Shown here: positions 1-64,000 of the stretch, piece after piece
Position numbering within the stretch: position 1 is the first letter of the stretch
How the letters are laid out: each line of letters starts with the position of its first letter
DNA from: an uncultured Holophagae bacterium
GTDB lineage: Bacteria > Acidobacteriota > Thermoanaerobaculia > Thermoanaerobaculales > Sulfomarinibacteraceae
Direction of reading: 5' to 3'
NCBI GenBank assembly: GCA_963710645.1
Contig: CAVQBD010000002.1
Span: 138,828 to 202,827, forward strand
Length of the DNA stretch: 64,000 nucleotides
Program-made: the position numbers and the translations under genes
The notes under the pieces: generated by a model
The model's input: the letters and a program-made list of their open reading frames with translations, nothing else
Database searches by the model: none
Told to the model about the DNA's origin: nothing

Positions 1-3
1 CCC

Positions 4-4864
<4,861 letters not shown>

Positions 4865-4874
4865 TCGGTCACTG

Positions 4875-4916
4875 GTGAACGGTGAATAGTGAATAGTGAA
4901 TAGTGAATAGTGAATA
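4875..4916. repeat. Heptamer tandem array, GTGAATA x5 plus one degenerate unit
   Basis: Read directly from the DNA. It starts 11 nt after the TAG stop at 4862-4864. Confidence 0.95.
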
Positions 4917-4975
4917 GGGGGCAAGGGGGTAGGGGGCAGCCGAAAAAACGGTACAGGTCGCGGTGCGATGGAATC

Positions 4976-5071
4976 GTAGGCGCGCATCTCATGCGCGTTC
5001 CCGTGACGAATCAGCGATGCGGGAAGATCCTGCGATTGGCGGCCGACTGCGCGCGTAAGACGCGCGCCTAC
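4976..5071. other. GC-rich twin-hairpin element bounded by a 10-bp inverted repeat
   Basis: GTAGGCGCGC (4976-4985) pairs with GCGCGCCTAC (5062-5071). Internal hairpins are CGCGCAT-ctc-ATGCGCG (4981-4997) and GCGCGCG-taaga-CGCGCGC (5049-5067). Confidence 0.6.
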
Positions 5072-5089
5072 TGGTACCTTGAATCCGGC

Positions 5090-5142
5090 ATCTTGGATCT
5101 TGGATCTTGCATCTTGCATCTTGGATCTTAGATTTTGGATCT
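5090..5142. repeat. Heptamer tandem array, ATCTTGG/ATCTTGC, about 7.5 units
   Basis: Read directly from the DNA. It ends about 60 nt upstream of ATG 5202. Confidence 0.95.
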
Positions 5143-5201
5143 CCGACCAGTCACGCAAAAACCGTTGTACGCTTATAGGGCACTGGTCGAAAGGAGCGCT
5201 C

Positions 5202-5417
5202 ATGGAGATTCCAGGCAAGGTCTCCCTGTACTGTCCGCTGGTGGATGCAAAGGGCACTGCGGCAACCCTGGTCGCGGTCTCCCCACAGGGCTACTATCAG
5301 CTCGAGGTGATGGTCCAAGGCAATCGTCACACCATGTTCGTGCCGGTGGGTCATGCCGCGCTGTACTTCTCAGAACCCGAGATCGAACCCGACGAAGATC
5401 TCGAAATCGAACGTTGA
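5202..5417 (+). CDS. Small hypothetical protein (71 aa)
   Basis: ATG 5202 lies 6 nt after an AAGGAG RBS (5191-5196). It is the in-frame inner part of ORF 5079..5417, whose upstream part runs through ATCTTGG repeats. No family was recognised. Confidence 0.55.
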   Translation: MEIPGKVSLYCPLVDAKGTAATLVAVSPQGYYQLEVMVQGNRHTMFVPVGHAALYFSEPEIEPDEDLEIER

Positions 5418-5478
5418 ACGTCGCAGAACGCGGGATGAAGCGCGAATAATCGGGGGTCATGCTGCTGTTAAAGGTGGC

Positions 5479-6633
5479 GTGACCCAATTGGAAGATCTCC
5501 GCGATGTACTGGGCGAATCTCTGCCCGCGGTGCTGGAAAACCTCTCCGAGGCCGTGCTGATCCTGGATCACCAGCGCACGCTCAGGTTCGTCAATGAACG
5601 CGCCCGGCGTCTGCTCGGCTATGGCGAGTCCGAACCGCTGGGCGGCAGGTGTCGACTCACGACCCGTGGCATCGACTGCGAGAATGCGTGCCCCTTGACC
5701 TTCGCCCTGGAGAGTCGTCTGGACCGCGTCGACGATTTTGAAACGGTCTATCACACCCGGGACGGAAGAGCAGTTGCGCTCAAGGTGACGGTCATTCCGC
5801 TGAATGACTCCGATGGTGGCTTCCGAGGGGCTGTGGAGATCCTGAGGCCCACCGAGCCGGATCCCGGGGTGCTCCTTTCCGGACGAAGCGATGCGGCGCT
5901 GGCACTGCGTGACCGGGTCGCCGAGTTGGCCACATCCGATGCTCACCTGATGTTGGTCGGCGCGTCACCGGCGTGTTCGGACGTGGCGAGGACCATCCAC
6001 CGCTACTCCGGTGTGGCGGAGTCACTCTTCCATTGCTGGAATGGCTCCTGGAGTGGCATTCCGCCGTGGCCTCCGGGAACCATGTTTGCCGCCTCCGATG
6101 GCGAGGCGGGACCGTTGTCGGAAACCCCTCCCGAGGGATGGCGGGTCATCGTCGGTGTTGACGAACCGCCGGATGTGCACGGTGATGATTTGTTGCCGCA
6201 CGAGGTGGTGGAAATTCCGACGGCGAAAGACCTCCGGGTTGATATCCCGCTGATAGTGTCCGCTTGGTTGCGCGAGCTTGCTCCTTCGCTAAAAATCCAC
6301 CCGCTTGCCCTCGATAAGTTGACCAGGGTGGCTCAGGACGTGGGATTCGAACGATTTCAGAGGGTGCTGCATGGGGCGGTGGGAGCCGCCGGGGACCAAT
6401 TAGAAGAGCACCACATCCCCGAAGACGGATATCGGGCAGCCTATGTTGACGAGTTGTTGGCGCAGGACGATCCGTTGTCAGCCCTCGAGCGACGGTTGCT
6501 CTTCGAGGTGCTGGAACGCAGTGGCTGGCGGATGCAGGAGGCGGCCGATCGGCTCGGCATCTCCCGGGTGACCCTGTGGCGGAAACTCAAGGACCACGGC
6601 ATCGAACGGCCGAACAACCACTGTGAGAAGTGA
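5479..6633 (+). CDS. PAS-domain, degenerate sigma-54-activator-like protein with Fis-type HTH
   Basis: Part of ORF 5353..6633; the start is uncertain (GTG 5479 proposed). It has a Cys-rich PAS (GGRCRLTTRGIDCENACPL). The AAA+-like core has no Walker A (LVGASPACSD in its place) and no GAFTGA. The C-terminal HTH reads MQEAADRLGISRVTLWRKLK. Confidence 0.7.
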   Translation: MTQLEDLRDVLGESLPAVLENLSEAVLILDHQRTLRFVNERARRLLGYGESEPLGGRCRLTTRGIDCENACPLTFALESRLDRVDDFETVYHTRDGRAVALKVTVIPLNDSDGGFRGAVEILRPTEPDPGVLLSGRSDAALALRDRVAELATSDAHLMLVGASPACSDVARTIHRYSGVAESLFHCWNGSWSGIPPWPPGTMFAASDGEAGPLSETPPEGWRVIVGVDEPPDVHGDDLLPHEVVEIPTAKDLRVDIPLIVSAWLRELAPSLKIHPLALDKLTRVAQDVGFERFQRVLHGAVGAAGDQLEEHHIPEDGYRAAYVDELLAQDDPLSALERRLLFEVLERSGWRMQEAADRLGISRVTLWRKLKDHGIERPNNHCEK

Positions 6634-6653
6634 AGGGTTTGTGCGGGCCTTGG

Positions 6654-6690
6654 GGAATTAGAAATTAGAAATTAGAAATTAGAAATGTGA
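6654..6690. repeat. Heptamer tandem array, GAAATTA, about 5 units
   Basis: Located between convergent genes. A related degenerate array (CCCATTT CTATTTT CCCATTC TGCCTAT) at 6731-6760 abuts the stop of the minus-strand regulator. Confidence 0.9.
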
Positions 6691-6755
6691 AGTGGTTCCC
6701 GTCCGCCCGGGGAGCCTGGGATCCTCAAATTCCCATTTCTATTTTCCCATTCTGC

Positions 6756-7505
6756 CTATTCTTCCGGGTCGCCGGTGAACCGGTATCCCACTCCACGGAC
6801 GGTGTGGAAGTGAAGGGGGTGGCGGGGATCCTCCTCGAAGTGTTTCCGGAGCCGGTGGACAAAGGTGTCCAGAGTGCGTGTTGAAGTATCGAAAGTGTAG
6901 CCCCAGACCCTCTCGAGGAGTTCGCCGCGAGTGAGGACCCTGCCGTCGTTCTCGGCAAAGAAACGGACCAGCATCACCTCTCGTTCGGTCAACGATACCG
7001 GTCCATCGCTGGTATTGGCGCGCATGGTCGTCATGTCGAGTTCGTGCTCCCCGACGCGAATCACGGGCCCGGTTTGAGCGGGAGTGCGGGACCATGCGGC
7101 CCGCCGCAGGATGCCTCGGACCCTGAGTACCAGTTCCTCGACGACAAAGGGCTTTGGAAGGTAGTCGTCCGCGCCGAGCTGCAGACCCAAAACCCGATCG
7201 GCGTCGCTGCCTCGAGCCGTGAGGAACAATATGGGAATCGTGTCTCCCTGGGCGCGAAGCCGACGACAGACCTCGAGGCCATCGATGCCAGGCAGCATGA
7301 TGTCGAGAATTACCAGCCCGTAGTTCGGGTCCGCCCCGCCGATTTCCTCGAGAGCGTCCTCACCGCTGTGGACACTCGAGACCCCGAAGCCCTCCATCTC
7401 GAGATTGCGGCACAACCCCTGGGCAAGCCTCACATCGTCTTCCACGACGAGCAATCGCGGGGCGGGCCTGTCCTGATCGACGGTGTTCACACGGGCCTCC
7501 TGCAC
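6756..7505 (-). CDS. OmpR-family response regulator (winged helix)
   Basis: Receiver (LLVVEDD...LDIMLPGIDG...LTARG...ADDYLPKPF) plus the trans_reg_C signature (VHRLRKH...TVRGVGYRF). Confidence 0.9.
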   Translation of the reverse strand: MQEARVNTVDQDRPAPRLLVVEDDVRLAQGLCRNLEMEGFGVSSVHSGEDALEEIGGADPNYGLVILDIMLPGIDGLEVCRRLRAQGDTIPILFLTARGSDADRVLGLQLGADDYLPKPFVVEELVLRVRGILRRAAWSRTPAQTGPVIRVGEHELDMTTMRANTSDGPVSLTEREVMLVRFFAENDGRVLTRGELLERVWGYTFDTSTRTLDTFVHRLRKHFEEDPRHPLHFHTVRGVGYRFTGDPEE

Positions 7506-7689
7506 ATTGTCTGTACCTATTGTAGCCCCCCGGCCCGTCCAGCCGGTGTGGACGGTGTGGATTCCCGCATCCGAGTCCGTGCCCGATGAGGGCTCCGAAT
7601 TCCAAGCGAGTGGAAGAACCCAGATCCCGGAACCCGAAAACAGGCAGATTGTCGCCGGCTATAATCGCGATCTGTGCGGGAGGTGCCTG

Positions 7690-8208
7690 ATGAGGTCACG
7701 ACGTCTTTGGTTGGTTCCGATCCTCGCTCTGCTGCTCACCGGCACTGCTGCCGCCGGCAAGATCGGTTTTCTGGACGCCGAGCGCGCGGTGATCACCGTG
7801 GACGAGGGCAAGGCCCAGGTCAAGCAGCTCGAGGACTGGGCGAACCCGCAACGGGAGAAGGTCGAAGAGTTGGCGCAGCGCGTGAACGGGTTGCGGGAGC
7901 AGCTCGAGGCCCAACGCCGGGTGGCCTCTCCGGAGACCGTCGCTCAGCTCGAGCAGCAGGAGATGAGCGCCCGGCGCTCCTTCGAAGAAGCCCGCGTGAA
8001 TTTCGAACGACAGCTCGAACAGAAACAAAACGAGTTTTTGGCGGATGTGGCGGTGAAGGTGGGCCGGGTGGCCAGTGACTACGCCAAGGCCAACGATTTC
8101 GATGCGGTGTTCGTGCTCACGGCACAGCCCCTGGTGTACATTGCTGAATCCGCCGACCTCACCGACACCGTGATCAGGCTCTACAACGAACGGTTTCCGG
8201 CGAAATAG
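7690..8208 (+). CDS. skp: OmpH/Skp-family periplasmic chaperone
   Basis: ATG 7690, inner start of ORF 7483..8208. Signal peptide MRSRRLWLVPILALLLTGTAAA and a coiled-coil-rich body ending in DFDAVFV...VYIAESADLTDTVIRLYN. Confidence 0.8.
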   Translation: MRSRRLWLVPILALLLTGTAAAGKIGFLDAERAVITVDEGKAQVKQLEDWANPQREKVEELAQRVNGLREQLEAQRRVASPETVAQLEQQEMSARRSFEEARVNFERQLEQKQNEFLADVAVKVGRVASDYAKANDFDAVFVLTAQPLVYIAESADLTDTVIRLYNERFPAK

Positions 8209-8235
8209 TCGGTCGAAAGTCGAAAGTCGAAGGTT
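8209..8235. repeat. Heptamer tandem array, GTCGAAA, about 3.5 units
   Basis: It begins at the skp stop codon. The 11-mer AATAGTCGGTC, which contains the stop, is identical at 4860-4870 and 8204-8214. Confidence 0.9.
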
Positions 8236-8280
8236 GTCCTGGCCTTCCCGGAGCGCTAGGGCACGACGAGTGTTACCAAG

Positions 8281-8336
8281 CTGCCCGCTGCTCCCTGCCC
8301 CCTACTGCCTACTGCCTACTGCCTGCCGCCTGCCCG
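8281..8336. repeat. Heptamer tandem array, CTGCCCG/CTACTGC, 8 units
   Basis: CTGCCCG CTGCTCC CTGCCCC CTACTGC CTACTGC CTACTGC CTGCCGC CTGCCCG. Confidence 0.9.
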
Positions 8337-8423
8337 TTGGGCGGTTGGTCGGGCGGGGTTTTCGAATTTTACATTTCACATTTCGAATTGGGTGGGCGGG
8401 GGCCAGATATACTCGCCGCACCC

Positions 8424-11198
8424 ATGAGGCGCCTCACCCTCCCCGGATTGCGACTCGTCGCGCTGACCCTGGTGGTGGCGTTCTGGGCGGCCTTGGCCGC
8501 GGCCTCGGTGGAGGTTCTGGATCACCACGTTCCAGCCGAAGTGGAGCCGGGATCGAGGGCTACGGTAACGGTGGAGATCGCCAATCGAGGGGTTGATCCC
8601 TGGGATCCGGCGCTGGGGTACAAGCTCTCCTATCACTGGTTCGACGCAGACGGCGATGTGTTGGTATGGGATGGAGTGCGCACCGAGTTGTCGCGAGTCG
8701 TCGGAGTCGGAGAGGCGGTGGAACTCGAGGCTGTTATCGAGGTCCCCGGGCGGGAGGGCCGGCTTCAGCTGCAGTGGGACGTAGTCCAGGAGGGCCAGCG
8801 GTGGATGTCCGAGACCGACGATGCGACCGCGCGGCTCATAACGGTCGTCGCGGGCGTGGATTACGCATTTTCGATCGTGCGGGGCTCCGCCCCCCACCGC
8901 ATGGCGCCGGGCCGACGAACTGAACGTGAGCTGGTGGTTCGAAACGACGGCTCGCTGGAATGGCCGGCCGGGGCGGAAATCGCGGTCTCCTACCATTGGC
9001 TGACGCGGGACGGTGAGACTGTGGTGTGGGACGGGCTGCGGACGGCTCTGCCCACCAGAGTGTCTCCGGGACGCGAGGTCAAGGTCTCTGCCGTGGTGGA
9101 GGCACCAGGTCGATCGGGCAGGTATGAGCTGCAATGGGACCTGGTCCACGAGGGGGTTTTGTGGTTCAGCCAGCGGGATCCTTCGCCCGAGCCGCCATCA
9201 ACGGTTGCGGTGATGGGACTCGCCACCCTGGGGCTCGCAGGTTGGGCTGTGATCAGCCTGGGGCTTGCGATGGTGGCGGTTGTGGTTGCCGGCGGGCGGT
9301 TGCGACCGTTGGCCGGGTTGGTGGCGTTGGCGGACATCCCGTGGTGTGTCGCAGCCGTGATCGTGAAACAGAACGCCGTCCTGCTGGAGTTCGGACAGTC
9401 GCCGGGGTCGTGGTCCGTTCTTCTGACCGTGGCGGGGATTTTTGTGCTCTTGTTGCCGGCTCTGTTCTTTCCGCCGCGGTTTCGGGTGTGGTGCAGTTGG
9501 GTCCTGGCGGCCGTTGCTTCGGCGGTCCTGTACGCCGATCTGGTGTACGGGAGGTTCTTCGGTGACCTCCTGTCGGTGTCGGTGGCGGGCGCAGCGGGCC
9601 ACACCGACGAGGTGAGTGCCAGCATCATCAGCCTGCTGAGACCCGGTGACGTGTGGTTCTGGCTCGACCTTGTGGCCGGGGTCGTGCTGGTTGCCGCGGT
9701 GGCCCGGCTCGCCGCGATGCTCGATGAGCGGCCTCCGCGAGTTGTGGCCGGCGGGCTGGCGGCGGTCGTGATTCTCGGCGGGCTGGTGGCGATGTCCCTG
9801 GTCCGATCGCAGGCGGTCTCCGTCAGCCAGATCTTTCGTAACGTCTACCTCGCGAGGGAGATCGGCGTCCTCAATTTCCACGTCGTTGATGCTGGTGCGG
9901 GCCTGTTCCGGAGTGTTGAATCCGGTCCGCTTGATGAATCGGAGGTGGCGCGTCTGACGCAGTGGTTTGCCGACCGGTGGCCGTCGAGAACGGGTGTGGG
10001 GCCGGCTTTCGGTGCGGCGGCAGGTGCCAATGTGGTGATGGTGCAAGCCGAGTCGTTGCAGGCGTTCGTGCTCGGTCTTTCAGTCCGTGGCCAGGAGATT
10101 ACCCCATTCCTTAACCGCTGGTCCCAGAGTGCGCTGGTGTTTTCCAACGTCACCGACCAGACGGCACAAGGCCGGTCGTCCGACTCGGAACTCGCCACCC
10201 AGGTGTCGCTGTTGCCACCTCCCGCAGGGGCCGCGGCGTTCCTTTATGCGGGCAACGACTTCACCGGCATGGCCGGCATCCTGGACGGTCTTGGATATCA
10301 CACGCTGTCGGCGGTGGCGTTCGAGGCCTCGTTCTGGAATCGGCAGTTGACCCATGCCGGGTATGGCTACTCCGAGAGCCTCTTCGAGGGTGAATTCGAG
10401 GGCGGACCGGCCGTGGGATGGGGTCTGAACGACCGGAGTTTCTTCCAACAGATGGCCGGTCGGCTGGCCGGGCTGCCGGAGCCATTTTGCGCATATTTGT
10501 TGACCTTGTCGCTCCACCACCCCTTCGATGGTTTTCCTGAGCAGTTCAAAGAACTCGATCTGGGCGATCAGGAGGGACAACCGATTGGCAACTATCTCCA
10601 CACGATGCGGTTTTTTGACCGGGCCTTCGAAGCTCTGATCTCAGAGCTCGAGTCGACGGGGCTGGCCGAACGAACATTGGTGGTGGTCTGGGGGGACCAC
10701 GACGCGGGCTTCGAGTGGACGCCAGAGTTCGCGGCCCTGACCGGCCACAGGCCGGATCCGGTGGGCTGGTACCAGAGCCAAATGGTGCCGCTACTGATCA
10801 AAGTCCCGGGGGCCGAAGGACCGAGCGGCGATGTGGGGGCGCCGGCCGGACATCAGGATGTGGCGCCGACCCTTCTGGCATTGCTTGGAGTGGACCCGGC
10901 GCCGTATGCCTTCGTTGGTCGCAACCTGCTGGGCGATCCCGGCAGCGGTCCGGTGGTTGGCGAGTACCACTGTTGGCGTGACGCGCGGCACATTTTCCTC
11001 CAGGGCGGAGGTCGGCTGGAAGACGGAGAGTGCTTCATCCTGCCGGATCTCACACCGGTGGCCCCAGCGGCGTGTGCCGACGGATTCGCGGCCGCCATGG
11101 CTCAGGTCGATGCATCGCGGATCGTGCTCGAGCACGATCTGCAGGCGGAGATCCATCGGCGGTTGGTCAATGGAGATGGTGGGAAGGTGAAAAGGTGA
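8424..11198 (+). CDS. Membrane protein with two N-terminal Ig-like repeats and a C-terminal LTA-synthase/sulfatase (alkaline-phosphatase superfamily) domain
   Basis: ATG 8424 followed by a signal/TM segment. There is a duplicated roughly 110-aa module (YKLSYHWFDADGDVLVWDGVRT...LQLQWDVVQEG versus VSYHWLTRDGETVVWDGLRT...YELQWDLVHEG). A multi-TM block follows, then sulfatase-like motifs (VVMVQAESLQ, GWGLNDRSFF, LSLHHPF, VVWGDHDAG). Confidence 0.75.
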   Translation: MRRLTLPGLRLVALTLVVAFWAALAAASVEVLDHHVPAEVEPGSRATVTVEIANRGVDPWDPALGYKLSYHWFDADGDVLVWDGVRTELSRVVGVGEAVELEAVIEVPGREGRLQLQWDVVQEGQRWMSETDDATARLITVVAGVDYAFSIVRGSAPHRMAPGRRTERELVVRNDGSLEWPAGAEIAVSYHWLTRDGETVVWDGLRTALPTRVSPGREVKVSAVVEAPGRSGRYELQWDLVHEGVLWFSQRDPSPEPPSTVAVMGLATLGLAGWAVISLGLAMVAVVVAGGRLRPLAGLVALADIPWCVAAVIVKQNAVLLEFGQSPGSWSVLLTVAGIFVLLLPALFFPPRFRVWCSWVLAAVASAVLYADLVYGRFFGDLLSVSVAGAAGHTDEVSASIISLLRPGDVWFWLDLVAGVVLVAAVARLAAMLDERPPRVVAGGLAAVVILGGLVAMSLVRSQAVSVSQIFRNVYLAREIGVLNFHVVDAGAGLFRSVESGPLDESEVARLTQWFADRWPSRTGVGPAFGAAAGANVVMVQAESLQAFVLGLSVRGQEITPFLNRWSQSALVFSNVTDQTAQGRSSDSELATQVSLLPPPAGAAAFLYAGNDFTGMAGILDGLGYHTLSAVAFEASFWNRQLTHAGYGYSESLFEGEFEGGPAVGWGLNDRSFFQQMAGRLAGLPEPFCAYLLTLSLHHPFDGFPEQFKELDLGDQEGQPIGNYLHTMRFFDRAFEALISELESTGLAERTLVVVWGDHDAGFEWTPEFAALTGHRPDPVGWYQSQMVPLLIKVPGAEGPSGDVGAPAGHQDVAPTLLALLGVDPAPYAFVGRNLLGDPGSGPVVGEYHCWRDARHIFLQGGGRLEDGECFILPDLTPVAPAACADGFAAAMAQVDASRIVLEHDLQAEIHRRLVNGDGGKVKR

Positions 11199-11207
11199 GA
11201 AGGTGAG
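11176..11207. repeat. Period 7-8 array, (R)AAGGTG x4, overlapping the end of a CDS
   Basis: GGTGGGAAGGTGAAAAGGTGAGAAGGTGAGCGG. The TGA stop of the LtaS-like gene (11196-11198) lies inside the array. Confidence 0.8.
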
Positions 11208-11335
11208 CGGTCCCCCTCTCACCCGGAGCGTTCTTAGTGTCGGCCCTGGCACCGGGAGGCCCTGATAGCGGGACGAAGCGCCCGAAGTGTCGGCCCTGGC
11301 ACCGAGAGGGGCCCTTGTTCCATCTGGCACCGGGA

Positions 11336-11497
11336 GGCGCGTTCGGTTTGACTCGGTGATTTCGTCGCGCCCATCTCCCAACCGCGCTCCCCGCGGGAGC
11401 CACCCCTGACACTTATCGGGATCCGAGGACGTTGAGAACCCCAAGGGGACGACCCCGAAAGTGTCAGAAGTGGCACGCCCGCCCATCGCGCCCACAG
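11336..11497 (-). repeat. Dispersed roughly 160-nt repeat, copy A (inverted relative to copy B at 23806-23966)
   Basis: The reverse complement aligns by eye with 23806-23966. The shared cores are GGGCGCG(T)ATGGGCGGGCGTGCC and GTGTCAGGGGTGGC..C..CGGGGAGCGCGGTTGGGAGATGGGCGCG. Confidence 0.8.
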
Positions 11498-11651
11498 GCG
11501 CTCCGGATCGGTGAGGGCCACAACCCACAACCTACACCCTGGTCGGGCGGGGGAATTGACACTCCCGGTGCTTGCTTGTCCTATTGACTGTCGGCGGTGC
11601 CCTCCCTACGATGAACTGGTCCCGCCGCACCTCGGAATCAAAGGAGCCAAC

Positions 11652-12695
11652 ATGAATCAGAAGGCCGACAAGCTCAAGGCATTGGAGACCGCCATCGGGC
11701 AGATCGAACGGCAGTTCGGCAAGGGTGCGGTCATGCGCATGGGGGAGCAGCCGGGGATCCGGGTGAACATCATCCCCACCGGATCGATCGCTCTTGATGC
11801 GGCCCTGGGCGTGGGCGGTGTCCCCCGCGGCCGCGTGATCGAGATCTATGGGCCCGAGTCCTCCGGGAAGACGACCCTCGCCCTGCACGTGATCGCCAAT
11901 GCCCAGGCCACCGGCGGGCTGGCCGCGTTCATCGACGCGGAGCACGCTCTCGATCCGGAATATGCCGGCAAACTGGGGGTCAATCTGGACGAGCTCTTGA
12001 TCTCTCAGCCGGACTTTGGTGAACAGGCGTTGGAGATTGCCGAGACCTTGATCCGGTCGGGTTCGGTGGACGTCATTGTGGTGGACTCGGTGGCGGCGCT
12101 GGTCCCCAGGGCCGAACTCGAGGGCGACATGGGAGACGCGCAGATGGGACTTCAGGCCCGTCTGATGTCGCAGGCCCTGCGGAAGCTCGCGGGCATCGTC
12201 TCCAAGTCCAACACCAGCCTGGTTTTCATCAACCAGGTCCGGGAGAAGATCGGAGTCATGTTCGGCAACCCGGAGACCACCACCGGTGGCCGGGCCCTCA
12301 AGTTTTACAGCTCGGTGAGGATCGACATCCGGCGCACCAGCGCCATCAAACAGGGCGACGCGGTCATCGGCAACCGCACTAAGGCGAAGGTGGCCAAGAA
12401 CAAGGTCGCCGCACCATTCAAGATCGCCGAGTTCGACATTCTGTACGGTGAGGGGATCTCACGCACCGGCGAACTGCTGGATCTCGGTGTGGAGCACAAG
12501 CTGGTCCAGAAGTCGGGTTCCTGGTATTCGGCGGGGGAGACCCGGATCGGCCAGGGCCGTGAGGCGGCGCGGGCTTTTCTGGCCGAAAACTCTGAGTTGG
12601 CAGCGGAGATCGAGTACAAGCTGAGGGAGGCTCTGGGGCTGATTCCGACAAAGGAAACCAAGAGTCCGGATGCCGCTGAGAAACCCTCAGACTGA
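11652..12695 (+). CDS. recA: Recombinase RecA
   Basis: ATG 11652 follows an AAGGAG RBS. Walker [11 protein letters not shown], and the classic [16 protein letters not shown]-terminus. Confidence 0.97.
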
Positions 12696-12779
12696 GGTCC
12701 TCGGAATATCTGACCCCACCACACTGTGTTTTGATTGGCGGTGGCCCGGTGCGCCGCAGCGTTCTTCTGAGAGGTGAGC

Positions 12780-13904
12780 ATGAGTCCGAAATCCGCGTGG
12801 GCAGTGGTCATGATTCTGGCTGGGTTGGCGGTTGGAGTGGGAGCCGAAACTGCCGACCCGCCGGATCAGGATCCGGTACTGCTCCGTTTCATGGAACGTG
12901 CCATGACCTACTATCCGGACTCCACCTTCCGGGTGACTTCCATCGACCGCAGGCAGACACCGTCGGGTTCGTACCGCTTGGTCGAGGTCGACCGAGCGTG
13001 CGCAAACGACCGGCTCTCCGGTCCCCGGACCGTGGTGATTGACGACGTTTCGGATTTGGCGTGGTTTGGAAGCGCCGCCCAACTCCCACTGCAGGAAACC
13101 GGTGTCGGCGGCGATGCGTTGCGGAGCTTTCTCAACGAGTTCCTGCCCGGTGCCTTGAAATCGAGCCTGCGGATGAAGGCGACCCTGGACTGGTCCGACC
13201 CCCCTTACCGCAACGGCGCCTTACTGTCGTTTTGGCTGCTGGTGGACTCCGGCTACGGCGAGTACCGGAGGGCCGCTTCGGTCACCTCGGACGGAGCATA
13301 TGTGGTGCTCGGACCCGTCTACCCGCTCAACGTGGATCCGGTGGAGTATCGGCGCCGCTTGCTCTCTGACAGTGAGGTGGTGGTCTGGGATCATGTGGGC
13401 TCCGACGACGCCAAGGTGCAGATCGTGGAGTTTTCGGATTTCGAGTGCCCGGCGTGCCGGCGCACCTGGCCCACGGTCAAGACCGTGCTTGAAACCAAAG
13501 GCTCGACGGTCAGCCACGGGATGGTGAGCTACCCGCTGACCGTCATCCATCCGTGGTCCTTCCGGGCAGCGTCCGCATCGTGGTGCGTCAGCGCCCAGCA
13601 ACCGGATCTCATGCTGCCGTTCAAGGAGCTGTTCTACGATCTCCAGACTGAAATGGGTGTGTCGCTCGTAACCCCCACGGCAAACGACTTCGTGGCCGCC
13701 AATGGACTGGATGAGGTGGCTTTCGACGCCTGCTATTTGAAGTCGGAGTCCCTTGATGCCGTCCACCGCCAGATATCCCTCGCCCACGAGATCGGCATCA
13801 TTTCCACGCCCACCTATCTCGTCAACGGATATGTTCTCCAGGTTGTTGCAGAGGATTGGCTCGTGAAACTCATTGACGACCTGGCGGCCGGTGAGGAACC
13901 GTAG
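12780..13904 (+). CDS. Secreted thioredoxin-fold thiol:disulfide oxidoreductase (DsbA-like)
   Basis: Signal peptide (SAWAVVMILAGLAVGVGA) and a C-terminal thioredoxin-like domain with a CPAC active site (VEFSDFECPACRR). GTG 12774 is an alternative start. Confidence 0.7.
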   Translation: MSPKSAWAVVMILAGLAVGVGAETADPPDQDPVLLRFMERAMTYYPDSTFRVTSIDRRQTPSGSYRLVEVDRACANDRLSGPRTVVIDDVSDLAWFGSAAQLPLQETGVGGDALRSFLNEFLPGALKSSLRMKATLDWSDPPYRNGALLSFWLLVDSGYGEYRRAASVTSDGAYVVLGPVYPLNVDPVEYRRRLLSDSEVVVWDHVGSDDAKVQIVEFSDFECPACRRTWPTVKTVLETKGSTVSHGMVSYPLTVIHPWSFRAASASWCVSAQQPDLMLPFKELFYDLQTEMGVSLVTPTANDFVAANGLDEVAFDACYLKSESLDAVHRQISLAHEIGIISTPTYLVNGYVLQVVAEDWLVKLIDDLAAGEEP

Positions 13905-13906
13905 GA

Positions 13907-13988
13907 GAAAATTCGAAATTCGAAAACCCTCACCCTCCCGGTTGGGCGGGGGCCACTTCTCATTTCTCATTTCACATTTCTCATTTCC
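13907..13988. repeat. Heptamer arrays, AAATTCG x3 (13907-13927) and CATTTCT x5 (13954-13988), flanking a GGTTGGGCGGGGGCC motif
   Basis: The first array starts 3 nt after the TAG stop at 13902-13904. The second ends 7 nt before the sigma-54 -24 element. Confidence 0.9.
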
Positions 13989-13994
13989 CCCCCC

Positions 13995-14010
13995 GGCACA
14001 CCGATTGCAT
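13995..14010 (+). promoter_or_regulatory. Sigma-54 (-24/-12) promoter candidate for the small Cys protein and NuoEFG-like/GltD-HdrD operon
   Basis: CGGCACACCGATTGCA. GG at 13996-13997 and GC at 14008-14009 give canonical 12-nt register against TGGCAC-N5-TTGCW. It lies about 25 nt upstream of ATG 14034. Confidence 0.6.
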
Positions 14011-14033
14011 CGCCTCACACCAGGCGGTGGACC

Positions 14034-14276
14034 ATGGCCCAGCCAATTTTCGGGAGGGGTGACTGTCAAAGTTGCCGGTTCTTCATCGACGACCCTCACC
14101 AGTTGGAGAGGGTGCTCATCGGGGTTTTGGCGCTGTCCTCCACCTACGGTTCGACCCGCGGTGACAGCGGCATCTGCACCGTCCATGACACCTTCCAGTA
14201 CCCGTTGACCGACTGCGAACACTACCGTTCCCGAGACCGGTGTTTCGAGGTGGTGGCCGGAGATGTTACGCAATAG
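14034..14276 (+). CDS. Small Cys-rich hypothetical protein (80 aa)
   Basis: ORF 14034..14276 with G/C-rich third codon positions. Motifs CQSCRFF, GICTVHD and DCEHY. It lies directly downstream of a sigma-54-type promoter and overlaps the start of the next gene. Confidence 0.55.
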   Translation: MAQPIFGRGDCQSCRFFIDDPHQLERVLIGVLALSSTYGSTRGDSGICTVHDTFQYPLTDCEHYRSRDRCFEVVAGDVTQ

Positions 14277-16416
14277 TGACGGCGCCGGGTCCGGTCAGAT
14301 GATATCCGGGAGTTGGCAGGTGCAAAGCAAAGGCTCGACCCCCCGACCCGAACATCTGGCGGAGCTGGCGGATGATTTTCTGACCAGGTGTCGAGGCGAC
14401 GGACCAGCCAACTGCGCCGCCCGCTGTCCGCTGCACGTTGATGCTCACGGCTATATGCAGTTGACCCGCCTCGGCAGGTTTCGCGAGGCATTGCAGTTGA
14501 TTCGCGAGGAACTCCCGTTTCCGGGCATCCTGGGCCACGTGTGCGTCCATCCGTGTGAGCTGCACTGCAAGAGGATCGATACCGATTCGGCCGTTCGGAT
14601 CCGTGATGTGAAGCGTTTTCTCGCCCAATGGGAGCCCGGTGACCCGCAGCACGTGACCGATTGCCTCCCGTCGAAGGAACAGACCGTGGCCGTGGTGGGC
14701 TCCGGTCCGGCGGGGCTGATTGCCGGCTATGACCTCCGTCGCCAAGGCTACCGGGTGACGATTTTTGAAAAAGAGGACCGGATCGGCGGCTGTCTGACCC
14801 ACAGGATCCCGGAATGGCGGCTGCCGGCAGATGTGCGGCAGCGGGACCTGTCCATCGTCGATGCGGTGGGACTTGCCGTCGAGACGGGTGTGGAGGTCGG
14901 GAAGGACCTCAGCCTCGGCGAGCTCTGCGCCTCCCACCACGCCGTGCTTCTGGTGGTGGGCTTCGGTGGCGGGCAAATCCTGCTCGATCGGGAATCCTCC
15001 AGCCTTCGCCGGTCGGCACGTCAGACGATAATGGTGAATCCAAACACCGGCATGTCGGACATCGAGGGTGTGTTCGCCGGTGCTGATGCCGTGACCGGGC
15101 CTGGGACGGTGATCCACGCTCTGGCGTGGGGTCGGAGGTTGGCCAGGTCGGCGGAGAAGTTCCTCGACGGCCGAGACCCGGCCGAGGACCAATGGTCCCA
15201 CCGCCCGCCACCCCTGTTGTGGCGCCTCGAGGTGGACGAGGCCGAGCGACGTCGGCGAGAGCGACCGCCGGTGATGCTGCGACCGCCTCCAGAGGAGATG
15301 ACCGAGGCCGAAGCGGTGGCAGAGGGCGAGAGATGTCTCGACTGTGTCTGTGGACTCTGCACGGTTGAGTGCGAATTCCTGGCCAAGTATTGCGATGTGC
15401 CGAGGCAGCTGGCTGCAAAGATCCGGGACGGTCCGGAGCATCACCTCGACATGGTCTATTCCTGTAACCTGTGTGGTCTCTGCCGCCAGGTCTGTCCGGT
15501 GGACCTGGACACAGGTGAGTTGATGCTCGAGGCGAGACGGCGTGCTGTGCGCAGTGGGGTCGCTCCGCTTGATCGTCACCGCAAGGAATTGCGGTTCTTT
15601 CGACTGGGCGTCTCCAAGACCTTCTCGCTGGCAGCTCCGGAGCCGGGCCGCCGCACGGCCAACAGTTTGTTCTTCACCGGTTGCTCGTTGCCGGCCTCCT
15701 CCCCTGAAAACACCCTCCGCCTTTACCAGGAACTGCGACGCCTTTCCCCCGGCATCGGTGTTCTGATGCACTGTTGCGGTGCGCCGGCATTCGCCATCGG
15801 GATGGAGGAGGAAGCTCGCTCCGCCCGGCAAAACGTGCTGGAGATGGCCCAGAGCCTCGGTGCCGACGAGCTGATCGTGGCGTGTCCCGGGTGCCAGAAA
15901 ACCCTTGACCAGCCCGATTTCGGCCTCAAGGTGCGGTCCGCCTGGCAGCTCCTGGCCGAGTCCTGGTCACCTGAGGTGGACTGGAAGGGGCTCGACGTTT
16001 CGGTGCACGATCCGTGCGTGGCCCGTCACGACGCCGCCACCCAAGACGCGGTGCGATTGCTCATCAACGGGACCGGTGCAAGGACCGTCGACTTGGAGGC
16101 CTCGGGGGAGGACACGAGGTGCTGCGGTCTTGGCGGGAGGATTGGCGGCGTGGATCCCCAGCTTTCCCGGGCGGTTGCACAACGGCGGGTGGCCGAGGCC
16201 TCGGATCCGATCGTCACCTACTGCACGAGGTGCCGGGCCGCACTGCAGAGCGGTGGGGGAGCTCCGGTCCACCTCCTGGAACTATTGTTCGCCAATGATC
16301 TGGAGAGGGCCCTGGCCAGAAAACCGCTGGGTGCCATTCGGCGCTATGCCAATCGTTTGTTGGCCAAGAGATCATTGCGCCGTGGCCCGCTCACCGGCCG
16401 GGTGCAGGGCGGATGA
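14263..16416 (+). CDS. GltD/DsrL-like NAD(P)H flavoprotein fused to an HdrD/GlpC-like module (2x[4Fe-4S] and 2 CCG domains)
   Basis: N-terminus matches the glutamate-synthase small-subunit pattern (CAARCPLHVD...FPGILGHVCVHPCELHCKR; dinucleotide fold VAVVGSGPAGL...IFEKEDRIGG). Two ferredoxin motifs follow (CLDCVCGLCTVEC, CNLCGLCRQVCP). Two CCG motifs complete it (HCCGAP...ACPGC and CCGLGG...YCTRC). Confidence 0.75.
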   Translation: MLRNSDGAGSGQMISGSWQVQSKGSTPRPEHLAELADDFLTRCRGDGPANCAARCPLHVDAHGYMQLTRLGRFREALQLIREELPFPGILGHVCVHPCELHCKRIDTDSAVRIRDVKRFLAQWEPGDPQHVTDCLPSKEQTVAVVGSGPAGLIAGYDLRRQGYRVTIFEKEDRIGGCLTHRIPEWRLPADVRQRDLSIVDAVGLAVETGVEVGKDLSLGELCASHHAVLLVVGFGGGQILLDRESSSLRRSARQTIMVNPNTGMSDIEGVFAGADAVTGPGTVIHALAWGRRLARSAEKFLDGRDPAEDQWSHRPPPLLWRLEVDEAERRRRERPPVMLRPPPEEMTEAEAVAEGERCLDCVCGLCTVECEFLAKYCDVPRQLAAKIRDGPEHHLDMVYSCNLCGLCRQVCPVDLDTGELMLEARRRAVRSGVAPLDRHRKELRFFRLGVSKTFSLAAPEPGRRTANSLFFTGCSLPASSPENTLRLYQELRRLSPGIGVLMHCCGAPAFAIGMEEEARSARQNVLEMAQSLGADELIVACPGCQKTLDQPDFGLKVRSAWQLLAESWSPEVDWKGLDVSVHDPCVARHDAATQDAVRLLINGTGARTVDLEASGEDTRCCGLGGRIGGVDPQLSRAVAQRRVAEASDPIVTYCTRCRAALQSGGGAPVHLLELLFANDLERALARKPLGAIRRYANRLLAKRSLRRGPLTGRVQGG

Positions 16417-18944
16417 CGAGCCTGAGAAACGTGCGGGTCACGGTCGATGGAACGCCGGTCGACGTGCCGGTGGGCCGCTCTCTGCTGCAGGTCTTGCGAG
16501 ATCTTCGCGTACGCGTTCCGACCCTCTGTCATGACGACCGACTCACTCCCTACGGAGGATGTCGGCTGTGTGTGGTGGATCGAAGGGACGGTAACCGCGG
16601 TCTAGTGACCGCCTGCTCCACCCCAGTGGAGGAGGGGATGGTCGTGAGGACCCGGACGCCGGAGATCGTGGAGTCCCGGAGGCGGCAGCTGCAGCTGCTT
16701 TTGCTCAACCACCGGCTCGACTGTCCGGTGTGTCAACGCAACGGCGACTGTCGGTTGCAGGACCTGATCTACGAAATCGGCGTGCCGGACGAAGATCTGC
16801 CCTTTGAATCAACCCCGGTACCGGCGGACGACCCCTCGCCGATCATCCTTCGTGATCCTGGAAAGTGCATCGTTTGCGGGCGCTGTGTGCGACTGTGCGA
16901 GGAGGTGCAGGGCGTCGCGGCCATCGGTTTCAAGGGCAGGGGATTGGAGCTGCGGGTGGCGACCTTCGACGGTCGCCCGCTGGACTGTGAGTTCTGCGGC
17001 CAGTGCGTGAACGCGTGCCCGGTTGGAGCCCTCACGACGCGGACCGACGGTTCGGATGTGCCGGCCTGGTTGCGGGAGTCGGTCACCACGACCTGCGGTT
17101 TCTGCAGTTGTGGATGCCAGCTCACCGTGGAGTCAGACGAGGGCCGGCTGCAGCGAGTGACCTCTGCGCCGGGGAGTTCGCCCAACAACGGAAAGCTGTG
17201 TGTCAAGGGGTGGCTCGGGCATGACCTCTTGGCCGACCCCGATCGGTTGACAGAACCGCTGGTCCGCCGGGGTGGTCGGCTCGTTGCTGTTGGTTGGTCC
17301 GAAGCCTTGGCAGCGGCGGTTGCCGGAATCGAAGCCGCCGCGGGTTCGGGGCGGCCCGTGGTGGGTCTTGGAAGTGGCAGGCTGAGTTGTGAGGACGGCT
17401 ATCTGCTCCAGCGGTTCATGCGGGGTGTGCTGTCGTCGCCCCACGTGGCCCTCGCCCCCACCGGTGGTGTGGAAGCGCTGGTGGACGGGCTCGGCCGGGT
17501 TCTGACCCGGGCGGCCTCCACCGGCAGTTTCCAGAGCTTGGCGGAGGCCGATCTCGTGGTGGTTCTGCGTGCGGACCCGGGCCGCACCCATCCTCTGGTC
17601 AAGACGGAGATCGTCCAAGGGGTTCAGCAGCGCGGCCAACGGCTGATTCTGGCTCACGCCCTGTCGGGTGGTCTCGAGCGACACGCCGAAAGTTACGTGC
17701 GGTTGGAGCCGGGGTCGGAGGCCGATCTATTGGGAGGTGTGACCAGGGCGCTGCTCGAAGAACGGCCGGTTCTCGAGCATCGCATCGAGGAGATTCCTGG
17801 AGCGCGGGGATTTGTCGACAGTCTGGCCGGTTACACCGAGGGTTGGGTCTGCAGGCGGACGGGAGTGCCGGTAACTGAGTTTCGCCGGCTCGTACACCTC
17901 CTACTCCAGGCCCGCCGTCCCCAGTTGGTGGTTGTCACGGGTCTCGGAATTCCCGGTGACGAGGCGGCCGTTTCCCGGGCTGCCGTTCAACTGAGTGCTC
18001 TTCTTCCTGGGAATGGGGGCGTGCTGGTGCTCGGCGAAAAGGCCAACGTTCAGGGCCTGGTGGATGTTGGAGTCCACCCCCGGCTGCTTCCCGGACACCG
18101 CCCGGCATCGGATATCTCGGCCCGGGAGGATCTGACGGCCCTCATTGGATGCGATTTTGCGACCGGCGTTGGCTGGACGGCGCGCGAGGCATGTGATGCG
18201 GCGGTGGAAAGGGAGGTGGGCGCTCTGCTGCTTGCGGGTGTGGACCCGGTGCGGAATTTCCCCAGGGAGTATCAGGGTCGTGCCGCGGTGGACGGCGCCG
18301 GATTCGTGATCTGCCTCGACGCCTTTCCCACCGAATCCGCACGGATGGCGGACGTGGTGCTGCCGGTGGCGATCCTCGCCGAGCGAGATGGGAGTACGGT
18401 GGGATTGGACGGGGTCCGGCGGTCGTTGCGGCAAGCGCTCGCGCCACCGGTTCCCTTGCCCGGGGATGGTGATCTGTTGCGCCAGCTGGCGGTTCTGATG
18501 GGGTCCGACCTACCGGCGGGGGGGCGGCTCTCCAGTGAGATGGAGCGGGTGGTGGGATGGCCCTATCCCACCGCAGCTCTCCGGCGCCTGCTGCCGGCAC
18601 CGGAATCGGGAGGCGGCCTCGGCTGGTCGGGCATCCTGCTCGATGGATCGCCTCAGCTCTTTCACTCCGGCTCGGTGACGACCCGTAGCGCGAACCTCAG
18701 GGAGCTTGCTCCGCCTGTGGCCCTGCGTCTCCATCCGGAAGATGCTCTCGAGCTGGACGTGGGAGCCGGAGACGTGATTTCGGTGGCCAGCGGAGGCCGC
18801 GAGCTCCTGCTCCGGGCGAGAGTGGACTCCACGGTCCGCCGAAGCACGGCAGTCGTGCTTTGGGGGGCGGGCCGCCACGGAGCGTCGGAGCTGATGGACA
18901 GCGAATCACAGCCGGTCGCCGTCACCCTCCGGAGGTCCCGGTGA
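16413..18944 (+). CDS. NuoG/FdhA-like Fe-S protein with a molybdopterin-oxidoreductase-like domain that appears to lack a catalytic Cys/Sec
   Basis: ATGA overlap with the upstream gene. 2Fe-2S (CHDDRLTPYGGCRLC), CPVCQRNGDCRLQ, CIVCGRCVRLC, CEFCGQCVNACP and the CGFCSCGC...GKLCVKG cluster. The stretch where FdhA has its active-site C/U-H reads SSPHVALAPTGG, by my eye alignment. Confidence 0.7.
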   Translation: MTSLRNVRVTVDGTPVDVPVGRSLLQVLRDLRVRVPTLCHDDRLTPYGGCRLCVVDRRDGNRGLVTACSTPVEEGMVVRTRTPEIVESRRRQLQLLLLNHRLDCPVCQRNGDCRLQDLIYEIGVPDEDLPFESTPVPADDPSPIILRDPGKCIVCGRCVRLCEEVQGVAAIGFKGRGLELRVATFDGRPLDCEFCGQCVNACPVGALTTRTDGSDVPAWLRESVTTTCGFCSCGCQLTVESDEGRLQRVTSAPGSSPNNGKLCVKGWLGHDLLADPDRLTEPLVRRGGRLVAVGWSEALAAAVAGIEAAAGSGRPVVGLGSGRLSCEDGYLLQRFMRGVLSSPHVALAPTGGVEALVDGLGRVLTRAASTGSFQSLAEADLVVVLRADPGRTHPLVKTEIVQGVQQRGQRLILAHALSGGLERHAESYVRLEPGSEADLLGGVTRALLEERPVLEHRIEEIPGARGFVDSLAGYTEGWVCRRTGVPVTEFRRLVHLLLQARRPQLVVVTGLGIPGDEAAVSRAAVQLSALLPGNGGVLVLGEKANVQGLVDVGVHPRLLPGHRPASDISAREDLTALIGCDFATGVGWTAREACDAAVEREVGALLLAGVDPVRNFPREYQGRAAVDGAGFVICLDAFPTESARMADVVLPVAILAERDGSTVGLDGVRRSLRQALAPPVPLPGDGDLLRQLAVLMGSDLPAGGRLSSEMERVVGWPYPTAALRRLLPAPESGGGLGWSGILLDGSPQLFHSGSVTTRSANLRELAPPVALRLHPEDALELDVGAGDVISVASGGRELLLRARVDSTVRRSTAVVLWGAGRHGASELMDSESQPVAVTLRRSR

Positions 18945-21379
18945 TTGTCCACCCCTCCGGGGTCTCCACTGGCTATTACGGATCGCAGCCATCGGTGCCC
19001 CTGGAACCTGCGGTGGTGGATCTGGTGGACGCCTTCTTGTCCGCCAATCCGGGGGGTCGGGAGAGGTTGATTCCACTGTTGCAGTGCGTTCAGGACGAAG
19101 TCGGCCACCTACCCGTCGAGGCTCAGGAGCTGGTGGCAGATCGTCTGGCCATGTCACCGATCCAGGTCGCAGGAGTGGTCAGCTTCTACGATCTGTTCAC
19201 CCTCACGCCGCGGGCACCATTCGAAATCCGGGTCTGCGCGGGGACCGCCTGCCACGTTCAGGGTGGCGAAAGGGTGCTCGATGCGCTCACCGACGCTCTT
19301 GGAGTGACTGCCGGTGGCATCTCGGCAGACGGGTTGTTCAACCTCGAGCGAGGCCACTGCATCGGTGCCTGCGCCCTGGCCCCAGCGGTGATGGTCAACG
19401 GAGTTGTCCACGGGCGAATGACGGCCGGATCGGTGCGGCGGCTGGTGAGTCGGTTGCGTCACTCGGTCAAGGCTGCGGCGGAGCGGCCCGGTTCCATGGG
19501 TGCCGTCCGGTTGAGCCCTATGGGAGGCCTGTGGCGGAGCGCCCGTTGGCTGCCGACCGATGCATCCGGTGATGAAATCGGTGTGCGCACGATCCAGATC
19601 TGTTCAGGAAGCGGTTGCCTCGCCAACGGAGCTTTGGAGGTGGCGGAAGCCCTCAAGGCCTGTCTCCGCCGGCTGCGACGGGATGGTGGCCCGCGAGGTG
19701 CTTCGGTGGATCGGGTCAGGATAGAACTTGGAATCACTGGCTGTCGTGGCTTCTGCGCCGCCGGACCCCTGGTGAAGATCCCTGAAGTCGGTGTCCTGTA
19801 CTGCGGTGTAGGGGTCGACGACGCCGACGAGATCATCCAGAAGACGGTGTTCCAGGGTCACGTCATTCCGCGGCTGATATTTGGCGGCACAACTGGCGAC
19901 GGAAGGTACCGCAGCCAAGACGATATTCCCTTCTTCTCCGGCCAACAGCGACATGTGCTCGGGCTCTGCGGTGAAATCGACCCCGAGCGTATCGAACAAT
20001 ACGAATCTCAGGGTGGTTACCTGGCACTCGAACGGGTTGTCCGGGAATTCCGGCCGGACCAGGTGATCCAGCGGGTGATGGAATCCGGGTTGGTGGGTCG
20101 AGGCGGTTCCGGATTTCCGACCGGACGGAAGTGGCAGTTGGTCGCCGACGCCCCGGACGAGACCAAGGTCGTCATCTGCAATGGTGACGAAGGCGATCCC
20201 GGGGCGTTTATGGACCGCAGCTTGATGGAGGGCGACCCCCATTCGGTGCTGGAGGGAATGGCCATAGCGGGCTATGCGGTGGGCGCCCACATCGGCTACG
20301 TCTACCTGCGCGCCTCCTACGAGATGGCGGTGAGGAGAATGTTGCACGCCGTCGCGCAGGCACGTGAGCGCGGTTTTATCGGGGACGATGTCATGGCCAG
20401 CGGATACCACTTCGATGTCCGGATCGTGCAAGGTGGCGGCGCTTTCGTGTGCGGCGAGGAAACCGCGCTCATAGCCTCCATCGAGGGGCGACGAGCCATG
20501 CCCAGGACCCGTCCGCCACATCCTGCGACCCGCGGCCTGTGGGGACACCCCACGTTGATCAACAACGTCGAGACTCTGGCCAACATCCCGCAGATCTTGA
20601 TGCCGAGAAACCAACGGGGAGCCGGCCGCGCTACGACCAAGACGTTTGCGCTCACCGGTGCTGTTCGCAACGTCGGGCTGGTGGAGGTCACTCTGGGCAC
20701 CTCCCTGCGGGAGATCGTGTTCGGCATAGGTGGCGGACTGGCCGAGGGGCGAACATTCAAGGCGGCATGGATCGGCGGACCCGGAGGTGGGTGTCTCGGA
20801 GAGCCCCAACTGGACACCCCCATCGACTATGACTCCCTGGAGGAACAGGGAGTGGCCATGGGTTCGGGTGGGTTGGTGGTGGTGGACGACCGTACCTGCT
20901 CCGTTCGGCTGGCGCGTTTCATGCTCGCGTTTTGCGTCGAAGAATCGTGTGGCAAGTGTTCGCCCTGCCGAATCGGAACGCGGGTTCTGCTCGGTCTGCT
21001 GACTCGCGTCAGCGAGGGTGAGGGGCGGGCGGGAGACCTGGAGAGAATCGAACGCCTCGGAGAACACGTGCACAGGACATCTCTCTGTGGACTGGGACAG
21101 TCGGCCCCAATGCCGGTTCTGACTGCGCTCCGCCATTTCCGTTCGGAGTTCGAATCCCACCTCAACAGCCGCAGTTGCCCCGCCGGGGAGTGCTACCGGT
21201 TGTTGGATCTGCGTATCGATGCCGAATTGTGCGAGGGCTGTGGAGACTGCGTCGTGGTCTGTCCGGAGCAGGCGATCGTGGGAGAACCCGGTTCGAGCTA
21301 CGCCATCGACCTCGACCGATGCAACCGCTGCGGGCTATGTATCCACTGCTGCCCGTACGATGCTATCGAAACAGTGTAA
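18941..21379 (+). CDS. NuoE-like/NuoF-like fusion flavoprotein with an extra 2Fe-2S domain and a C-terminal 2x[4Fe-4S] ferredoxin domain (HydB/HydC- or Bfu-type)
   Basis: GTG 18941 overlaps the upstream TGA. NuoE motif (VCAGTACHVQG...GHCIGACALAP) and a second thioredoxin-like 2Fe-2S (CSGSGCLANG...GCRGFCAAGP). NuoF motifs GRGGSGFPTGRKW, CNGDEGDPGAFMDR and SCGKCSPCR...LCGLG. Ferredoxin motifs CEGCGDCVVVCP and CNRCGLCIHCCP. Confidence 0.8.
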   Translation: MIVHPSGVSTGYYGSQPSVPLEPAVVDLVDAFLSANPGGRERLIPLLQCVQDEVGHLPVEAQELVADRLAMSPIQVAGVVSFYDLFTLTPRAPFEIRVCAGTACHVQGGERVLDALTDALGVTAGGISADGLFNLERGHCIGACALAPAVMVNGVVHGRMTAGSVRRLVSRLRHSVKAAAERPGSMGAVRLSPMGGLWRSARWLPTDASGDEIGVRTIQICSGSGCLANGALEVAEALKACLRRLRRDGGPRGASVDRVRIELGITGCRGFCAAGPLVKIPEVGVLYCGVGVDDADEIIQKTVFQGHVIPRLIFGGTTGDGRYRSQDDIPFFSGQQRHVLGLCGEIDPERIEQYESQGGYLALERVVREFRPDQVIQRVMESGLVGRGGSGFPTGRKWQLVADAPDETKVVICNGDEGDPGAFMDRSLMEGDPHSVLEGMAIAGYAVGAHIGYVYLRASYEMAVRRMLHAVAQARERGFIGDDVMASGYHFDVRIVQGGGAFVCGEETALIASIEGRRAMPRTRPPHPATRGLWGHPTLINNVETLANIPQILMPRNQRGAGRATTKTFALTGAVRNVGLVEVTLGTSLREIVFGIGGGLAEGRTFKAAWIGGPGGGCLGEPQLDTPIDYDSLEEQGVAMGSGGLVVVDDRTCSVRLARFMLAFCVEESCGKCSPCRIGTRVLLGLLTRVSEGEGRAGDLERIERLGEHVHRTSLCGLGQSAPMPVLTALRHFRSEFESHLNSRSCPAGECYRLLDLRIDAELCEGCGDCVVVCPEQAIVGEPGSSYAIDLDRCNRCGLCIHCCPYDAIETV

Positions 21380-21390
21380 TCTCTGGAGCC

Positions 21391-22806
21391 ATGGCGTCTA
21401 CCAGCGAGACTCCGTTTGCCTATATCTTCGCCTCCGAGCTGCACGGGCGTCTGTTGTGGTTCGCGCGGCTGAGGTGGTTCGCGGTTGCGGTGCTGGCCGT
21501 CGCCTCGGTGGTCGGACCCCGATTCGGGTGGTCCGACGTCTGGCCAAGCCTCGCAATCATCGCGGGGCTCGTGGCAGTGTACAACCTGATCTTCACCAAG
21601 CGGCTCCGGAGTTATCTGCTGTGGGACAGGCCGTACCACGATCTACGAGCCGTAGCGATCGTGCAGATGCTGACCGACCTTGGTGCGCTGCTACTGGTGG
21701 TGCACTTCACAGGTGGCTGCCACAGCCCTGTGTTGCCGTTCGTGGTGTTCCACATGGCCATCGGCACGATCATGATCTCCACCCGGCTGATGTACGTGCT
21801 GGCGATGGTGACCATCATGGGCACGCTGGGATTGTTCGCCCTCGAGGGCTGGGTTCTGGAGCACCATCATCCCATCACGCCTCATACTGACGGCCTGGAG
21901 CTGTCATGCGTGCTCAACGCCGCGGTCATGGTGGTTCTGGTCTTCGGCATGGTCTACCTGACGGACACCGTGACCAGTCGTTTCAAGACCCGAGGCATCC
22001 AGCTCCACAAGACCAGCGAGCAGCTCAGATACCGGAAAGAAGAGCTCCAACAGTTGCTCCGCGAGCGTGAAGGCGTGGAGAGGCGCAAGTCTCACTACAT
22101 GCGGATCTCGGCCCACCAGTTGCGGTCGCCCCTCGGTACCATCAAGACTTCTCTGCAGGTCCTGGTGGACGGCATCGTCGATCCCGCCAGTGACGGTGGA
22201 CGGAGACTCATCGTGGGCGCCTCGGAGCGGGTGGATGATTTGCTGGAGATCGTCAACGACCTGCTGGAGCTGGCCAAGATGCGCGAGGGTCGGTTGCGGG
22301 CGCCCTGGGCTCGCCAGGTCTACATCAACCAGGTCCTGGCCGATATTTTTGACGCCATCGGACCGTTGGCCCAGGAGGGCCGGGTGGAGCTGGTGGCTGA
22401 TGTGGATGGTGTGGCGCTGCTCGACTGGGGGGTTCCGCCCGATCTGGTCTACGTCTTCGAGAACCTCATCGGTAACGCCATCAAGTACTCCCTCGAGGGT
22501 GGCGAGGTCCGGGTCAGATTGCGGGTCGAGGATGGCGTGGCGAAGGTCGAAGTGTCGGATCAGGGCATCGGTATTCCGGAAGAATTCTTGGACGATGTCT
22601 TCTTGGAGTTTGTTCGCGCGCCAAATGCCAAGAAACACGCGGCGGGCGGCACCGGTCTCGGCTTGTCCATTGTGCGCGAGGGTGTGGAGATGCACGGCGG
22701 CACCGTCGAGGTGGCAAGCGAGCCTGGCCGCGGCACCACCTTCACCGTCAAGCTCCCGTTGCATTTCGTTCCACCGGAGGTCGAGGATCGCGTCGATTCC
22801 GAATGA
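21391..22806 (+). CDS. Membrane sensor histidine kinase
   Basis: ATG 21391, inner start of ORF 21175..22806. Multi-TM N-terminus, H-box RISAHQLRSPLGT, N-box ENLIGNAIKYS and G-boxes DQGIGIP and GGTGLGLSIV. Confidence 0.85.
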   Translation: MASTSETPFAYIFASELHGRLLWFARLRWFAVAVLAVASVVGPRFGWSDVWPSLAIIAGLVAVYNLIFTKRLRSYLLWDRPYHDLRAVAIVQMLTDLGALLLVVHFTGGCHSPVLPFVVFHMAIGTIMISTRLMYVLAMVTIMGTLGLFALEGWVLEHHHPITPHTDGLELSCVLNAAVMVVLVFGMVYLTDTVTSRFKTRGIQLHKTSEQLRYRKEELQQLLREREGVERRKSHYMRISAHQLRSPLGTIKTSLQVLVDGIVDPASDGGRRLIVGASERVDDLLEIVNDLLELAKMREGRLRAPWARQVYINQVLADIFDAIGPLAQEGRVELVADVDGVALLDWGVPPDLVYVFENLIGNAIKYSLEGGEVRVRLRVEDGVAKVEVSDQGIGIPEEFLDDVFLEFVRAPNAKKHAAGGTGLGLSIVREGVEMHGGTVEVASEPGRGTTFTVKLPLHFVPPEVEDRVDSE

Positions 22807-22898
22807 CCGGATCCAGAGCATGGTGACCCGGACGGCCGGAGCGGCATATTGGGGATGGGACGGAGGGCCTGGAAGGGCCCCCCTCCTGGAGGATCCGC

Positions 22899-23588
22899 AT
22901 GGCAGGCACAGGGTGGAGCAGCAGGTGGTGGAAGCCCGCAGCCGGGGTGGCAGGGGTTGCGGTGGGAATATTGCTGGCCTGGCGGTTTGGCGCCTTTGAC
23001 CTGCTTACGGTTGACAACATCGACCGAATGGACCGGTGGTTCGACGTTCTTGGGATCTGGGCGCCGGTGGTCTTCATCCTGCTGTGGGTCGCAGCGGCGG
23101 TCTTCTTCCTTCCGGGGCTTCCCATATCCATCGCCGGGGGCCTGATCTTCGGTGCCGTCTGGGGCACCGTCTACACCACAATCGGCGCCAACCTGGGCGC
23201 GGCCGCAGCTTTTCTCATCGGCCGCTACCTGGCGCGGGACATGGTGGAGGGCCAGATCGAGAACAACGCCTCCCTGGTAAAAATCGACGAAGGCGTGAGG
23301 CGTCACGGCTGGCGCATGCTCATGATCACCCGGCTGGTGCCGGTCTTCCCCTTCAACATTCAGAACTACGTCTACGGTCTGACCGACATCGGACTCGGCA
23401 CCTACGTGTTGGTCAGTCTGGTGTGCATGGTGCCCGGGACCGTTGCCTACAACTTCGCGGCCGGCTCGGTCCGCACCGGGGATCTCGGCATGACCCTCTG
23501 GTATCTCGGAATCGCGGCCGTATTCTTCGTGCTGCTGTCGTTGCTGCCGGGGTGGATCAAGAAGCGGTATGGCGCAGGGGTGGAATAG
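22899..23588 (+). CDS. TVP38/TMEM64 (DedA-related, SNARE-associated) membrane protein
   Basis: Motifs FLPGLPISIAGGLIFG, GANLGAAAAFLIGRYLARD and RLVPVFPFNIQNYVYGLT. Confidence 0.75.
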   Translation: MAGTGWSSRWWKPAAGVAGVAVGILLAWRFGAFDLLTVDNIDRMDRWFDVLGIWAPVVFILLWVAAAVFFLPGLPISIAGGLIFGAVWGTVYTTIGANLGAAAAFLIGRYLARDMVEGQIENNASLVKIDEGVRRHGWRMLMITRLVPVFPFNIQNYVYGLTDIGLGTYVLVSLVCMVPGTVAYNFAAGSVRTGDLGMTLWYLGIAAVFFVLLSLLPGWIKKRYGAGVE

Positions 23589-23595
23589 GGTTCAA

Positions 23596-23782
23596 GTTGA
23601 AAGTCGAAAGTCGAAAGTCCCACCGGTCCAGGAGGCCAACAACTCGGGACTCGGGACTCGGGACTGAGGACTCGGGACTCGTCCCCCGCCCTCCCTCCCG
23701 GGACGACAACAGGGCGCGATGGGCGGGCGTACCACTCCGGGCACCTTCAAGTTGAAAGTTGAACGTTAAACGTTGAACGTTC
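23596..23782. repeat. Composite of heptamer arrays: GTYGAAA x3 (23596-23616), ACTCGGG x6 (23642-23683), AAMGTTG x5 (23748-23782)
   Basis: Each array is followed by CCC.CCCTCCCTCCC-GGACGACAACAGGGCGCG-ATGGGCGGGCGT. This makes a roughly 150-nt super-unit present twice in tandem (about 23590-23745 and 23746-23835). Confidence 0.85.
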
Positions 23783-23805
23783 CCACCCTCCCTCCCAGGA
23801 CGACA

Positions 23806-23966
23806 ACAGGGCGCGTATGGCGGGCGTGCCGTCTCTGACGATTTTGGGTTGAGGTCGAACAGTCTGCGTGTCGCGACGAGTCCCGAACAGTGTCAGGGGT
23901 GGCAACCTCGGGGAGCGCGGTTGGGAGATGGGCGCGTCGAAGCCGGTGAATCGAACCGTACGCCCG
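23806..23966 (+). repeat. Dispersed roughly 160-nt repeat, copy B
   Basis: See copy A at 11336-11497. The ORF-track translations of both loci share ...CQGW.PRGARLGDGR...ESNRT.... Confidence 0.8.
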
Positions 23967-24081
23967 TGCCCGGGTTCCGGCGCCAGCGGCAGCGTTCAGC
24001 GACAGTAACCAGCGACAGCAACCAGGCAACAGCGATCCGGGGGAGCGGCCGAACGGCTCACAGGGCGGGCGGCGGATCGAA

Positions 24082-24183
24082 CATCCAGGATCCAGCATCG
24101 AACATCCGGCATCCGGCATCCGGGTGGGCGGTGGATCTTGAATCTTGAATCTTGGGTCTTGCATCTTGGGTCTTGCATCTGGT
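24082..24183. repeat. Heptamer arrays, CATCCGG x6 (24082-24123) and ATCTTGR/GTCTTGC x7 (24135-24183)
   Basis: The arrays are separated by GGGTGGGCGGTGG. The second array belongs to the same unit family as 5090-5142. Confidence 0.9.
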
Positions 24184-24441
24184 CGGGTGGGTGGGGGCCC
24201 GGCGTTACGCGCTGGGAACGGCAAGAACGCCGGTGTCACAGCCAAATCCCAGGGTTCCGGGCGCCCTTTTGCGAAAGGCACAAGCGACAGCCGGCCCCAA
24301 GCCTTTCACCAACCGCGATTTCCGACGGTGGAGAGGGTTGGTGGGTGATCCGGGGAGACTCGAAATCATACCGTTTTCCTAAGGAATAGGAATTGCTCAA
24401 TTGTCCGGGGATGAGGTGTGCCTGTGGGCGATGGATCGAAT

Positions 24442-24471
24442 TTGAAATCCCTGCAAAATCTCCTCTATTTG
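24442..24471 (+). promoter_or_regulatory. Weak sigma-70-type promoter candidate for dsrMK
   Basis: TTGAAA (24442-24447), an 18-nt spacer, then TATTTG (24466-24471), inside the only AT-rich tract of the 940-nt spacer. Confidence 0.3.
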
Positions 24472-24529
24472 ATCGACTATCTCAATATTCCAGAAGAGAA
24501 TTCGGTATGATGGGCGAGGAGTGCTACTG

Positions 24530-25465
24530 ATGACTATTATTACTTATATGATCGCTTACTGTGGCATCGCAATCTTCCTGGTGGCCTGCGTGGCCCGGTT
24601 CAAGATGTGGTCGAAGATGCCCATGCACCTTCGCTGGGAACTCTACCCGGTGGCCCATGAGGGTGGCGGCAGAGCCGCGTACGGCGGTTCCTACCTCGAG
24701 GAAAGTGATTGGTGGACCAAGCCTCGCAACGTCTCGCTCGTGGGCGAGGCCAAGGTGATGGTGCCTGAAATCCTCTTTCTCGAGGCTCTCAAGGAGCACA
24801 ACAACCAGCTCTGGAAGCGCTCATTCCCGTTCCATTTCGGGCTCTACCTGGTGGCAGCGTGCACCATCCTGATGATGATCAACGGCATTCTGAGCGCCCT
24901 GCTGCCGGGGCTCATGGGTGGAATCATCGGGACGCTCTTCTCCTGGATGATCCCGATCACCGGCTACGCCGGGTTGATCATGGGATTGGTGGGTGCGGTG
25001 GGTCTGATCCAGCGGCGATTCGTCAAACCGCTGCGCGACTACTCGGCGCCCGTCGACGTGCTCAACCTCGTGTTCTTCGTGGTGGCCTTTGGTACGGCCC
25101 TGGTGACAGCACTTTGGGTCGACCACGGCTTCGAGCGGGTCACCGCGTTTGTCGGAAATCTGGTGACATTCCACGTCGCCCCGCTCCCGGGAACAGGGCC
25201 GGAGGTCCTGATGCCCATGATCTCGGCCATCCTGCTCGCTCTTCTGGTGGCCTACATTCCACTCACACACATGTCCCACTTCGTGGGCAAGTATTTCGCA
25301 TATCATTCCATCCGCTGGGCAGATGAACCCAATCTCCGCGGCGGAAAGCAAGAGAAGGTCATTCACGAGTTGTTGGACCAGCCCGTGTCATGGTCGGCCC
25401 CCCATATTCAGGGTGACGGCAAGAAGACGTGGTTGGATGTCGCGACGGAGGATCAGAAGAAATGA
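24530..25465 (+). CDS. dsrM: DsrM-like membrane b-type cytochrome (NarI/HdrE family)
   Basis: ATG 24530 lies 8 nt after a GAGGAG RBS. It is a polytopic membrane protein with the NarI-like N-terminus ...RFKMWSKMPMHLRWELYP. An ATGA overlap couples it translationally to the DsrK-like gene. Confidence 0.75.
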   Translation: MTIITYMIAYCGIAIFLVACVARFKMWSKMPMHLRWELYPVAHEGGGRAAYGGSYLEESDWWTKPRNVSLVGEAKVMVPEILFLEALKEHNNQLWKRSFPFHFGLYLVAACTILMMINGILSALLPGLMGGIIGTLFSWMIPITGYAGLIMGLVGAVGLIQRRFVKPLRDYSAPVDVLNLVFFVVAFGTALVTALWVDHGFERVTAFVGNLVTFHVAPLPGTGPEVLMPMISAILLALLVAYIPLTHMSHFVGKYFAYHSIRWADEPNLRGGKQEKVIHELLDQPVSWSAPHIQGDGKKTWLDVATEDQKK

Positions 25466-27066
25466 AGCAACCTGACAGCGTCAAGGATATTTCGAAGCAT
25501 CCGGGTCAGCCGCTGGCCCAGGTCAAGCCCATGGACCTGGTGCCGCTGCCACCCCCATTCGACAAGCTGGACGAGGAACCGGAGTTCGCTCAGTTGTCGG
25601 AAAAAGCTCGGCAGCAGTACGTTGTGCTTGACGACACCATCGCGGTGAACATCAAGAACCCCGAGACCAAGGAGGAGGAGGATCGCCTCGTCCAGAGCTT
25701 CTTGACCGGCATGAAGAAGTTGTTCACGAAGGAGGACAACTGGACGTTCCTACAGCCGCTCGAGATGTCCATGGAGCATTGCGCCAAGTGCATGACCTGC
25801 TCCGAGGCCTGCCACATCTTCGAGGAGTCGAATGAGAACGAGCTCTATCGGCCCACCTACCGGTCGGAGATCATTCGGCGGATCTACTTCAAGTACATCA
25901 AGAAGGCTTCACCCCTGATCCACGGCGACATCGATCTCAATTGGACCACCGTGGGCCGTCTCATCGAATTGAGCTATCGCTGCAATCTCTGCCGGCGCTG
26001 CGCCCAGACCTGCCCGATCGGTGTGGACAACGCGTTGTTGTCACGGGAGATCCGTAAGATCGCGTCCCAGGAGATGGGAATCGTTCCGAAGGAACTCCAC
26101 GACAATGGATCAGTACTGCAGCTCGAGGTTGGGTCTTCCACAGGGATGACCCCGATGATCGTCAAGGACAACATCGAGTTCATCGACGAGGACACGGCCG
26201 AGCGTACCGGCATCGTGTACGAGACCCCATGGGATGTTGAGGGAGCCGACATTCTGCTCATCCACAACGCGGGAGAAATCATGGCGTGGCCGGAGAACCC
26301 GGGCGCCTTTGGCACCATCTTTGATGCCGCCGGTCTGAGCTGGACCATGTCGTCGGAGATCGTGGCCTATGACGGCATCAATTACGGGGTTTGGTACGAC
26401 GACATGATGTTTGCCAAGGTGGCCGTCAAGCATGCTCAGGCGGCGGCCAAGCTCGGCGTCAAGAAGATCGTGCTCGGCGAGTGTGGCCACGCGCACAAGG
26501 CGCTTACCGTGATCGCCGACAGGGTGCTCACTGGAGACCTCAACATTCCCCGCGAAAGTTCCATGGTGACCCTGCTGGATATCGTCCGGTCGGGGAAGGT
26601 CAAGTTCGACAAGAGCCGGAACGACTTCCCGGTGACCCTTCACGATCCCTGCAATCTCGTTCGACTGATGGGTGTTGTCTCGCCGCAGCGGGAGATCATC
26701 GAGGCGGTGGTGCCCGAGGGCCGGTTCCGGGAGATGGCGCCGCACGGAGTCGAGAACTACTGCTGCGGAGGCGGATCGGGCTTTGCCATCATGTCCGGTC
26801 ACAATTTCGCCGATTGGCGTCACTACATGACCGGTCGCAGGAAGTTTCGCCAGATCCTCGACGCCTTCCAGGGCGAGGAAATGGACATGGACCATCCCAA
26901 GTATCTCTGCGCCCCGTGTTCCAACTGCAAGGGCCAGATCCGCGACATCATCACCTACTACGACGCATGGGAGAAAGCCGGTATCTACTACGGTGGCCTG
27001 GTGGAGTTGATGGTCAACGCCATGGTGGATGCCCAGCCGGGCTTCATCGATTGGGAGTGGCACTAG
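25462..27066 (+). CDS. dsrK: DsrK-like Fe-S/CCG heterodisulfide-reductase-type subunit (HdrD family)
   Basis: Ferredoxin motifs CAKCMTCSEACH and CNLCRRCAQTCP. CCG-type motifs GECGHAHK, HDPCNLVR, YCCGGGSGF and CAPCSNCKGQ. Confidence 0.8.
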   Translation: MKQPDSVKDISKHPGQPLAQVKPMDLVPLPPPFDKLDEEPEFAQLSEKARQQYVVLDDTIAVNIKNPETKEEEDRLVQSFLTGMKKLFTKEDNWTFLQPLEMSMEHCAKCMTCSEACHIFEESNENELYRPTYRSEIIRRIYFKYIKKASPLIHGDIDLNWTTVGRLIELSYRCNLCRRCAQTCPIGVDNALLSREIRKIASQEMGIVPKELHDNGSVLQLEVGSSTGMTPMIVKDNIEFIDEDTAERTGIVYETPWDVEGADILLIHNAGEIMAWPENPGAFGTIFDAAGLSWTMSSEIVAYDGINYGVWYDDMMFAKVAVKHAQAAAKLGVKKIVLGECGHAHKALTVIADRVLTGDLNIPRESSMVTLLDIVRSGKVKFDKSRNDFPVTLHDPCNLVRLMGVVSPQREIIEAVVPEGRFREMAPHGVENYCCGGGSGFAIMSGHNFADWRHYMTGRRKFRQILDAFQGEEMDMDHPKYLCAPCSNCKGQIRDIITYYDAWEKAGIYYGGLVELMVNAMVDAQPGFIDWEWH

Positions 27067-27070
27067 GTCA

Positions 27071-27126
27071 GTGACTCGTGAATAGTAAATAGTGAATAGT
27101 GAATAGTGAATAGTGAGTCGAGAATA
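27071..27126. repeat. Heptamer tandem array, GTGAATA family, 8 units
   Basis: It starts 5 nt after the dsrK TAG stop and belongs to the same unit family as 4875-4916, 22 kb away. Confidence 0.95.
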
Positions 27127-27154
27127 GTCGGAAGCTGACAGCATCAAATGATCA

Positions 27155-27236
27155 GAGACCGCCCACCCGCGTGGGCGGTTTTTTCAATGGCCCCGCCCTG
27201 GCCGATCCAAGAACGAAGAACGAAGAACGAAGATCC
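27155..27236 (+). repeat. 75-82-nt direct repeat, copy 1 (terminator hairpin, CAATGGCCCCGCCCTGGCCGATCC, then AAGAACG array)
   Basis: Apart from the AAGAACG unit count, I saw no difference from 27501-27575. This copy has three full AAGAACG units; copy 2 has two. Confidence 0.9.
27159..27184 (+). terminator. Rho-independent terminator downstream of dsrK (copy 1)
   Basis: CCGCCCAC-ccgc-GTGGGCGG gives an 8-bp GC stem with a 4-nt loop, followed by TTTTTT. Confidence 0.8.
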
Positions 27237-27263
27237 CCCCCACCCGCCCGGGTGGGGGTTTTT
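27237..27263 (+). terminator. Second hairpin and T-run terminator
   Basis: CCCCCACCC-gccc-GGGTGGGGG followed by TTTTT. Confidence 0.65.
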
Positions 27264-27500
27264 GTCGTCCCGTCCAGAGTGGGGGAGTGATCGGAACGAG
27301 ACCGCAACCCCGTTCCCGCTCCCGTTCCCGTTCCCGGGCACGGGGGCAGGCAGTACGGAGTGCAGTAGGGAGCAGGGGGCGGTCCACCTCTGAGCCCGTT
27401 GTCGTTACCGTTACCGAATACTCGGACCGGGGTGTCTGGGGGCCGTGAGCCGTGAGCTGTGCGCAGGCAGTCGGCAGGAACCCATAGAACCCAATCGATC

Positions 27501-27575
27501 GAGACCGCCCACCCGCGTGGGCGGTTTTTTCAATGGCCCCGCCCTGGCCGATCCAAGAACGAAGAACGAAGATCC
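27501..27575 (+). repeat. 75-82-nt direct repeat, copy 2
   Basis: See copy 1 at 27155-27236. Confidence 0.9.
27505..27530 (+). terminator. Rho-independent terminator (copy 2; identical hairpin to 27159-27184)
   Basis: Same CCGCCCACCCGCGTGGGCGG hairpin and T6, inside the second copy of a 75-82-nt direct repeat. Confidence 0.7.
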
Positions 27576-27813
27576 CCCATCCGCTCGAGGAGCGCGTTCG
27601 GAGAAAGTCGTTCTTCGGAGGTGCCTGGACTCCTGACGTTGTGGAGCAGCCGTCTCGGCTGCAATTCTTGCCCCAATTGAATGCATAAATGCGGGCCGGA
27701 GGATTGCTCCACAGTGACTCTCCGGTCTTGTACGTGTCTCGTATCTGCGCGGGCGGGTGGGCGGGGGTCTCATAGCTTATAGCGCAGGGCTTATAGCCTG
27801 AACGGCCGGGTGG

Positions 27814-27848
27814 GCCCGAACCCGGAACCCGGAACCCGGAACCAACGA
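27814..27848. repeat. Heptamer tandem array, CCCGGAA x5
   Basis: GCCCGAA CCCGGAA CCCGGAA CCCGGAA CCAACGA. Confidence 0.9.
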
Positions 27849-28017
27849 GGATGGCCCGCGGCCAGCGGTTCATGGCTTGCGACCGGAGCAAACTGCGATC
27901 CCCGACGGTCGTCTTCCATTGCAACTTGCGACGGTGCCGCTCGTGGATTGCCGGGAAGTCAGCCCGAAATATTGATTTTAAGAGACTTGTGCATAATTTC
28001 ACGAAATCTAGGAAAAT

Positions 28018-28033
28018 GGCACGCCGGTTGCTG
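28018..28033 (+). promoter_or_regulatory. Sigma-54 (-24/-12) promoter candidate for the beta-propeller and hmc-like operon
   Basis: TGGCACGCCGGTTGCT matches the consensus at every conserved position (GG 28019-28020, GC 28031-28032). It lies about 60 nt upstream of ATG 28092, with an AT-rich tract just upstream. Confidence 0.7.
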
Positions 28034-28091
28034 TTTCTCATCGTGGAGGGAGGGATTTGCCCTCCGCTTGGCACGGAGAAAGGGAGTGGCC

Positions 28092-29354
28092 ATGGTTGAC
28101 CTGGAGGGCTGGAATTGGGAGGAGGGACGGAGGGCCGTCGCCGACGTTTCCCGACTGCGGGAGCAGTTTGCAGATGTCCATGAGTTTGCGGTCAGCGGCG
28201 ACGGAGAGGTCATCGCCGCGCCGGTGGTCGACGAGTCGGGTGGCTTTGGTGTCTGGGTCAACGGCGCACTCTGGGAGGGAGAGTTCGAGAAAGCGTGGCA
28301 TCTCGTTTTCACTCCGGATCAGCGGTTGACGGCGTTGGTCCGCGTCGACGATGAGTGGACTCTGGCGGTGGACGGAGAGCTCTGGGATCAACGCTGGGAA
28401 TTTGCCTGGAACCCGACCTTCAGCCGCGATGGTCGGGTGATTGCGTTGCAGATCAAGGACAACATGGAGTACTCGGTTGCCGTCAACGGAACGCCGTGGG
28501 ACTGCCGCTTTCCCTCGAGCCGCGGTCTGGCGGTGAGCGACGACGGCAACACCGTGGCCGCGCTGGTTCAGGTGGTTCCGTTGGCAGAGGCGGACATCGT
28601 CGGCTTCATGGATGGAACCTGGTCCATCGCGGTCAACGGCGAGCCGTGGCAACAGAAATTCATCAACGTCTACGGCCTCGCGATCAGCGAAGACGGCTCG
28701 GGCGTTGCCGCCGAGGTCCGGCTTGACATCTGCAAGTACACGCTGGCTGAGAACTCACGGCCCTGGGAGAGCCGCTTCGGGTGCGTGTGGGAGCCCGCCT
28801 ATCGAAACGGCAGCCGGAATCTCCTGGCGCCGGTGCGGGTCGAGGGCTCGTGGACAATCGCGGAGAACGGGAGCCCCATCTGGTCGAGTCGCTTCATGCA
28901 GCTGTGGAACCTGCGGCTGAGTCAGGACGGAAGGCGGCTCGCCGCGGTGGCCGCGGGGGCTTTTGGCTCGTGGACGGTGGTGGTCGACGATCGGCCGTGG
29001 CCGGTCTCGTTCAACGATTTGATCCTGCCGCCGGTCTTCTCGCCAGACGGCCGAAGGGTCGCCGCAGGAGTCCGCCATGACGGCGTGTGGAGCGTGGCCG
29101 TCGACGGTACCCGCTGGCAGGAGACCTACGACATGGTCTGGGATCCGGTCTTTGCGCCCGACGGTGCGCGGGTGGTGGCGAAGGTGGAGCGCGACAGGAA
29201 GTTTGCCGTCGCGGTCGACGGCGAGGTCCGCGGCCCGTGGTTCGAGGCGATGTGGGAACCGGTGGTGAGCCCCGATGGGCAGCGGCTGCTGGTACGGGCC
29301 GTCGAGGACGGTGTCTACACCCGCCGGGTCGTTTCGTTCGACGGTCTCGGCTGA
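28092..29354 (+). CDS. Cytoplasmic repeat protein, about 10 PD40/WG-like beta-propeller blades
   Basis: ATG 28092 follows a GAAAGGGAG RBS; no signal peptide. The roughly 40-aa unit FSPDGrrvAa.v..dg.WsvAVdG..W...fd.vWdPv recurs about 10 times (for example FSRDGRVIALQ, VSDDGNTVAAL, FSPDGRRVAAG, FAPDGARVVAK, VSPDGQRLLVR). Confidence 0.7.
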   Translation: MVDLEGWNWEEGRRAVADVSRLREQFADVHEFAVSGDGEVIAAPVVDESGGFGVWVNGALWEGEFEKAWHLVFTPDQRLTALVRVDDEWTLAVDGELWDQRWEFAWNPTFSRDGRVIALQIKDNMEYSVAVNGTPWDCRFPSSRGLAVSDDGNTVAALVQVVPLAEADIVGFMDGTWSIAVNGEPWQQKFINVYGLAISEDGSGVAAEVRLDICKYTLAENSRPWESRFGCVWEPAYRNGSRNLLAPVRVEGSWTIAENGSPIWSSRFMQLWNLRLSQDGRRLAAVAAGAFGSWTVVVDDRPWPVSFNDLILPPVFSPDGRRVAAGVRHDGVWSVAVDGTRWQETYDMVWDPVFAPDGARVVAKVERDRKFAVAVDGEVRGPWFEAMWEPVVSPDGQRLLVRAVEDGVYTRRVVSFDGLG

Positions 29355-29369
29355 TCGAGAGGAGGGAGC

Positions 29370-30017
29370 ATGTTCGACTTCATCAGCGGTCCGCTCGTTT
29401 GGATCGCCTTCGCCGGCCTCTTTGGAGGGCTCGCCTACCGGCTGGTCACGATGGCTGCACTGGCGCGGCGGGAGCGGGTGGTCTACCCGACGCTGGACGC
29501 CAAGTACGGCACCCGCTCACTGCTCCATTGGCTGATCCCCTTCGCGGGAAGAAAGACTCGTCTGCACCCTGCCTACACCTTGGTGTCATACGCCTTTCAC
29601 GTCTGTCTGCTGGTGACGCCGTTGTTTGCCGCCGGGCACGTCCTGCTCTTCAAGCGGTCATGGGGATTCGGCTGGTGGACCCTGCCCGACGCGGTCGGCG
29701 ACGGGATGACCCTCGTGGTGGTCTTCGCCTGCCTGTTTTTTATGATCCGGCGCCTGCTGCAGCCTGAGGTTCGCAACGTCAGCGACGCCTCAGACTTCCT
29801 CCTCGCGGGCGTGGTCCTGGTTCCATTCGCGACGGGGTTCCTCGCCCACCGGCAGTGGCTCTCCTACGAACCGATGCTCATCATCCACGGTCTTTCCGGC
29901 GTGCTGGCCCTGTTGCTGATCCCGTGGACGCGTCTGGTGCACCTGCTGTGGTTCACCTTCACCCGCGCTTTCATGGGCTCCGAGTTCGGGGCCGTCCGTC
30001 ACGCGAGGGATTGGTAA
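29370..30017 (+). CDS. hmcE: HmcE-like membrane b-type cytochrome (NarI/HdrE/DsrM family)
   Basis: 215 aa and polytopic, with His residues inside TM helices (AFHVCLL...AAGHVLL...IIHGLSG...LVHLLW). It sits directly upstream of an HdrD-like subunit. RBS GAGGAGGG. Confidence 0.65.
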   Translation: MFDFISGPLVWIAFAGLFGGLAYRLVTMAALARRERVVYPTLDAKYGTRSLLHWLIPFAGRKTRLHPAYTLVSYAFHVCLLVTPLFAAGHVLLFKRSWGFGWWTLPDAVGDGMTLVVVFACLFFMIRRLLQPEVRNVSDASDFLLAGVVLVPFATGFLAHRQWLSYEPMLIIHGLSGVLALLLIPWTRLVHLLWFTFTRAFMGSEFGAVRHARDW

Positions 30018-30059
30018 TGAACCGCCACCATCAACCGATACCGACTGGAGCACGGCAGC

Positions 30060-31379
30060 ATGGCTGATCTGCAGGACATCCAGGTCATGGATCCCGGCGT
30101 TGACGACAATATCGCCAAACTGACGCCGGAGCGTATCGAGACCACTATCAACAGGGTGCTGACCGACGAGTGCGGCGCGCGGCTGCGGGTCTATCTCGAC
30201 ACGTGTGTCCACTGCGGCCTGTGTGCCGAGGCGTGCCAGAGCTACGTCTCCCGCAACGGCGACCCGGACTACGCGCCGGTGGCCAAGGTCAAGGACACGT
30301 TGTGGGAAATGGTCAAGCGCAAGGGTCGCGTGGACGGCGAATTCCTCCACAACGCGGCCCGAATCGCCTTCATTGACTGCGGGGCGTGCCGCCGCTGCAG
30401 CATGTACTGCCCATTTGGGATCGACATCGCCTATCTGATCATGACCGTGCGTCGGATCCTCAACCTGCTCGGGGTGGTTCCCCAGTACCTTCAAGACACC
30501 ACCAACAGCCACGCCGCCACCATGAACCAGATGTGGGTCCAGCAGGATGACTGGATCGACACCCTGATGTGGCAGGAGGAGGACGCCCAGGAGGAGCTGG
30601 CGGGCACCAGGATCCCGCTCGACAAGGAGGGCGCCGACATCATGTACTCGGTGATCGGTCCCGAACCCAAGATCCTCGCCCAGCTGATCGCCAACATGGC
30701 GATCATCTTCAAGGTGGCCGGCGCCGACTGGACCATGCCGTCCACCGACGGCTGGGACAACTCGAACATGGCCATGTACTCGGGCGACTTCGAAACCATG
30801 GGACGGGTCGAGCGGCTGCACTGGGAACGTGCCATGCAGCTCAAGGTCAAACGGGTGGTGATGGGCGAGTGCGGCCACGCCTACCGCGGGGCGGTTTACG
30901 ACGGACCGAGGTGGCTTGGTTGGACCAAGCCACCCATTCCCATGGTGCACGCCGTCGAGTACTACTACGAGATCATCAAGAGCGGTCGGCTGAAGATCGC
31001 CCGAAAGATCGAAGAGCCGGTCACGGTGCAGGATCCCTGCAACATCGTCCGCGGCCGCGGGCTTCACGACAAACTGAGGTACGTCGTCAACGCGATCTGC
31101 GAGGACTTCCGGGACATGGATCCCCGTTACGAGCACAACTACTGCTGTCAGGCCGGAGGAGGGCTGATCAATTGCGGCCCACCGTGGAAGGTGTCTCGGA
31201 TGAAGAGCAACAAGATCAAGGCGGAACAGATCGTCGGCACCGGGGCCCACACGGTCATCACCCCGTGCCACAACTGCCACAGCGGCATCGAAGACATCAT
31301 CGGTTACTACAAGCTCGGCGCCCATGTGTCGTTCATCAGCGAGCTCCTGGTCAAGACCATCGAGCTTCCGGAAGCCTGA
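30060..31379 (+). CDS. hmcF: HmcF-like Fe-S/CCG protein (HdrD/DsrK family)
   Basis: Motifs CVHCGLCAEACQ, CGACRRCSMYCP, GECGHAYRG, QDPCNIVR, YCCQAGGG and TPCHNCHSG. Confidence 0.7.
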   Translation: MADLQDIQVMDPGVDDNIAKLTPERIETTINRVLTDECGARLRVYLDTCVHCGLCAEACQSYVSRNGDPDYAPVAKVKDTLWEMVKRKGRVDGEFLHNAARIAFIDCGACRRCSMYCPFGIDIAYLIMTVRRILNLLGVVPQYLQDTTNSHAATMNQMWVQQDDWIDTLMWQEEDAQEELAGTRIPLDKEGADIMYSVIGPEPKILAQLIANMAIIFKVAGADWTMPSTDGWDNSNMAMYSGDFETMGRVERLHWERAMQLKVKRVVMGECGHAYRGAVYDGPRWLGWTKPPIPMVHAVEYYYEIIKSGRLKIARKIEEPVTVQDPCNIVRGRGLHDKLRYVVNAICEDFRDMDPRYEHNYCCQAGGGLINCGPPWKVSRMKSNKIKAEQIVGTGAHTVITPCHNCHSGIEDIIGYYKLGAHVSFISELLVKTIELPEA

Positions 31380-31382
31380 GGG

Positions 31383-32903
31383 GTGGTGGGAATGTCCGCA
31401 CGCAATTGGTATCTGGCGGTTTGGTGTGTTGTGCTGTTGCTCGCGGCCACGGTTGGGGTCTCGGCCGGGGAGGTCGGGGCTTTGCGGGCCATCGGCCCGT
31501 CGATCATCGTCATGGACAACATTGGCGCCTTCGACGTCATGGAGCGGCCATCGGTGGAGTTCGACCATGCGGCACACGCCGATGCGATGAAGTCTGAGGG
31601 CTGCACGGCGTGCCATCGGGTCGAGAACGAACGGCTGATGCCCAAACTGTCCGGGATTCCCAACGTCGGCGACCGAGATGAGTTGCTCGACGGCTTTCAT
31701 GGGAGGTGTATCGGTTGCCACTCCGAGCGCGCCGATGCGGCCCAGTCCAGCGGTCCGGTGACCTGCGGCGAGTGCCACGTCCGTCGGCCGGACGGTGTCT
31801 CGACTCGGGCGGCCATGTCCTTCGATTACTCGCTCCACGCACGCCACGCGCAGGCCTACCCCGAGCGGTGCGAGGAATGCCATCACGTCTACGACGAGCA
31901 GCAGCAGAAGTTGGTTTACGTCAAGGGCGAAGAAGATGCGTGTCGCTCGTGTCACGGAGAGTCGGACGTGAATGATACGCCCTCGCTCGAAAATGCCTCC
32001 CACCGAGGCTGCATCTCGTGCCACCTGAATCGGCAGGCGGCCGAGCTCGAGGCCGGCCCGGTGCGGTGCGTCGGGTGCCATGATCTCGATCACCAGCTTG
32101 CGATCAAGACCCTCGACGCGGCCGAGATTCCCCGCCTGCTGCGAGGCCAGCCGGACAGCGTCTGGATCGTCGACGACGAGGCTCGGACCAGGGTCGTGGC
32201 CTTTGATCACAAGGGACACGAGTCGGTCACCACCTCGTGCTCCACCTGCCATCACCAGACGATGAAGCCCTGTGGTGAGTGCCACACGTTGGTTGGCTCA
32301 ACGGAGGGTGGTGGGGTCACCATGGCGGTGGCTTATCACCTCGATGGCTCCGAACACAGCTGTGTGGGGTGCCATACGCTCGAAACTCGCGAGCAGGAGT
32401 GCTCCGGCTGCCACGCCCAGCCCTCGGTGGCACCGGCCGAAAGTACTTGCACGGTGTGTCATGCGGGTCCGGTCGCTGGACCCGAGGTGGCCGAGATGCC
32501 GGTGCCGGTTGCTCAACAATCGGAAATGGCGGCTCTTCCCCAGATCTCGGAATCCTACCCGGAGACGGTGGAGATCGCCGTGCTGGTGGACCGATACCAG
32601 TCCTCCAAGCTGCCCCACGCCAAGATTGTGGCCCGGCTCGACGCAGCGGTACGGGCCAGCGATCTGGCCGGTCGATTCCACCAGAATGTGGAGACCTTGT
32701 GCGCGGGCTGTCACCACCACAGTCCGGCGGGGATCCGGCCGCCGCCGTGTCGCGCGTGCCACGCCGAGGCTGCCGCCACCCGGGACATGCCCGGACTCAA
32801 GGTTGCCTACCACCGGCAGTGCATGGGCTGCCATGCCGAGATGGGGATCAAGGCTCAGAGCTGTACGGATTGCCACGCAGAGAGGGAGGGCGAAGAGTCA
32901 TGA
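31383..32903 (+). CDS. hmcA: Periplasmic 16-heme cytochrome c (HmcA-like)
   Basis: Signal peptide, and 16 CXXCH motifs counted in the translation: CTACH, CIGCH, CGECH, CEECH, CRSCH, CISCH, CVGCH, CSTCH, CGECH, CVGCH, CSGCH, CTVCH, CAGCH, CRACH, CMGCH, CTDCH. Confidence 0.85.
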   Translation: MVGMSARNWYLAVWCVVLLLAATVGVSAGEVGALRAIGPSIIVMDNIGAFDVMERPSVEFDHAAHADAMKSEGCTACHRVENERLMPKLSGIPNVGDRDELLDGFHGRCIGCHSERADAAQSSGPVTCGECHVRRPDGVSTRAAMSFDYSLHARHAQAYPERCEECHHVYDEQQQKLVYVKGEEDACRSCHGESDVNDTPSLENASHRGCISCHLNRQAAELEAGPVRCVGCHDLDHQLAIKTLDAAEIPRLLRGQPDSVWIVDDEARTRVVAFDHKGHESVTTSCSTCHHQTMKPCGECHTLVGSTEGGGVTMAVAYHLDGSEHSCVGCHTLETREQECSGCHAQPSVAPAESTCTVCHAGPVAGPEVAEMPVPVAQQSEMAALPQISESYPETVEIAVLVDRYQSSKLPHAKIVARLDAAVRASDLAGRFHQNVETLCAGCHHHSPAGIRPPPCRACHAEAAATRDMPGLKVAYHRQCMGCHAEMGIKAQSCTDCHAEREGEES

Positions 32904-33937
32904 GCATCACACGCCGGTCCATGATCGGAGGCCTGGTTGGTGGGGCGGCCGCCATGGCGGCCGAGTCCGCCGATGCCGGCTCCCATAAGCATTTCGAGGG
33001 CTATCCGGGCCGCTACGGGCTCCTCCACGACACCACCCTGTGTGTGGGCTGCCGGTCCTGCGAGATGGCCTGTGGCGAGGTCAACGATCTGCCCGCCCCA
33101 GAGGCTCCCATTGGTGACCAGCGTGTCTTTGAGGACACGCGGCGGACCACTGCCACCCATCTGACGGTCGTCAACCGCTATGTTGAACGAAGCGGCAATC
33201 AGCCGGAGGTGTTCCGCAAGCTCCAGTGCATGCACTGCAACGAGCCGTGCTGCGCCACCGTGTGCCCGGTTGGAGCATTCACAAAAACCCCCGAGGGACC
33301 GGTGCTCTATGACGCCGAGGTCTGCATGGGTTGCCGCTACTGCATCATGGCCTGCCCCTACAACGCCTTGGCCTATGAGTATGACAATCCGCTGACGCCA
33401 AGGGTCATGCGCTGCACCATGTGCTATCAGCGGATCGTGGAGGGCCAGGTTCCGGGTTGTGCCGAAGCCTGTCCAACAGGCGCCATCACCTTCGGCCGGC
33501 GCGACGAACTCATTAAAGTGGCCAGAGAGAGGATCCGCAAGGAACCCGGCCGCTACATCGACCACATCTTCGGTGAGAACGAGTTCGGCGGCACGAGCTG
33601 GCTGCTGCTGGCCGGCGTGCCCTTCAGTCAGCTCGATCTGCACGAGGGTCTGACCTATGAGCCCCTGCCGGCCATCGCGACCAGCTATCTCAGCGTCGTG
33701 CCACTGGTGATCACGATCTACCCGGGCCTGCTCCTCGGTCTGCACGCCTTCAGCAAACGCCAGGAGGCGGTGGCCCGCAAAGAGCGGGATGAGGCGGTGG
33801 CCGAAGCCCTGAAAAAGGCCGACGACGACGCGAAACAGAAGCTCACCAAGGCCGCCGAGAAGGCGAAGAAGGACCAGCAACGGGCGGTTGACATGGCGGT
33901 TAAAAAGGCGCTCGAGGAGCACGGGGGTGGAGCATGA
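32900..33937 (+). CDS. hmcB: HmcB-like Tat-exported 4x[4Fe-4S] protein (DsrO/PsrB/NrfC family) with a C-terminal TM anchor
   Basis: ATG 32900, with an ATGA overlap to hmcA. Twin-arginine leader MSITRRSMIGGLVGG. Four Cys clusters (CVGCRSCEMAC, CMHCNEPCCATVCP, CMGCRYCIMACP, CTMCYQR...CAEACP) and a late hydrophobic helix. Confidence 0.8.
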   Translation: MSITRRSMIGGLVGGAAAMAAESADAGSHKHFEGYPGRYGLLHDTTLCVGCRSCEMACGEVNDLPAPEAPIGDQRVFEDTRRTTATHLTVVNRYVERSGNQPEVFRKLQCMHCNEPCCATVCPVGAFTKTPEGPVLYDAEVCMGCRYCIMACPYNALAYEYDNPLTPRVMRCTMCYQRIVEGQVPGCAEACPTGAITFGRRDELIKVARERIRKEPGRYIDHIFGENEFGGTSWLLLAGVPFSQLDLHEGLTYEPLPAIATSYLSVVPLVITIYPGLLLGLHAFSKRQEAVARKERDEAVAEALKKADDDAKQKLTKAAEKAKKDQQRAVDMAVKKALEEHGGGA

Positions 33938-35121
33938 GTCAGGCCGGTGTCGAGAGTCTGCAGCCGGCGCCGTCAAAGCCCGGTCTGCTGACTCCGTTCA
34001 ACGTGGTGTCGGGGATCATATTGATCGGTGGTGCGGCGATCCTGGCCCTCCGATTCATCAAGGGGTTGGAGGCGACGACCAACCTCACCGACACCTATCC
34101 GTGGGGGCTGTGGATCGGCTTCGATGTCATGAGTGGGGTCGCGCTGGCAGCCGGTGGCTTCGTCACTTCGACTGCCGTTTACCTCTTCGGCATGAAGGAG
34201 TACAAGCCCATCGTCCGGCCGGCGATCCTGACGGGATTCCTCGGTTATTTCCTGGTGGTCCTCGGGCTGCTTGCGGATCTCGGACGCCCCTGGCGCCTTC
34301 CCTATCCCTTTATCAAACAGGCGGGCCCGACCTCACCGTTATTCGAGGTGGCGCTCTGCGTGGCGTTGTACCTGACGGTGTTGTTCATCGAGACGACGCC
34401 GGCCGCGCTGGAGTGGCTCGGTCTGAAACGGTGGCGCAGGGTGGTGGGCAGCCTGACCATCGCGCTCACCGTTTTCGGCTTGATATTGTCCACCATGCAT
34501 CAGTCCACCCTCGGGGCCATGTACATGGCGGCGCCCACCAAGGTGCACCCGCTTTGGTACTCGGCCCACATGCCGGTGCACTTCTTCGTGTCGGCGGTGG
34601 CGGCGGGCATCGGCATGGTTATCGTGGAAGGGGCCATCTCCCACCGGGCCTTCCACCATCAAGTACAGATCACCCAGGATCAATTCAGGGATATCAACAT
34701 CGGACTGGCCAAGGCCGGTGCGGTGGCTCTGGCTGTCTATTTCGCCGTCAAGGTGGTCGGTCTCGCCATCGAGGACGAATGGGCGTTGTTGGGCACGGGC
34801 TGGGGTGCGTGGTTTCTTCTGGAGATCCTCGGTTTTGTTCTGCTGCCCTGCATCCTCTTTGCGGTTGCATACCGGGAAAGGAATGTGGTGCTGGCCCGAG
34901 TCGCGGGCGTCCTCACGGTTGTGGGCGTCGTCCTGAACAGATTCAATATCACGTTTGTCGTATTCAACTGGAATTACACGACCGAGCCCAGGTACTACCC
35001 GAACTGGATGGAGATCTGGGTGACCGTCGCGTTCATCACATTCGCGGTGGTGGTGTTCAAGTTGATCGCGAGCTACATGCCGATCATGTACGAACACCCC
35101 GACTGGAAAGGCGAGCACTGA
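33934..35121 (+). CDS. hmcC: HmcC-like NrfD/PsrC/DsrP-family integral membrane quinone-interacting subunit
   Basis: ATGA overlap with hmcB. 395 aa and polytopic, with the NrfD-type N-terminus ...TYPWGLWIGFDVMSGVALAAGGF. Confidence 0.8.
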   Translation: MSQAGVESLQPAPSKPGLLTPFNVVSGIILIGGAAILALRFIKGLEATTNLTDTYPWGLWIGFDVMSGVALAAGGFVTSTAVYLFGMKEYKPIVRPAILTGFLGYFLVVLGLLADLGRPWRLPYPFIKQAGPTSPLFEVALCVALYLTVLFIETTPAALEWLGLKRWRRVVGSLTIALTVFGLILSTMHQSTLGAMYMAAPTKVHPLWYSAHMPVHFFVSAVAAGIGMVIVEGAISHRAFHHQVQITQDQFRDINIGLAKAGAVALAVYFAVKVVGLAIEDEWALLGTGWGAWFLLEILGFVLLPCILFAVAYRERNVVLARVAGVLTVVGVVLNRFNITFVVFNWNYTTEPRYYPNWMEIWVTVAFITFAVVVFKLIASYMPIMYEHPDWKGEH

Positions 35122-35131
35122 GGAGATGACA

Positions 35132-35278
35132 ATGTACACCTTGTTCGATTTCCTGACCCACACCAAAGGCATCGGGTACATCGTGGCCGGGTTGCTGCTG
35201 GTGAGCTTTATTCCGTTCTGGCGCTTCCTCACAGAGCGGGAGACGAACGACGACGCACTGTCGCAGCGGTCCCATTGA
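35132..35278 (+). CDS. Small single-TM protein (48 aa), HmcD-like by position and size
   Basis: Below the 60-aa ORF-track cutoff; found by reading the DNA. AGGAG at 35121-35125, ATG at 35132 (also at 35126), TGA at 35276-35278. Translation MYTLFDFLTHTKGIGYIVAGLLLVSFIPFWRFLTERETNDDALSQRSH contains one hydrophobic helix. Confidence 0.55.
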   Translation: MYTLFDFLTHTKGIGYIVAGLLLVSFIPFWRFLTERETNDDALSQRSH

Positions 35279-35291
35279 AACGGAGGCAACC

Positions 35292-35657
35292 ATGGGTCAC
35301 ACGGTTCTTGTGGTGGACGACGAGCCGGATGTCAGGACATTTCTGATGGCCGTGCTCAAAAAGAGGGGATACGAGACCTTGTCCGCCTCCGATGGCCGGG
35401 AGGCTTTCGAGGTCTTGCAGCGTGAGAAACCGGACTTGGTCATCCTGGACCTCCAAATGCCCAATCAGACCGGGACTGACTTTTTCCGCCGACTGACCAA
35501 GGACAAGGAACTCAGTCAGACGCCGGTGATCGTCGTCAGTGGACTTGCCGGACGCCACCTGGCCTTCAAGGAGCCGGTGGCTGTCTTTGATAAACCGATC
35601 GACCCCGACGAGTTCGGCGAAATGGTCGACAAAACCCTCGGCGTGGACGAGGGGTGA
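35292..35657 (+). CDS. Single-domain CheY-like response regulator
   Basis: VLVVDDEPDVR...DLVILDLQMPNQTG...VIVVSG...DKPIDPDEF. Confidence 0.9.
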   Translation: MGHTVLVVDDEPDVRTFLMAVLKKRGYETLSASDGREAFEVLQREKPDLVILDLQMPNQTGTDFFRRLTKDKELSQTPVIVVSGLAGRHLAFKEPVAVFDKPIDPDEFGEMVDKTLGVDEG

Positions 35658-35691
35658 CGGAGAGGGTCAACCCCTCGGAAGGGAGGCGACG

Positions 35692-36504
35692 ATGTCTCTT
35701 TTGGAGAAAAAGGACTATAAGCACGAGAACCCTCAGGTTCGACTCAAGGCGGTGGAAGAAATGAGTGACCCGGAGATGCTGGTCTCGGTGGCCTGCACAG
35801 ATGACTCTCCCCGGGTCCGGCTGACGGCCGTCGCAAAACTGAAGGACGATCAGACGCTGGAACGAATCGCCCGTGGCGCGGAGTCCCTCGATGCTCGTCT
35901 GGTTGCGGTGGAGAGGATCTTCTCGCAGGGGGTCATCGCTGACTTGTTGAAGGACCCCAAGAACTTCGAGCTCATGTCGGTGTGCTTTTCACGCATCAGC
36001 GATCGCCGCATCATCGAGTCCATCGCCCAGGACGAAGCCTACGGTGGGGTCGTCCGTCGGATGGCGGTGGAGTACTTTGCCGATTCGGGATACCTGGACG
36101 AGGTCGCGGAAGGCGCCGTGGCTGAGATTCCGGAGACCACAGCAGATCAGAGGGTGGAAGCATTTGTCGAAGTCTACGGTGGGGGCCTGCGGGGAGTCCG
36201 CGCCATCGGCCGATTCCGCCGTTCGGAAAAGGCCCTCAAGGCACTGGGGACAATCGCCCGCAAGGGTGGCGAGACAGGTGGACTGGCGATCGAATATCTG
36301 TGTTCGGCCCTGGCCAGCCCCAACCCCAAACTGGCTGACTGTGCTGCGGATGAACTCGGGGTTCTCAAGGATTCCGAGGCGGTGGACAGTTTGATCCGTG
36401 CGATGGACAATCCCAACCTGCGAGAGCCGGTTCGGCGCGTGCTTCGCAGGATCGGGACGCCTGAAGCCGTCGCCGCTCTCGGCGACGAATCGTGGATCAG
36501 CTAG
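35692..36504 (+). CDS. HEAT-repeat protein
   Basis: ATG 35692 follows a GGGAGG RBS. Repeated ...NPQVRLKAVEEM.., DDSPRVRLTAVAKL.., SLDARLVAVERI.. and NPNLREPVRRVLRRIG segments typical of PBS-lyase/HEAT-like repeats. Confidence 0.7.
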   Translation: MSLLEKKDYKHENPQVRLKAVEEMSDPEMLVSVACTDDSPRVRLTAVAKLKDDQTLERIARGAESLDARLVAVERIFSQGVIADLLKDPKNFELMSVCFSRISDRRIIESIAQDEAYGGVVRRMAVEYFADSGYLDEVAEGAVAEIPETTADQRVEAFVEVYGGGLRGVRAIGRFRRSEKALKALGTIARKGGETGGLAIEYLCSALASPNPKLADCAADELGVLKDSEAVDSLIRAMDNPNLREPVRRVLRRIGTPEAVAALGDESWIS

Positions 36505-36525
36505 ACCGCATGCAGGGAGAGCATC

Positions 36526-36900
36526 ATGGCGAAGAAAATTCTGATCATCGATGACGAGAAGGACATGCAGGTCTATCTCGGCACTCTGTTTCGGAAGGCG
36601 GGTTTCGAGACCAAGACCGCCTCAAATGGCGAGGAGGGCCTCAAGCTGGCCTTGACCTTCGAACCGGATCTCATCACGCTCGACGTGTTGATGCCGAAAC
36701 AGTCCGGGGTCAAGGCCTACCGAGGTCTCAGGACCTCCTCGCAGACCGCCTCGATTCCCATCGTCGTGCTGACCGGGCTCACCCGGCTGGATGACTTTTT
36801 TGGAGATCTCGGCGATTTGCGGAAACCGGACGCTCTGGTGGAGAAACCCATCGACCGGGACACCTTCCTGACCACGATCGAAGGACTCCTCAACGGCTGA
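36526..36900 (+). CDS. Single-domain CheY-like response regulator
   Basis: KILIIDDEKDMQ...DLITLDVLMPKQSG...IVVLTG...VEKPIDRDTF. Confidence 0.9.
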   Translation: MAKKILIIDDEKDMQVYLGTLFRKAGFETKTASNGEEGLKLALTFEPDLITLDVLMPKQSGVKAYRGLRTSSQTASIPIVVLTGLTRLDDFFGDLGDLRKPDALVEKPIDRDTFLTTIEGLLNG

Positions 36901-36983
36901 TTTTCTATCAGATAGCCCGGGGATTTTCGCGGGGCCGAAGACTGCGACCTCATCGTCGGCGTTGGGCCAACATCCGATCGTGG

Positions 36984-38510
36984 TCAACGAGCAACGGGCA
37001 AAACCACGGCAAACGTGCTGCCCTCGCCGACCTTGGATTCGACCTTGATCTCACCGCCGTGTTTCTGAATGATGCCGAGCGACACGGAAAGACCGAGCCC
37101 GGTCCCGCTGCCGCTCGATTTGGTGGTAAAAAAGGGATCGAAAATCGCTTTGAGTACGCGAGGCGACATTCCGGGGCCGGTGTCCCCGATGTAGATTGCG
37201 ACACATCCGGTGTCCAGGCTCACGTCACTGCTCAGGGTGAGTGTGCCCCCACTCTCCATTGCGTCGATCGCGTTGAGGATCAGATTGAGAAACACCTGGC
37301 TCAGATACTGCCGATCACCGTTGATCTCCGGCAGATCATCGGAGATGTCATAAACCTGCCTGACCCCGGAGAGTTTGAGCTGGTTGGACGCGAGTCTGAG
37401 TGCGTTTCCGACCACCTCGTCGAGGCTCAACCGTTCGGTCTTGATCTCGCTCTCGCGAGCGAAGTCGAGGAGATTTCGGACGATCTTACGGGCCCGCTCC
37501 GCCTGTTCTGATACGTCTCTGATCAACTCCTGTTTCTCGCCGTCTGGCAGGCTTTCGAAATCCTCCTCGAGAACCGCTGCGGTCAGCATGATGTTGTTGA
37601 TTGGGTTGTTGACCTCGTGGGCGATACCGGCGGTCAGGGATCCGACGGCTCGAAGCTTCTGGGACTGGAGGAGGAATTCCTCCCGGCGCACGAGTTCGCG
37701 GGTCATCCTGTTGATCGCGATCGCGAGATCGGTGAACTCGTCACGGGATTTTCGAACCGGCACGATCGGGGAAAAATCACCGGCCCCGATACGGCGTGCG
37801 GCGGCCATCAGAAGATCGAGGCGCAGCATGATATGGCGCCACATGAAGGTCGCCGCATAGACCGACAACGTGACCACCAGGAGCAGATAGACCGCGGGAA
37901 AGACCTTTGAAACAGCCAATAGCCTGCGAACGCTGTCGCGCTCCCTGTCGGCGACCTTCTGACCGCAGGAGACCAGGCCCGATCCGCAGTCTCGGAGCTC
38001 CTGGTCAAGCGCCTGACGGGAGGTTGACATCGCGGGTTCGCCGGACTGTTCGAGGTCACGAAGCTCGCCGATGAGCTCGCGGTAGTGTCGCAAATTTTTT
38101 TCGAGGAACTCGATACATTCGCCGCTCACCGAGACAGTGAGATCCTGCATTGACTGTTCCACGGCTGCTGCTGCGGCGTCGATGTGGTAGTCGACGTGCT
38201 GAAGGTCGCTGCCATAGAGCAAAAAGTTCTTCTCGAATCGCCGAGTTTGGAGAATCTCGTAGTTCAGCTGATCGGCGACACCGATCAAGGTGATTTTTCG
38301 CTCGATCCGGGACACCAGGACCCACGTTACGGCGGTGATCGCCACGGATCCGATGGCGAACAGGGCGAACATTGTGGCGAGTCGCATGCGGATACTAACC
38401 TTTGGGCGAGAGAGGAGGGTTCTTTCGGCCTCAGTGGTCGTCACCACACTGTGTTCGACGAGGTCGAACCCTCCGACAAGCGTTTCAGGGTTCTGCCCCG
38501 TATCCGTCAT
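36984..38510 (-). CDS. Membrane sensor histidine kinase (HAMP, HisKA, HATPase)
   Basis: Two TM segments flank a roughly 150-aa sensor region. H-box AGIAHEVNNPINNI, N-box LNLILNAIDA, and G-boxes GDTGPGM and GSGTGLGLSVS. Confidence 0.85.
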   Translation of the reverse strand: MTDTGQNPETLVGGFDLVEHSVVTTTEAERTLLSRPKVSIRMRLATMFALFAIGSVAITAVTWVLVSRIERKITLIGVADQLNYEILQTRRFEKNFLLYGSDLQHVDYHIDAAAAAVEQSMQDLTVSVSGECIEFLEKNLRHYRELIGELRDLEQSGEPAMSTSRQALDQELRDCGSGLVSCGQKVADRERDSVRRLLAVSKVFPAVYLLLVVTLSVYAATFMWRHIMLRLDLLMAAARRIGAGDFSPIVPVRKSRDEFTDLAIAINRMTRELVRREEFLLQSQKLRAVGSLTAGIAHEVNNPINNIMLTAAVLEEDFESLPDGEKQELIRDVSEQAERARKIVRNLLDFARESEIKTERLSLDEVVGNALRLASNQLKLSGVRQVYDISDDLPEINGDRQYLSQVFLNLILNAIDAMESGGTLTLSSDVSLDTGCVAIYIGDTGPGMSPRVLKAIFDPFFTTKSSGSGTGLGLSVSLGIIQKHGGEIKVESKVGEGSTFAVVLPVAR

Positions 38511-38553
38511 GATCCTCCGGTCTGCAGCGATGGAGTGTCCAGCGGTGCCACCT

Positions 38554-38934
38554 TCAGCGTTTCATTTCTTTGATCGCTCGCAGGATGATTTCGCGCAAAT
38601 CATCAGGCTTGAATGGTTTCGCAATGAAGTCGAAGGCACCGCGTGTGAGAGCCTCGCGCGCGACCTCCACCGTGGCGTAGCCGGTGATGAGGATCACCTT
38701 TGTGTGAGGCGACTTTTCGAGCACGTGCTCGAGCACTTCCATGCCGCTGAAGCCCTCCATCCGCACATCGGTCACGACGATGTCGAATGCCTTTTCCACC
38801 ACGCGCGCAACAGCCAGACGACTTTCCTGGAAGATCTCCACGTCATAGTCGGACTTCTCAAGCGCGGTCTTCAACCGCTTGCCAACAATTTCCTCGTCAT
38901 CGAGCACCAGAATCTGGATCTTCGGTTCGCTCAT
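38554..38934 (-). CDS. Single-domain CheY-like response regulator
   Basis: IQILVLDDEEIV...DIVVTDVRMEGFSG...VILITGY...FIAKPFKPDDL. Confidence 0.9.
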   Translation of the reverse strand: MSEPKIQILVLDDEEIVGKRLKTALEKSDYDVEIFQESRLAVARVVEKAFDIVVTDVRMEGFSGMEVLEHVLEKSPHTKVILITGYATVEVAREALTRGAFDFIAKPFKPDDLREIILRAIKEMKR

Positions 38935-38967
38935 CCGCTGCCTCCCGACCGCCCGGCACCGGGCCGT

Positions 38968-40062
38968 TCAGTTTTCGTTTGAAACAACCGCCGATTCCGC
39001 GAGCCGCCGCCGTATCGATGCCTGCCTGCGAAAAGCCTTGATGACGTTGAAAATAATCACCACAACGCCTGATACACCGGCAACAAAGAGCATACCCTTG
39101 CTGACGGCGTTCAATTGTCCGACCCAGACCTCATCAAAACTGACCAAGCCGAGTTGGCGGAGGTACACCGGTATGGCGACGCCGCGCGAGATGACGCAGA
39201 GCAGGATGACGATACTCGTCACCAACCGGATCACGACCTCTTTGACGACTTTAGTCCCGTAGGTACCGATGTAGATACCGATCAGAGACCCCAGGTACAG
39301 CAAGACCACCAAACGCACGTCGATGAACCCCTCGAGAACATAGTTCAGGGCTCCAAAGGCGCCCATGAACATGGCCAGAAAAAGTTCGGTCCCGGTGGCC
39401 ACGGCGGTCGGAACTCCAAAGACGTAGATCATCGCTGGAACGCCTATGAACCCTCCGACTCCGATAGTTCCGGCGAGGTACCCGGTGGCAAGCCCGACGA
39501 GGGCCAGCACCCACAGCGATACCTTCACGTCGGCCACCGGAAATTCAATCACCGGCGACAAACGCATACGTCCCAGTCTCTCGGCGATCTTCCGAGAAGG
39601 GCCCTCCTCCGCTCTGGATTTCACCACGTCCCGAAGCATGGAAATCGCAACCGCCGACAGAATACAGACAAAGACCAGACTGATGTACAGGTTGGCAGCC
39701 GCCCCCTTGCCGCCGCCGTGGGTGTCGGCGACCCCAAAGAGGGTGGCATTGATCCACACCGCGAGGCGGATTCCGACGAATGAGGTCGCGAGCAGGAAGA
39801 TGCCGAGTTTTTTGTCGACGTTGCCGAGTTCACCGTGTTTTCGAGATCCCATGAGGGCCTTGCCGAATTTGTGGGTGATATTGCTGCCGACGGCGATCAC
39901 GCCGGGAACACCCAGGTTCATCATTCCGGGGGTCATGAAGAATGCCCCACCGCTGCCGATGAAGCCACTGAGCACTCCGCCGATGAAACCGAGCAGAACC
40001 ACCTGGAGCGAGGTGCCGAGATCGAGAACGATGAAATCCTTGAATATCAGTTCTGGCATCAA
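38968..40062 (-). CDS. TauE/SafE-family (TSUP) anion exporter-like membrane protein
   Basis: 364 aa and polytopic. GG-rich helix motifs occur in both halves (GGVLSGFIGSGGAFFMTPGM... and ...GYLAGTIGVGGFIGVPAMIY). Confidence 0.7.
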   Translation of the reverse strand: MMPELIFKDFIVLDLGTSLQVVLLGFIGGVLSGFIGSGGAFFMTPGMMNLGVPGVIAVGSNITHKFGKALMGSRKHGELGNVDKKLGIFLLATSFVGIRLAVWINATLFGVADTHGGGKGAAANLYISLVFVCILSAVAISMLRDVVKSRAEEGPSRKIAERLGRMRLSPVIEFPVADVKVSLWVLALVGLATGYLAGTIGVGGFIGVPAMIYVFGVPTAVATGTELFLAMFMGAFGALNYVLEGFIDVRLVVLLYLGSLIGIYIGTYGTKVVKEVVIRLVTSIVILLCVISRGVAIPVYLRQLGLVSFDEVWVGQLNAVSKGMLFVAGVSGVVVIIFNVIKAFRRQASIRRRLAESAVVSNEN

Positions 40063-40134
40063 TCAACTTCCGGCCAGGGAATTTTGTCACCGCCGTTCGT
40101 CGCCATGGCGGTGGCTGCGCGGCCCAAGTCTTTG

Positions 40135-41664
40135 TCACTCCACATGGAACAACTTCAGGACGGTTCCGGCGAGCGTACCGTATATCACGGCGAAGACCGG
40201 CACAAAGACCAACAGAACCGCGGCGGCCACCACTTTTGCCCCGGCTGTCGCGGGTGAAAAAAACGCCAACATTTCGTACTGATGATCGAAGACCAGGAGG
40301 ACAACAGCGACCACGATGGCCGCCAGCGCAATCATCTTCGCGTAGTCGGACCAGCCGGTGTGAACCATCTGACCAAGATCCTCGGCGTTGACCACTGGCG
40401 CCTTGATGACATCTCCGAGCCGTCCTACCAGCTCTCTTGTCTTTCGGAGTCTCGTGGCGTGGCCGTGGTCCAGATATACGTCACCGACGACCACCAGACT
40501 GCAGGGAATCGATCGGTCAATGACCGCACCGATTCTCCCAACGTCAACCGGGAGTCGGCTTGCGCTGCCGGCGATTCCGCGAGCGTTCAATTCACCGATC
40601 ATCTCGCGCAGGTCGGCATCCTTCCCGGGTTGTCCAGGTGCGAGCTCCACATCCTCTTCGATCCCGCCGTCCACCTGGCGGACGTTGAACAACGGGAGAG
40701 GGTCGGCGTTCGCCGCACCGGCGTCAGTACTGTCTGTCACCGCCGAAAGCGAGGTGGCCGGGGTGAGAGTCACGAGCTCCACGGCCGAGTGCCAATGGGT
40801 CGCGGTCTTGACGACTGCCTCGAAGGTGGAACCCGTTGCCTGAAAACGCTCTTGCACCCACAGGATGTTGGTGGCCGCCATGGCGCAGGTCAGGTCTTTC
40901 ACACCCGGAATCGAACCGACGACCTCGGGCGCCCTGACGCCGACGGCCGCATCCTGCGGAAGAAAGGAGACCGCCACGAAGCCGGCCTCCGCCCTCACCG
41001 AGAATCTCGCCGCCCAGGTGCGTTCATCCCTGGCCAGGGCGATCCTTATCCGGGCGGCAAGCAACAGGTTCTCGAGCACCTTGATGGATGCAGGGAATGC
41101 CTGGAACTCTGGAAGTTGTGCATAATCGCATAGGGCCGTAGTGGCGCCTCCGACATCGACGCGATCGAGGTTGACGACCAGGTCATGCCCGGTCCACGGG
41201 TCCCCGCTCACGTTGTACATTGTCCGAATCCAACGTGCGATGTCCTCGTTCACGCTCTCCACATACTGCTTGGCTTTTGCGCGATCGAGGGACAATCGGC
41301 CCATGACCTCGGCGATGTGGGTGTCGGTGTCGATGGCCGTGCGGATGCGCAAGACGTGTGTCAAGCCCGGCGCCGCCAGATGAGCGGCTCGCCCGTGAAA
41401 CACCAGATCGTCCTCGATGGCGCGTTCGCACAGCACCCGCGTCATGAAGGCCAGAAAATGCTCTTTTTCCAGAATCTGCCGTTCACTCAACTGACGTCTC
41501 TTGACTGCTGCCGTTTCAAGTTTGCCGACGGCAATTCCGTCTCGGATAGCCAACTCGACAATGTCCTCCTGGCTGAGGCACCGGAAATCGAGTTTCTGGG
41601 CGAGGGTTTGAGCAAAGAGCTTGCCCTTCTCCTGCTCTCCCCGCGAGACACATACTATGCGCAC
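40135..41664 (-). CDS. Cytidylate-kinase-like (PF13189-type) / BON-like / membrane-anchored protein
   Basis: GTG start with a GGGGAGG RBS. The N-terminus MRIVCVSRGEQEKGKLFAQTLAQKLDF... has a degenerate P-loop, and the LTHVLRIRT...DIARWIRTMY...DLVVNLD pattern follows. A BON-like segment ends in GSIPGVKDL. Two TM helices lie at the C-terminus. Confidence 0.6.
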   Translation of the reverse strand: MRIVCVSRGEQEKGKLFAQTLAQKLDFRCLSQEDIVELAIRDGIAVGKLETAAVKRRQLSERQILEKEHFLAFMTRVLCERAIEDDLVFHGRAAHLAAPGLTHVLRIRTAIDTDTHIAEVMGRLSLDRAKAKQYVESVNEDIARWIRTMYNVSGDPWTGHDLVVNLDRVDVGGATTALCDYAQLPEFQAFPASIKVLENLLLAARIRIALARDERTWAARFSVRAEAGFVAVSFLPQDAAVGVRAPEVVGSIPGVKDLTCAMAATNILWVQERFQATGSTFEAVVKTATHWHSAVELVTLTPATSLSAVTDSTDAGAANADPLPLFNVRQVDGGIEEDVELAPGQPGKDADLREMIGELNARGIAGSASRLPVDVGRIGAVIDRSIPCSLVVVGDVYLDHGHATRLRKTRELVGRLGDVIKAPVVNAEDLGQMVHTGWSDYAKMIALAAIVVAVVLLVFDHQYEMLAFFSPATAGAKVVAAAVLLVFVPVFAVIYGTLAGTVLKLFHVE

Positions 41665-41808
41665 TCTCGAACCTCCCCGAGCGACTCCTTCACATCGAAA
41701 ATCAACAGCCCCTGCATGGCGACCCCATCGCTTTCTGTTCAGCCCAGCGGCTCGATTGTACTCCCGGTCGTGGGATTTCCCGCAACAGACAAATGGTTAG
41801 GCTGTGGC

Positions 41809-44800
41809 CTACCTATTCACCACCTCGATCAACGGACACGGACGTTCGTCGGTGCCCTCGTGGGCTTGTCCGTGAATTGCCTCGATCGCACGGGCGCGGG
41901 TCGGAAAGACCGACTCCCGGCCAATGGTCGCGAGACAGCCGGTCCGTTCGAGAATGTCGAAAATGTCATCCTTGAGACCGCTGATTGAAACCTGGTAACC
42001 GGCGCTTCGAAGATCCAGTACCAGGTCACCAAGGTCCTCCGCCGCGATCTCATCCACGGTCGAAAGACCGTGACACGCGAGCAGGATGTGGCGCGTCTCG
42101 GGGCGCGCGGCGACACGCGCCTTGATCTCGTGCGCGACGAAATCCACGGTCGCAAAATTGAGAGGCCCGTCGATCCGCATGGCTGCGATAAATCGGCAGA
42201 CGGCGAGACCATAGTGGTCGGCGTTGCGGAGCGATCCGTCCGCATGCATCGAAATCTCCACGACCCGAGGCAGGAGCGGCTGCATCGGGCAGTGCTCCTC
42301 AGAGTGTCCACGATGGGCCTCGGCGTACATGCTGGCCACTGCAGAGTCCGCGGTCGGGAAGATATTGTCCAACCCGATTTCGTCGGCAACACCCGACCGT
42401 CCGAGCTCCTCGAAAACGTGATCTCTGAAGCTGCAGAACGACACCGAAAAAGCCGCCTTTCTCAGGCGTTCCACCAACTCGCGAAGCCTTTGTGCGTCTT
42501 CCGAGCCGTGTCGTTCAAGGGTGTGAGCGACAAACAAAATGTGAGTCACCTCAAGCCGATTCTTGACCCACTTGGTGAGCTCCAACTCCAGAGCCGCCGG
42601 GTTGGCGAGAATCAACGGTCCATCGAAGCGAAGGGCCGCGATGTGAGAACACAGTCCAAGGCCGTGCCGTCGAGCTTCGCGCAAACTCCCGTCAGGATGC
42701 AAGGAAAGTTCGGTGACACGGGGCGCCATGGGCTGGAACGGGCAGTTCGGCTCGCTCGATTCGGCGTGCGCCTGCGAGCACAGGGCGGCGATCGCTGCGA
42801 ATTGGGTGGGGAAGCGGTGATTTGAGCCGATGACCTGGTCAGTGTCAATCCGGTCGAGGACCTCCAGGACTTCATCCCGGAAGCCCGAGAACGACACGCC
42901 CAAACCCTGCTCGCGGAGACGGTTGACGACCTGAACGAGCTTCTGCGCCCCGGACGGATCGACCTCCGCAATACCGTGGGCGACGAATATGACCTGTCGC
43001 AGCTCCGATCTCCCCTCCAATTTCAGGAGGATCTCCTGCTCGAGGAAATCCGTGTTGGCATAGGTGAGCGGATCGTCGAAGCGGAGGACTGCCATGTGCC
43101 GGCACAACTGGAGGTCATGGCGTACAGCATCGCGAAGCGAACCGTCGGGATGGACCGAGAGTTCCGCGAGTCGGGGCATCACCGATCGATAGGGGCAACC
43201 CGGCTCGGGATCAGTGTGGGCCGAGGCGTAGATCGCAGCGATGGCCTGGGCCTGAGTGGGGAACTGGTGGTCCCCGCCGAGGACATCGTAGAGGTGGGAC
43301 CGTTTGAGCACGTCGACGACCTGGTCCTTGAGGCCGCAGAAAGAGACGTCGTACTTCGCCTCCCGCAAGTGCTCCACCAGGTGGCGCAACATTTCCTCAC
43401 CCGAGGCGTCGACCTCGTTGATGCCCTCGGCCACGACCAGGACGTGCTTGAGATCCGGCATCTTGGAGACCCGATCGAGCACCTCGTCCTCGAGGTAGGA
43501 GGCGTTGGCGAAGTTCAGCGGGCCGTCGAACCGTATTGCGGCCAGGTACCGGCATTGCTCGAGGCCATGCCTCCTGGCGTCCTTCAAACCGCCCTCCGAA
43601 TGGGGGGCCAATACGGCCACGCTGGGACGCATCGTACGGAAGAGGTACCCGCCAAGCGACAGGGTCACCCCGATCAGGATCCCCCACTCGAGGTGCGGCG
43701 CAAGAATGAGAGTGCACACGAAGGTCACGACCGACACGAAACCGTCGAATGGTTGGGTCCGCCAAGCATGGACAAAACCACTCACGTTGAGCAGGCCGAA
43801 TACGGCCATCATGATGATCGACGCCAGCACCGCCTGTGGCAGGTTGTAGAGCATGGGTGAGAAAAAGAGCAGGACGATCGCGACGATCAACCCGGAGAAG
43901 ACGTTGGACATGCCGGTGCGCGCTCCCGCCTGCAGGTTGACGGCCGAGCGCGAGAACGATCCCGAGACGGCATAGCTCTGACCCATGCAGCCAACGATGT
44001 TTGCCAACCCCTGACCGATCAGCTCCTGGTTCGGGTCGAGCTTCTGCTTTGTCTTGGCGGCCATCGCTTTGGCGATCGAGATCGCTTCCATGAATCCGAG
44101 GATGGAGATGATGATCGCTGCGGCGATGAGCTTGGGTATGACCTGGAAGTCGATGACGGGCGGACTGATTGGCGGGAGGCCGGCGGGGATTGTCCCGACC
44201 ACAGCCCCTCCTCCTGTCATCATCAAATTCTCTTGATCGATGGCGACGTTGCCCACCTTGATCCGCCATGTGCCAGGTTCCACCTCGAGATCCTGGGCCG
44301 ACTCACCCCGCACGATGAATTGGGGCTCACCCTTTGCATCGACGGCGCGCTGGAAGCGGTAGCCTCTCAGCTCGGTTCGAACATCCGACACGTGGTGTTT
44401 GAGTTCCTCGATCCGAATGTCGATCAAGCCTGCCATTTGGTGAAGGGCCAGCGTCCTGCGCTCGAAATCGCCCGCCACAGCCGGACCACCGCCTGACCCA
44501 AACCCCGTCGCCGAGCGCAGCGCGTGGCAACCCATGCACTGAGTGACGAGATCGCTGTTCTGGTCGTCGAGGAGGACGTTCCCGGAGGCCCTCGCTTCCT
44601 CCAAGAGTCGCTCCTCGAGCACGGCGTCGTTGAACTCAGTGATCTGCTCTTTCACTTTTTCGGATTCGATCTGGTTGCCCTGGACGTTCTCGTTCCTTTC
44701 AAATCCGAGCGTTGCGGCAAGCGCGGTGGTTACGACAACTGCCACCAGCACATTCGGGATCCGGGGGTTGAGTCGCCTCAACGTGATCATGATTGCGAAC

Positions 44801-45414
44801 GACAAGATTGCCATCGCGAGCGTTGGAAGGTGGGTGTAGTGGAGGGCGGCCTCGAAGACCCGGTAGATGGTCCCGTAGTGATGTTCCGCCTTGTCTACAT
44901 AGACGCCGAAGATTTTCGACAATTGGGACGTTGCGATGATCAGGGCGGCGGCATTGGTGAAGCCGTTGACCACCGGATGGGAGAGGAAATTGACAATCAG
45001 GCCGAGGCGAAGGATGCCAAGGGCGAGCTGGAAAACGCCCACCATCAACGCCAGCAAAATGGCGTAGGCGATGTACTGCTGGCCGCCTGCAGTGGCGAGT
45101 GGCTCGAGTGCGGCGGCGGTCATCAGCGACACCACCGCAACAGGTCCCGTCGCCAACTGCCGGCTCGAGCCGAAGAGGTTGGCTACGATGGGCGGCAGAA
45201 AGGCCGCATAGAGCCCGTAGTAGGCCGGCAGCCCGGCCAGCTGCGCATACGCCATCGACTGGGGAACGAGAACGAGGGCTACCGTGAGCCCTGCGATGAA
45301 GTCACTTCTGAGAGTCGAGGCGTCATAGCCCTGGAACCATGTGAGAAATGGGAAAAGGCGTCGCAGGATGGTCATATCCCAGATACTCCAAGCTTTCGGA
45401 GTATACGACAGCAC
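41809..45414 (-). CDS. SulP/SLC26-family anion transporter with an inserted soluble loop and four tandem C-terminal STAS domains
   Basis: SulP signature region (LRSDFIAGLTVALVLVPQSMAYAQLAGLP...). There is a roughly 165-aa non-membrane insertion (residues about 239-404) before the VVGTIPAGLPP motif. Four roughly 150-aa STAS-like repeats occupy residues about 600-1201. Confidence 0.85.
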   Translation of the reverse strand: MLSYTPKAWSIWDMTILRRLFPFLTWFQGYDASTLRSDFIAGLTVALVLVPQSMAYAQLAGLPAYYGLYAAFLPPIVANLFGSSRQLATGPVAVVSLMTAAALEPLATAGGQQYIAYAILLALMVGVFQLALGILRLGLIVNFLSHPVVNGFTNAAALIIATSQLSKIFGVYVDKAEHHYGTIYRVFEAALHYTHLPTLAMAILSFAIMITLRRLNPRIPNVLVAVVVTTALAATLGFERNENVQGNQIESEKVKEQITEFNDAVLEERLLEEARASGNVLLDDQNSDLVTQCMGCHALRSATGFGSGGGPAVAGDFERRTLALHQMAGLIDIRIEELKHHVSDVRTELRGYRFQRAVDAKGEPQFIVRGESAQDLEVEPGTWRIKVGNVAIDQENLMMTGGGAVVGTIPAGLPPISPPVIDFQVIPKLIAAAIIISILGFMEAISIAKAMAAKTKQKLDPNQELIGQGLANIVGCMGQSYAVSGSFSRSAVNLQAGARTGMSNVFSGLIVAIVLLFFSPMLYNLPQAVLASIIMMAVFGLLNVSGFVHAWRTQPFDGFVSVVTFVCTLILAPHLEWGILIGVTLSLGGYLFRTMRPSVAVLAPHSEGGLKDARRHGLEQCRYLAAIRFDGPLNFANASYLEDEVLDRVSKMPDLKHVLVVAEGINEVDASGEEMLRHLVEHLREAKYDVSFCGLKDQVVDVLKRSHLYDVLGGDHQFPTQAQAIAAIYASAHTDPEPGCPYRSVMPRLAELSVHPDGSLRDAVRHDLQLCRHMAVLRFDDPLTYANTDFLEQEILLKLEGRSELRQVIFVAHGIAEVDPSGAQKLVQVVNRLREQGLGVSFSGFRDEVLEVLDRIDTDQVIGSNHRFPTQFAAIAALCSQAHAESSEPNCPFQPMAPRVTELSLHPDGSLREARRHGLGLCSHIAALRFDGPLILANPAALELELTKWVKNRLEVTHILFVAHTLERHGSEDAQRLRELVERLRKAAFSVSFCSFRDHVFEELGRSGVADEIGLDNIFPTADSAVASMYAEAHRGHSEEHCPMQPLLPRVVEISMHADGSLRNADHYGLAVCRFIAAMRIDGPLNFATVDFVAHEIKARVAARPETRHILLACHGLSTVDEIAAEDLGDLVLDLRSAGYQVSISGLKDDIFDILERTGCLATIGRESVFPTRARAIEAIHGQAHEGTDERPCPLIEVVNR

Positions 45415-45541
45415 TTCCTTTATGCGATGTCGGATGGAGAATCAGACAAGATCATGCGACAGTTTGACAGCCGAGATGGCGACTGACAGAATTCTGGTGC
45501 CTGCGATGTGATGTCGGGGCTTGAGCCGAGGGGGTCGAAAC

Positions 45542-46767
45542 GTGGCGATCATTACGATCGACAGTGCGACGTTCTGCCACGGGCCGGAGGTGGCATCTTC
45601 AGTGGCCGACCGTCTGAAACTGGACCGCCTCGAGGACGACGCGGTCTTTGCGGCCGCCGCCGCCGTCGCCGGTATGGATGCAGCCAAGCTGGTCCGTATC
45701 GTCTACGGTCCGGCGCCCATTTTCCCGGTCGGGGTGCGTGACACGGCGAAGGCAGTCGCCGCCCTCCGCGTCGCCTTGATCGAGGTCATCAGCGCGGATC
45801 AGCTGGTGTACCACGGTCTCCTCGGTCGGCTGCTTCCCCAAAAGCTGTCTCATGTGCTGCGAGTGTGCTTGGCAGGCGACACCGATTTTCGAATCGGGGA
45901 GGCGGACAGGCAGGGAGTTCCGCCCGGGAGGCGAAACGCCGCATCAAGGCCGACGACGACGCGCGGGCGGACTGGATCGACCTCGTGGTTGGTATGGGCC
46001 CATGGGACACGAGCATGTACGACATTTTCGTGGCCATGGACAAGACGTCTCTCGAAGGTGCGGTCGAGTTGGTCTGTGATCACGCGACTCGGCCGCTTCT
46101 GGATCTGACTCGAGCGGGCGAACGCGCCCTGGCCGAAGCTCGCCTTTCAGCGGAGGTCAATCTCGAACTCGCCCGCGAGGGCCACGACGTCGACGTGGTG
46201 TGCGACGATTCTCGGGCCACCATTTTGATCAAGAAGGAAAGCGTATTCAGGGACCGGCAGCGGAAGGAGTTCGAGAAAATTGCCCTCGGTGTCGAGGGGG
46301 TGTCTGCCGTCGAGGTCCGGCGTGGACCGCGCTTCAAGGAGCCGGACATATCATTCAAGATCGACCTCGACGTGCCGTCAAAGGTGCTGTTGGTCGATGA
46401 CGAGCAGGAGTTCGTCAACACCCTGTCCGAGCGGCTCGAGACCCGGAGCATGACGCCGGCAATCGCCTACGACGGCGAAGAGGCTCTGGCGATGGTCGCC
46501 GACGATCAGCCGGAGGTGATGGTGCTCGACCTCAAAATGCCGGGCATCGACGGCCTCGAGGTGCTGCGCAGAATGAAGAAGAGCCACCCCGAAACCCAGG
46601 TCATCATCCTCACAGGGCATGGTTCGGCGGCGGAGGAGGAATTGGCCGCCGAACTTGGCGCCTTTGCATACCTGCGCAAGCCGGTGGACATCGAGGAACT
46701 CACGGCGACAATGAGAAAAGCGTATCGTGAGATCGAGGCGCGACGCGAAGGACGCGACGACGACTGA
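45542..46767 (+). pseudogene. Cytidylate-kinase-like / BON-like / receiver-domain protein split by a frame change near 45900 (pseudogene, assembly indel or recoding)
   Basis: ORF 45521..46108 carries the N-terminal half of the kinase-like domain (...LSHVLRVCLAGDTDFRI). The continuation (SAREAKRRIKADDDARADWI...YDIFVAMD..., a BON-like segment, then a full receiver VLLVDDEQ...MVLDLKMPGIDG...ILTGHG...LRKPVD) is in the -1 frame (ORF 45865..46767). Colinearity with the paralog at 40135..41664 spans the junction. Confidence 0.7.
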
Positions 46768-46771
46768 GAAA

Positions 46772-48505
<1,734 letters not shown>

Positions 48506-48510
48506 ATTGA

Positions 48511-48894
48511 ATGAGTCGTCTTCGAGTCTTGTTCGTCGACGATGAAGAGGAGTTCGTATCGGCGGTCGTCGAACGACTCCAACTTCGAGGGATCGAAGCC
48601 ACAGGTGCGATAACTGGTGCAGAGGCTCTCGATCTGATCGACCGGGAAACCTACGACGTCGTCGCGGCCGATGTGAAGATGCCGGGGCTCGGAGGGCTCG
48701 AGATCGTCCGGCGCATCAAGGATCGACATCCCGGGCTGCAGGTGATTCTGCTGAGCGGTCACGGCTCGCGAGATGATGCCGAGGAGGGGCGTCGGCTCGG
48801 TGCCTGCGATTACTTGGAAAAACCCATCGACATCGAGATTCTGATAGAAATCTTGCGCAAGGCTGCCGCGTCGGCAGGGCCGGTGGTCCGGTGA
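48511..48894 (+). CDS. Single-domain CheY-like response regulator
   Basis: RVLFVDDEEEF...DVVAADVKMPGLGG...VILLSGHG...YLEKPIDIEIL. Confidence 0.9.
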   Translation: MSRLRVLFVDDEEEFVSAVVERLQLRGIEATGAITGAEALDLIDRETYDVVAADVKMPGLGGLEIVRRIKDRHPGLQVILLSGHGSRDDAEEGRRLGACDYLEKPIDIEILIEILRKAAASAGPVVR

Positions 48895-49613
48895 CCGACT
48901 CCGATTCCTCTCGAAAACGGGATGAGGGCCTTGCTTTCTTCGGCACGATGATCGCCGGACAATCCCACGAGCTCACCAACGTCCTCAATATCATCAAGGA
49001 GTTGGCCGGCCTGCAACACGATCTTCTGGAGGCAGGAAACACCGGGCGCCCCGTCGATCTTTCGAGGATTCAGGAGGTCGCATGCAGGATCCAAAACCAG
49101 GTCATGCGGGGCGACACGATCATTCGCAACCTCAACCATTTTGCTCACAGCGTCGACCTGCCGACGGCGGTATTCGATCTCAGGGAGGCGATTGAAAGGG
49201 TTGTGTTCTTCGCCGAGCGGTCGGCCCGGCTGGCCCGGGTCGAGTTGAGTCCGGACCTGCCGGAGGAATCGATGGCCCTCGAGAACAACCCGTTCAGCCT
49301 CCAGCAGGCGTTGTTCATTTGCATCGATCTTGCTCTGCAGTCCGCCACTGACGAACGAAAGGTGACCGTGGATTACAGCGTCTGCGAAGACGGGGCGAAG
49401 ATCCGGATCAACTCGGCCGACAGGCTGGCCAACGATGGTCTCGTCGCCGAGAAACTGGGGTTCCTCAGGCTGTTGCTGTCGGACCTTGGCGGGGTCCTCC
49501 TCAGGGGTCCTGGAGAGGAGCCGTACAACGCGATCGTTTTCAAAATCGGGCTGCACCGGGGCGAGCCATCCGGGCGGCTCGGATCGGCCCGAAGCTCAGG
49601 GGAAGAGAATTGA
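48891..49613 (+). CDS. Soluble histidine-kinase-like protein with a DHp/H-box but a degenerate ATPase domain
   Basis: GTGA overlap with the upstream gene. The H-box-like IAGQSHELTNVLNIIKELAG aligns with AGVAHEINNPLAII of the neighbouring kinase. The downstream region has no recognisable N, G1 or G2 boxes. Confidence 0.55.
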   Translation: MTDSDSSRKRDEGLAFFGTMIAGQSHELTNVLNIIKELAGLQHDLLEAGNTGRPVDLSRIQEVACRIQNQVMRGDTIIRNLNHFAHSVDLPTAVFDLREAIERVVFFAERSARLARVELSPDLPEESMALENNPFSLQQALFICIDLALQSATDERKVTVDYSVCEDGAKIRINSADRLANDGLVAEKLGFLRLLLSDLGGVLLRGPGEEPYNAIVFKIGLHRGEPSGRLGSARSSGEEN

Positions 49614-49668
49614 TACAGTGCGGACACCGGAACCGGCGGCCGGTGACGGCGGGTCGGAATGGAGGCGG

Positions 49669-50103
49669 ATGATGCGCGTCGAGAGCGTGTTGTTGGTTGA
49701 TGACGAAGTGGAGTTTGTTCAGACACTTGCAGAACGCATGCAGGCACGGGGACTGGCCGTCGAGTACGTCACCAACGGCCACGATGCCATCGAATCGGCG
49801 AGATCCAAGACCTACGATGCGGTGGTCCTCGATTTGGCCATGCCTGGAATGAACGGTCTCGAGACCCTCAAGATCCTCCTCCGAGATCATCCCGGCCTCC
49901 AGATCATGCTTCTCACCGGGCAGGCCACCGTTGGCGATGCCGTCGAGGCAACAAAGATCGGGGCGGTGGACGTCTTCGAAAAACCCACCGACATCGAGAC
50001 CCTGGTGGAGAAGATCCGCGAAGCCAGGAAAGCGCGACTCGCCCTGGAGGAGCAACACGCCCTCGATGAGATCGACAAGATCATGTCCACCAAGGGTTGG
50101 TGA
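49669..50103 (+). CDS. CheY-like response regulator with a short C-terminal helical tail
   Basis: ATG 49669 or 49672 follows GGAGG. VLLVDDEVEF...AVVLDLAMPGMNG...LLTGQA...VFEKPTDIETL. Confidence 0.85.
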   Translation: MMRVESVLLVDDEVEFVQTLAERMQARGLAVEYVTNGHDAIESARSKTYDAVVLDLAMPGMNGLETLKILLRDHPGLQIMLLTGQATVGDAVEATKIGAVDVFEKPTDIETLVEKIREARKARLALEEQHALDEIDKIMSTKGW

Positions 50104-50218
50104 GATATTCAGGCTGGCTAGCTCATATTGCGCGCGGAAAAGCGGTCCGGGTTTTCTGATTTTCCAAGCAGCATCAGGACGTCCCCTTCGCCGAAACGAG
50201 TATCGGCCGGAGGCGCAT

Positions 50219-52282
50219 TCAGCCTGCCCTCTCGAACCGTTCGAGGTGTTGTTCACTCCCCAACACCAGCATCACATCGCCCTCCTGAAAGACGTAGCCC
50301 GCACTGGGCATTTCGTCGATAAAAGTTTCCCCGTCGCTGCTCTTTCGCTTGATGAGCAGAAGGTTGACACCAAATTTCTGTCGAATGTCGAGCGAACCCA
50401 GACTCTGACCGAAGAAACTGGCGGGGACCGGGACCTCGGCAAGGCTCATGCCCCGAACTCCTGGGAGCGCTCGGGCTGACGGACCATTCCCCATTGTTCC
50501 GGCCATGGTCGAGGCCATATCGCGCTTGAGAATCTCGCCATTGTATGCCTCGATCACATCCTGCGGCCACAGGGTGCCCACGAGCCGTCCGCGATCCACC
50601 ACCGGCGCCATGAACCGATACCGTCCGAACCGCCTCATGACCTCGTCGAGCGGATCGTCGGGACCGAATACAGGGAAGCCGGTTTCCCTCATCATATCCT
50701 CGGCGATGACCAGACCTCGTGCCGATGCCGGATCGGTCATGAGGGGTCTGATGTCATCGATGGTAATCAGACCCAGGAGGTGGTGATTGGCGTCGGTCAC
50801 GAACACCGTATCGCCGGGGCGTTCGACAAAACGAGAAATCACGGGCATCAAATGGTCTTCTCGTCGGACCACGGTGACCTCGGTTCGCATCGCCTCGCGT
50901 GCGTTGAGCTGGCCAAGCACGTTGGCCGAGTATCCGCCCCGAATGTCGACCCCGCGTCGAAGCAGCTTGAGTGTATAGATCGACGCTGTCTGCATCCGTG
51001 TCGCGAGCAGAGTGGCGATGATGCAGCTGATCATCAGGGGAAGAATGATCTTGTAGTCGCCCGTGAGCTCGAAGATCATCACGATGGCGGTGATGGGAGC
51101 GTGGGTTCCCGCCGCGACAACGGCACCCATCCCCACCAGTGCGTAGGCGCCGGGGCTGGCCGACGCGTCGGGCCATAGGGAATGCACGATAGTCCCGACC
51201 GCCCCGCCGGCCATCGCGCCGATGAACAATGAGGGAGCGAAGATGCCGCCGGATCCGCCTGAACCGATGGTCAGGGAGACCGCCACGATCTTTACCAAGA
51301 CCAGGATCAGCAGCAGCTTCCACCCCAGTCCACCACTCAGTGCCTCGTTGATGGCTTCGTAGCCGACTCCAAGAACCTCCGGGAATTGGATCGCGATCAA
51401 TCCGATGAGCGCCCCGCCCATCGCTGGTTTGACGACAGCTGGAAGACTGAGAGCATCGAAGAGGTCTTCTGCGCCGTACAACGCACGAACAAAAACCAGG
51501 GCCACCAACCCGGCGATGATGCCCAACGCACCGTAGGCGAAGAGTTCGAGTGGGCTTGCGAGGCTGTAGGCCGGCACCTCAAATGCCGGGAAATTACCAA
51601 GGAAGTGTCGACTCACCACTGTTGCCGTGACAGATGAAATCACGATGGGAGAAAACTGGGTGACTCCAAAATCGCCGAGGATGATCTCCACTGAGAACAG
51701 GGCCCCGGCCACCGGCGCATTGAATGTGGCCGCGATCCCGGCCGCCGCGCCGCAGCCGACCAGGGTCCGCAGTCGCCGTTCTCCCACGCCCAACCACTGA
51801 CCGAGGGATGATCCGATCGCAGAGCCGATCTGGACGATCGGTCCTTCCCGACCCACTGACCCTCCAGATGCGATACACACGCCCGAGGCGAGGAGCTTGG
51901 CGACAACCACACGCGGACGGATCCGACCGCCCCGAAGGGCCACCGCCTCCATGACTTCCGGCACACCATGCCCCTTGGCTTCGGCAGCATAACGGACGAT
52001 GATCAGCCCGACGATCAGACCACCCACCGCCGGCGACAGCACTTTCCACCAACTCGGCAGACTTCTGAGGTATGCAAGAGTTACGTTGTCCGTTTGCCAG
52101 GCGACGGCCTGGAAGAGGCGTATGGACTCCCGGAACCCAACCGCACCAAGTCCACCGAGCAGCCCGATGACAACGGCCACGAGCACCATGTACGAGTGTT
52201 CGGTGTACTTCAGGAACAGGTGGGCACGCTCCGCCGCCTGGCGAACAAGATTGACAACCGGGATTCGGCTCAGCCAGCCCAT
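50219..52282 (-). CDS. ClC-family chloride channel/antiporter with a CBS pair and a C-terminal TrkA-C (RCK_C) domain
   Basis: GSVGREGPIVQIGS, GSGGSGGIFAPSLFIGA and the CBS region. The terminal segment VPASFFGQSLGSLDIRQKFGVNLLLIKR...GDVMLVLG is TrkA-C-like. Confidence 0.85.
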   Translation of the reverse strand: MGWLSRIPVVNLVRQAAERAHLFLKYTEHSYMVLVAVVIGLLGGLGAVGFRESIRLFQAVAWQTDNVTLAYLRSLPSWWKVLSPAVGGLIVGLIIVRYAAEAKGHGVPEVMEAVALRGGRIRPRVVVAKLLASGVCIASGGSVGREGPIVQIGSAIGSSLGQWLGVGERRLRTLVGCGAAAGIAATFNAPVAGALFSVEIILGDFGVTQFSPIVISSVTATVVSRHFLGNFPAFEVPAYSLASPLELFAYGALGIIAGLVALVFVRALYGAEDLFDALSLPAVVKPAMGGALIGLIAIQFPEVLGVGYEAINEALSGGLGWKLLLILVLVKIVAVSLTIGSGGSGGIFAPSLFIGAMAGGAVGTIVHSLWPDASASPGAYALVGMGAVVAAGTHAPITAIVMIFELTGDYKIILPLMISCIIATLLATRMQTASIYTLKLLRRGVDIRGGYSANVLGQLNAREAMRTEVTVVRREDHLMPVISRFVERPGDTVFVTDANHHLLGLITIDDIRPLMTDPASARGLVIAEDMMRETGFPVFGPDDPLDEVMRRFGRYRFMAPVVDRGRLVGTLWPQDVIEAYNGEILKRDMASTMAGTMGNGPSARALPGVRGMSLAEVPVPASFFGQSLGSLDIRQKFGVNLLLIKRKSSDGETFIDEMPSAGYVFQEGDVMLVLGSEQHLERFERAG

Positions 52283-52304
52283 GGGGCAAGTCTACGCCCT
52301 TCAG

Positions 52305-52748
52305 TCACCGGTTGCGGCGCCACTCGCGCCACGCACGCCAAGCATGGCGCGAGGAGAGGAGCAGCGCCACTCCAACTGCGATATAGACCGCGCCGACGAT
52401 GCCACGCGTGACCGCGCCACGCAGCAGGCGGCCGGCAGCGATCATCACAATGACCAACGCCCAGGTGCTCAGCGAGAGGAAGCCACCGAGACATCGGCCG
52501 TCGCCGCGGGCACGGATTCGTTCGACGACCTTCCGCGCCGCACGATCGAGCACCAGCTGTGACTTGATCGCACCGACGACGACCGCGCCGGCCGCGATCC
52601 ACGGCGCGGCCGCGGGTGCCGCCCCCCACAGCCACCGAACTCCGAAGCCCGCCAGGGCCGCCCCCACCACCGCCCACATGAGCCACGCCAACATCAGGTG
52701 GGTCGGTACCGACGCCGCCGGTTTGTGGTTTTCTGCCCAATGGGTCAA
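52305..52748 (-). CDS. Hypothetical small membrane protein (about 4 TM)
   Basis: 147-aa ORF located 22 nt upstream of the ClC gene on the same strand, with hydrophobic helices. No family was recognised. Confidence 0.5.
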   Translation of the reverse strand: MTHWAENHKPAASVPTHLMLAWLMWAVVGAALAGFGVRWLWGAAPAAAPWIAAGAVVVGAIKSQLVLDRAARKVVERIRARGDGRCLGGFLSLSTWALVIVMIAAGRLLRGAVTRGIVGAVYIAVGVALLLSSRHAWRAWREWRRNR

Positions 52749-53019
52749 TGGAGTCCTCCGCGTGGGGGGTGCAGCCGGTCCCGTGAGAGAGAACCCGTTC
52801 GGATGATTATGACCCGATCACGCTCAATGGGGTGACCATGCGTGGAAATTTCATAGAGAGATTCGGTCGCTCGGCGCGACAGGATTCCTGGCTCTGTTGG
52901 ATTCTTCGGAGTTGGGACTGTCGGATTGGCCCGAGTGCCGATCTGGCATTTGATCCGACAGCGGAGTCCACAGCGAAGCCTTGTTTTGGGTACGCCGCTT
53001 GCATTTCAGGTGGGCGAAT

Positions 53020-53937
53020 ATGAATGTCCAGCAGGTGATTTCCACCGTGACAGATCCAGTGGCTGCAGGGCCGGGGACCGGGTCGGTCGTCGGATCGGTC
53101 AATGAGGGACACGATCCGCCACGGCGAGGTGTGCCATTGAGCCTGCTCCTCGGAGTGACCATCTCGGCGCTGGTTGTTCTTCTGCTCGGTGCGCTCACGA
53201 CCCTTCAGCTGCGACGTGAGGAACGGAGGGAGATCACTGCCCGAGAGGCCTTATTGGCCCAGTCGCTCGTGCCGCTGGCCCAGGAAGTCGAGCAGGCGGG
53301 CAGCCTCGGTGAGATCGAGCAGGTCCTATCCTCTTGCCGGGTCGGCGAGATCGCTCTCGGCCGATCCGGCTACAACGTGGTGTTTCGCGATGACCGAGGC
53401 CGCGTGTTGGTCTCGGCTGATGCATCGGGCGGGGTTTCGCCGCCCGACGATTCGCTTCGGGCGAGTGTGGCGGTGCGTTCGAATGTGCTTTCCGCGGGAG
53501 GCGGAACACTCGCAGCGTGGCAGGACACCTCGAGTCTCGCCAAAGAGATGATGTTACGTCGAAAGGTGGCCTGGGTCGATATCGCGATCACCGGATTGGC
53601 CGTCATAGTCGTCATCCAGTTGGCGGTATATCTCCTCGTCACGCGGCCCATGAACCGGTTGCTGACAGCCATCGACAGATTCGAACAGGGGTATCCCGCA
53701 AAGTTCCGAAATGGCGCCGTCGCGCGCGAACTGCGCTGGTTGGGGTGGCGGTTCCACCGGATGAACACCAGCCTGACCGACAACGCCCGTTGGTTGGTGG
53801 CTGCGCACCGGCGAGCAGTGGAAACCTCGAGATCTCGGCGACAACAAGAAACTGGATCCTCTGCCCTTCGACCCTCTCGACCTGGATCGCGCCGAGGTGA
53901 CGGCTGGAAACGAGATCATGCGGCGCTTCTTGAGTGA
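53020..53937 (+). CDS. Membrane protein with two TM segments and a HAMP-like linker
   Basis: ATG 53020. TM1 LSLLLGVTISALVVLLLGAL, then a roughly 140-aa outer region, then TM2 VDIAITGLAVIVVIQLAVYLLV, then a HAMP-like segment TRPMNRLLTAIDRFEQG. Codon-position GC indicates that the last roughly 35 codons of the listed frame are probably not the true frame (see findings). Confidence 0.6.
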   Translation: MNVQQVISTVTDPVAAGPGTGSVVGSVNEGHDPPRRGVPLSLLLGVTISALVVLLLGALTTLQLRREERREITAREALLAQSLVPLAQEVEQAGSLGEIEQVLSSCRVGEIALGRSGYNVVFRDDRGRVLVSADASGGVSPPDDSLRASVAVRSNVLSAGGGTLAAWQDTSSLAKEMMLRRKVAWVDIAITGLAVIVVIQLAVYLLVTRPMNRLLTAIDRFEQGYPAKFRNGAVARELRWLGWRFHRMNTSLTDNARWLVAAHRRAVETSRSRRQQETGSSALRPSRPGSRRGDGWKRDHAALLE

Positions 53938-54635
53938 CCGATGTGCGTGGCTCGAAGGTTGTAGTCCGGAAAATCCAGAGGCTCGGGACGACCGCCCTGG
54001 AGGTATGGACAAACGATGTCGTCGATGCTGAGCGATTTGGTGAGATGGCCCTCCGCGCGCGGCTCGAGAACGCCGCCCTGAAGGTCCTCGATCCGGAGGC
54101 CTTCGATGGGGTGAGCAGAGGACTGGAGTCGATGGTCGCTGCGCAGGCCACGTGGTGTGCTGCGACCGAAGCGGCCATCGTCTCGGCACTTTCCGCCGAT
54201 GGCGTGCAGTATGTGGCGATCCAGCGCAGGGCCAAGCACGTCGCGGGGGTGTGGCGAAAAATGAAAGAGAAACACCTTGCCCTTGAAGACGTGCAGGATT
54301 TGTTCGCCTTTCGGATCATCGTTCCAGGGCAGGATGAATGCTATCTGGCTCTTGCCACCGTCCATCGTTTGTTCGACCCGGAGCCGTTTCGATTCAAGGA
54401 CTACATAGCAAATCCCAAGGCGAACGGCTACCAGAGCCTCCACACCAGTGTCCGTGATCGGGGCGGTTTTGCATTCGAGATCCAAATCCGAACCGTCGAC
54501 ATGCACCGTGCGGCTGAGGAGGGTGCTGCCGCCCATTGGCGTTACCGAGCCGGCAAATCCGTGCGCAACAGGGCATCGGCGAGGTCTGCGGGTCTGGGTG
54601 GTCTTGGTGCTCTGATCAGGCGTCGGCGTGGGTGA
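53934..54635 (+). CDS. RelA/SpoT-domain small alarmone synthetase-like protein
   Basis: Synthetase-domain motifs RAKHVAGVWRKMKEK, DLFAFRIIV, YIANPKANGYQSLHTSV, FEIQIRTVDMH and AAHWRYR. GTG 53934 overlaps the upstream TGA. Confidence 0.8.
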   Translation: MTDVRGSKVVVRKIQRLGTTALEVWTNDVVDAERFGEMALRARLENAALKVLDPEAFDGVSRGLESMVAAQATWCAATEAAIVSALSADGVQYVAIQRRAKHVAGVWRKMKEKHLALEDVQDLFAFRIIVPGQDECYLALATVHRLFDPEPFRFKDYIANPKANGYQSLHTSVRDRGGFAFEIQIRTVDMHRAAEEGAAAHWRYRAGKSVRNRASARSAGLGGLGALIRRRRG

Positions 54636-56049
54636 CGGGCGTCAGGGACGGGGTGGCTGGTAGGGTTACGGTGAAGGTCGTGCCCTTGCCCTGCTCCGTG
54701 GTGAAGGTGACGTCCCCGCCATGTTCTTCGGCGACCTTCTGAACCACCAGAAGACCGATGCCGGTGCCCTCGCTGCCCTTGGTCGAGAAAAAGTCCTCGA
54801 AGACCCGGCTGTTCATCTCGTCGGGAATCCCGGCGCCATCGTCCTCCACCTCGAGGATCATGGAGCCCTTGATGTCGGTGGTGCAGCGAAGGGTGATGGT
54901 GTGGTGTTCCTTCGCGTCTGACGGATCGAAACGACAGGCGTCGATGGCATTGGCGACCAGGTTGGTGAGCATGTTGTGGAGTCCGCCGGGATCGAAGGTG
55001 CCATAGACCGGCGGGTCACAGAGTTCGGTTTCCAGGGTGATGCCCTCTTCGGCCATGCGGTCGGCAAAGAGATCGCGGACCTCCATCAGAATGGTGTTCG
55101 GGCAGACCCCGTCCTTGAAATCCGGGGTCCGATCCTTGGAACAATAGAGCAGATCCATGACGATCCTCGAGACCCGGTGGACGTTTCGTTCGACCATTTC
55201 CCACCCTTCAGCAATGGTCTCGCGATCATCGGTTTCGAGCCCTGTGTTGACGACGAAAATGCCGCCCTCGAGCCCCATCAAAATATTCTTGATTCGATGT
55301 GCCATACCGGCTACGGCACGTCCCATGAGGGCCAACTGGCGTTGCAGCGCCTTGACCTCGGTGACGTCGGTGAACACCTCCATGACGGCGCTGATCTCGC
55401 CATCGTCGTCCACGATGGGCATTGTGTGCACCACGGCATTGACCCGTCTGTGATCCCGCGTCACGAGAATCTCTTCGTCGGAGTGGATCAGGCCGTCGGC
55501 AAAGGTCAGGTCCACCACGCAGTTTGGACACTTGCTCGTGCGTTTCTTGCACACCTCGTAACAGAAAGAACGGTTGGTCGCCCCGAACTCCTCGCGGTAC
55601 ATGGCGTTGGCCTCGAGGATTCGATGGTCCCGGTCGATGACGCAGATAAAGCATGGGACGGAGGTGAAGAGGCGTTCGAAACCACGTCGAGTTTGATTGA
55701 GTTCACGTTTGAGATCGTTGAAGGGTGGCGCGTCGACGACTCTCGGTCGCCGGGTGAAGACCCACACGCCGAGGCTTGCCAGGCAGAAGAAGAGGGTCGC
55801 CGCGATGACGATGGGAGACAGGAATCGAACTCCACCCGCCACCGCAACGCACAGGATCGAGATGACCGAAAAATACACCGCGACGATGCGCCGCCGCTGA
55901 ATGATCGGGTCGTTAACCTTCCTGGTGACCTTCGGGCCTGCCGGCGGGACGATGTCGTTGGGTGGAGTTCTGGTGTGGTGATGGGCCGGGGCACCATTGC
56001 GCTGATCTTGAGAGGGTGTTGTCCCGTCAGGTATGTCCATCGACGCCAC
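54616..56049 (-). CDS. Membrane sensor histidine kinase with a Cys-rich PAS domain
   Basis: Two TM segments, a PAS with SFCYEVCKKRTSKCPNCVV, H-box AGMAHRIKNIL, N-box LTNLVANAIDA, and G-boxes DDGAGIP and GTGIGLLVV. Confidence 0.85.
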   Translation of the reverse strand: MASMDIPDGTTPSQDQRNGAPAHHHTRTPPNDIVPPAGPKVTRKVNDPIIQRRRIVAVYFSVISILCVAVAGGVRFLSPIVIAATLFFCLASLGVWVFTRRPRVVDAPPFNDLKRELNQTRRGFERLFTSVPCFICVIDRDHRILEANAMYREEFGATNRSFCYEVCKKRTSKCPNCVVDLTFADGLIHSDEEILVTRDHRRVNAVVHTMPIVDDDGEISAVMEVFTDVTEVKALQRQLALMGRAVAGMAHRIKNILMGLEGGIFVVNTGLETDDRETIAEGWEMVERNVHRVSRIVMDLLYCSKDRTPDFKDGVCPNTILMEVRDLFADRMAEEGITLETELCDPPVYGTFDPGGLHNMLTNLVANAIDACRFDPSDAKEHHTITLRCTTDIKGSMILEVEDDGAGIPDEMNSRVFEDFFSTKGSEGTGIGLLVVQKVAEEHGGDVTFTTEQGKGTTFTVTLPATPSLTPVTHADA

Positions 56050-56361
56050 TCCCAGCGCCTCTTTCCGGTTGATCGGCGTCAGCCCGTTTGGAGGCCTGCT
56101 GCGCTAGTATGGCACACTCGTTTTCGCGGGGCGTCCGGCGGCTCGTGCTGCGGGTACAACCTCGGCCATGGGCCGAGCGTCAATCAGGTCTTGAGAAAAA
56201 TAGCTGAACAGGCCGATCGAATACCAGCTCGAAGGCTGATCAGAGGTCCATGGCCTGCCGTTGCGGTTGAACTACGACACGGCGCGACATACCTTGGATT
56301 GCGGGAGCCGAGTTGGCGGCAGCGCAGAGCCGGGAGGTTGGGTTCGGCTGAGGAAGATTCG

Positions 56362-57720
56362 ATGGATAACAGTGATTTCGATCCGGCACAGATCATTCTT
56401 GACAGCGTCGCCGACGGGGTCTTCACCGTCGATCGCCAGTGGCGCATCAGCTCGTTCAACCGGGCAGCGGAAGAGATTACAGGCGTGCCCCGGGAAGAAG
56501 CTCTGGGACAACGCTGCTGCGATGTGTTTCGGGCCAGCATCTGTGAATCCGGTTGCGCCCTCAGACACACCCTCGAAACCGGGGAAAATGTCGTCAACAA
56601 AAAGGTTTTCATTGTCGATACCGACGGTACCAAACTCCCGGTGAGCGTTTCGACGGCGATCCTCAGGGACGCCGATGGGCAACCCAAGGGTGGTGTCGAG
56701 ACCTTTCGCGATCTCAGCCACGTCGAGCAGCTGCGCAAGGAACTCGAGGGCCGTTTCTCGCTCGGCGACATCATTGGCCGCAGTCGTCCCATGAGGGACC
56801 TTTTCGAAGTGCTTCCGGCGATCGCGGCCAGCGAGAGCACCGTCGTCGTCCACGGCGCCAGCGGGACAGGCAAGGAGCTCTTCGCCCGTGCGATCCACCA
56901 GCTGTCACCGAGACGGGACAAACGGTTTGTTGCCATCAACTGTGGTGCTCTTCCGGACACTCTGCTTGAAAACGAACTCTTCGGCCACGTGGCCGGCGCC
57001 TTCACCGACGCCCGTCGTGACAGGCCGGGTCGTTTCGCCCATGCGGAAGGGGGCACCATCTTCTTGGATGAGATCGGGGATATTTCCCAGGCGATGCAGG
57101 TTCGTCTGCTGCGGGTTCTCCAGGAGCACGTCTACGAGCCTCTCGGCTCGGTGGAGCCGGTGACAGCCGACGTCCGGGTCATCGTCGCCACTCACCGCGA
57201 TCTCGCAAGCCTCGTTGAGGATGGAGTTTTCAGGGAAGACCTCTACTATCGCATCAACGTGATGAAGCTGGAGCTGCCGGCATTGAAAGAGCGCCGGGAG
57301 GACATTCCGCTGCTGGTGGATCATTTTGTCCAGCGATTCAACCGGCTTCAGGACAAGGACGTCGTCGGAGTGTCGGACGAGGTTCTCAGCCTGCTCATGA
57401 CATATTCGTTCCCAGGCAACGCCCGGGAGTTGGAAAACGTCATCGAGCACGCCTTCGTGCTCTGCAATGAAGGCTGCATCGAACTCAGACACCTGCCACC
57501 TGAAATCAGTCAGGGATCCGAAGTTCCTCCGGTGGAATCCCGGGGGGGAATGACTCTCCGTGAGATGGAAGCCCTGCAAATATCGCTTGCACTCCACCGC
57601 CATGGCGGAAACCGGAAGGCGGCGGCCGATGAGCTTGGGATCCACCCGAGCACCCTCTTCCGGAAACTCAAGGATCTGGAGATCGAGCCGCCGGAGCGCG
57701 ACGGTCGGAATAGTCAGTAG
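56362..57720 (+). CDS. Sigma-54-dependent transcriptional activator with an N-terminal Cys-rich PAS domain
   Basis: ATG 56362 is residue 463 of listed ORF 54976..57720; the upstream 462 codons are the antisense shadow of the kinase gene. PAS with GQRCCDVFRASICESGCAL, Walker A GASGTGKE, GAFTDA loop and a C-terminal Fis-type HTH. Confidence 0.9.
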   Translation: MDNSDFDPAQIILDSVADGVFTVDRQWRISSFNRAAEEITGVPREEALGQRCCDVFRASICESGCALRHTLETGENVVNKKVFIVDTDGTKLPVSVSTAILRDADGQPKGGVETFRDLSHVEQLRKELEGRFSLGDIIGRSRPMRDLFEVLPAIAASESTVVVHGASGTGKELFARAIHQLSPRRDKRFVAINCGALPDTLLENELFGHVAGAFTDARRDRPGRFAHAEGGTIFLDEIGDISQAMQVRLLRVLQEHVYEPLGSVEPVTADVRVIVATHRDLASLVEDGVFREDLYYRINVMKLELPALKERREDIPLLVDHFVQRFNRLQDKDVVGVSDEVLSLLMTYSFPGNARELENVIEHAFVLCNEGCIELRHLPPEISQGSEVPPVESRGGMTLREMEALQISLALHRHGGNRKAAADELGIHPSTLFRKLKDLEIEPPERDGRNSQ

Positions 57721-57748
57721 GCCGTGAGCGGCCCACCCACCCGCCCAG

Positions 57749-57834
57749 GCAGTAGGGAGTAGCGCCCGCCCCCCCCAGGCAGTGTTCCGGGTTTCGAGTT
57801 GCCCCCCACCCGGATGCGAGATACGAGATGCGAG
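57749..57834. repeat. Heptamer units GCAGTAG/GGAGTAG (57749-57762, the reverse complement of the CTACTGC family) and ATGCGAG/ATACGAG x3 (57814-57834)
   Basis: Located between the activator stop codon and the IS3 left end. Confidence 0.8.
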
Positions 57835-57889
57835 TTCCCCCTCCGGTGGCGTCCTGTAATAGGTTGACACTCGAGAAGGGGGTGGGCCT

Positions 57890-58291
57890 ATGGCGGGAAG
57901 GACGATGCGATACAGTGAGGCATTCAAGCAGCAGGTAGTGGACGAGCTCGAGGCGGGGCGATTTGGGAGTCCACATGAGGCATCACAGGCCTACGGTGTT
58001 GATTCGGGGTCGGTGAAGCGTTGGGCTAGACAGTACGGCAAGGGGCACTTGCTGCGGAAGGTGGTACGAGTGGAGAAGCAAGACGAGCCTGGGGAGATCA
58101 AGCGTTTGAAGGAACGGGTGCGAGGCTTGGAAGCTGCGTTGGCGGATTCGGTGATGGACCAGGCGTTGGATCAGGCGTTTTTCGAGATTCTGTGCGAGCG
58201 GATGGGCATCGACGCGAGAGAGTTTAAAAAAAAGCACGCTGGTCAGGCGTCCACCGGGCGGGCAAGAAACTCCAAGGACGACGCGGAGTAA
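57890..58291 (+). CDS. IS3-family transposase OrfA (HTH)
   Basis: MRYSEAFKQQVVDELEAG...VKRWARQY plus a leucine-zipper-like region, typical of IS3 OrfA. Confidence 0.85.
   Translation: MAGRTMRYSEAFKQQVVDELEAGRFGSPHEASQAYGVDSGSVKRWARQYGKGHLLRKVVRVEKQDEPGEIKRLKERVRGLEAALADSVMDQALDQAFFEILCERMGIDAREFKKKHAGQASTGRARNSKDDAE
58228..58234 (+). other. Programmed -1 ribosomal frameshift heptamer A AAA AAG in the IS3 element
   Basis: TTTAAAAAAAAG at 58223-58234. In the orfA frame the codons are AAA AAA AAG. The -1 frame downstream reads ARWSGVHRAGKKLQGRRGVSIERLCCKVGMTRQNYY with no stop codon before orfB. Confidence 0.7.
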
Positions 58292-58302
58292 GCATCGAGA
58301 GG

Positions 58303-59109
58303 TTGTGCTGCAAGGTGGGCATGACCCGGCAGAACTACTACAAGCAGAGGCGGCGGCGAAGACGGAGAGAAGTCGACGAGAGTCTGATCATCGCTCTGGT
58401 CAGGCGGGAGCGACAGCAGCAGCCGCGGCTTGGTTGTAGGAAGCTCCATCGGCATTTGCGTCAGCAGTTTCGAGACGCCGGTATCCAGGTCGGTAGAGAC
58501 CGGATGTTTGAGGTTCTTCGTCATCACGGGATGCTGGTCAGACCGTTGCCGAAGAAACCCCGCACTACGTTTTCGGGGCACTCTTTGCCGGTGTATAGGA
58601 ATCTCATCTCTGAGCTTGAGGCCACGGCTCCAAACCAGATCTGGGTCAGCGACGTGACCTACATCCGGACGTGGGGGGGGTTTGAGTACCTCACTCTGAT
58701 CATGGACCTGCACTCCCACAAGATCGTCGGCTATCACTGTGGAGAAAGCCTCGACACCAAGACTTCCATGAAAGCGTTGGATCAGGCGATTGCGGATCTG
58801 CCAGACGACAGGTATCCAATTCACCATTCAGATCGAGGAAGCCAGTACTGTAGCCACAAGTATGTCGAACGCCTGAATGGTCGCTACTTGCCGGTGAGCA
58901 TGACCGAGTTGAATCACTGTGCCGAAAACTCAACTGCAGAGAGACTCAACGGCATCCTCAAACAGGAGTATGGCCTCGGAAGAACTTTCCTCAGCCGGCA
59001 GCAGGTACGACGCGCTGTCGATGAAGCCGTCTGGCTCTACAACCACCGCCGACCCCACATGACCCTCGATTACCAATACCCTGCCAAGGTCCATGAACTG
59101 GCCGCCTGA
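58303..59109 (+). CDS. IS3-family transposase OrfB (rve/DDE integrase core)
   Basis: IWVSDVTYI (D), HHSDRGSQY (D) and AENSTAERLNGILKQE (E). The -1 frame is open from the slippery site at 58228 through to this ORF. Confidence 0.9.
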   Translation: MCCKVGMTRQNYYKQRRRRRRREVDESLIIALVRRERQQQPRLGCRKLHRHLRQQFRDAGIQVGRDRMFEVLRHHGMLVRPLPKKPRTTFSGHSLPVYRNLISELEATAPNQIWVSDVTYIRTWGGFEYLTLIMDLHSHKIVGYHCGESLDTKTSMKALDQAIADLPDDRYPIHHSDRGSQYCSHKYVERLNGRYLPVSMTELNHCAENSTAERLNGILKQEYGLGRTFLSRQQVRRAVDEAVWLYNHRRPHMTLDYQYPAKVHELAA

Positions 59110-59603
59110 CAAGGCTGGCTCCTTCACACAACTTGATCACTTCTCCACAGCCTGATGAACCACCGCGCGGCCCACCCTCCCGACTGCGGAGTTGCGGAAA
59201 GCTGGCCCCCTCCCCACCTCCCTCCACCTTCCCACAGCCTCCGCAGCCACGACGACGAATAGTGACAACTTTTCGCCAGGACTTGACCAGCGTTTCATCT
59301 TGGCATCCTGAGCGAGGCCCACCGGGCCGAGTCGAAGGATCTGGGTGGGTGGGGAGCCGATGCGTTCTTGCCCCCACCCAGACCCTTCGTCGCTCCGCTC
59401 CTCAGGATGACATCTGTCTTCCTCATTCTCGAGTTCAATCGAGGCTGGAACTGCCTACTGCCTACTGGCATCAATCGCGAAATGCGACGGTAGCCTCCGT
59501 TGCCCGGGCAGCGTTCTGCGAGGCAGCCGTGGCGCGTCTCGTTCGTTCGTTCGTAACTATATTTTTTTGAACATCTTAAGACCGAGAGTGCAGCAGAAAG
59601 AGT

Positions 59604-59619
59604 TGGCAGGATCATTGCT
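59604..59619 (+). promoter_or_regulatory. Sigma-54-like -24/-12 element abutting the NifX-like start codon
   Basis: TGGCAGGATCATTGCT has correct GG-N10-GC spacing. However, the predicted transcription start would fall at or within 2 nt of ATG 59631. Confidence 0.35.
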
Positions 59620-59630
59620 ATAGCTGGAGC

Positions 59631-60095
59631 ATGCGACTCGCCGTACCAGCTTGGGAAGGCCGAGTGTCGCCGCTCTTCGACGTGGCGAAGTGGCTTATGG
59701 TCATTGACGTCATCGGCGGTGAGGCGACCTTCACAAAGGTCTATCCAATCGGCGGCCCCAACCGCAAGCGGGTTGTCTCTGAGCTCGGCATCGATGTCCT
59801 GATCTGCGGCGCCATTTCCCGTGAACTCGAGGACGGATTGGTGGCCAGCGGGGTCGAGGTGGTCGCCGAGATCAGGGGCCGGATCGAGGACGTCGTGCGA
59901 GCGCATACCCAGGGCAGCCTGGTTCAGCCGCGGTTCTTGATGCCGGGATGCCATGGTCGGCGTCGCCGTGCCCGGACCCGGGCGAGCCGCATGGAGACGG
60001 TGGACGCGTCCGAGCGGCGATCCGCCGAAAGGGCTGATGGCGCTTCCGGAGGTTGGCCTGACGGTGGGGGACCGGAGGGTTGGATGGTCCACTAG
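59631..60095 (+). CDS. NifX/NifB-like (dinitrogenase Fe-Mo cofactor-binding fold) small protein with an Arg/Gly-rich tail
   Basis: MRLAVPAWEGRVSPLFDVAKWLMVIDV...GIDVLICGAISRELEDGLVASGVEVV is the typical pattern of this family. The C-terminal roughly 50 aa are low complexity. Confidence 0.65.
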   Translation: MRLAVPAWEGRVSPLFDVAKWLMVIDVIGGEATFTKVYPIGGPNRKRVVSELGIDVLICGAISRELEDGLVASGVEVVAEIRGRIEDVVRAHTQGSLVQPRFLMPGCHGRRRRARTRASRMETVDASERRSAERADGASGGWPDGGGPEGWMVH

Positions 60096-60250
60096 CCTGG
60101 TCGAGACCGAAAACCCGTGCGGTTCGCGGGACGAGGTAGATGGGTCGAAACGTGGCAAGGCCGTTGTCGTTACTGACTCGTGACACTTTTCACGAGTTCC
60201 CGCCCATGGTCGAGCAATCGGCTCGGAGAGCACCATTTTACATGTCTCAA

Positions 60251-60296
60251 CCTATTGCAAATAGGAATCTTAGAAAGCACGTTACGGTCTCGTAAC
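60251..60296 (+). promoter_or_regulatory. Two small palindromes, candidate activator-binding (UAS) sites upstream of the 60391 promoter
   Basis: CCTATTGCAAATAGG (60251-60265) and GTTACGGTCTCGTAAC (60281-60296) lie 95-140 nt upstream of the -24 element. Confidence 0.3.
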
Positions 60297-60390
60297 TGAA
60301 ACCCGGGTTGACCGCCGGGCAACTGTGGGTGGCGCGAGGCAATCCTCAGTTGTTGCAATGGCTTGCGTCACCGGACGCCGGCTGTCTCTC

Positions 60391-60406
60391 TGGCACAGCG
60401 GTTGCA
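60391..60406 (+). promoter_or_regulatory. Sigma-54 (-24/-12) promoter candidate for yeiH-like and dsrAB
   Basis: TGGCACAGCGGTTGCA (GG 60392-60393, GC 60404-60405). It lies about 47 nt upstream of ATG 60453. Confidence 0.7.
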
Positions 60407-60452
60407 CTGCTCCAATGGGCTGAGGTGTGTTTCGAAACCATCGGAGCGTGAG

Positions 60453-62105
60453 ATGGCCAGCGGAATCAAGAAATTCTGGACGACCGAAGACTACTGGGCC
60501 GTGTGGCTCGGTCTCGGGATTGTCTTGCTGGCGCTTGGCGCGTTTGCGGCGGGGGGCTCCATCAAGGGGTGGGCGGTCACGCCTGGTTCCTGGTCGACTC
60601 CGGGCGAGTTGGGGGCAGACCTTGCCAATCATTGGTCCGGCTATCTGACCATTTTTCTGCTCTTTGGTGTGGTGTTCTCGGTTTCCATCGCCGTGATGGG
60701 CCGCAAGATCTCAGAGTTCGTTCCAGGATTCACCATCTTGTACCTCGGTTCGTTGGCCATCTTCTACCTGGCCGCCAATCCATTCGTTGGCAAGACCCTC
60801 CATCTGGGTGCTCCCCTCCTGGCCCTCATTCTCGGTCTCATCATCGGCAACGTGATCCACTTGCCGGAGTGGTTTTCCGCCGCGTTGAGAACCGAGTACT
60901 ACATCAAGACGGGCATCGTGCTGCTAGGGGCGACCCTGCCGCTGACGCTGATTTTCAAGGCCGGACCGATTGCCTTCGTGCAGGCCACCATCGTTTCGGT
61001 CTGCACGTGGCTCACCATCTACCTGGCGGCCACGAGGGTTTTCCGGTTGGAACCGCAGTTCGCTGCTGTGCTCGGTGCCGGCGGCGCGGTCTGTGGAGTT
61101 TCGGCCTCCATTGCCGTGGGAGGTGCGGTGAAGGCCAAGAAAGACCACATCGCCATCGGAATCGCGGTGGTGTCGGTTTGGGCCATCGTCATGATCCTGG
61201 TCCTCAGCGTGGTGGTGAAGCTGATGGTGCCGACGCCGATCTCACCCGGAGAGGCGGGCGCGTGGGTGGGGACTTCGGAGTTTGCCGACGCTGCCGGTTT
61301 CGCGGTGGTGGCGGAGCTGTCAACGGTCATCGAAGCGGGCGTCATACGGGCTGCCGACGGCTCGATGATGAACCCCGACGACCCCATCAACACCTTCACC
61401 CTGATGAAGGTGATCGGGCGCGATATCTGGATTGGCATCTGGTGTCTGATCCTGGCCGTTGTGTCGGTGATGTTCTGGGAGAAGGACGAGGGAGCCCAGC
61501 GGACGGTGGGGCCTGGAGTGATCTGGGAGCGGTTCCCGAAATTCGTGCTCGGTTTCTTTGCCGCGTCGATCATCATGACGGCGGTGTCTGCCAACCCGCC
61601 CACAGACCACGTGGGGCGGGCATCGGTTGAGGGCACCTACAAGACCAGTGCCGAAAAGATCGTGTATGACGCCGACTTCTCCGACTACGCGGCACCGGGG
61701 GAACTGGCCGGCCGATTCGCCTACGATGCGCCCGCTGGCGAGATCACATACCTGGGCGAGATGAGGCTTTCCGAATACGACGACCTGGCGGCCGCGATTC
61801 CGGCGAGCGATCCCGATCTCAAGGACAAGAAGGGAGCCCTGAAACAGCTTCGCTTCAAATCCGACTGGTTCGAGTCCGAGCTCAGACCGCGGGTGATCTC
61901 ACCCATCAAAAAACTCCGGTCATGGGCCTTCGTGCTGTGCTTTCTGTGCATCGGGTTGTCCACCAGGTTCAAGGATCTGCTGACCTTCGGGCTCAAACCG
62001 TTCTGGGCCTTCACCATCGGTGTGGCGGTCAATGTGCCCCTCGGGTACTTTTTATCAACTGTCGTTTTTTCAAAGTTTTGGAGCAATATCAGCGACATGA
62101 TGTGA
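60453..62105 (+). CDS. YeiH/UPF0324-family putative sulfate-exporter-type membrane protein with a roughly 110-aa soluble insertion
   Basis: ATG 60453 follows GGAGCG. Polytopic, with a family-like core (...YIKTGIVLLGATLPL...VLGAGGAVCGVSASIAVGGAV...). A hydrophilic insert (ANPPTDHVGRAS...FKSDWFESELRPR) precedes the last TM segments. Confidence 0.65.
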   Translation: MASGIKKFWTTEDYWAVWLGLGIVLLALGAFAAGGSIKGWAVTPGSWSTPGELGADLANHWSGYLTIFLLFGVVFSVSIAVMGRKISEFVPGFTILYLGSLAIFYLAANPFVGKTLHLGAPLLALILGLIIGNVIHLPEWFSAALRTEYYIKTGIVLLGATLPLTLIFKAGPIAFVQATIVSVCTWLTIYLAATRVFRLEPQFAAVLGAGGAVCGVSASIAVGGAVKAKKDHIAIGIAVVSVWAIVMILVLSVVVKLMVPTPISPGEAGAWVGTSEFADAAGFAVVAELSTVIEAGVIRAADGSMMNPDDPINTFTLMKVIGRDIWIGIWCLILAVVSVMFWEKDEGAQRTVGPGVIWERFPKFVLGFFAASIIMTAVSANPPTDHVGRASVEGTYKTSAEKIVYDADFSDYAAPGELAGRFAYDAPAGEITYLGEMRLSEYDDLAAAIPASDPDLKDKKGALKQLRFKSDWFESELRPRVISPIKKLRSWAFVLCFLCIGLSTRFKDLLTFGLKPFWAFTIGVAVNVPLGYFLSTVVFSKFWSNISDMM

Positions 62106-62179
62106 GGAGTTTGTGTCGGGTGGGCCATCGTTGGTCTCCCCGCCGAGAAAATTTCTGAAATCAATGGAAAGGAGTGGCC

Positions 62180-63391
62180 ATGACAGAAGAGAGAAAAACG
62201 CCGCTGCTTGACGAGCTCGAAAAGGGACCGTGGCCGAGCTTTGTCAAGGAGATCAAGAAGGAGGCCGTTCGCAACGATATGTCGAACGACGTCCTGGGCA
62301 TCCTCGAACGGTCCTACGAGGAGCACATCAGCCACTGGAAGCATGGCGGACTAGTGGGTGTGATGGGGTATGGCGGGGGCGTCATCGGACGCTACTGCGA
62401 TATCCCCGAGGATTTCCCCAACGTCAGGGAGTTCCACACCTATCGCGTCAATCAGCCGTCGGCGTGGTTCTACAACACCGCGGCCCTGCGCCAGCTGTGT
62501 GATATCTGGGAGAAGTACGGCTCCGGTCTGACAAACATGCACGGCTCCACCGGCGACATCGTCTTCCTCGGGTCCGACACTGCGGCCCTGGAACCCTGTT
62601 TCGCCGAACTGAGCCACGAGCGTGAAGGTGAGCCGAGCTGGGACCTGGGCGGATCGGGCTCCAACATGCGGACCCCGAGCTGCTGCGTCGGTCCGGCGCG
62701 GTGCGAGTGGGCCTGTTACGACACCCTGGATGCCTGCTACGACATCACCCAGACCTTCCAGGACGAACTGCACCGGCCGTTCTTCCCCTATAAGTACAAG
62801 TTCAAGTTCGCCGGCTGCCCCAATGACTGTGTGGCGTCCATCGCACGATCGGACTGCTCGGTTATCGGCACCTGGAAGGACGACATCCAGGTCGATCAGG
62901 CCAAGGTTGCGGAGTACGCCGCGGGCGGCACCGACATCCAGGCCGAGGTCATCGACTACTGCCCCACCGCCTGCATGGCGTGGGACGGCAAGACCCTGGA
63001 CATCGACAACTCCAACTGCGTCAAGTGCATGCACTGCATCAACGTGCTCCACTTAGCCCTCAAGCCCGGCAAAGAGCGCGGCGCCACCATCCTCGTTGGT
63101 TCGAAGGCTCCGATCGTCGGCGGCGCGCTGCTGTCGTCGGTTTTCGTGCCTTTCCTCGAGATGGAACCCCCGTACGAAGATCTCAAGGAGCTCACCGAAG
63201 CGATCTGGGATCTCTGGGGTGAGCACGGCAAGGCCCGTGAGCGCACAGGCGAGTTCATCCAACGGGTGGGCCTCGGCAACTTCCTCGACGAGATCGGTCT
63301 CGAGCCGATCCCGGAGATGGTCATGCATCCACGCACCAACCCCTACATCTTCTTCGACACCGAGCTCGATGAAGATGAAGACGAAGAATAG
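62180..63391 (+). CDS. dsrA: Dissimilatory sulfite reductase alpha subunit
   Basis: ATG 62180 follows GAAAGGAG (GTG 62174 is an alternative). [21 protein letters not shown]-terminus, siroheme/Fe-S Cys motifs ([19 protein letters not shown]) and a ferredoxin insert (CPTACMAW...[10 protein letters not shown]). Confidence 0.93.
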
Positions 63392-63404
63392 AAGGGAGGC
63401 CCTC

Positions 63405-64000
63405 ATGACTGAATTCGAACGCCAAACCGATATCGGGCCGCCACACTACGGGCAGTTTCTTCCGCCCGTCATCAAGAACAACTACGGCAAGTGGGACCAT
63501 CACGAGATCCTCAAGCCGGGCGTGATGGTGCACGTGGGTGAGACAGGCGACAAGCTGTTCACCGTGCGCGCAGGAACACCGCGACTCCTGGCGATCACCT
63601 CGATTCGTGAGATGGCTGACCTGGCGGACAAATATTGTGATGGATACCTTCGTTGGACCAGCCGCAACAACGTCGAGTTCCTGCTCACCGACGAGTCCAA
63701 GATCGAGCCGTTGATCAAGGACGTGGAGACGCTGGGCTATCCCGTCGGCGGGACTGGCAACCAGATTTCCAACATCGTTCACACCCAGGGCTGGGTCCAC
63801 TGCCACTCCTCCGCGTCGGACGCGTCGGGTGTGGTCAAGTCCGTCATGGACGAGCTCTTCCCGTACTTCAGCGGTGAGAAGAGCCTGCCGGCCAAGCTTC
63901 GGGTGGCCTACGCGTGTTGCCTCAACATGTGCGGCGCGGTGCACTGCTCGGACATCGCGATCCTCGGGGTCCACACAAAGGTGCCGGCGATCAACCACGA
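63405..64000 (+). CDS. dsrB: Dissimilatory sulfite reductase beta subunit (5' part; runs off the window end)
   Basis: Not in the ORF track because it has no stop in the window. ATG 63405 follows a GAAGGGAGG RBS. My translation is [40 protein letters not shown]...[18 protein letters not shown]...[13 protein letters not shown]...[18 protein letters not shown]. Confidence 0.9.

Follow-up and report, generated by a model that had tools for sequence, protein, structure and literature searches.

The tryptophan-rich protein of 420 amino acids encoded by the first gene of a cytochrome operon in the window (the whole stretch of DNA analysed, 64,000 nt) is, judging from curated family profiles, almost certainly TmcD. 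We put at about 70% the probability of our overall explanation, in which it is a non-redox peripheral subunit that binds TmcB and TmcC on their cytoplasmic side, most likely for docking or support. A sequence-only reading of the same DNA had described a cytoplasmic PD40-like propeller within an hmc-like operon and had remarked that the Hmc operon known from Desulfovibrio lacks such a component. The protein falls in the named TmcD family, that of the fourth subunit of Tmc, the sister complex of Hmc. The propeller is thus no unknown accessory: it was named before, is covered by a curated model and has a biochemical precedent, and the value of the family assignment is mainly corrective.

Family assignment, start codon and localisation

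On the NCBIfam equivalog NF045725 (electron transfer complex subunit TmcD) the protein scores 494 bits against a cutoff of 440, in an alignment that runs nearly end to end (residues 6-415 against positions 2-411 of the 412 in the profile). Homologs from Desulfovibrio oxyclinae, Salidesulfovibrio and Humidesulfovibrio, which carry the name 'electron transfer complex subunit TmcD', are 38-42% identical to it, and its best relatives (65-72% identity) come from MAGs labelled Acidobacteriota, Thermoanaerobaculia or Candidatus Sulfomarinibacteraceae, which makes this group the probable origin of the window. When 1.84 billion representative sequences were searched with the TmcD profile, around 50 full-length proteins of 415-440 amino acids were matched in a single stretch, and below these the matches grade into generic multi-repeat proteins; judged from these sequences, the family appears compact and of one architecture. 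Pereira and colleagues reportedly isolated Tmc from D. vulgaris in 2006, with TmcD co-purifying with TmcA, TmcB and TmcC, and characterised this subunit as rich in tryptophan and cytoplasmic. Four subunits, TmcABCD, make up the Tmc complex, for which an origin from Hmc is considered possible (PMC5109826). Its subunit D in D. vulgaris, DVU0266 (44.9 kDa), has been found in the proteome together with TmcB and TmcC, at intermediate peptide and coverage figures (PMC10920352). A published AlphaFold model of TmcD comes without functional interpretation (PMC10553843). DVU0266 belongs to the same equivalog family and length class as the protein studied here, and is likewise tryptophan-rich, cytoplasmic and encoded by the first gene, before tmcC and tmcB. 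In contrast to the TmcD proteins of the Desulfovibrionaceae, to which it is around 38-42% identical, the present protein belongs to a separate clade with operons that carry hmcA-B-C-D in place of the tetrahaem tmcA.

The reading frame of tmcD is also open upstream, as far as a GTG at 27810 that would add a 94-codon extension. We take ATG 28092 as the start because the corresponding Met is common to all 38 aligned homologs, around six residues ahead of a conserved W-x-W-E, because the extension is not hydrophobic (maximum Kyte-Doolittle (KD) value 0.79) and holds a promoter-like element, and because a Shine-Dalgarno-like GGGAG precedes the ATG. GTG 27810 was ruled out on the homolog starts and on the promoter-like element. 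TmcD contains 24 tryptophans (5.7% of its 420 residues), three cysteines and three histidines, and its N-terminus is acidic (net charge -2 across the first 25 residues) and not hydrophobic. No signal peptide or transmembrane-like segment was found from hydropathy, N-terminal charge and homolog starts: the top 19-residue Kyte-Doolittle mean is 1.71, around residue 155, in the only stretch above 1.6, and this peak corresponds to a beta-strand plus a charged loop containing E and D. TmcD is predicted to be a soluble cytoplasmic protein, in agreement with the earlier description.

Repeats and predicted fold of TmcD

The protein consists of ten repeats of around 38 amino acids (residues 29-68, 69-105, 106-143, 144-193, 194-232, 233-271, 272-311, 312-349, 350-387 and 388-420) that follow the consensus W-x-P-x-F-S-P-D-G ... 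V-A-A ... W-x-V-A-V-D-G ... W. When each repeat was left out in turn and scored with an HMM built from the other nine, it reached 24-52 bits, whereas 200 shuffled versions of it stayed at 10.9 bits or below, confirming the build of roughly 40-residue units that had been read from the sequence. The PD40-like propeller is likewise supported as a prediction: Pfam PD40 gives 29.1 bits on the whole protein (cutoff 20.9), the AF2 model is all-beta (pLDDT 95.5, pTM 0.89), and Foldseek matches this model to WD40/PD40 propellers with probability 1.0. The TolB model scores a negligible 12.3 bits. The TmcD profile matches the Nostoc WD40 protein 2YMU at E = 1e-27, and the PDB matches obtained by Foldseek and profile are propellers only; TM-scores are 0.49 or lower against every solved chain, the best chains being 9bln_U and 3wj9_B, which we take to be 9-bladed eIF3b. 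An extra N-terminal strand at residues 12-18 probably completes blade 10 in the model, and the original wording of roughly ten blades fits the ten repeats plus this strand. We infer from the model that TmcD would form a single 10-bladed ring.

TmcD matches PD40/WD40 propellers such as 2YMU, TolB and eIF3b in repeat length, and its predicted blades appear to follow the same four-strand pattern. It differs from these in having ten repeats and two family-specific features, a W-x-W near the N-terminus and, within blade 4, an insertion of 11 residues (L-x-E-A-D ... F-x-x-G) that is modelled as a short helix. Unlike propellers such as TolB, it has no catalytic or export feature. The ten blades are conserved to about an equal degree in the alignment, in which no conserved His was found and only one Cys, conserved at 67%; a metal or cluster site in TmcD is therefore unlikely. 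Cofactor propellers of the cd1, NosZ or PQQ type were considered and ruled out, as their conserved ligands are absent.

The operon, its surroundings and related loci

The operon predicted from the sequence is tmcD-tmcC-tmcB-hmcA-hmcB-hmcC-hmcD (Table 1). Its earlier description as hmc-like holds for hmcA-B-C-D, but not for the genes then called 'hmcE' and 'hmcF', which are Tmc-type: the HmcE model gives 173.9 bits (cutoff 275) on the tmcC product, as against 266.7 for TmcC, and the HmcF model gives 401 bits (cutoff 750) on the tmcB product, as against 706 for TmcB. The HmcB and HmcC models are the best matches for their genes despite scores below the cutoffs. The 15-nt gap between tmcD and the HmcE-like gene, noted before, contains a strong ribosome-binding site (GAGAGGAGGGAGC), and tmcD, tmcC and tmcB lie in a common reading frame, separated by stop codons. 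Stop and start overlap in an ATGA both between hmcA and hmcB and between hmcB and hmcC. The hmcD frame lies four bases past hmcC and was absent from the list of the sequence-only reading; it completes the HmcA-D set, adjoins hmc genes in 47 related loci (tblastn), and its product has one hydrophobic stretch that from its sequence is apparently membrane-spanning. HmcD of D. vulgaris is 5.8 kDa (PMC10920352).

Table 1. Features of the tmcD locus, with positions numbered from the first letter of the window
Feature	Position	Strand	Description
Sigma-54-type -24/-12 element	28017..28031	+	TGGCACGCCGGTTGC (TGGCAC-N5-TTGC); sequence; 75 nt upstream of tmcD ATG
Shine-Dalgarno-like GGGAG	28082..28086	+	sequence; 5 nt before tmcD ATG
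tmcD	28092..29354	+	ATG 28092, TGA 29354; 420 aa, Trp-rich, ten repeats; predicted cytoplasmic beta-propeller
tmcC	29370..30017	+	215-aa membrane cytochrome b (NarI/HmcE-like); NF045723 TmcC 266.7 bits, cutoff 240
tmcB	30060..31379	+	439-aa HdrD/DsrK-like Fe-S protein; NF045724 TmcB 706.4 bits, just under cutoff 735
hmcA	31383..32903	+	506-aa periplasmic cytochrome c, 16 CxxCH; NF045713 HmcA 468.4 bits, cutoff 400
hmcB	32900..33937	+	345-aa Fe-S protein, RR-containing N-terminus; NF045715 HmcB 408.7 bits, just under cutoff 420
hmcC	33934..35121	+	395-aa NrfD-like integral membrane protein; NF045714 HmcC 531.6 bits, just under cutoff 550
hmcD	35126..35278	+	50 aa; NF045712 HmcD 57 bits, cutoff 34
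Single-domain response regulator	35292..35657	+	best NCBIfam match NF045717 DVU0259_DivK, 133.9 bits, cutoff 160

The cluster shares with HmcABCDEF of D. vulgaris the 16-haem HmcA, HmcB, the NrfD-like HmcC, the small HmcD and homologs of HmcE and HmcF. It differs from it in its permuted gene order, which begins with the E/F-like genes, in the better match of the products of these genes to the TmcC and TmcB models than to those of HmcE and HmcF, and in the presence of an extra subunit, TmcD; the earlier remark that the classical Desulfovibrio Hmc operon lacks such a propeller is correct for HmcABCDEF. The NrfD-like HmcC is confined to Hmc, as against Tmc (bioRxiv 10.1101/005694). In contrast to TmcABCD, the tetrahaem type II cytochrome c3 TmcA is absent here, and the gene after tmcB encodes the 16-haem HmcA instead. 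Some syntrophic sulfate reducers are without TmcA (PMC10553843).

The sequence-only reading had placed the propeller gene behind a sigma-54 promoter, and the element is indeed present upstream of it; its action as a promoter is our inference from the sequence. Of 75 related loci, 18 have a match of at least 9/10 to the sigma-54-type element ahead of tmcD, as against 5 of 425 control windows. All 18 loci are acidobacterial, and the element lies 46-91 nt upstream in all but one of them (L057, an outlier with 147 nt). Between 27066 and 28092, in the intergenic spacer that precedes tmcD, 72 nt are also repeated perfectly in direct orientation (27155-27226 and 27501-27572), and both copies carry a terminator-like hairpin followed by a T-run (CCGCCCACCCGCGTGGGCGG-TTTTTT), as well as tandem arrays of 6-7-nt units, AGTGAAT x8.4 at 27070-27128 and others of AAGAACG, CCCGTT and GAACCCG. 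Among acidobacterial relatives the spacer upstream of tmcD varies widely in length, from around 0.35 to 6.8 kb.

Several neighbouring genes also encode redox proteins. Just upstream of tmcD, at 24521-27066 on the plus strand, are a DsrM-like membrane protein, with no family match, and a DsrK-like CCG protein (DsrK model 321 bits, cutoff 400). This pair, which from its sequence appears to be a second HdrDE-like module, is kept upstream of tmcD in acidobacterial loci, with 80-90% identity in the K-like protein, and loci labelled Gemmatimonadaceae and Elusimicrobiota also have it close to the cluster. Further upstream (14263-21376, plus strand) are three large redox genes. One product binds FAD/NAD and has Fer4 and two CCG domains, as an HdrA/HdrD-like fusion; another is a molybdopterin protein similar to NuoG and formate dehydrogenase; and the third is a NuoE-NuoF-like fusion that carries additional ferredoxin domains. 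A histidine kinase gene follows (21175-22806). The three redox genes may supply electrons, as a cytoplasmic input module, to the pathway served by the tmc/hmc operon. On the minus strand, 38968-45414 encodes an exporter-like protein of the TauE/SafE family and a SulP sulfate permease of 1201 aa in which STAS domains are repeated, as would suit a host that metabolises sulfur.

A set of regulatory genes (35292-38510) follows the operon. The response regulator that opens it has the DVU0259 family as its best match, and a homolog follows the cluster in many related loci; in D. vulgaris, DVU0259 lies a few genes from tmc (DVU0263-0266 in the numbering of PMC10920352). After it come a HEAT-repeat protein (35539/35689-36504), a 124-aa ORF (36526-36900) that may be a second receiver, given a second regulator match at the same offset in related loci, and, on the minus strand, a HAMP histidine kinase (36984-38510). 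Most acidobacterial loci have both receiver matches, in unchanged order.

A scan of species-representative genomes yielded 319 loci encoding a TmcD relative, 80 of which were kept for a neighbourhood survey. The gene next after tmcD was tmcC in all loci with enough contig (77/77), and tmcB was next after tmcC in all of those with more room downstream (71/71); the genes that follow are hmc genes in 61 of the 80. Homologs of the propeller gene therefore do track redox genes, a point for which the sequence-only reading had proposed a survey of this kind. In seven of the 80 loci, from Desulfobacterales and unclassified Deltaproteobacteria MAGs, tmcB is followed by a cytochrome ORF of around 130-150 amino acids with 3-4 CxxCH motifs, which in size and motif number is consistent with TmcA. 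Among the loci surveyed, a small 4-haem gene is present in Desulfobacterales- and Desulfovibrio-type loci only. D. oxyclinae has the order tmcD-tmcC-tmcB-tmcA, with no adjacent regulator, and the first position of tmcD is therefore the normal Tmc arrangement, the alphabetical names notwithstanding. The MAGs with hybrid tmc/hmc clusters bear labels, which can be wrong, of Acidobacteriota, Myxococcota, Ignavibacteriales, Zixibacteria, Gemmatimonadaceae, Elusimicrobiota, Nitrospirae, Phycisphaerae, Spirochaetales, Desulfomonilaceae and Syntrophaceae. Variants of the cluster occur: a Nitrospirae MAG (L068, 4277-15379) has two tandem copies of tmcD-tmcC-tmcB, the second followed by hmcA-B-C; two Elusimicrobiota MAGs (L048 and L070) have the order tmcD-C-B-hmcB-C-(D)-hmcA; and four Desulfomonilaceae/Syntrophaceae loci (L044, L050, L061 and L074) have an hmcD-like ORF between hmcA and hmcB rather than after hmcC.

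A midpoint-rooted neighbour-joining tree of TmcD contains two clades, one of Desulfovibrio-type and Desulfobacterales-type sequences with TmcA, and the other of sequences followed by HmcABC, with the 420-aa TmcD in its acidobacterial branch. In the 41 loci with all six large genes, pairwise distances of TmcD correlate best with those of TmcC (r = 0.88) and TmcB (r = 0.87), which fits inheritance of the three as one unit but is no proof of contact, as shared descent alone would also give such correlations.

Role of TmcD and meaning of the hybrid cluster

The association of TmcD with TmcC and TmcB is maintained with either periplasmic module, TmcA or HmcABCD, which supports a job on the cytoplasmic side. 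The TmcB encoded here has two CxxCxxCxxxC ferredoxin motifs and a CCG domain together with GECGH, the motif of the DsrK-type catalytic Cys; presence of the catalytic Cys of DsrK (T/GECGH) in TmcB has been reported (bioRxiv 10.1101/2023.08.03.551783). Mutants of tmc in D. alaskensis G20 are defective in H2 oxidation, and DsrC is a proposed, not an established, partner of Tmc (bioRxiv 10.1101/005694). In the mechanism that we propose, TmcD would be translated first from the operon as a cofactor-free cytoplasmic propeller of ten PD40/WD40-like repeats and would assemble as a peripheral subunit on the cytoplasmic TmcC/TmcB face. Electrons would pass between the periplasmic 16-haem HmcA and the catalytic non-cubane cluster in TmcB; on the way they would be carried by HmcB, by HmcC, which faces the quinone, and by the haems b in TmcC. 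DsrC would be the likely cytoplasmic partner at the cluster. TmcD itself would move no electrons, and may instead provide a rigid docking or stabilising platform that either holds TmcB on TmcC or presents a partner protein to TmcB. That TmcD is a stable subunit of the complex we regard as quite probable, while the docking mechanism is offered tentatively; the behaviour of TmcD in the seven-gene context that lacks TmcA is extrapolated by analogy with Desulfovibrio.

Beta-propellers serve as assembly factors in other membrane complexes, as do Ycf48 and BamB, and on these precedents TmcD might be a transient assembly or maturation factor, acting for example in the insertion of haem b into TmcC or the docking or loading of the non-cubane cluster of TmcB, rather than a permanent subunit. 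This is unlikely, given that TmcD is counted among the four subunits of Tmc (PMC5109826) and that the intermediate peptide and coverage figures at which it appears in the D. vulgaris proteome were obtained alongside TmcB and TmcC (PMC10920352). A sensor or regulatory adaptor, a role that the sequence-only reading had raised, would link the redox state of the complex to the DVU0259-family regulator, the second receiver and the histidine kinases, and the occurrence of a DVU0259-like receiver after the cluster in many loci, like the histidine kinases that flank it in the window, would suit such a link. The regulators, however, vary in presence and position while TmcD stays fixed beside tmcC and tmcB, the tmcDCBA cluster of D. 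oxyclinae has none next to it, and Pfam and NCBIfam find no known signalling domain in TmcD, such that the suggestion is left without support and we consider it improbable.

Least credible, and in our view very nearly negligible, is that tmcD is an unrelated passenger gene, as had also been proposed, or encodes an exported TolB-like periplasmic propeller with a mis-called start. The Pfam PD40 match is weak, the match to TolB is negligible, and a longer upstream ORF does exist; but the invariable linkage of tmcD to tmcC, and of tmcC to tmcB, refutes a passenger. An exported protein is ruled out by the start shared by the 38 homologs, which have no N-terminal extension, and by the lack of a hydrophobic N-terminus in TmcD or of hydrophobicity in the upstream extension, within which the promoter element lies. 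A non-redox docking or scaffold subunit on the TmcB/TmcC cytoplasmic face is the explanation that we favour overall. The present data narrow the role of TmcD to a structural or docking one that is non-redox, through the ten repeats, the lack of conserved Cys and His, the family-specific blade-4 loop and the strict linkage to TmcC and TmcB with either periplasmic module.

The seven-gene cluster can, with rather less than even confidence, be viewed as encoding a distinct respiratory complex in which a full Hmc periplasmic and quinone module is joined to a Tmc-type cytoplasmic module and TmcD. The cluster itself is widespread beyond the classical sulfate reducers, and the complex would be the evolutionary link to, or the ancestor of, both the Tmc of Desulfovibrio, reduced to TmcA on the periplasmic side, and Hmc, from which TmcD would have been lost. 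No published description of a seven-gene Tmc/Hmc hybrid operon was found in the limited literature that could be searched, and the widespread occurrence of this operon may be the one point that is new. That one TmcD clade goes with the full HmcABCD set across many phyla is relevant to the older view of Tmc as a simplified Hmc, and the hybrid clade is a natural system in which to ask what TmcD does.

Follow-up and report, generated by a model that had tools for sequence, protein, structure and literature searches.

What kind of electron-transfer complex do the clustered redox genes of this locus encode, and how does it relate to the sulfite reduction genes nearby? The 64-kb stretch of DNA analysed here (the window) derives from a Holophagae-like metagenome-assembled genome, that of a sulfite-reducing acidobacterium. 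The original prediction, made on part of it, listed six genes, which it took for a complete Hmc complex with the permuted gene order E-F-A-B-C-D, and proposed that this complex may supply the periplasmic module otherwise provided by DsrJOP. All six component genes are indeed present, and their open reading frames and domain matches agree with the descriptions given. Judged from its sequence, the locus is nevertheless a seven-gene membrane electron-transfer operon composed of cytoplasm-facing Tmc genes and periplasm-facing Hmc genes. We consider it probable that it forms a single sigma-54-dependent operon, with two receiver genes and one for a HEAT-repeat protein located 3' of it, and that it encodes a Tmc-type complex that offers electrons an extra entry into sulfite reduction and in which HmcABCD replaces the tetraheme cytochrome TmcA.

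The two genes that had been named hmcE and hmcF are best assigned to the Tmc family. The former, tmcC (29370..30017, + strand), encodes a NarI/DsrM-type membrane cytochrome b of 215 aa with ~5 hydrophobic segments. It scored 266.7 with the NCBIfam model of TmcC (cutoff 240) but only 173.9 with that of HmcE (cutoff 275), and four of its histidines (H77, H90, H173 and H191) are at least 95% conserved across 55 homologues. The latter, tmcB (30060..31379, + strand), encodes a cytoplasmic HdrD/DsrK-like Fe-S protein of 439 aa with two CX2CX2CX3C motifs for [4Fe-4S] clusters, one CCG-type domain and a GECGH motif; the role of these elements in DsrK, TmcB and HmcF has been described (PMC10861901). 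Its score with the TmcB model was slightly under the cutoff (706 versus 735), whereas its score with the HmcF model was far lower (401 versus a cutoff of 750). Its sequence identity amounts to 59% with Desulfovibrio TmcB, compared to 39–42% with HmcF. In a neighbour-joining tree, it fell within the Desulfovibrio TmcB clade in 200 of 200 bootstraps and outside the HmcF clade, which was also recovered in 200 of 200. As positive controls, the true HmcE and HmcF of a canonical hmcABCDEF locus (L048) scored 356 and 929 with their own models. The failed models, the passing controls and the placement in the TmcB clade together speak against an HmcE/HmcF identity. TmcB is also the most conserved subunit of the cluster (56–96% identity), and clustering at 90% identity places it in a group of 408 members.

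A seventh structural gene, overlooked in the original prediction, points in the same direction. The operon starts at 28092 rather than at 29370, with tmcD (28092..29354, + strand) lying 15 nt 5' of tmcC. This gene is one of those that define Tmc, and its product passed the NCBIfam TmcD model with a score of 493 (cutoff 440) and shares 39–42% identity with TmcD of Desulfovibrio. It is a cytoplasmic, tryptophan-rich protein (24 of its 420 residues are Trp; Cys and His number only three each) that is predicted to fold as a beta-propeller: the AlphaFold2 model is all-beta with a pLDDT of 95.9, and its Foldseek matches are propellers. The PDB contained no sequence relatives of TmcB, TmcD or HmcC.

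According to the positions of the open reading frames, the predicted transcription unit runs tmcD-tmcC-tmcB-hmcA-hmcB-hmcC-hmcD, entirely on the + strand. The six genes listed earlier leave little space between them: hmcA/hmcB and hmcB/hmcC overlap by 4 nt (ATGA), and the other gaps measure 4–42 nt. Because the tmc operons of Desulfovibrio are transcribed as tmcD-C-B-A, an order that we read from two Desulfovibrio-type loci (L164 and L165), the arrangement in the window is not a permuted hmc operon. It is the native tmc order D-C-B-cytochrome, with hmcABCD in the position of the tetraheme tmcA.

The assignment of the other four genes to the Hmc family is supported. The gene hmcA (31392..32903, + strand; an alternative GTG start at 31383 would give 31383-32903, or 506 aa) encodes a periplasmic cytochrome c with a Sec signal peptide, and a database entry of 503 aa (P0001) is 100% identical to its product. 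The predicted count of exactly 16 CXXCH motifs was confirmed, without variant motifs, and no other open reading frame of the window has more than one. Each of the 16 motifs has an aligned counterpart among those of Desulfovibrio vulgaris HmcA, which also number 16, and all are invariant in 17 family members. The protein passed the NCBIfam HmcA model (468, cutoff 400) and matched the structure of D. vulgaris HmcA (PDB 1GWS) with an E-value of 4e-99, residues 13-501 aligning with residues 9-543. A nine-heme (Nhc) cytochrome, one of the alternatives raised beforehand, was rejected: the nine-heme model reached only 119.8 against a cutoff of 640, with a match restricted to the C-terminal half, and the nine-heme entries in the PDB gave an E-value of 2e-35. 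The second gene of this group, hmcB (32900..33937, + strand; 345 aa within a longer open reading frame), encodes a Tat-exported protein with a twin-arginine motif (TRRSMI), 16 cysteines for four [4Fe-4S] clusters, a C-terminal transmembrane helix at ~266-284 and a Lys/Glu/Ala-rich tail. Its score with the HmcB model was 408.7 (cutoff 420), with HybA as runner-up at 218. The product of hmcC (33934..35121, + strand) is an NrfD-type integral membrane subunit of 395 aa with ~10 transmembrane helices by hydropathy, which is presumed to interact with menaquinone. It scored 531.6 with the HmcC model (cutoff 550), by far its best match, and matched Pfam NrfD with an E-value of 8e-19. Both HmcB and HmcC share 49–58% identity with their counterparts from canonical hmc loci. 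Finally, hmcD (35126..35278, + strand) encodes a single-TM subunit of 50 aa that passed the HmcD model (57, cutoff 34), and its orthologue in relatives carries Pfam DVU_0533.

The cluster resembles several known complexes without matching any of them. Like TmcABCD of Desulfovibrio, it has a TmcD and a TmcC that pass the equivalog models, a TmcB of the same clade, the order D-C-B-cytochrome on one strand and an adjoining receiver gene of the DVU0259 family. Unlike TmcABCD, it lacks the tetraheme type II cytochrome c3 TmcA. There is no small tetraheme cytochrome gene in the window, and the TmcA model matched only internal c3-like domains of the 16-heme protein (109.8, cutoff 114). In place of TmcA, the cluster encodes HmcA together with HmcB, HmcC and HmcD, and thereby adds periplasmic Fe-S and NrfD-type quinone-interacting subunits that are absent from Tmc. 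It shares with HmcABCDEF of Desulfovibrio and Desulfobacterales the six functional subunit types, an HmcA and HmcD that pass their models and an HmcB and HmcC near the cutoffs. It differs in having Tmc-type cytochrome b and CCG subunits, which are encoded before hmcA rather than after hmcD, in its extra TmcD, and in its sigma-54 regulation instead of rrf1/rrf2. As in NhcABCD, genes for Fe-S, NrfD and small TM subunits come after that of a multiheme cytochrome, but Nhc has no cytoplasmic CCG subunit and the cytochrome of the window has 16 hemes.

Although we found no description of this Tmc/Hmc hybrid layout in searchable papers, it is present in many bacterial phyla. Of the 80 loci closest by HmcA, at least 55 showed an identical seven-gene order, under ~10 phylum labels that include Acidobacteriota, Myxococcota, Zixibacteria, Ignavibacteriales and Nitrospiraceae; the canonical order hmcA-B-C-D-E-F was found in nine Desulfobacterales loci. 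This conservation bears on whether the two halves would work as one complex. Possibly, the operon encodes two separate complexes coupled only via the menaquinone pool, with HmcABCD as an Nhc/Qrc-like periplasmic cytochrome c:menaquinone oxidoreductase and TmcBCD as a DsrMK-like menaquinol:DsrC oxidoreductase. Each half carries its own membrane subunit, NhcABCD-type operons without E and F subunits exist and work in Desulfovibrio (PMC4215793), and DsrMK is accepted to be functional as a minimal unit even when JOP is absent (PMC10591310). Yet, the order is strictly conserved, with hmcA directly 3' of tmcB in these 55 or more loci across many phyla. Moreover, hmcA takes the exact site of tmcA, which encodes a subunit of the Tmc complex in canonical operons, and canonical Hmc encodes homologues of E and F together with ABCD. 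We therefore regard two separate complexes as unlikely and favour a single Tmc-type complex.

The relation to the dsr genes was the second part of the question. According to the original prediction, the window contains dsrMK but no dsrJOP, and Hmc may supply the periplasm-facing module. Such an interpretation implies a canonical Hmc complex with its E and F genes moved to the front, which would serve the adjacent dsrMK in a genome without dsrJOP. Genes A-D are of the Hmc family, a dsrMK-like pair (24521..27066, + strand) lies directly 5' of the cluster here and in ~9 related loci, and no dsrJOP was found within the 64-kb window, which ends inside dsrB. However, this pair represents a distinct, paralogous M/K family and not the DsrMK of dsr operons. 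It gave no match to the DsrM model and only 321 with the DsrK model (cutoff 400), formed its own cluster of 10 sequences, and shares just 28% identity with the genuine DsrK found in a syntenic relative (L081). It is also a separate transcription unit: intrinsic-terminator-like hairpins with T runs (27155..27262, + strand; the first hairpin is duplicated at 27501-27536) part it from the tmcD operon, which has a sigma-54 promoter of its own. Relatives with the same cluster carry a canonical dsrMKJ(OP) 3' of dsrAB, and in a close metagenome contig dsrMKJOP is complete, with all subunits exceeding their cutoffs; the true DsrM, K, J, O and P of these relatives scored 457, 720, 173, 275 and 464. Hence, in relatives dsrJOP does stand beside another dsrMK, an outcome that the original prediction had named as refuting it. 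Since relatives hold a full dsrMKJOP and the supposed dsrMK of the window is a distinct paralogue, replacement of DsrJOP by Hmc is unlikely. Considering also that the cluster already owns an M/K-type pair, that its supposed E and F genes do not pass the models of HmcE and HmcF, and that tmcD is present, the canonical-Hmc interpretation is largely refuted and we give it very little credence.

The cluster does resemble DsrMKJOP in design. A cytochrome b, a CCG protein, a c-type cytochrome, a Tat-exported Fe-S protein and an NrfD protein follow each other in the same order, and both share the GECGH catalytic motif. All subunits nevertheless fail the Dsr equivalog models (for instance, 207 versus 400 for DsrK and 96 versus 200 for DsrO). 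Furthermore, the cytochrome has 16 hemes compared to three in DsrJ, TmcD and HmcD are additional, and the true dsrMKJOP coexists in relatives.

In this acidobacterial lineage, the cluster shares an island with dsrAB-D-L-N-C-T-MKJOP. In the window, dsrA (62174 or 62180 to 63391, + strand; NCBIfam dsrA score 576, cutoff 393) and dsrB, cut off by the window end after 198 codons (63405 to 64000, + strand; 86% identical to DsrB of L081), lie 27 kb from the cluster, whereas in 12 acidobacterial loci dsrA lies within 10 kb of it. The promoters show a similar link. An exact match to the sigma-54 (-24/-12) promoter consensus, TGGCACGCCGGTTGCT (28017..28032, + strand), lies ~60 nt 5' of the tmcD start codon. 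This exact consensus occurs twice in the 64 kb, against 0.15 matches expected. In ~13 acidobacterial loci, the motif is kept 47–89 nt 5' of tmcD, compared to a background of 0.02 per 400 nt. The second exact promoter (60391..60406, + strand) lies 5' of a YeiH-like gene and dsrAB, and is conserved in four other loci (L081, L082, L083 and L001). Located between the two promoters is a gene for a PAS-domain sigma-54 enhancer-binding protein (56362..57720, + strand; Pfam Sigma54_activat, PAS and HTH_8), which is 79% identical to an orthologue in L081 sited between the hmc genes and dsrA. It is a candidate activator of both promoters.

Downstream of the structural genes, the original prediction noted a receiver protein and likened it to rrf1/rrf2. 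A stand-alone receiver of 121 aa (35292..35657, + strand; Pfam Response_reg) is indeed encoded directly 3' of hmcD, but it belongs to the DVU0259 (DivK-like) family rather than to rrf1, with a score of 133.9 (cutoff 160) and synteny kept in acidobacterial loci. This family has been linked to the tmc locus, also by its locus tag (PMC5109826). It is followed by a HEAT-repeat protein (35692..36504, + strand; Pfam HEAT_2), kept at this site between the receivers in Acidobacteriota and 70% identical to the L081 orthologue that sets its start at 35692, and by a second stand-alone receiver (36526..36900, + strand; Pfam Response_reg) that is conserved in the cluster by synteny.

Most likely, the complex would connect periplasmic cytochromes and menaquinone across the membrane with an HdrD-like DsrC reductase in the cytoplasm. 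HmcA, with its 16 hemes, would exchange electrons with periplasmic donors; the window itself encodes no periplasmic hydrogenase, formate dehydrogenase or type I cytochrome c3. Electrons could then pass via the Fe-S protein HmcB to HmcC, which would touch menaquinone, and to the di-heme cytochrome b TmcC, and from TmcC to TmcB. There, the cluster of the CCG domain and the GECGH cysteine may reduce a disulfide or trisulfide in a protein, for which DsrC is the likeliest candidate, while TmcD, as a cofactor-less propeller, may act as a cytoplasmic docking subunit. This is in line with earlier proposals that Tmc and Hmc shuttle electrons between periplasmic cytochrome c3 and DsrC, and with the H2 oxidation defect of Tmc mutants (PMC4215793). 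We infer the direction of flow with some caution, because a reverse direction has been proposed for Hmc of Desulfovibrio (PMC4215793, PMC5109826).

An alternative explanation might be that the cluster is a general electron conduit between periplasm and cytoplasm without a tie to Dsr, in which TmcB acts on another thiol/disulfide or on ferredoxin and the dsr linkage is specific to the Acidobacteriota. The same cluster occurs without any dsr gene within 10 kb in metagenome-assembled genomes labelled Myxococcota, Ignavibacteriales, Zixibacteria, Gemmatimonadaceae, Spirochaetales and others, and no cytoplasmic partner has so far been proven for Tmc or Hmc (PMC4215793). These other phyla were viewed at a 10-kb range, however, and dsrC may be elsewhere in their genomes. 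In the lineage studied here, the cluster sits in the dsr island and has a promoter type in common with dsrAB, and TmcB retains the GECGH cysteine implicated in DsrC reduction (PMC10861901). We judge such a general conduit improbable, even somewhat more so than two separate complexes. Still, since most loci of this layout outside the Acidobacteriota have no dsr gene within 10 kb, DsrC may not be the universal partner of the family. For the acidobacterial lineage, we retain the Tmc-type complex with an HmcABCD module, whose operon would offer an additional route for electrons into sulfite reduction rather than a substitute for DsrJOP.

Six Hmc component types formed the basis of the original prediction, and all six are present, in a tight array on the plus strand, with exactly the predicted ORF coordinates. 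The claim of a 16-haem cytochrome is also borne out. The hmcA gene (31383-32903, plus strand, with a probable start at the ATG at 31392) encodes a protein of 506 amino acids in which CXXCH occurs exactly 16 times and variant motifs are absent. No other ORF in the 64-kb window is multihaem. HmcA of D. vulgaris (PDB 1GWS) aligned with it end to end (E 4e-99) with 16 of the 16 motifs in register, and all 16 motifs were invariant across 17 homologues. Matches to nine-haem cytochromes, a non-Hmc alternative, were confined to the C-terminal half of the protein (E 2e-35). Pfam and NCBIfam upheld the other component types: a NarI-like cytochrome b, an Fe-S protein with a CCG domain, another Fe-S protein that has four clusters, a Tat signal and a TM helix at its C-terminus, a protein of the NrfD type and a TM protein of 50 amino acids.

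The family assignment of the cytoplasm-facing genes turned out differently. Hmc and Tmc families were told apart by the NCBIfam equivalog models and their score cutoffs. The product of the gene predicted as hmcE (29370-30017, plus strand) scored 266.7 on TmcC (cutoff 240) and 173.9 on HmcE (cutoff 275), while the supposed HmcF (30060-31379, plus strand) scored 706 on TmcB (cutoff 735) and only 401 on HmcF (cutoff 750). A canonical hmcABCDEF locus in Desulfobacterales (L048) served as the positive control: its E protein scored 356 on HmcE and its F protein 929 on HmcF. Directly upstream of tmcC lies a further gene on the plus strand that the predicted inventory had overlooked: tmcD (28092-29354, the former being the true start), with a TmcD score of 493 (cutoff 440). 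HmcA (468, cutoff 400) and HmcD (57, cutoff 34) exceeded their NCBIfam cutoffs; HmcB (408.7, cutoff 420) and HmcC (531.6, cutoff 550) fell slightly below theirs.

This assignment was compared with two Desulfovibrio-type tmc operons, reached via TmcD homologues named "electron transfer complex subunit TmcD" at NCBI. TmcB of the window is 59% identical to TmcB of these operons and 39–42% identical to HmcF; its TmcD is 39–42% identical to theirs. In a neighbour-joining tree of the HdrD/DsrK-like (K-type) subunits, built from 437 columns with true DsrK as the root and 200 bootstraps, the hybrid-type and Desulfovibrio TmcB proteins formed one clade in 200 of 200 replicates. HmcF formed its own clade (200/200), sister to the TmcB clade in 180 of 200. 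TmcB was also the top-scoring NCBIfam model for hybrid-type K subunits from Myxococcota and Nitrospiraceae. On the HMM scores, the positive controls and the tree, we reject a canonical Hmc complex with a permuted gene order, and the two genes are better named tmcC and tmcB (TmcB-like).

The gene order follows Tmc as well. Both Desulfovibrio-type operons read, on one strand, tmcD (419–421 amino acids), tmcC (219–220), tmcB (446) and tmcA (124–128, a class III cytochrome). Hence, the order in the window is the native tmc order rather than a permuted hmc order, with hmcA-B-C-D occupying the tmcA slot, and a reversal of a tmc operon transcribed as A-B-C-D is ruled out. The series of b-type cytochrome, CCG protein, c-type cytochrome, Fe-S protein and NrfD protein is also colinear with dsrM-K-J-O-P, an established gene order that we observed in the syntenic relative L081 and the close metagenome contig L090. 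The intergenic gaps from tmcD through hmcD to the following receiver gene are 15, 42, 12 (or 3), -4, -4, 4 and 13 nt. A search for terminators gave no convincing candidate within or downstream of the tmcD-hmcD stretch. This spacing and the lack of an internal terminator support a single operon (28092-35278).

Could the Hmc module stand in for a missing DsrJOP, as the original prediction proposed? The window ends in dsrA (576, cutoff 393) and dsrB. Three relatives are syntenic with it (L081, L082 and L083; DsrA 88% and 77% identical). There, the same regulators come after the hmc genes, and next in line are dsrA-B-D, dsrL, dsrN, dsrC, dsrT, dsrM, dsrK and the start of dsrJ; L081 scored 457 on DsrM and 720 on DsrK, and in L090 DsrK, J, O and P were each above cutoff. 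The pair in the window that had been taken for dsrMK (24521-27066) gave a DsrK score of only 321 (cutoff 400) and no DsrM match. Its DsrK-like protein is 28% identical to DsrK of L081, and the pair forms a separate paralogue group. Since the relatives carry true dsrMKJ(OP) genes downstream of dsrAB and the pair fails the Dsr models, the idea of DsrJOP substitution is unsupported, and for the relatives it can be rejected. The pair itself is a third combination of a NarI-like membrane protein and a CCG protein with GECGH and CCG motifs, of neither Dsr, Tmc nor Hmc type, and is kept beside the cluster in about nine acidobacterial loci and one other locus.

The surroundings of the operon point to its regulation. 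A 1-kb non-coding gap separates the upstream dsrK-like gene from tmcD and contains terminator-like hairpins at 27155-27190, 27237-27262 and 27501-27536. This gap also contains a perfect 72-nt direct repeat (27155-27226 and 27501-27572, 346 nt apart), each copy of which holds a terminator-like hairpin CCGCCCAC..GTGGGCGG followed by T6; at 27056-27139, the 7-nt unit AGTGAAT is repeated in tandem. A scan of 24-39 kb of the window against Rfam gave no matches. About 60 nt upstream of the tmcD ATG is a perfect sigma-54 consensus, TGGCACGCCGGTTGCT (28017-28032). Only two exact sites occur in the window, against 0.15 expected, and the second (60391-60406) precedes a YeiH-like gene and dsrAB. About 13 acidobacterial loci keep the motif upstream of tmcD (background 0.02 per 400 nt), and relatives keep it upstream of the dsr operon too. 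Between the two sites is a gene for a PAS-domain sigma-54 activator, an enhancer-binding protein (56362-57720). The two sites and the activator between them suggest that the redox complex and dsr are co-regulated.

Downstream of hmcD, the predicted receiver gene is indeed present and belongs to the DVU0259 family; it is followed by a HEAT-repeat protein and a second receiver, and all three are kept in Acidobacteriota. Between the second receiver gene and a conserved histidine kinase, about 17 kb of the window (36984-54600) is extra relative to L081 and L083; it encodes another kinase, a TauE/SafE exporter, a SulP-STAS sulfate permease of 1201 amino acids and other proteins. An IS3-like element (57890-59109, with ORFs of 133 and 268 amino acids) lies between the sigma-54 activator and a NifX-like gene. 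Elsewhere, at 14263-21379, a three-gene cytoplasmic redox cluster encodes a GltD-like flavoprotein with two CCG domains fused to it (502 on NCBIfam 'diclust_near_Sec', cutoff 530), a molybdopterin protein resembling NuoG and formate dehydrogenase, and a NuoE-NuoF fusion. Together, they could make up a heterodisulfide-type reductase linked to NAD(P)H or to formate.

The hybrid arrangement is widespread. Scanning one genome per species yielded 403 HmcA relatives, and at least 55 of the best 80 loci among them had the order tmcD-C-B-hmcA-B-C-D; by eye, L038, L065 and the second cluster of L075 match it too. The MAGs concerned are labelled Holophagae, Ca. Sulfomarinibacteraceae/Thermoanaerobaculia, Myxococcota, Zixibacteria, Ignavibacteriales, Nitrospiraceae, Gemmatimonadaceae, Deferribacteres, Spirochaetales, Eiseniibacteriota and others, the nearest by HmcA (72–77% identity) being Holophagae. 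The canonical hmcABCDEF order occurred in nine of these 80 loci, all Desulfobacterales. TmcB is the most conserved subunit (56–96% identity; its 90%-identity cluster has 408 members). Among the orthologues of these loci, it is 90–96% identical between Holophagae and Thermoanaerobaculia where HmcA is only 52–59% identical, 71–80% identical across most phylum labels, and 56–65% in three loci. Beyond the core, clustering of flanking ORFs across phyla returned two-component genes only, in a comparison made noisy by spurious antisense ORFs. Twelve acidobacterial loci, and no locus from another phylum, have dsrA within 10 kb of the cluster. Myxococcota MAGs carry a second HmcA-B-C(-D) cluster without tmcB and tmcD (minus strand, at about 14160-15900 in L026 and 16744 in L028). 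Near it is a divergent HdrD-like protein of 580 amino acids fused to a C-terminal DVU0259-like receiver domain, a CCG Fe-S protein predicted to be under direct phosphorelay control.

HmcA, with a Sec signal and 16 haems, and HmcB, with a Tat signal, four clusters and a TM anchor, would reside on the periplasmic face. HmcC (NrfD-type, about 10 TM helices) and TmcC would span the membrane; four His residues of TmcC, at least 95% conserved, are consistent with two haems b. On the cytoplasmic face would be TmcD and TmcB, which has two CX2CX2CX3C motifs, a CCG-type domain and the GECGH cysteine, a residue tied to disulfide/trisulfide reduction in DsrK, TmcB and HmcF (PMC10861901). The predicted TmcD structure (AF2, pLDDT 95.9) is an all-beta, multi-bladed propeller with a repeat of about 40 residues, conserved Trp residues and no cofactor ligands. 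Foldseek returned generic propellers only (the closest 8–9-bladed; TM scores up to 0.49), and no solved structure related by sequence was found. TmcD is probably a docking platform.

Tmc is required for H2 oxidation and has been proposed to feed DsrC (PMC4215793). By analogy, the most likely role of the hybrid complex is to connect DsrC with periplasmic cytochromes and menaquinone, whichever way the electrons would flow. One Desulfovibrio-type locus (L165, D. oxyclinae-like) differs from the window in that its tmcDCBA adjoins an opposite-strand [NiFe(Se)] hydrogenase operon (13004-15776) with small and large subunit genes and, just upstream (12150-12930), HycI and HypC maturation genes. This neighbourhood fits a role of Tmc in periplasmic H2 oxidation; no such hydrogenase occurs in the window.

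To our knowledge, Hmc and Tmc have been studied almost solely in Desulfovibrio, where each is a complex of its own and Tmc is viewed as a "simplified Hmc". The Tmc and Hmc halves encoded here probably form one complex; two complexes coupled via menaquinone alone are a less likely alternative. Compared to Tmc, the hybrid keeps the cytoplasmic and membrane subunits, including TmcD, and adds the 16-haem, Fe-S and NrfD module of Hmc. A far-reaching scenario, which we consider rather unlikely, is that tmcDCB-hmcABCD is the ancestral or an intermediate form of the whole Hmc/Tmc family, which would make the hybrid the main complex of this type in nature. Desulfovibrio Tmc would then have arisen by loss of hmcBCD and reduction of the cytochrome from 16 to 4 haems; in the line to Desulfovibrio Hmc, a diverged C/B pair would have moved to the end and tmcD would have been lost.

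The subunit families are all known; for their combination, we found no description in the papers that could be searched, and an earlier one elsewhere is possible. The acidobacterial sulfur-cycle papers that we examined do not mention Hmc or Tmc. Key subunits bear generic names in public annotation, such as "Fe-S oxidoreductase", "(Fe-S)-binding protein" and "WD40 repeat domain-containing protein".

Among the closest HmcA relatives (best 80 of 403), the combined form prevails, and it offers a concrete intermediate for tracing the evolution of Dsr-, Hmc- and Tmc-type complexes. Its interest lies mainly there and in the electron flow of non-classical sulfite and sulfate reducers. In sulfite- or sulfate-reducing Acidobacteriota, the cluster sits in the dsr island behind the dsr promoter type. 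This makes it a candidate for a second route by which electrons reach DsrC, one that published genome reconstructions of these organisms leave out. If the ancestral-form scenario were true, a single supercomplex would couple periplasmic cytochromes, menaquinone and DsrC in many phyla beyond the classical sulfate reducers.

What the first reader, a model, noticed from the sequence alone, without database searches (positions are those of the whole stretch)
35292..50103. Receiver-rich signalling island: five stand-alone CheY-like proteins, one receiver fusion, three kinases and one pseudo-kinase around sulfur-anion transporters
Within 15 kb there are receivers at 35292, 36526, 38554, 48511 and 49669, plus the fused receiver at about 46380-46767. 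None has a DNA-binding output domain. There are kinases at 36984 and 46772, and a DHp-only kinase-like protein at 48891. These genes are interleaved with TauE, SulP and a HEAT-repeat protein. The absence of output domains points to a branched phosphorelay or to protein-protein regulation, for example of transporter STAS domains or of the Hmc complex, rather than classical transcriptional two-component control.
Basis: inference. Interest (0 to 1): 0.55.

Follow-up and report, generated by a model that had tools for sequence, protein, structure and literature searches.

The report
Two signalling systems joined by insertion
The receiver-rich stretch is real, but it is two unrelated conserved signalling modules placed side by side by a 17.7-kb insertion; one of them is a widespread and, as far as I could find, undescribed multi-step phosphorelay linked to an unusual anion transporter that has four STAS domains and a conserved haem-binding motif on its outer face.

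Summary
Six receiver domains lie between 35.2 and 50.1 kb, all with intact phospho-acceptor residues and none with a DNA-binding output. There are also two true histidine kinases and one kinase-like protein that lacks the ATP-binding motifs.

The "island" is composite. RR1-HEAT-RR2 belongs to the Hmc redox-complex operon. In at least 24 metagenome relatives its PAS kinase lies directly after RR2. Here that kinase sits at 54616-56049, because a 17,711-bp block (36901-54611) has been inserted between the two.

The inserted block is a separate conserved system:
- A SulP transporter with four tandem STAS domains and a periplasmic insertion. The insertion carries a CxxCH motif found in 118 of 120 homologues.
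- A five-gene cassette: Cytidylate_kin2::receiver, dCache kinase, receiver, His-containing degenerate kinase core, receiver. This cassette flanks multi-STAS SulP genes in 7 of 9 independent contexts, in MAGs annotated to several phyla.
- A second pair, HAMP kinase plus RR3, with TauE.

Gene fusions elsewhere link the parts: receiver::kinase-like protein, and SulP::RR3-like receiver.

The most likely mechanism is a Spo0-like/ChpT-like relay (His-Asp-His-Asp) that controls the transporter by protein-protein contact. This is inferred, not shown.

The parts
31383..35121 (+). System 1, redox complex. HmcA 16-haem cytochrome (31383-32903), HmcB-like Fe-S protein (within ORF 32279-33937) and NrfD/HmcC-like membrane protein (33934-35121). 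These are preceded by NarI-like (29370-30017) and CCG/Fe-S (30060-31379) subunits.
   Evidence: NCBIfam HmcA equivalog, 468 bits against a cut-off of 400. Pfam Fer4_11, NrfD, Nitrate_red_gam and CCG. The same gene order occurs in L044 and about 20 other contigs.
35292..35657 (+). RR1, a stand-alone receiver of System 1.
   Evidence: Response_reg 80 bits. Catalytic residues present. The NrfD-RR1-HEAT-RR2 order is conserved in more than 30 metagenome contigs.
35692..36504 (+). HEAT-repeat protein (270 aa) lying between RR1 and RR2.
   Evidence: HEAT_2 41 bits. 36 related loci at 56-89% identity, wherever the contig extends that far flanked by RR1 and RR2 orthologues.
36526..36900 (+). RR2, a stand-alone receiver of System 1. 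Its stop codon is the left edge of the insertion.
   Evidence: Response_reg 64 bits. blastn breakpoint at 36900.
36901..54611 (.). A 17,711-bp block that is absent from close relatives, where RR2 and the PAS kinase are separated by 27 nt in L025, about 75 nt in L026 and at most about 260 nt in the others. The block carries System 2.
   Evidence: L025 (85-89% nucleotide identity) aligns to 35470-36900 and to 54612-55562, with 27 nt between them. The PAS kinase directly follows RR2 in at least 24 contigs. No terminal repeats, tRNA or Rfam hits.
36984..38510 (-). HK1, a two-TM HAMP-HisKA-HATPase_c kinase and the last gene of the SulP operon. The true start may be Met42 at 38387.
   Evidence: Pfam. 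37% identical to the HK2 core, with intact N, G1 and G2 boxes. An orthologue follows RR3 in L015.
38554..38934 (-). RR3, a stand-alone receiver. It is the likely direct partner of the SulP STAS tail.
   Evidence: Response_reg 98 bits. The receiver fused to the C-terminus of SulP-4xSTAS in P0072 is 62% identical to RR3.
38968..40062 (-). TauE/TSUP-family membrane protein (anion exporter family).
   Evidence: TauE 129 bits. TauE also lies next to 1-STAS SulP relatives in Rhodocyclaceae and in L015.
40135..41664 (-). 509-aa protein: an N-terminal Cytidylate_kin2 (PF13189) domain, about 300 aa with no family match, and two C-terminal TM helices.
   Evidence: PF13189 61.5 bits. No NCBIfam hit. Only a weak PDB relative, 3HDT 'putative kinase'. 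Orthologue in L015.
41809..45375 (-). SulP/SLC26 transporter, 1188 aa, made of a 14-TM core, a periplasmic insertion and four tandem STAS domains.
   Evidence: TIGR00815 544 bits against a cut-off of 380. Pfam Sulfate_transp 359 bits, with four STAS stretches. Identical to P0001. More than 100 homologue clusters carry 3-6 STAS units.
44200..44688 (-). Insertion of about 160 aa between TM7 and TM8 of the SulP, on the periplasmic side by SLC26 topology. It contains CMGCH at 44524-44538 and an invariant His about 45 aa downstream.
   Evidence: The alignment to AtSULTR4;1 and prestin leaves this segment unmatched between the TM7 and TM8 regions. TM8 topology is taken from PMC8298490. CxxCH is present in 118 of 120 homologues. 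Invariant His and Trp. The translation was checked.
41809..43650 (-). Four tandem STAS units of about 150 aa. Each ends in A-H-x(5-8)-C-P and has a conserved Cys near its start.
   Evidence: Pfam STAS, four stretches. Repeat alignment and motif counts across 120 homologues.
45542..46767 (+). Cytidylate_kin2::middle domain::receiver (RR4), the first gene of the relay operon. It is interrupted by a frameshift of about 1 nt near 45905-45912.
   Evidence: PF13189 is split over two reading frames. tblastn with intact 407-411-aa orthologues shows the frame change. The family has more than 120 clusters of about 408 aa, and the deposited annotation calls only the 300-aa C-terminal part (P0223). AlphaFold model of orthologue P0169, pLDDT 87, with three domains.
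46772..48505 (+). HK2, a two-TM kinase with a periplasmic dCache_1 sensor, HisKA and HATPase_c.
   Evidence: Pfam. Orthologues of 564-577 aa sit in the same position in L015, L017, L019, L021, L060 and L061.
48511..48894 (+). RR5, a stand-alone receiver and the proposed relay intermediate.
   Evidence: Response_reg 90 bits. In L060 an RR5-like receiver (57% identical) is fused to the kinase-like protein in one 349-aa polypeptide.
48891..49613 (+). Degenerate kinase core of 240 aa. It has a DHp hairpin with invariant His26 (H-E-L-T-N) and a CA-like domain that lacks the N-box Asn, G1, G2 and the ATP lid. It is the proposed histidine phosphotransferase. The GTG start overlaps the RR5 stop codon.
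   Evidence: 27% identical to the HK2 core, E = 2e-14. Profile hits to kinase cores (ThkA, ZraS, FixL) across both domains. AlphaFold pLDDT 89, with Foldseek top hits HK853, EnvZ, DivL and RetS. His26 and Asn30 are invariant in 30 homologues. No Pfam family beyond weak HisKA.
49669..50103 (+). RR6, a receiver with a conserved C-terminal helix of about 25 aa (143-144 aa in all orthologues examined). In the other genomes examined it is the relay gene lying next to the SulP gene; in this window and in L015 it lies at the far end of the divergent relay operon.
   Evidence: Response_reg 92 bits. Positions in L016, L017, L019, L023, L060 and L061.
50219..52282 (-). CLC channel/antiporter with CBS and TrkA_C domains. 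It lies inside the inserted block and is also adjacent in the closest relative, L015.
   Evidence: Voltage_CLC 364 bits. L015 synteny.
54616..56049 (-). PAS-HisKA-HATPase_c kinase, the probable cognate kinase of RR1 and RR2, displaced by the insertion.
   Evidence: Pfam. 58-92% identical to the kinase that directly follows RR2 in at least 24 contigs.

Best explanation
The region holds two independent signalling systems.

System 1 (29.4-36.9 kb plus 54.6-56.0 kb) is an Hmc-type membrane redox complex. Its operon ends with RR1-HEAT-RR2, and its convergent partner is a PAS histidine kinase. The kinase probably phosphorylates the two output-less receivers, which act through the HEAT scaffold protein. 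This last step is inferred.

System 2 was inserted as a 17.7-kb block between RR2 and that kinase. It consists of two divergent operons built around a SulP/SLC26 anion transporter with four cytoplasmic STAS domains.

The plus-strand operon encodes a four-step phosphorelay:
1. The periplasmic dCache kinase HK2 autophosphorylates.
2. It passes the phosphoryl group to the stand-alone receiver RR5.
3. RR5 passes it to His26 of a 240-aa kinase-core paralogue that cannot bind ATP. This protein would act like ChpT or Spo0B.
4. From there it goes to the terminal receivers RR6 and Cytidylate_kin2::RR4.

The minus-strand operon encodes SulP, a membrane-anchored Cytidylate_kin2 protein, TauE, and a second, insulated pair, HAMP kinase HK1 to RR3.

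Because there are no DNA-binding outputs, the phosphorylated receivers (RR3 above all, perhaps also RR6 and RR4) are proposed to dock on the STAS array and gate or tune anion transport post-translationally. The substrate is probably sulfate or a related sulfur oxyanion.

Shown: domain content, catalytic residues, synteny, the fusions and the insertion.
Inferred: the direction and order of phosphotransfer, the STAS array as target, and the substrate.
For: Composite nature:
- blastn breakpoints fall at 36900 and 54612.
- NrfD-RR1-HEAT-RR2 with a convergent PAS kinase is conserved in 24-30 contigs that lack the SulP block.
- The orthologous PAS kinase, the 336-aa unknown protein and dsrAB lie downstream in the window.
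- The SulP block sits in a different neighbourhood in L015.

Conserved System 2:
- The cassette dCache-HK, RR, kinase-like protein, RR lies next to a multi-STAS SulP in L015, L017/18, L019/20, L060 and L061. L021 has it without RR6, and L016 without a called kinase.
- That is 7 of 9 independent contexts; the proteins or MAGs are annotated as Acidobacteriota (close relatives of L015), Planctomycetota (L060) and Pseudomonadota (L061), while the MAGs behind L016, L017, L019 and L021 carry no taxonomic label.
- Cytidylate_kin2::RR accompanies the cassette in L015, L019, L021 and L060.
- At least 9 further short contigs (12-37 kb) carry both a multi-STAS SulP and a Cytidylate_kin2::RR, judged by matching contig lengths.

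Relay:
- The kinase-like protein is a paralogue of the HK2 core.
- It has an invariant His. The N-box Asn is replaced and G1, G2 and the ATP lid are missing.
- It has a confident kinase-core fold.
- The gene order HK-RR-HPt-RR mirrors the proposed transfer order, with 4-nt and 6-nt junctions.
- The RR5-like::kinase-like fusion in L060 argues for direct RR5-to-His transfer.
- RR4, RR5 and RR6 are paralogues (36-47% identical).
- Helix alpha1 of RR5 has its own conserved signature (DDEEELVSAVVERL), whereas RR4 and RR6 share DDExEFVxTLxERL.
- The DHp residues below the His are similar in HK2 and the kinase-like protein but different in HK1 and the PAS kinase.

Output on SulP:
- The SulP-4xSTAS::receiver fusion has a receiver 62% identical to RR3, and an RR6-like gene follows it.
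- RR3 is in the SulP operon here and in L015.
- None of the proteins of the block that were scanned against Pfam (all but one possible ORF at about 53.6-54.5 kb) has a DNA-binding domain.

Substrate hints:
- dsrAB is in the window.
- A homologue lies next to sat, qmo-like and apr-like genes in L062.
- The TM8 Glu of AtSULTR4;1 is conserved.

Precedent: ChpT has the class I kinase fold, uses His33 and has no ATP binding (PMC3433190).
Against: - No phosphotransfer, binding or transport has been measured. The order of the relay rests on gene order, one fusion and motif similarity.
- The kinase-like protein keeps the H-E-x-x-N motif with an invariant Asn (from my own knowledge, the HisKA phosphatase motif), so it could be a dedicated phosphatase instead.
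- RetS and DivL pseudokinases are among its fold matches.
- The SulP::receiver fusion is a single case on a 4.7-kb MAG contig and could be an assembly or gene-calling artefact.
- The Cytidylate_kin2::RR4 gene is frameshifted in this assembly, so one proposed terminal acceptor may be non-functional here.
- Two multi-STAS SulP contexts (L022, L062) show no cassette within the DNA held.
- The function of PF13189 domains is unknown.
- The substrate is not established. A 1-STAS relative sits next to DabAB inorganic-carbon genes.
Confidence: 0.6

Rival explanations
1. The 240-aa kinase-like protein is not a phosphotransferase. It is a negative regulator, either a dedicated phosphatase for RR5/RR6/RR4~P or a RetS-like pseudokinase that forms heterodimers with HK2 and blocks it. 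On this reading the operon is a one-step system in which one kinase serves three receivers, with a built-in sink or brake.
For: - The H-E-L-T-N motif, with Asn30 invariant and Glu27 nearly invariant (invariant in the 26 close homologues), matches the HisKA phosphatase motif.
- RetS and DivL are among the Foldseek matches.
- The DHp is similar to that of HK2, which would allow heterodimers.
- The alpha1 helices of RR4, RR5 and RR6 are alike, so HK2 could serve all three.
Against: - A strictly invariant His is not needed for phosphatase or inhibitor roles.
- The REC::kinase-like fusion in L060 resembles relay architectures.
- The gene order HK-RR-X-RR is conserved in MAGs from several phyla.
- RR5 has a distinct, highly conserved alpha1 signature, which suggests a special role.
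Confidence: 0.2
2. The SulP is the sensor rather than the target. It would be a 'transceptor' whose periplasmic CxxCH domain and transport state are read out through the STAS array. The array recruits or modulates the kinases and receivers, and the real output lies elsewhere, for example in the Cytidylate_kin2 domains, TauE or CLC.
For: - The CxxCH motif is invariant in the periplasmic insertion.
- 3-6 STAS units could serve as a scaffold.
- There is a precedent: the SulP protein DauA acts as a signal transducer with DctA and DcuS (PMC5703999, abstract seen).
- Cytidylate_kin2::RR4 has a receiver that could control its own N-terminal domains.
Against: - HK2 and HK1 have their own periplasmic sensor domains (dCache; a periplasmic loop of about 135 aa plus HAMP).
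- In the P0072 fusion the receiver is attached to the transporter, the usual arrangement for a regulated output.
- No data show STAS-kinase contact.
Confidence: 0.15
3. The clustering has no functional meaning. The receivers are orphan CheY-like proteins that work with distant partners or with chemotaxis or transcription machinery elsewhere, and the transporters are unrelated neighbours.
For: - In this genome the two systems were indeed juxtaposed by a rearrangement.
- An IS-type integrase lies nearby at 58228-59109.
Against: - Each module's internal gene order is conserved across many contigs and several phyla.
- Three independent gene fusions join members of System 2.
Confidence: 0.03

Closest known systems
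Spo0 sporulation phosphorelay (KinA - Spo0F - Spo0B - Spo0A) of Bacillus
   Same: The proposed steps match: a separate kinase, a stand-alone receiver, a dimeric His phosphotransferase built like a kinase core without ATP binding, and a terminal receiver. Spo0F receivers are among the best structural matches to the RR4 receiver.
   Different: - The terminal receivers here have no DNA-binding domain.
- There are no Pfam SPOB_a/SPOB_ab hits.
- The genes form one operon next to a transporter.
- There are two or three candidate terminal acceptors.
CckA - ChpT - CtrA/CpdR relay of Caulobacter (ChpT, PDB 4FPP/4FMT; PMC3433190)
   Same: ChpT has a class I kinase fold, a phosphorylatable His in the DHp, and an atypical Bergerat domain with no ATP lid and no ATP binding. 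It serves a single-domain receiver, CpdR. The 240-aa protein shares all the sequence and fold features that I could check.
   Different: - It is not a sequence member. There is no HPTransfase Pfam hit.
- It is a recent paralogue of the adjacent AtoS/ZraS-type kinase.
- The upstream receiver is a separate protein, or is fused to the phosphotransferase in L060, rather than being part of a hybrid kinase.
PhyT/SdrG-type relays of the alphaproteobacterial general stress response (PMC5898713)
   Same: A kinase-like phosphotransferase works together with a single-domain receiver as an intermediate. This comparison rests on the paper's title and abstract only.
   Different: That output is PhyR and sigma-factor partner switching. 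Here no sigma or anti-sigma components are present.
SulP/SLC26 transporters with one STAS domain (DauA, BicA, Rv1739c, SLC26Dg, AtSULTR4;1)
   Same: The 14-TM core and the cytoplasmic STAS domain are shared. TIGR00815 is passed, and the TM8 Glu is conserved. DauA is known to take part in two-component signalling (PMC5703999).
   Different: - There are 3-6 tandem STAS units instead of one.
- There is an insertion of about 160 aa between TM7 and TM8 with an invariant CxxCH.
- There is a conserved genetic link to a phosphorelay.
- Four literature searches for such features found nothing.
SpoIIAA/RsbV partner-switching modules (STAS phosphorylated by a GHKL Ser kinase)
   Same: The STAS fold is shared. 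STAS1 and STAS2 keep a D-x-S-G motif at the position of SpoIIAA Ser58.
   Different: There is no SpoIIAB/RsbW-type kinase, PP2C phosphatase or sigma factor in the block. STAS3 and STAS4 lack the Ser.
hmc operon with downstream rrf1/rrf2 regulators in Desulfovibrio vulgaris (from my own knowledge; not checked here)
   Same: A response-regulator gene follows an Hmc-type operon.
   Different: Here there are two output-less receivers flanking a HEAT-repeat protein plus a PAS kinase, and no Rrf2-type DNA-binding protein.

Membership tests
Response regulator receiver (CheY-like, PF00072) | Pfam score above the gathering threshold | tested here: met
   64-98 bits against a cut-off of 30.2 for all six.
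Response regulator receiver (CheY-like, PF00072) | Acidic pair, phospho-acceptor Asp, Thr/Ser and Lys (CheY D12/D13, D57, T87, K109) | tested here: met
   All are present in RR1-RR6, from the alignment with CheY and Spo0F supplemented by inspection of the Thr/Ser and Lys motifs in the translated sequences.
Class I histidine kinase (HisKA + HATPase_c) | H-box His plus N, G1 and G2 boxes | tested here: met
   Both HK1 and HK2 pass both Pfam models and show NLILNA/NILNNA, DTGPG/DDGKG and GTGLGL motifs.
Class I histidine kinase (HisKA + HATPase_c) | The same features in the 240-aa protein at 48891-49613 | tested here: not met
   The His is present. The N-box Asn is replaced by Leu, and G1, G2 and the ATP lid are absent. 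There is no Pfam HATPase_c hit.
ChpT/Spo0B-type histidine phosphotransferase | Helical-hairpin DHp with a conserved phosphorylatable His, plus a Bergerat-like domain that cannot bind ATP | tested here: met
   His26 is invariant. The AlphaFold model (pLDDT 89) has a DHp and an alpha/beta domain, and the ATP motifs are lost.
ChpT/Spo0B-type histidine phosphotransferase | Sequence membership (Pfam HPTransfase or SPOB_a/SPOB_ab) | tested here: not met
   Only weak HisKA hits, in 9 of 26 members. The protein is therefore an analogue that arose independently.
ChpT/Spo0B-type histidine phosphotransferase | Reversible phosphotransfer between receivers and no autophosphorylation | not testable with these tools
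   Needs in vitro phosphotransfer profiling.
SulP/SLC26 anion transporter | Sulfate_transp core plus a C-terminal STAS domain | tested here: met
   TIGR00815 544 bits against 380. Pfam 359 bits. Alignment to AtSULTR4;1 and prestin.
c-type cytochrome | CxxCH motif | tested here: met
   CMGCH at 44524-44538. The motif is conserved in 118 of 120 homologues.
c-type cytochrome | The motif is exported to the periplasm, where the maturation machinery acts | tested here: inconclusive
   The insertion lies between TM7 and TM8, which is the outer side by homology with solved SLC26 structures. No structure prediction or topology experiment was done.
c-type cytochrome | Covalently bound haem | not testable with these tools
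   Needs haem staining or spectroscopy of the expressed protein.
Cytidylate kinase-like family (PF13189) | Pfam score above threshold | tested here: met
   40135-41664 scores 61.5 bits against 28. The N-terminal part of RR4 scores 33.9 bits. Intact orthologues carry PF13189 plus PF00072.
P-loop NMP kinase (catalytically active) | Walker A motif GxxxxGK[ST] | tested here: not met
   The RR4 family has ..IDSATFCHGPE.. with no Lys or Thr. The 509-aa protein has GEQEKGKL, with Leu in place of Ser/Thr.
SpoIIAA-type partner switching | A cognate GHKL Ser kinase and a PP2C phosphatase in the module | tested here: not met
   None of the genes of the block that were scanned against Pfam encodes either.
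Hmc complex | HmcA 16-haem cytochrome with Fe-S and NrfD subunits | tested here: met
   HmcA equivalog 468 bits against 400, with Fer4_11 and NrfD neighbours. The gene order differs from the classical hmcABCDEF, because the E/F-like genes come first.

The most novel reading that the evidence does not exclude
The multi-STAS SulP proteins would be a previously unrecognised class of SLC26 transporter or transceptor. They would carry a covalently bound c-type haem on a periplasmic insertion and a cytoplasmic array of 3-6 STAS domains, and the array would serve as the docking platform for a dedicated His-Asp-His-Asp phosphorelay. This would be a direct post-translational link between periplasmic redox or ligand sensing, two-component phosphorylation, and sulfur-oxyanion transport in anaerobes.
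Probability: 0.3. Interest if true: 0.85.

Novelty: new variant of a known kind. Interest (0 to 1): 0.62.

Why it matters
How single-domain receivers produce an output, and what prokaryotic STAS domains of SLC26 transporters do, are both poorly understood.

This locus offers a conserved, compact system found in MAGs from several phyla. In it a complete relay with no transcriptional output is genetically tied to one transporter, and in rare cases physically fused to it. That makes both questions testable with a handful of purified proteins.

If the invariant periplasmic CxxCH binds haem, this would be, to my knowledge, the first haem-bearing SLC26 transporter. It would suggest redox control of sulfate or sulfite traffic in uncultured sulfur-cycling bacteria.

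The work also carries a caution. A striking density of receivers can arise from a rearrangement that joins two unrelated modules.

Tried and rejected
- The genome-contig scan with the SulP returned only 1-STAS Rhodocyclaceae relatives. These were useful for the TauE link and for showing that the CxxCH segment is clade-specific, but not for the cassette.
- The exact-match look-up of P0001 found nothing.
- phmmer of the Cytidylate_kin2 domain against the PDB gave only a weak hit to a structural-genomics 'putative kinase'.
- The periplasmic insertion alone matched only SulP-type proteins and short fragments, in the longer ones at the same position within the protein, among 1.84 billion representatives. 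It has no stand-alone cytochrome relatives and no Pfam family.
- No Rfam family, tRNA or terminal repeats mark the insertion borders. The promoter and terminator scans were at background level, apart from one 10/12 sigma-70-like site upstream of the relay operon at 45464-45492.
- Literature searches for tandem-STAS SulP, SulP with CxxCH, PF13189 function, and SulP with two-component systems found no description of this system.
- I considered and rejected a SpoIIAA-type partner switch (no Ser kinase, phosphatase or sigma factor), chemotaxis CheY proteins (no che genes), and a mobile defence or IS cargo island (no such genes inside the block).
- A statistical covariation analysis of kinase-receiver specificity residues was not feasible with only about 6 complete cassettes. 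Only motif comparison was done.

Full report
**1. Observation**

Pfam scans of the candidate genes confirm six receiver domains:
- RR1, 35292-35657
- RR2, 36526-36900
- RR3, 38554-38934 (minus strand)
- RR4, at the C-terminus of the ORF ending at 46767
- RR5, 48511-48894
- RR6, 49669-50103

All score 64-98 bits against a cut-off of 30.2. An alignment with CheY and Spo0F shows the acidic pair, the phospho-acceptor Asp, the Thr/Ser and the Lys in every one. None carries a DNA-binding or enzymatic output that Pfam recognises, apart from the Cytidylate_kin2 domain fused to RR4.

Two canonical kinases are present. HK1 (36984-38510, minus strand) is HAMP-HisKA-HATPase_c. HK2 (46772-48505) is dCache_1-HisKA-HATPase_c. 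Both have intact N, G1 and G2 boxes.

An HMM built from the receivers finds eight receiver domains in the whole 64-kb window, six of them in this 15 kb.

The cytochrome at 31383-32903 passes the NCBIfam HmcA equivalog, at 468 bits against a cut-off of 400.

**2. Corrections to the anatomy**

(a) The protein at 48891-49613 is not DHp-only. A profile of 30 homologues matches solved kinase cores (ThkA, ZraS, FixL) across both DHp and CA regions. It is 27% identical to the core of the neighbouring HK2, E = 2e-14. An AlphaFold model (pLDDT 89) has a helical hairpin plus an alpha/beta domain, and its best Foldseek matches are HK853, EnvZ chimeras, DivL and RetS. His26 and Asn30 are invariant. The N-box Asn is replaced, and G1, G2 and the ATP lid are missing.

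(b) The 'receiver fusion' is a Cytidylate_kin2 (PF13189)::middle domain::receiver protein. In this window PF13189 is split over two reading frames. Intact 407-411-aa orthologues show a frame change near 45905-45912, in a stretch rich in G and C runs. The deposited annotation also calls only the 300-aa C-terminal part (P0223). I cannot tell whether this is a real pseudogene or an assembly error.

(c) A second PF13189 protein with C-terminal TM helices lies at 40135-41664.

(d) The SulP (41809-45375, 1188 aa, identical to P0001) has four tandem STAS domains.

**3. The island is composite**

A metagenome scan with the HEAT protein returned 36 loci at 56-89% identity. tblastn of the window's proteins against them shows the order HmcB-like, NrfD, RR1, HEAT, RR2 in essentially all contigs long enough to show it. 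A convergent kinase follows directly after RR2.

That kinase is not HK1 or HK2. It is the orthologue of the PAS kinase at 54616-56049 in the window, at 58-92% identity in at least 24 contigs. In L044 the PAS kinase is followed by a 336-aa unknown protein and then dsrAB. In the window the same genes lie at 56761-57771 and 62174-63998.

At the DNA level, L025 (85-89% identical) aligns to 35470-36900 and to 54612-55562, with only 27 nt between the two segments. So 36901-54611 (17,711 bp) is a block inserted exactly between the stop codons of RR2 and the PAS kinase.

The block has no terminal repeats, tRNA or Rfam hits at its borders. An IS-type integrase lies 3.6 kb further on.

RR1 and RR2 are 34% identical to each other. 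Their alpha1 helices differ from those of the other receivers.

**4. The inserted block is itself a conserved system**

A protein search with the SulP found more than 100 clusters of homologues with 3, 4, 5 or 6 STAS units. Their lengths are about 1045, 1190, 1350 and 1500 aa. They come from MAGs annotated as Acidobacteriota, Deltaproteobacteria, Planctomycetota, Pseudomonadota and Polyangia.

I examined nine independent genomic contexts:
- L015 (75% identical SulP) reproduces the whole block: CLC ... RR6, kinase-like protein, RR5, dCache-HK, Cytidylate_kin2::RR, then divergently SulP, Cytidylate_kin2-TM, TauE, RR3, HAMP-HK. Its neighbourhood is different.
- L016, L017/18, L019/20, L021, L060 and L061 (52-59% identical SulP) all have the dCache-HK, RR, kinase-like protein, RR cassette, or most of it, immediately next to the SulP. 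Four of the seven cassette-bearing contexts (L015, L019/20, L021, L060) also have Cytidylate_kin2::RR.
- L022 and L062 show no cassette in the DNA held.

In addition, at least nine short contigs (12-37 kb) carry both a multi-STAS SulP and a Cytidylate_kin2::RR, judged by matching contig lengths in the two search tables.

**5. Fusions that tie the parts together**

- In L060 (a Planctomycetota MAG) a single 349-aa protein consists of an RR5-like receiver (57% identical) fused to the kinase-like protein (34% identical, His conserved).
- In P0072/L023 the SulP-4xSTAS continues into a receiver that is 62% identical to RR3, and the next gene is RR6-like at 62% identity.
- Cytidylate_kin2::RR4 is itself a conserved fusion, with more than 120 clusters.

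**6. Mechanism**

The simplest model consistent with all of this is a four-step relay:
1. HK2 (periplasmic dCache sensor) phosphorylates RR5.
2. RR5 transfers to His26 of the kinase-like protein.
3. That protein transfers to RR6 and Cytidylate_kin2::RR4.

The supports are:
- the gene order
- the tight junctions (a 6-nt gap before RR5 and a 4-nt GTGA overlap after it)
- the REC::kinase-like fusion
- the invariant His combined with loss of the ATP-binding motifs
- the paralogy of RR4, RR5 and RR6 (36-47% identity)
- an RR5-specific alpha1 signature (DDEEELVSAVVERL), in contrast to a signature shared by RR4 and RR6 (DDExEFVxTLxERL)
- DHp residues below the His that are similar in HK2 (HEINNPLAIINEKAGL) and the kinase-like protein (HELTNVLNIIxELAGL), but different in HK1 and the PAS kinase

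ChpT is the documented precedent for a kinase-fold phosphotransferase without ATP binding (PMC3433190). However, the protein here is not a sequence member of the ChpT or Spo0B families. It looks like an independent derivative of its neighbouring kinase.

HK1 and RR3 form a second, insulated input in the SulP operon.

With no DNA-binding domain in any of the block's proteins that were scanned, the outputs are most plausibly protein-protein contacts. The SulP::RR3-like fusion and the constant adjacency of RR6 to SulP point to the STAS array as the target.

The direction of phosphotransfer, the target and the substrate are all inferences. The main rival is that the kinase-like protein is a phosphatase or a RetS-like inhibitor, because it keeps the H-E-x-x-N motif. 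A second rival is that the SulP is the sensor rather than the target.

**7. The transporter is unusual in its own right**

Alignment with solved SLC26 structures leaves about 160 residues unmatched between the TM7 and TM8 regions.

In AtSULTR4;1, TM8 carries Glu347, and Lys353 on TM8 contacts the cytosolic STAS domain (PMC8298490). The segment before TM8 therefore lies on the outer side of the membrane. The positively charged TM6-TM7 loop (RRLNPR) agrees with this.

The insertion contains CMGCH (44524-44538). A CxxCH at this position is present in 118 of the 120 best homologues, and both exceptions are shorter proteins (843 and 860 aa) that are probably fragments lacking the N-terminal part. 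An invariant His and an invariant Trp follow downstream.

The 1-STAS Rhodocyclaceae relatives have a shorter insertion without this segment.

The insertion matches only SulP-type proteins among 1.84 billion representatives, and it matches no Pfam family.

The organism clearly makes c-type cytochromes, since HmcA is in the window. A periplasmic haem c site is therefore plausible but unproven.

Each STAS unit also ends in A-H-x(5-8)-C-P. The number of such motifs equals the number of STAS units in nearly all homologues.

Context hints at a sulfur oxyanion substrate: dsrAB is in the window, and sat, qmo-like and apr-like genes lie next to a homologue in L062. Against this, a 1-STAS relative sits beside DabAB inorganic-carbon genes.

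**8. Comparison with what is known, and novelty**

Multi-step phosphorelays, ChpT/Spo0B-like phosphotransferases, single-domain receivers and STAS-bearing SulP transporters are all known kinds.

What appears to be new is this combination:
- a conserved relay with no transcriptional output, dedicated to a transporter and found in MAGs from several phyla
- the 3-6 STAS architecture
- the invariant periplasmic CxxCH
- the Cytidylate_kin2::receiver protein

Four full-text searches found no description of any of these. A comparative study of sulfate transporters in sulfate reducers does not mention them.

I rate it a new variant of a known kind, with moderate to high interest.

The Hmc-linked RR1-HEAT-RR2/PAS-kinase module is also conserved and uncharacterised. 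It is an ordinary-looking accessory two-component module.

The source organism is probably a dsrAB-bearing member of the Acidobacteriota. Close relatives of several of its proteins are annotated Acidobacteriota or Thermoanaerobaculales, and such marine lineages are described in PMC8528874.

Noticed in passing
window 44524-44538 (-), within the insertion at 44200-44688: There is an invariant CxxCH (CMGCH here) in a periplasmic TM7-TM8 insertion of the SulP transporter. It is present in 118 of 120 homologues, followed by an invariant His and Trp. This is a candidate c-type haem site in an SLC26 transporter.
   Followed up: partly
window 41809-43650 (-): Each of the four STAS units ends in A-H-x(5-8)-C-P and has a conserved Cys near its start. 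Across 120 homologues the motif count tracks the number of STAS units (3-6). It may be a metal or redox site.
   Followed up: partly
window about 45905-45912 (+): A frameshift splits the Cytidylate_kin2::receiver gene. Orthologues are intact at 407-411 aa. The shift lies in a stretch with G and C runs, and the deposited annotation calls only the 300-aa C-terminal part.
   Followed up: yes
window 36901-54611: This 17.7-kb block is absent from close relatives and is inserted exactly between the stop codons of RR2 and the PAS kinase. No repeats, tRNA or integrase lie at its borders.
   Followed up: yes
window 54616-56049 (-): The PAS domain of the displaced kinase contains C-x3-C-x6-C-x2-C (CYEVCKKRTSKCPNC). 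This may be an Fe-S or metal redox sensor for the Hmc-linked module.
   Followed up: no
window 58228-59109 (+): An rve-family integrase (IS element) lies between the PAS-kinase region and dsrAB, which suggests local genome plasticity.
   Followed up: no
window 62174-63998 (+): dsrA and the start of dsrB (83-85% identical to those in L044) are here, so the organism has a dissimilatory sulfite reductase.
   Followed up: partly
Cytidylate_kin2::RR family (alignment A4); window 45542-45900: The P-loop position has no Lys or Thr (..SATFCHGPE..). Two Cys residues are invariant: Cys12 at the P-loop position and Cys109. This suggests a ligand-sensing or redox-sensing domain rather than an active kinase.
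   Followed up: partly
L021 5577-7337 and L022 17135-18928: An HdrD-like Fe-S/CCG protein fused to a receiver domain, with a PAS kinase, a stand-alone receiver and a Macro-domain protein, recurs near the 3-STAS and 6-STAS SulP genes.
   Followed up: no
L062 3579-13501: A 3-STAS SulP homologue lies next to sirohaem synthase-like, ATP sulfurylase, Qmo-like and AprA-like genes. This is contextual support for sulfate as the substrate.
   Followed up: no
L006 4719-16876: A 1-STAS relative (48% identical, without CxxCH) lies in the order cNMP-binding protein, OmpR-type RR, HK, TauE, 179-aa unknown, SulP, DabB, DabA. The TauE-SulP pairing is therefore older than the multi-STAS clade, and the substrate may differ.
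   Followed up: partly
L017 1-9860: Next to a 4-STAS SulP lie a Cytidylate_kin2-BON-CBS protein, a PPDK_N/PEP-utilizer protein, a dCache-PAS kinase, a receiver and two Na/sulfate-symporter-family genes. This is another transporter-plus-signalling arrangement that uses PF13189.
   Followed up: no
window 3374-4861 (+) and 6759-7658 (-): Two further receiver-domain proteins lie elsewhere in the window. They were not examined.
   Followed up: no

Follow-up and report, generated by a model that had tools for sequence, protein, structure and literature searches.

The window analysed here, a 64,000-nucleotide stretch of the genome of an uncultured Holophagae bacterium, harbors a locus that comprises two conserved gene modules, each centred on one of two paralogous proteins in which a kinase-like domain of the PF13189 family is joined to a BON-like segment, and each equipped with its own two-component system. 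Module A runs on the minus strand from position 41664 to 36984 and encodes the 509-aa membrane-anchored paralog CK_TM, a TauE/TSUP transporter, a single-domain receiver and a HAMP histidine kinase. Module B comprises a multi-STAS SulP transporter adjoining a five-gene phosphorelay operon, in which the gene for the receiver-fused paralog CK-REC is followed by those for a dCache kinase (HK2), a receiver (REC2), a 240-aa kinase core-like protein and a further receiver (REC3). A ClC channel with CBS and TrkA_C domains (Pfam) is encoded convergently to module B (50219..52282, minus strand). The first-pass annotation of this DNA had placed both paralogs between two anion transporters and a phosphorelay. 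The linkage to transporters stands, but the genes fall into two separate modules, with SulP conserved beside CK-REC only. Similarly, the signalling operon of module B had been recognised, but the receiver and HAMP kinase genes downstream of TauE had been missed.

In module A, the CK_TM gene (40135..41664, minus strand) is, as previously annotated, located upstream of that for the 364-aa TauE/TSUP transporter (38968..40062, minus strand; PF01925: 128.8 bits over residues 22-291, cut-off 32.6), from which it is separated by 72 nt. Hydropathy analysis indicates an extra hydrophobic segment of TauE at residues 323-341, outside the Pfam domain, and the protein has no NCBIfam equivalog match; little is known of what the TSUP subfamilies transport (PMC5840216). 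The receiver REC1 (38554..38934, minus strand; PF00072: 98.1 bits) and the HAMP-HisKA-HATPase sensor kinase HK1 (36984..38510, minus strand; Pfam, hydropathy), in which two TM segments lie either side of a sensor region of ~140 aa, complete the module. None of the receivers of the locus carries a DNA-binding output domain recognizable by Pfam.

The SulP transporter of module B (41809..45414, minus strand; 1201 aa) matches PF00916 in two stretches (359 bits) and model TIGR00815 with 544 bits against a cut-off of 380. An insertion of about 150 aa separates the two halves of its membrane domain, and four stretches match PF01740, in agreement with its earlier description as a multi-STAS protein. 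A sigma-70-like promoter match (TTGACA-17-CAGAAT, with TG; 45464..45492, plus strand), which is a consensus match only (consensus scan, 10/12), is situated about 50 nt upstream of CK-REC (45542..46767, plus strand), which was correctly described as ending in a receiver and heading a kinase and receiver operon. The remaining genes of the operon are likewise on the plus strand. HK2 (46727..48505; Pfam) is a dCache-HisKA-HATPase sensor kinase that directly follows CK-REC in related loci, and REC2 (48511..48894; PF00072: 90 bits) is a single-domain receiver with a conserved operon position. The 240-aa protein (48891..49613) belongs to no Pfam family; it carries an H-box-like SHELTN, is similar to histidine kinases in their DHp/CA region, shows weak NCBIfam matches to kinase cores (e.g. 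AtoS 388-547; E 1.5e-8) and is conserved in the CK-REC operon of related loci. The last gene of the module encodes the single-domain receiver REC3 (49672..50103; PF00072: 94 bits), the position of which is occupied by a 143-aa receiver in L083-L085.

Domain architecture of the two paralogs

CK_TM is encoded by a single intact ORF, and its family is conserved over the full length of the protein (35-85% identity). The predicted AF2 structure (pLDDT 80.3; pTM 0.71) begins with an NMP kinase-like domain (aa 1-182; 41119..41664, minus strand), residues 3-167 of which match profile positions 1-175 of the 176 in PF13189 (61.5 bits; Pfam cut-off 28). The best Foldseek matches of this domain are 3hdt (E 6e-7) and 3fdi (E 2e-6), with TM(target) values of 0.69-0.78, and the same two chains are found by the CK_TM family profile (E 3e-13 and 4e-8, respectively). 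These proteins, a 'putative kinase' of Clostridium symbiosum and a protein of Eubacterium ventriosum, share the Pfam family and fold of the window paralogs but are single-domain proteins of about 200 aa. In contrast, the window paralogs add a BON-like domain and then either a USP-like domain and TM hairpin or a receiver, and are found in conserved operons with transporter and two-component genes.

The BON-like domain of CK_TM (aa 191-262; 40879..41094, minus strand) displays the helix-strand-strand-helix-strand order in its AF2 secondary-structure elements, a fold shared with OsmY and DolP. The CK_TM family profile matches OsmY (8rjx) over 195-259 (E 3e-4), and the domain itself matches DolP (7a2d) with a Foldseek probability of 1.0. 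The earlier proposal of a BON-like segment is supported only at the profile and fold level, including its GV..V/L ending, but both window proteins fall short of the Pfam BON threshold (PF04972; 27 bits): there is no match in CK_TM, while one of the 80 family members is matched (E 0.07), and the CK-REC segment reaches 13.7 bits (E 0.08). Pfam BON is passed, at 30-38 bits, by the short paralogs of other loci and the CBS-fused form described below. The BON domain of DolP binds phospholipid (PMC7806268), which suggests, by analogy, a membrane-directed role for the BON-like domain in the window. OsmY and DolP are, however, exported envelope proteins, whereas the BON-like domain of the window paralogs is cytoplasmic, lacks a signal peptide, occurs as a single copy and is preceded by the kinase-like domain and followed by a receiver or USP-like domain.

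The region following the BON-like domain in CK_TM (aa 263-434; 40363..40878, minus strand) is predicted by AF2 to form a putative USP-like, Rossmann-type domain and matches the USP structures 4wy2, 4wny and 5ahw (Foldseek), at the fold level only. Pfam Usp (PF00582) gives no match to the C-terminal part of the window CK_TM even at E up to 10, and its matches to two of the 80 family members (E about 0.07) are not significant. ATP-binding USPs carry the motif G-2x-G-9x-G(S/T); this spacing is not seen in the CK_TM family alignment, where the consensus reads VVVGDVxxxxGHAxRxRxTRE. A disordered, low-pLDDT loop within the domain (aa 304-347), which is unique relative to USPs, carries a near-invariant GGIE(D/E)(D/E) (nt 40651-40668; family alignment). 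USP domains accompany transporters and sensor kinases, as in TeaD with the TeaABC TRAP transporter and the USP domain of KdpD, where a Rossmann-like cytoplasmic domain is thought to modulate the co-encoded transporter; the setting of CK_TM is similar. The protein ends in a TM hairpin (aa 438-505; 40150..40353, minus strand), with hydropathy peaks at 441-459 and 478-496, AF2 helices at 438-460 and 474-505 and a conserved terminal ...YG...LKL..E; residues F459, Q462, P489, A492, Y495, G496 and E509 of this region are invariant in the alignment. The two TM helices annotated earlier are borne out by the hydrophobic segments, and the USP-like region finds tentative support, at the fold level only. 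Among 1.84e9 proteins, the C-terminal module of USP-like domain and hairpin is found in just 144 cluster representatives, which either share this architecture or are fragments.

The second paralog had been read as one protein spanning 45542-46767, but no single ORF covers this interval, whose length of 1226 nt is not divisible by 3. The peptides quoted for the protein instead fall in two frames, in ORFs 45521-46108 and 45865-46767, with the frame-2 part of CK-REC covering 45542-45919 and the frame-1 part 45920-46767. In a DNA alignment with three orthologous genes, a single nucleotide is missing at about 45919/45920 (GGAGTT-CCGCC). The PF13189 match is split at this point, with positions 1-129 in the first frame (33.9 bits) and 131-175 in the second (18.3 bits); with the frames joined, CK-REC comprises 408 aa, with a PF13189 match over profile positions 1-175 of 176 (60.2 bits) and a receiver. 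More than 100 CK-REC relatives are intact 408-aa PF13189-BON-receiver proteins, while in the deposited assembly only the 300-aa C-terminal ORF (P0148) is annotated. Either the frameshift stems from an error in the assembly or the gene was recently inactivated. The BON-like segment of the repaired protein (aa 191-266; 46111..46338, plus strand) was delimited by hhalign to the CK_TM BON region, and the AF2 model of the CK-REC ortholog P0121 has a matching order of BON-like elements. The C-terminal receiver (46384..46713, plus strand; PF00072: 96 bits) retains the DD, the phospho-acceptor D, the T and the K (VDDE, VLDLKMPG, ILTGHG and LRKP), matches REC structures with TM scores of 0.85-0.95 (Foldseek) and is nearly invariant across the family. 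In combining a canonical receiver with a non-DNA-binding partner, CK-REC resembles CheY-like, PleD and RssB regulators, but differs from known response regulators in that its receiver is C-terminal and its PF13189-BON partner has no described output role.

The paralogy of CK_TM and CK-REC, proposed earlier from their colinear N-terminal ~260 aa, is confirmed by BLASTP (32% identity over 131 aa; E 4e-14) and by hhalign, which aligns the two family profiles over 255 columns (1-260 versus 1-259; 99.8%; E 2e-29), a stretch that takes in the BON-like segment. The AF2 models of CK_TM and P0121 furthermore show the same secondary-structure order.

The kinase-like domain and its degenerate P-loop

The description of both N-terminal regions as cytidylate kinase-like is supported by the domain search, which assigns both to PF13189. 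The degenerate P-loop GEQEKGKL noted previously in CK_TM is likewise present, and the Walker A lysine is not conserved in the family alignment, where homologs read GSLIRGRE, GTFSGGQE or GGSNRTKA. In the CK-REC family, the Walker A pattern GxxxxGK[ST] is not found, and D-S-x-x-FCHG occupies the P-loop position. The CMP kinase equivalog model TIGR02173 gives 17.8 bits (E 0.0026) against a cut-off of 102.1. As the P-loop lysine is not conserved and the model score lies far under its cut-off, neither CK_TM nor CK-REC is a CMP kinase, and this identity was rejected for both paralogs. We infer from these sequence features that the PF13189-BON unit is probably not a nucleotide kinase. Degeneracy of the P-loop is apparently a trait of the PF13189 family, since the crystal-structure proteins 3hdt and 3fdi also read GSGG at this position.

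The PF13189 domains could nonetheless be active phosphotransferases, acting either on the compound that is transported or on a metabolite related to it, in a form of metabolic trapping, or on the STAS domains. Their NMP kinase fold, the conserved GR, R and D residues that are still found in the cleft region and the PPDK_N/PEP-utilizer dikinase genes located inside the same operon in Desulfobacterota relatives are in keeping with such an activity. We nevertheless regard it as very improbable, given the absent or non-conserved Walker A lysine in both paralog families, the FCHG at the P-loop position of the receiver-fused family and the CMP kinase score, and no activity was reported for any PF13189 member in the literature searched.

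Conservation of the gene neighbourhoods

The recurrence of the linkage in other genomes was evident for both paralogs. TauE is encoded directly downstream of CK_TM, on the same strand, in 80/80 loci (median gap: 35 nt), and these TauE neighbours share 55-94% identity. The loci span more than ten phyla, with representatives in the Acidobacteriota, Gemmatimonadota, Desulfobacterota, Myxococcota, Planctomycetota, Latescibacterota, Ignavibacteria, Elusimicrobiota and others. When the look-up was reversed, starting from TauE, the paralog was found upstream in 4/5 places: four independent TauE-subfamily proteins have a ~505-aa PF13189 protein directly upstream, and the exception is one additional contig copy. 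A receiver gene immediately follows TauE in 51/66 informative loci and a HAMP kinase gene follows the receiver in 48/66, with both present after TauE in 46 and one or both not directly after it in the other 20; HK1 matches spanning the sensor region were obtained in 66 loci.

In 16/19 informative loci, a multi-STAS SulP gene is the neighbour of the CK-REC operon, in two arrangements, with SulP either divergent upstream or convergent downstream, and this adjacency extends to distant relatives (40-50% identity), including those with the other arrangement. The remaining three loci (L085, L086 and L101) harbor a DASS transporter instead of SulP. A third architecture, a PF13189-BON-CBS protein, is encoded upstream of the DASS transporter in L085 and L086, and the L101 sequence ends before this position. 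With the pairing of PF13189-BON-CBS and DASS, the pattern takes in a third family of transporters.

Modules A and B are not generally coupled to one another, since SulP is located within 10 kb of CK_TM in just nine of the 80 loci. The full super-locus, with TauE, CK_TM, SulP, the CK-REC operon and ClC, was observed only in close Acidobacteriota relatives, in which alone the ClC gene keeps its position beside module B (homologs of 79-84% identity in L006, L089, L090, L095, L098, L099 and L111). This restricted distribution and the low frequency of SulP near CK_TM, together with the frameshift in the deposited assembly and its 300-aa annotated product, would also fit a situation in which the paralogs are coupled neither to each other nor to SulP, with the synteny being lineage-specific, CK-REC a pseudogene and the CK_TM-TauE pair alone meaningful. 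This is, in our estimation, rather improbable. The CK-REC operon is found beside multi-STAS SulP in distant relatives with a different arrangement, and paralog pairs recur, the CK_TM-TauE cassette being joined by short PF13189-BON paralogs in 33/80 loci. Furthermore, one 1-nt indel in otherwise conserved sequence fits an assembly error as well as decay, and split genes are also found in other MAG loci of similar projects (L035, L071 and L084).

Possible roles in anion transport

The occurrence of a related pair of proteins beside different anion transporters suggests a new regulatory module that would connect two-component signals with the transport of anions. The first-pass observation is confirmed in part and its interpretation is supported. 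Further support is provided by the Rosetta-stone arrangement of the receiver and PF13189-BON, which are encoded by separate genes in the module A operon and form one polypeptide in module B. We give even odds to a reading in which PF13189-BON serves in the cytoplasm as a regulatory or output module, allowing two-component signalling to act on anion transporters directly. On this reading, the TM hairpin of module A would tether PF13189-BON to TauE as an accessory subunit, with the phosphorylated single-domain receiver providing the input to CK_TM. In module B, where the receiver is fused to PF13189-BON, the soluble CK-REC would act on SulP, most plausibly through the four STAS domains or, alternatively, at the membrane via BON. 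The kinase-like fold may still bind a phosphorylated ligand through its conserved GR/R/D residues, which would supply a metabolic input. From the transporter families, our default guess for the transported substrate would be a sulfur oxyanion or another small anion. No paper on PF13189-BON as an output domain was found in the literature search.

Small cytoplasmic regulators encoded beside their transporter include GlnK-AmtB, SbtB-SbtA and PhoU-PstSCAB. CK_TM and TauE resemble these, at the level of the genes alone, in forming a conserved two-gene pair of a ligand-binding-fold protein and a transporter, and CK_TM displays the conserved, co-oriented adjacency to its transporter expected of an accessory subunit (80/80 loci; 4/5 in the reverse direction); PhoU-PstSCAB, like module A, also has a two-component link. 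The NMP kinase-like fold and BON-like domain of CK_TM are, however, unrelated to PII or PhoU, and CK_TM is itself membrane-anchored. STAS domains in SulP/SLC26 proteins and CBS pairs in ClC proteins, both of which are represented in the locus, are cytoplasmic nucleotide- or ligand-sensing modules of anion transporters, but they are fused to the transporter, whereas PF13189-BON is a separate polypeptide with phosphorelay links.

Information could also flow in the opposite direction, with TauE and its PF13189-BON-USP partner informing the HAMP kinase of transport activity or substrate load, and the receivers passing the signal elsewhere, for instance to the NtrC-type activators upstream of many loci. 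Such an arrangement would resemble PstSCAB-PhoU-PhoR, BceAB-BceS or DctA-DcuS. The transporter, accessory protein, receiver and kinase do form a conserved operon, NtrC-type activators (REC, sigma-54 AAA+, HTH_8) are encoded nearby in 27/80 CK_TM loci, directly upstream in L113, L115 and L116, and the CK_TM hairpin could touch the TM helices of the kinase as easily as TauE. HK1, with its extracytoplasmic region of ~140 aa and HAMP domain, and HK2, with its dCache domain, could however sense ligands themselves, and the fusion of the receiver to PF13189-BON in module B puts the module downstream of phosphorylation. We therefore view a co-sensing function as unlikely.

Taken further, the regulatory reading would make PF13189-BON a hitherto unrecognised signalling output and adaptor domain that, together with a receiver, gates TSUP/TauE, SulP and DASS transporters post-translationally, with CK_TM and TauE forming an obligate two-subunit transporter. 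We advance this fuller version tentatively and with some doubt. If it is true, such a two-subunit transporter would be distributed over more than ten mostly uncultured phyla, and one domain would gate three unrelated families of anion transporters, through receiver fusion or operon partnership.

Additional genes can be observed around the CK_TM-TauE cassette. A separate small USP gene is located upstream in 18/80 loci. In the Desulfobacterota, PPDK_N/PEP-utilizer dikinase genes are often part of the operon, a hint of phosphotransfer chemistry outside the regulatory-module model.

Domain architecture of the paralogous PF13189-BON proteins

The reverse strand of the window encodes a 509 amino acid protein, termed CK_TM (40135-41664), in which PF13189 (Cytidylate_kin2) is matched at residues 3-167 (Bitscore: 61.5; cut-off: 28) and the hydropathy profile contains exactly two membrane segments (residues 441-459 and 478-496). 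The first-pass annotation had proposed that its N-terminal ~260 residues are colinear with those of a second, receiver-fused protein, CK-REC (45542-46767, forward strand). This relationship is real and extends over 255 columns (residues 1-260 versus 1-259), including the segment ending in GV..V/L. The two proteins share 32% amino acid identity across 131 residues (BLASTP e-value: 4e-14), and a profile-profile comparison of their families aligns 255 columns (probability: 99.8%; e-value: 2e-29).

An AlphaFold2 model of CK_TM, built from an input of 80 sequences (pLDDT: 80.3; pTM: 0.71), comprises an NMP-kinase-like domain (residues 1-182), a helix-strand-strand-helix-strand unit (191-262), a Rossmann-like domain (263-434) containing a disordered loop (304-347), and a helical hairpin (438-505). 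Foldseek comparison ranks the PF13189 crystal structures 3hdt (e-value: 6e-7) and 3fdi (e-value: 2e-6) first, followed with weak e-values by universal stress proteins and the BON protein DolP, and the CK_TM family profile matches 3hdt, 3fdi and the BON protein OsmY (residues 195-259; e-value: 3e-4). These two uncharacterised PF13189 proteins are the nearest to the window paralogs by both sequence and structure. The BON-like segment proposed for both paralogs is thus retained at the profile and fold level (OsmY, DolP), with the Pfam BON scores below threshold in both window proteins, while the proposed USP-like region stands as a fold resemblance only, the Pfam Usp score of the window protein likewise being below threshold; Pfam-level BON and Usp assignments were dropped on these scores. 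In the model of an intact CK-REC ortholog (P0121; pLDDT: 88.5) the order of elements equals that of CK_TM up to residue 266, beyond which a linker leads into a canonical receiver.

To our knowledge, the sizeable PF13189 family has yielded two crystal structures and has not been assigned a function. Its members here could be active phosphotransferases, as the NMP-kinase-like fold would allow. The degenerate P-loop reported for CK_TM was confirmed: it reads GEQEKGKL, and the lysine is not kept among homologs. The same position is occupied by FCHG in the CK-REC family and by GSGG in the solved PF13189 proteins, and the CMP-kinase equivalog model scores only 17.8 bits (cut-off: 102). Catalysis of this kind appears quite unlikely, and judging from these motifs and scores cytidylate kinase would be the wrong name for any of these PF13189 proteins, which should not be called so.

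The CK_TM-TauE operon and its distribution

In the window, CK_TM lies 72 nt upstream of a TauE/TSUP gene (38968-40062, reverse strand; 364 amino acids; PF01925, Bitscore: 128.8), whose product has an additional hydrophobic segment (residues 323-341) outside the Pfam domain. Single-domain receiver (38554-38934) and HAMP-HisKA-HATPase kinase (36984-38510) genes are located on the same strand. Scanning one genome per GTDB species identified 214 CK_TM relatives, and the neighbourhoods of the best 80 loci were compared. Nearly all of these derive from metagenome-assembled genomes (MAGs), within the Acidobacteriota from Holophagae, Thermoanaerobaculia and Sulfomarinibacteraceae, and furthermore from Gemmatimonadota, Desulfobacterota, Myxococcota, Planctomycetota, Latescibacterota, Fibrobacterota, Ignavibacteria, Zixibacteria, Elusimicrobiota and others. 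The proposed linkage to TauE is upheld throughout: a TauE homolog is located directly 3′ of CK_TM on the same strand in 80/80 of these best loci, the two genes being separated by a median of 35 nt (range: 7-136 nt), and the TauE homologs are 55-94% identical, above the identity of their PF13189 partners. Conversely, all four independently found proteins of this TauE subfamily are directly preceded by a PF13189 protein of ~505 amino acids. The sole exception observed is locus L114 (GCA_029216075.1, JARDUI010001565.1, 5579-7167), where a TauE identical to that of locus L115 follows unrelated genes (ABC transporter) with no PF13189 protein, reflecting either rearrangement or a chimeric assembly.

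Clustering of ORFs across the 80 loci showed that genes for a single-domain receiver and for a HAMP-HisKA-HATPase kinase are conserved past TauE as well. Where enough downstream sequence was available (66 loci), the receiver is next in 51, the kinase is present in 48 and both are found in 46. As these correspond to the genes at 38554-38934 and 36984-38510, the conserved unit is a four-gene operon running from 41664 to 36984.

The CK_TM family is conserved at full length (about 500-520 amino acids; 35-85% identity), with the motifs QLPxFQxTPA, NILWVQE and PYSLVVVGD, and GGIE(D/E)(D/E) within the disordered loop. Polar and aromatic residues of the hairpin and a C-terminal Glu are also conserved. 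Among 1.84 billion proteins, the USP-like/hairpin module is represented by 144 cluster representatives, all of this architecture or fragments of it, and no other architecture was found in that collection.

Several genes accompany the cassette less regularly, namely short PF13189+BON paralogs of about 260-275 amino acids which pass both Pfam thresholds (33/80 loci), NtrC-type sigma-54 activators (27/80), a small USP gene directly 5′ (18/80) and PPDK_N/PEP-utilizer dikinases (16/80 by clustering, as well as loci L113-L115 and L117). In operons of the Desulfobacterota type, one or two such dikinase-like genes flank the single-domain receiver (L113, 7177-10932; L115, 7238-12737; L117, 1890-4367; L025, 14428-16968); they are absent from the window.

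The CK-REC operon and its SulP partner

The single 45542-46767 protein described in the first-pass annotation is distributed over two reading frames, with the peptides it quoted, as well as the PF13189 match (positions 1-129 and 131-175), split between ORFs 45521-46108 and 45865-46767. Nucleotide alignment against the orthologous genes of three relatives (L003, L004 and L006) places one missing base at ~45919/45920. Joining the frames restores a 408 amino acid protein with full-length PF13189 (Bitscore: 60.2) and receiver (Bitscore: 95) domains, and more than 100 intact relatives of 405-420 amino acids with the same PF13189-BON-receiver architecture are found in the database. The frameshift may stem from the assembly or be a genuine lesion. 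It is the only consistent one across 36969-57717 (about 20 kb) relative to close relatives; the source assembly as deposited annotates a 300 amino acid C-terminal ORF (P0148) as the sole product, and no intact, 100% identical copy occurs in the protein collection. Independent sequence of this organism was limited to two Logan contigs (2.2-2.6 kb), which encode an identical CK_TM protein and end short of the CK-REC gene. In three long-contig MAG loci from related projects (L035, L071 and L084), CK_TM, TauE, SulP or kinase genes are found in two pieces or frames, which shows that assemblies of this type commonly contain artefactual frameshifts and bears on how that of CK-REC is judged.

CK-REC heads a five-gene operon (45542-50103, forward strand) encoding the PF13189-receiver protein, a dCache kinase, a receiver, an unassigned protein (~235 amino acids in the relatives, 240 in the window) and a 143 amino acid receiver, with a sigma-70-like promoter match (consensus match only) ~50 nt 5′ of CK-REC. 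The same gene order was observed in every look-up of members sharing 53-60% identity. Divergent from it lies the SulP gene (41809-45414, reverse strand; 1,201 amino acids), with four STAS stretches; CK_TM lies 144 nt downstream of it. Neighbourhoods were counted from these look-ups and 26 metagenome loci, of which 19 were long enough to judge. The linkage of SulP to the CK-REC operon recurs, a multi-STAS SulP adjoining it in 16/19 loci, either divergently upstream, as in the window, or convergently downstream, the arrangement of members sharing 40-50% identity. The remaining three (L085, L086 and L101) carry a DASS (Na_sulph_symp) transporter instead, which in L085 and L086 is preceded by a 463 amino acid PF13189-BON-CBS protein; L101 ends inside the DASS gene, short of the expected position. 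SulP failed, however, as a general neighbour of CK_TM, lying within 10 kb in only 9/80 loci, and is thus the partner of the CK-REC operon rather than of the CK_TM operon. The alternative that the arrangement of SulP and the paralogs is without functional meaning in this genome, with CK-REC a pseudogene, would agree with the frameshift, and is considered quite unlikely in view of the recurrent SulP linkage.

Only close relatives among the Acidobacteriota (L003, L004, L006, L089, L090, L098 and L099) show the complete arrangement, in which TauE, CK_TM and SulP share one strand, the CK-REC operon occupies the opposite strand, and a ClC-CBS-TrkA_C channel gene (50219-52282, reverse strand, in the window) converges on that operon. 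The channel, the third anion-transport gene of this super-locus, shares 79-84% identity at the same place in close relatives.

The CK-REC receiver is near-invariant, with dozens of invariant alignment columns (e.g. LVDDE, VLDLKMPGIDG, IILTGHG); conservation of the PF13189-BON part is much lower. Cys12 (FCHG) and Cys109 (VCLAG) are also invariant in this family. In SulP, an insertion of ~150 amino acids splits the membrane domain (Pfam stretches 35-255 and from about 402), and the four STAS repeats each lead into a similar linker with a Cys-Pro motif (EPGCPY, EPNCPF, EEHCPM, ERPCPL); a thiol-based link would be conceivable. The unassigned 240 amino acid protein of the CK-REC operon (48891-49613, forward strand), whose gene is kept in every copy of the operon, matches no Pfam family and resembles the DHp/CA core of histidine kinases, with an H-box-like SHELTN motif; a role in phosphotransfer or as a phosphatase is possible.

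A putative regulatory role and the sulfur context

Each of the two paralogous PF13189-BON units is encoded in a conserved operon that includes a two-component system, and each adjoins an anion transporter, the transporter family differing between the two. One unit is tethered to the membrane and always paired with TauE; its paralog is fused to a receiver. We see about an even chance that the PF13189-BON unit is, in general, a non-catalytic regulatory or output module linking two-component systems to anion transporters. As the receivers of both operons lack a DNA-binding domain, their output must be protein-protein, and the fusion of receiver and PF13189-BON in CK-REC suggests, by the Rosetta-stone argument, that the free receiver of the CK_TM operon and CK_TM interact. 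The CK_TM hairpin, with its conserved polar residues, would most simply dock the module onto TauE, where the extra segment 323-341 may be noted alongside. BON domains can bind phospholipid (PMC7806268), suggesting that the soluble CK-REC acts near the membrane, where the four STAS domains of SulP are a possible target. Signalling could also run in the opposite direction, the transporter complex feeding the kinase as a co-sensor; the conserved kinase gene would suit this, the receiver fusion points to output, and we regard it as rather unlikely.

The regulatory reading has its nearest functional analogues in small transporter-adjacent regulators such as GlnK-AmtB, SbtB-SbtA, PhoU-Pst and USP proteins, and in fused STAS or CBS domains. 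In the literature that could be searched, we found neither a function for PF13189 nor a description of these operons, and nothing functional on cytidylate-kinase-like proteins with TauE or a multi-STAS SulP; the term PF13189 occurs in one survey of BON-domain architectures. We would count the system among transporter-associated regulatory modules, with an unusual response-regulator output; its proteins are already present in databases, where they are named 'cytidylate kinase', 'AAA family ATPase' or 'response regulator'. The comparative signal is strong, and the invariant gene pair (80/80 loci), the conserved four-gene operon and the receiver fusion together lead to the testable hypothesis of direct two-component control of anion transport, exerted through a pseudo-kinase/BON module and not through transcription. 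This provides a handle on the function of both PF13189 and TSUP/TauE. The TSUP/TauE transporters are abundant and poorly understood, and in sulfate reducers they are among the candidates for carrying sulfur oxyanions (PMC5840216).

The carriers of the system belong almost entirely to uncultured sediment and soil lineages. In the window, dsrA (62174-63391, forward strand; TIGR02064, Bitscore: 576; cut-off: 393) is preceded by a gene for a YeiH-family putative sulfate-export protein (60363-62105, forward strand), and an Hmc/Tmc-like respiratory complex (30060-35121, forward strand) includes TmcB/HmcF-like (Bitscore: 706), 16-heme HmcA-like cytochrome (Bitscore: 468, above cut-off), 4Fe-4S and HmcC/NrfD-like proteins. 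The DsrA, Hmc/Tmc-like and YeiH-family proteins identify the host as a sulfur-metabolising Holophagae-like bacterium, and the Hmc/Tmc-like complex together with dsrA marks it as sulfur-respiring. The other loci have no dsr or hmc genes, apart from scattered weak matches, within 10 kb of the cassette, and a conserved link was rejected; given the DsrA and Hmc-like complex of the window, the system may nevertheless bear on sulfur cycling.

A consensus scan found no sigma-54 match in the 144-nt SulP/CK_TM spacer and a window-wide count not above shuffles, and a sigma-54 promoter for CK_TM was rejected on these grounds. A perfect -24/-12 match, TGGCACAGCGGTTGC, is located at 60391-60405, within the 5′ end of the YeiH ORF as called mechanically, which suggests that the true YeiH start may lie later and that a sigma-54 promoter may drive a YeiH-dsrA operon. 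A second perfect consensus match, TGGCACGCCGGTTGC, is found at 28017-28031 on the forward strand.
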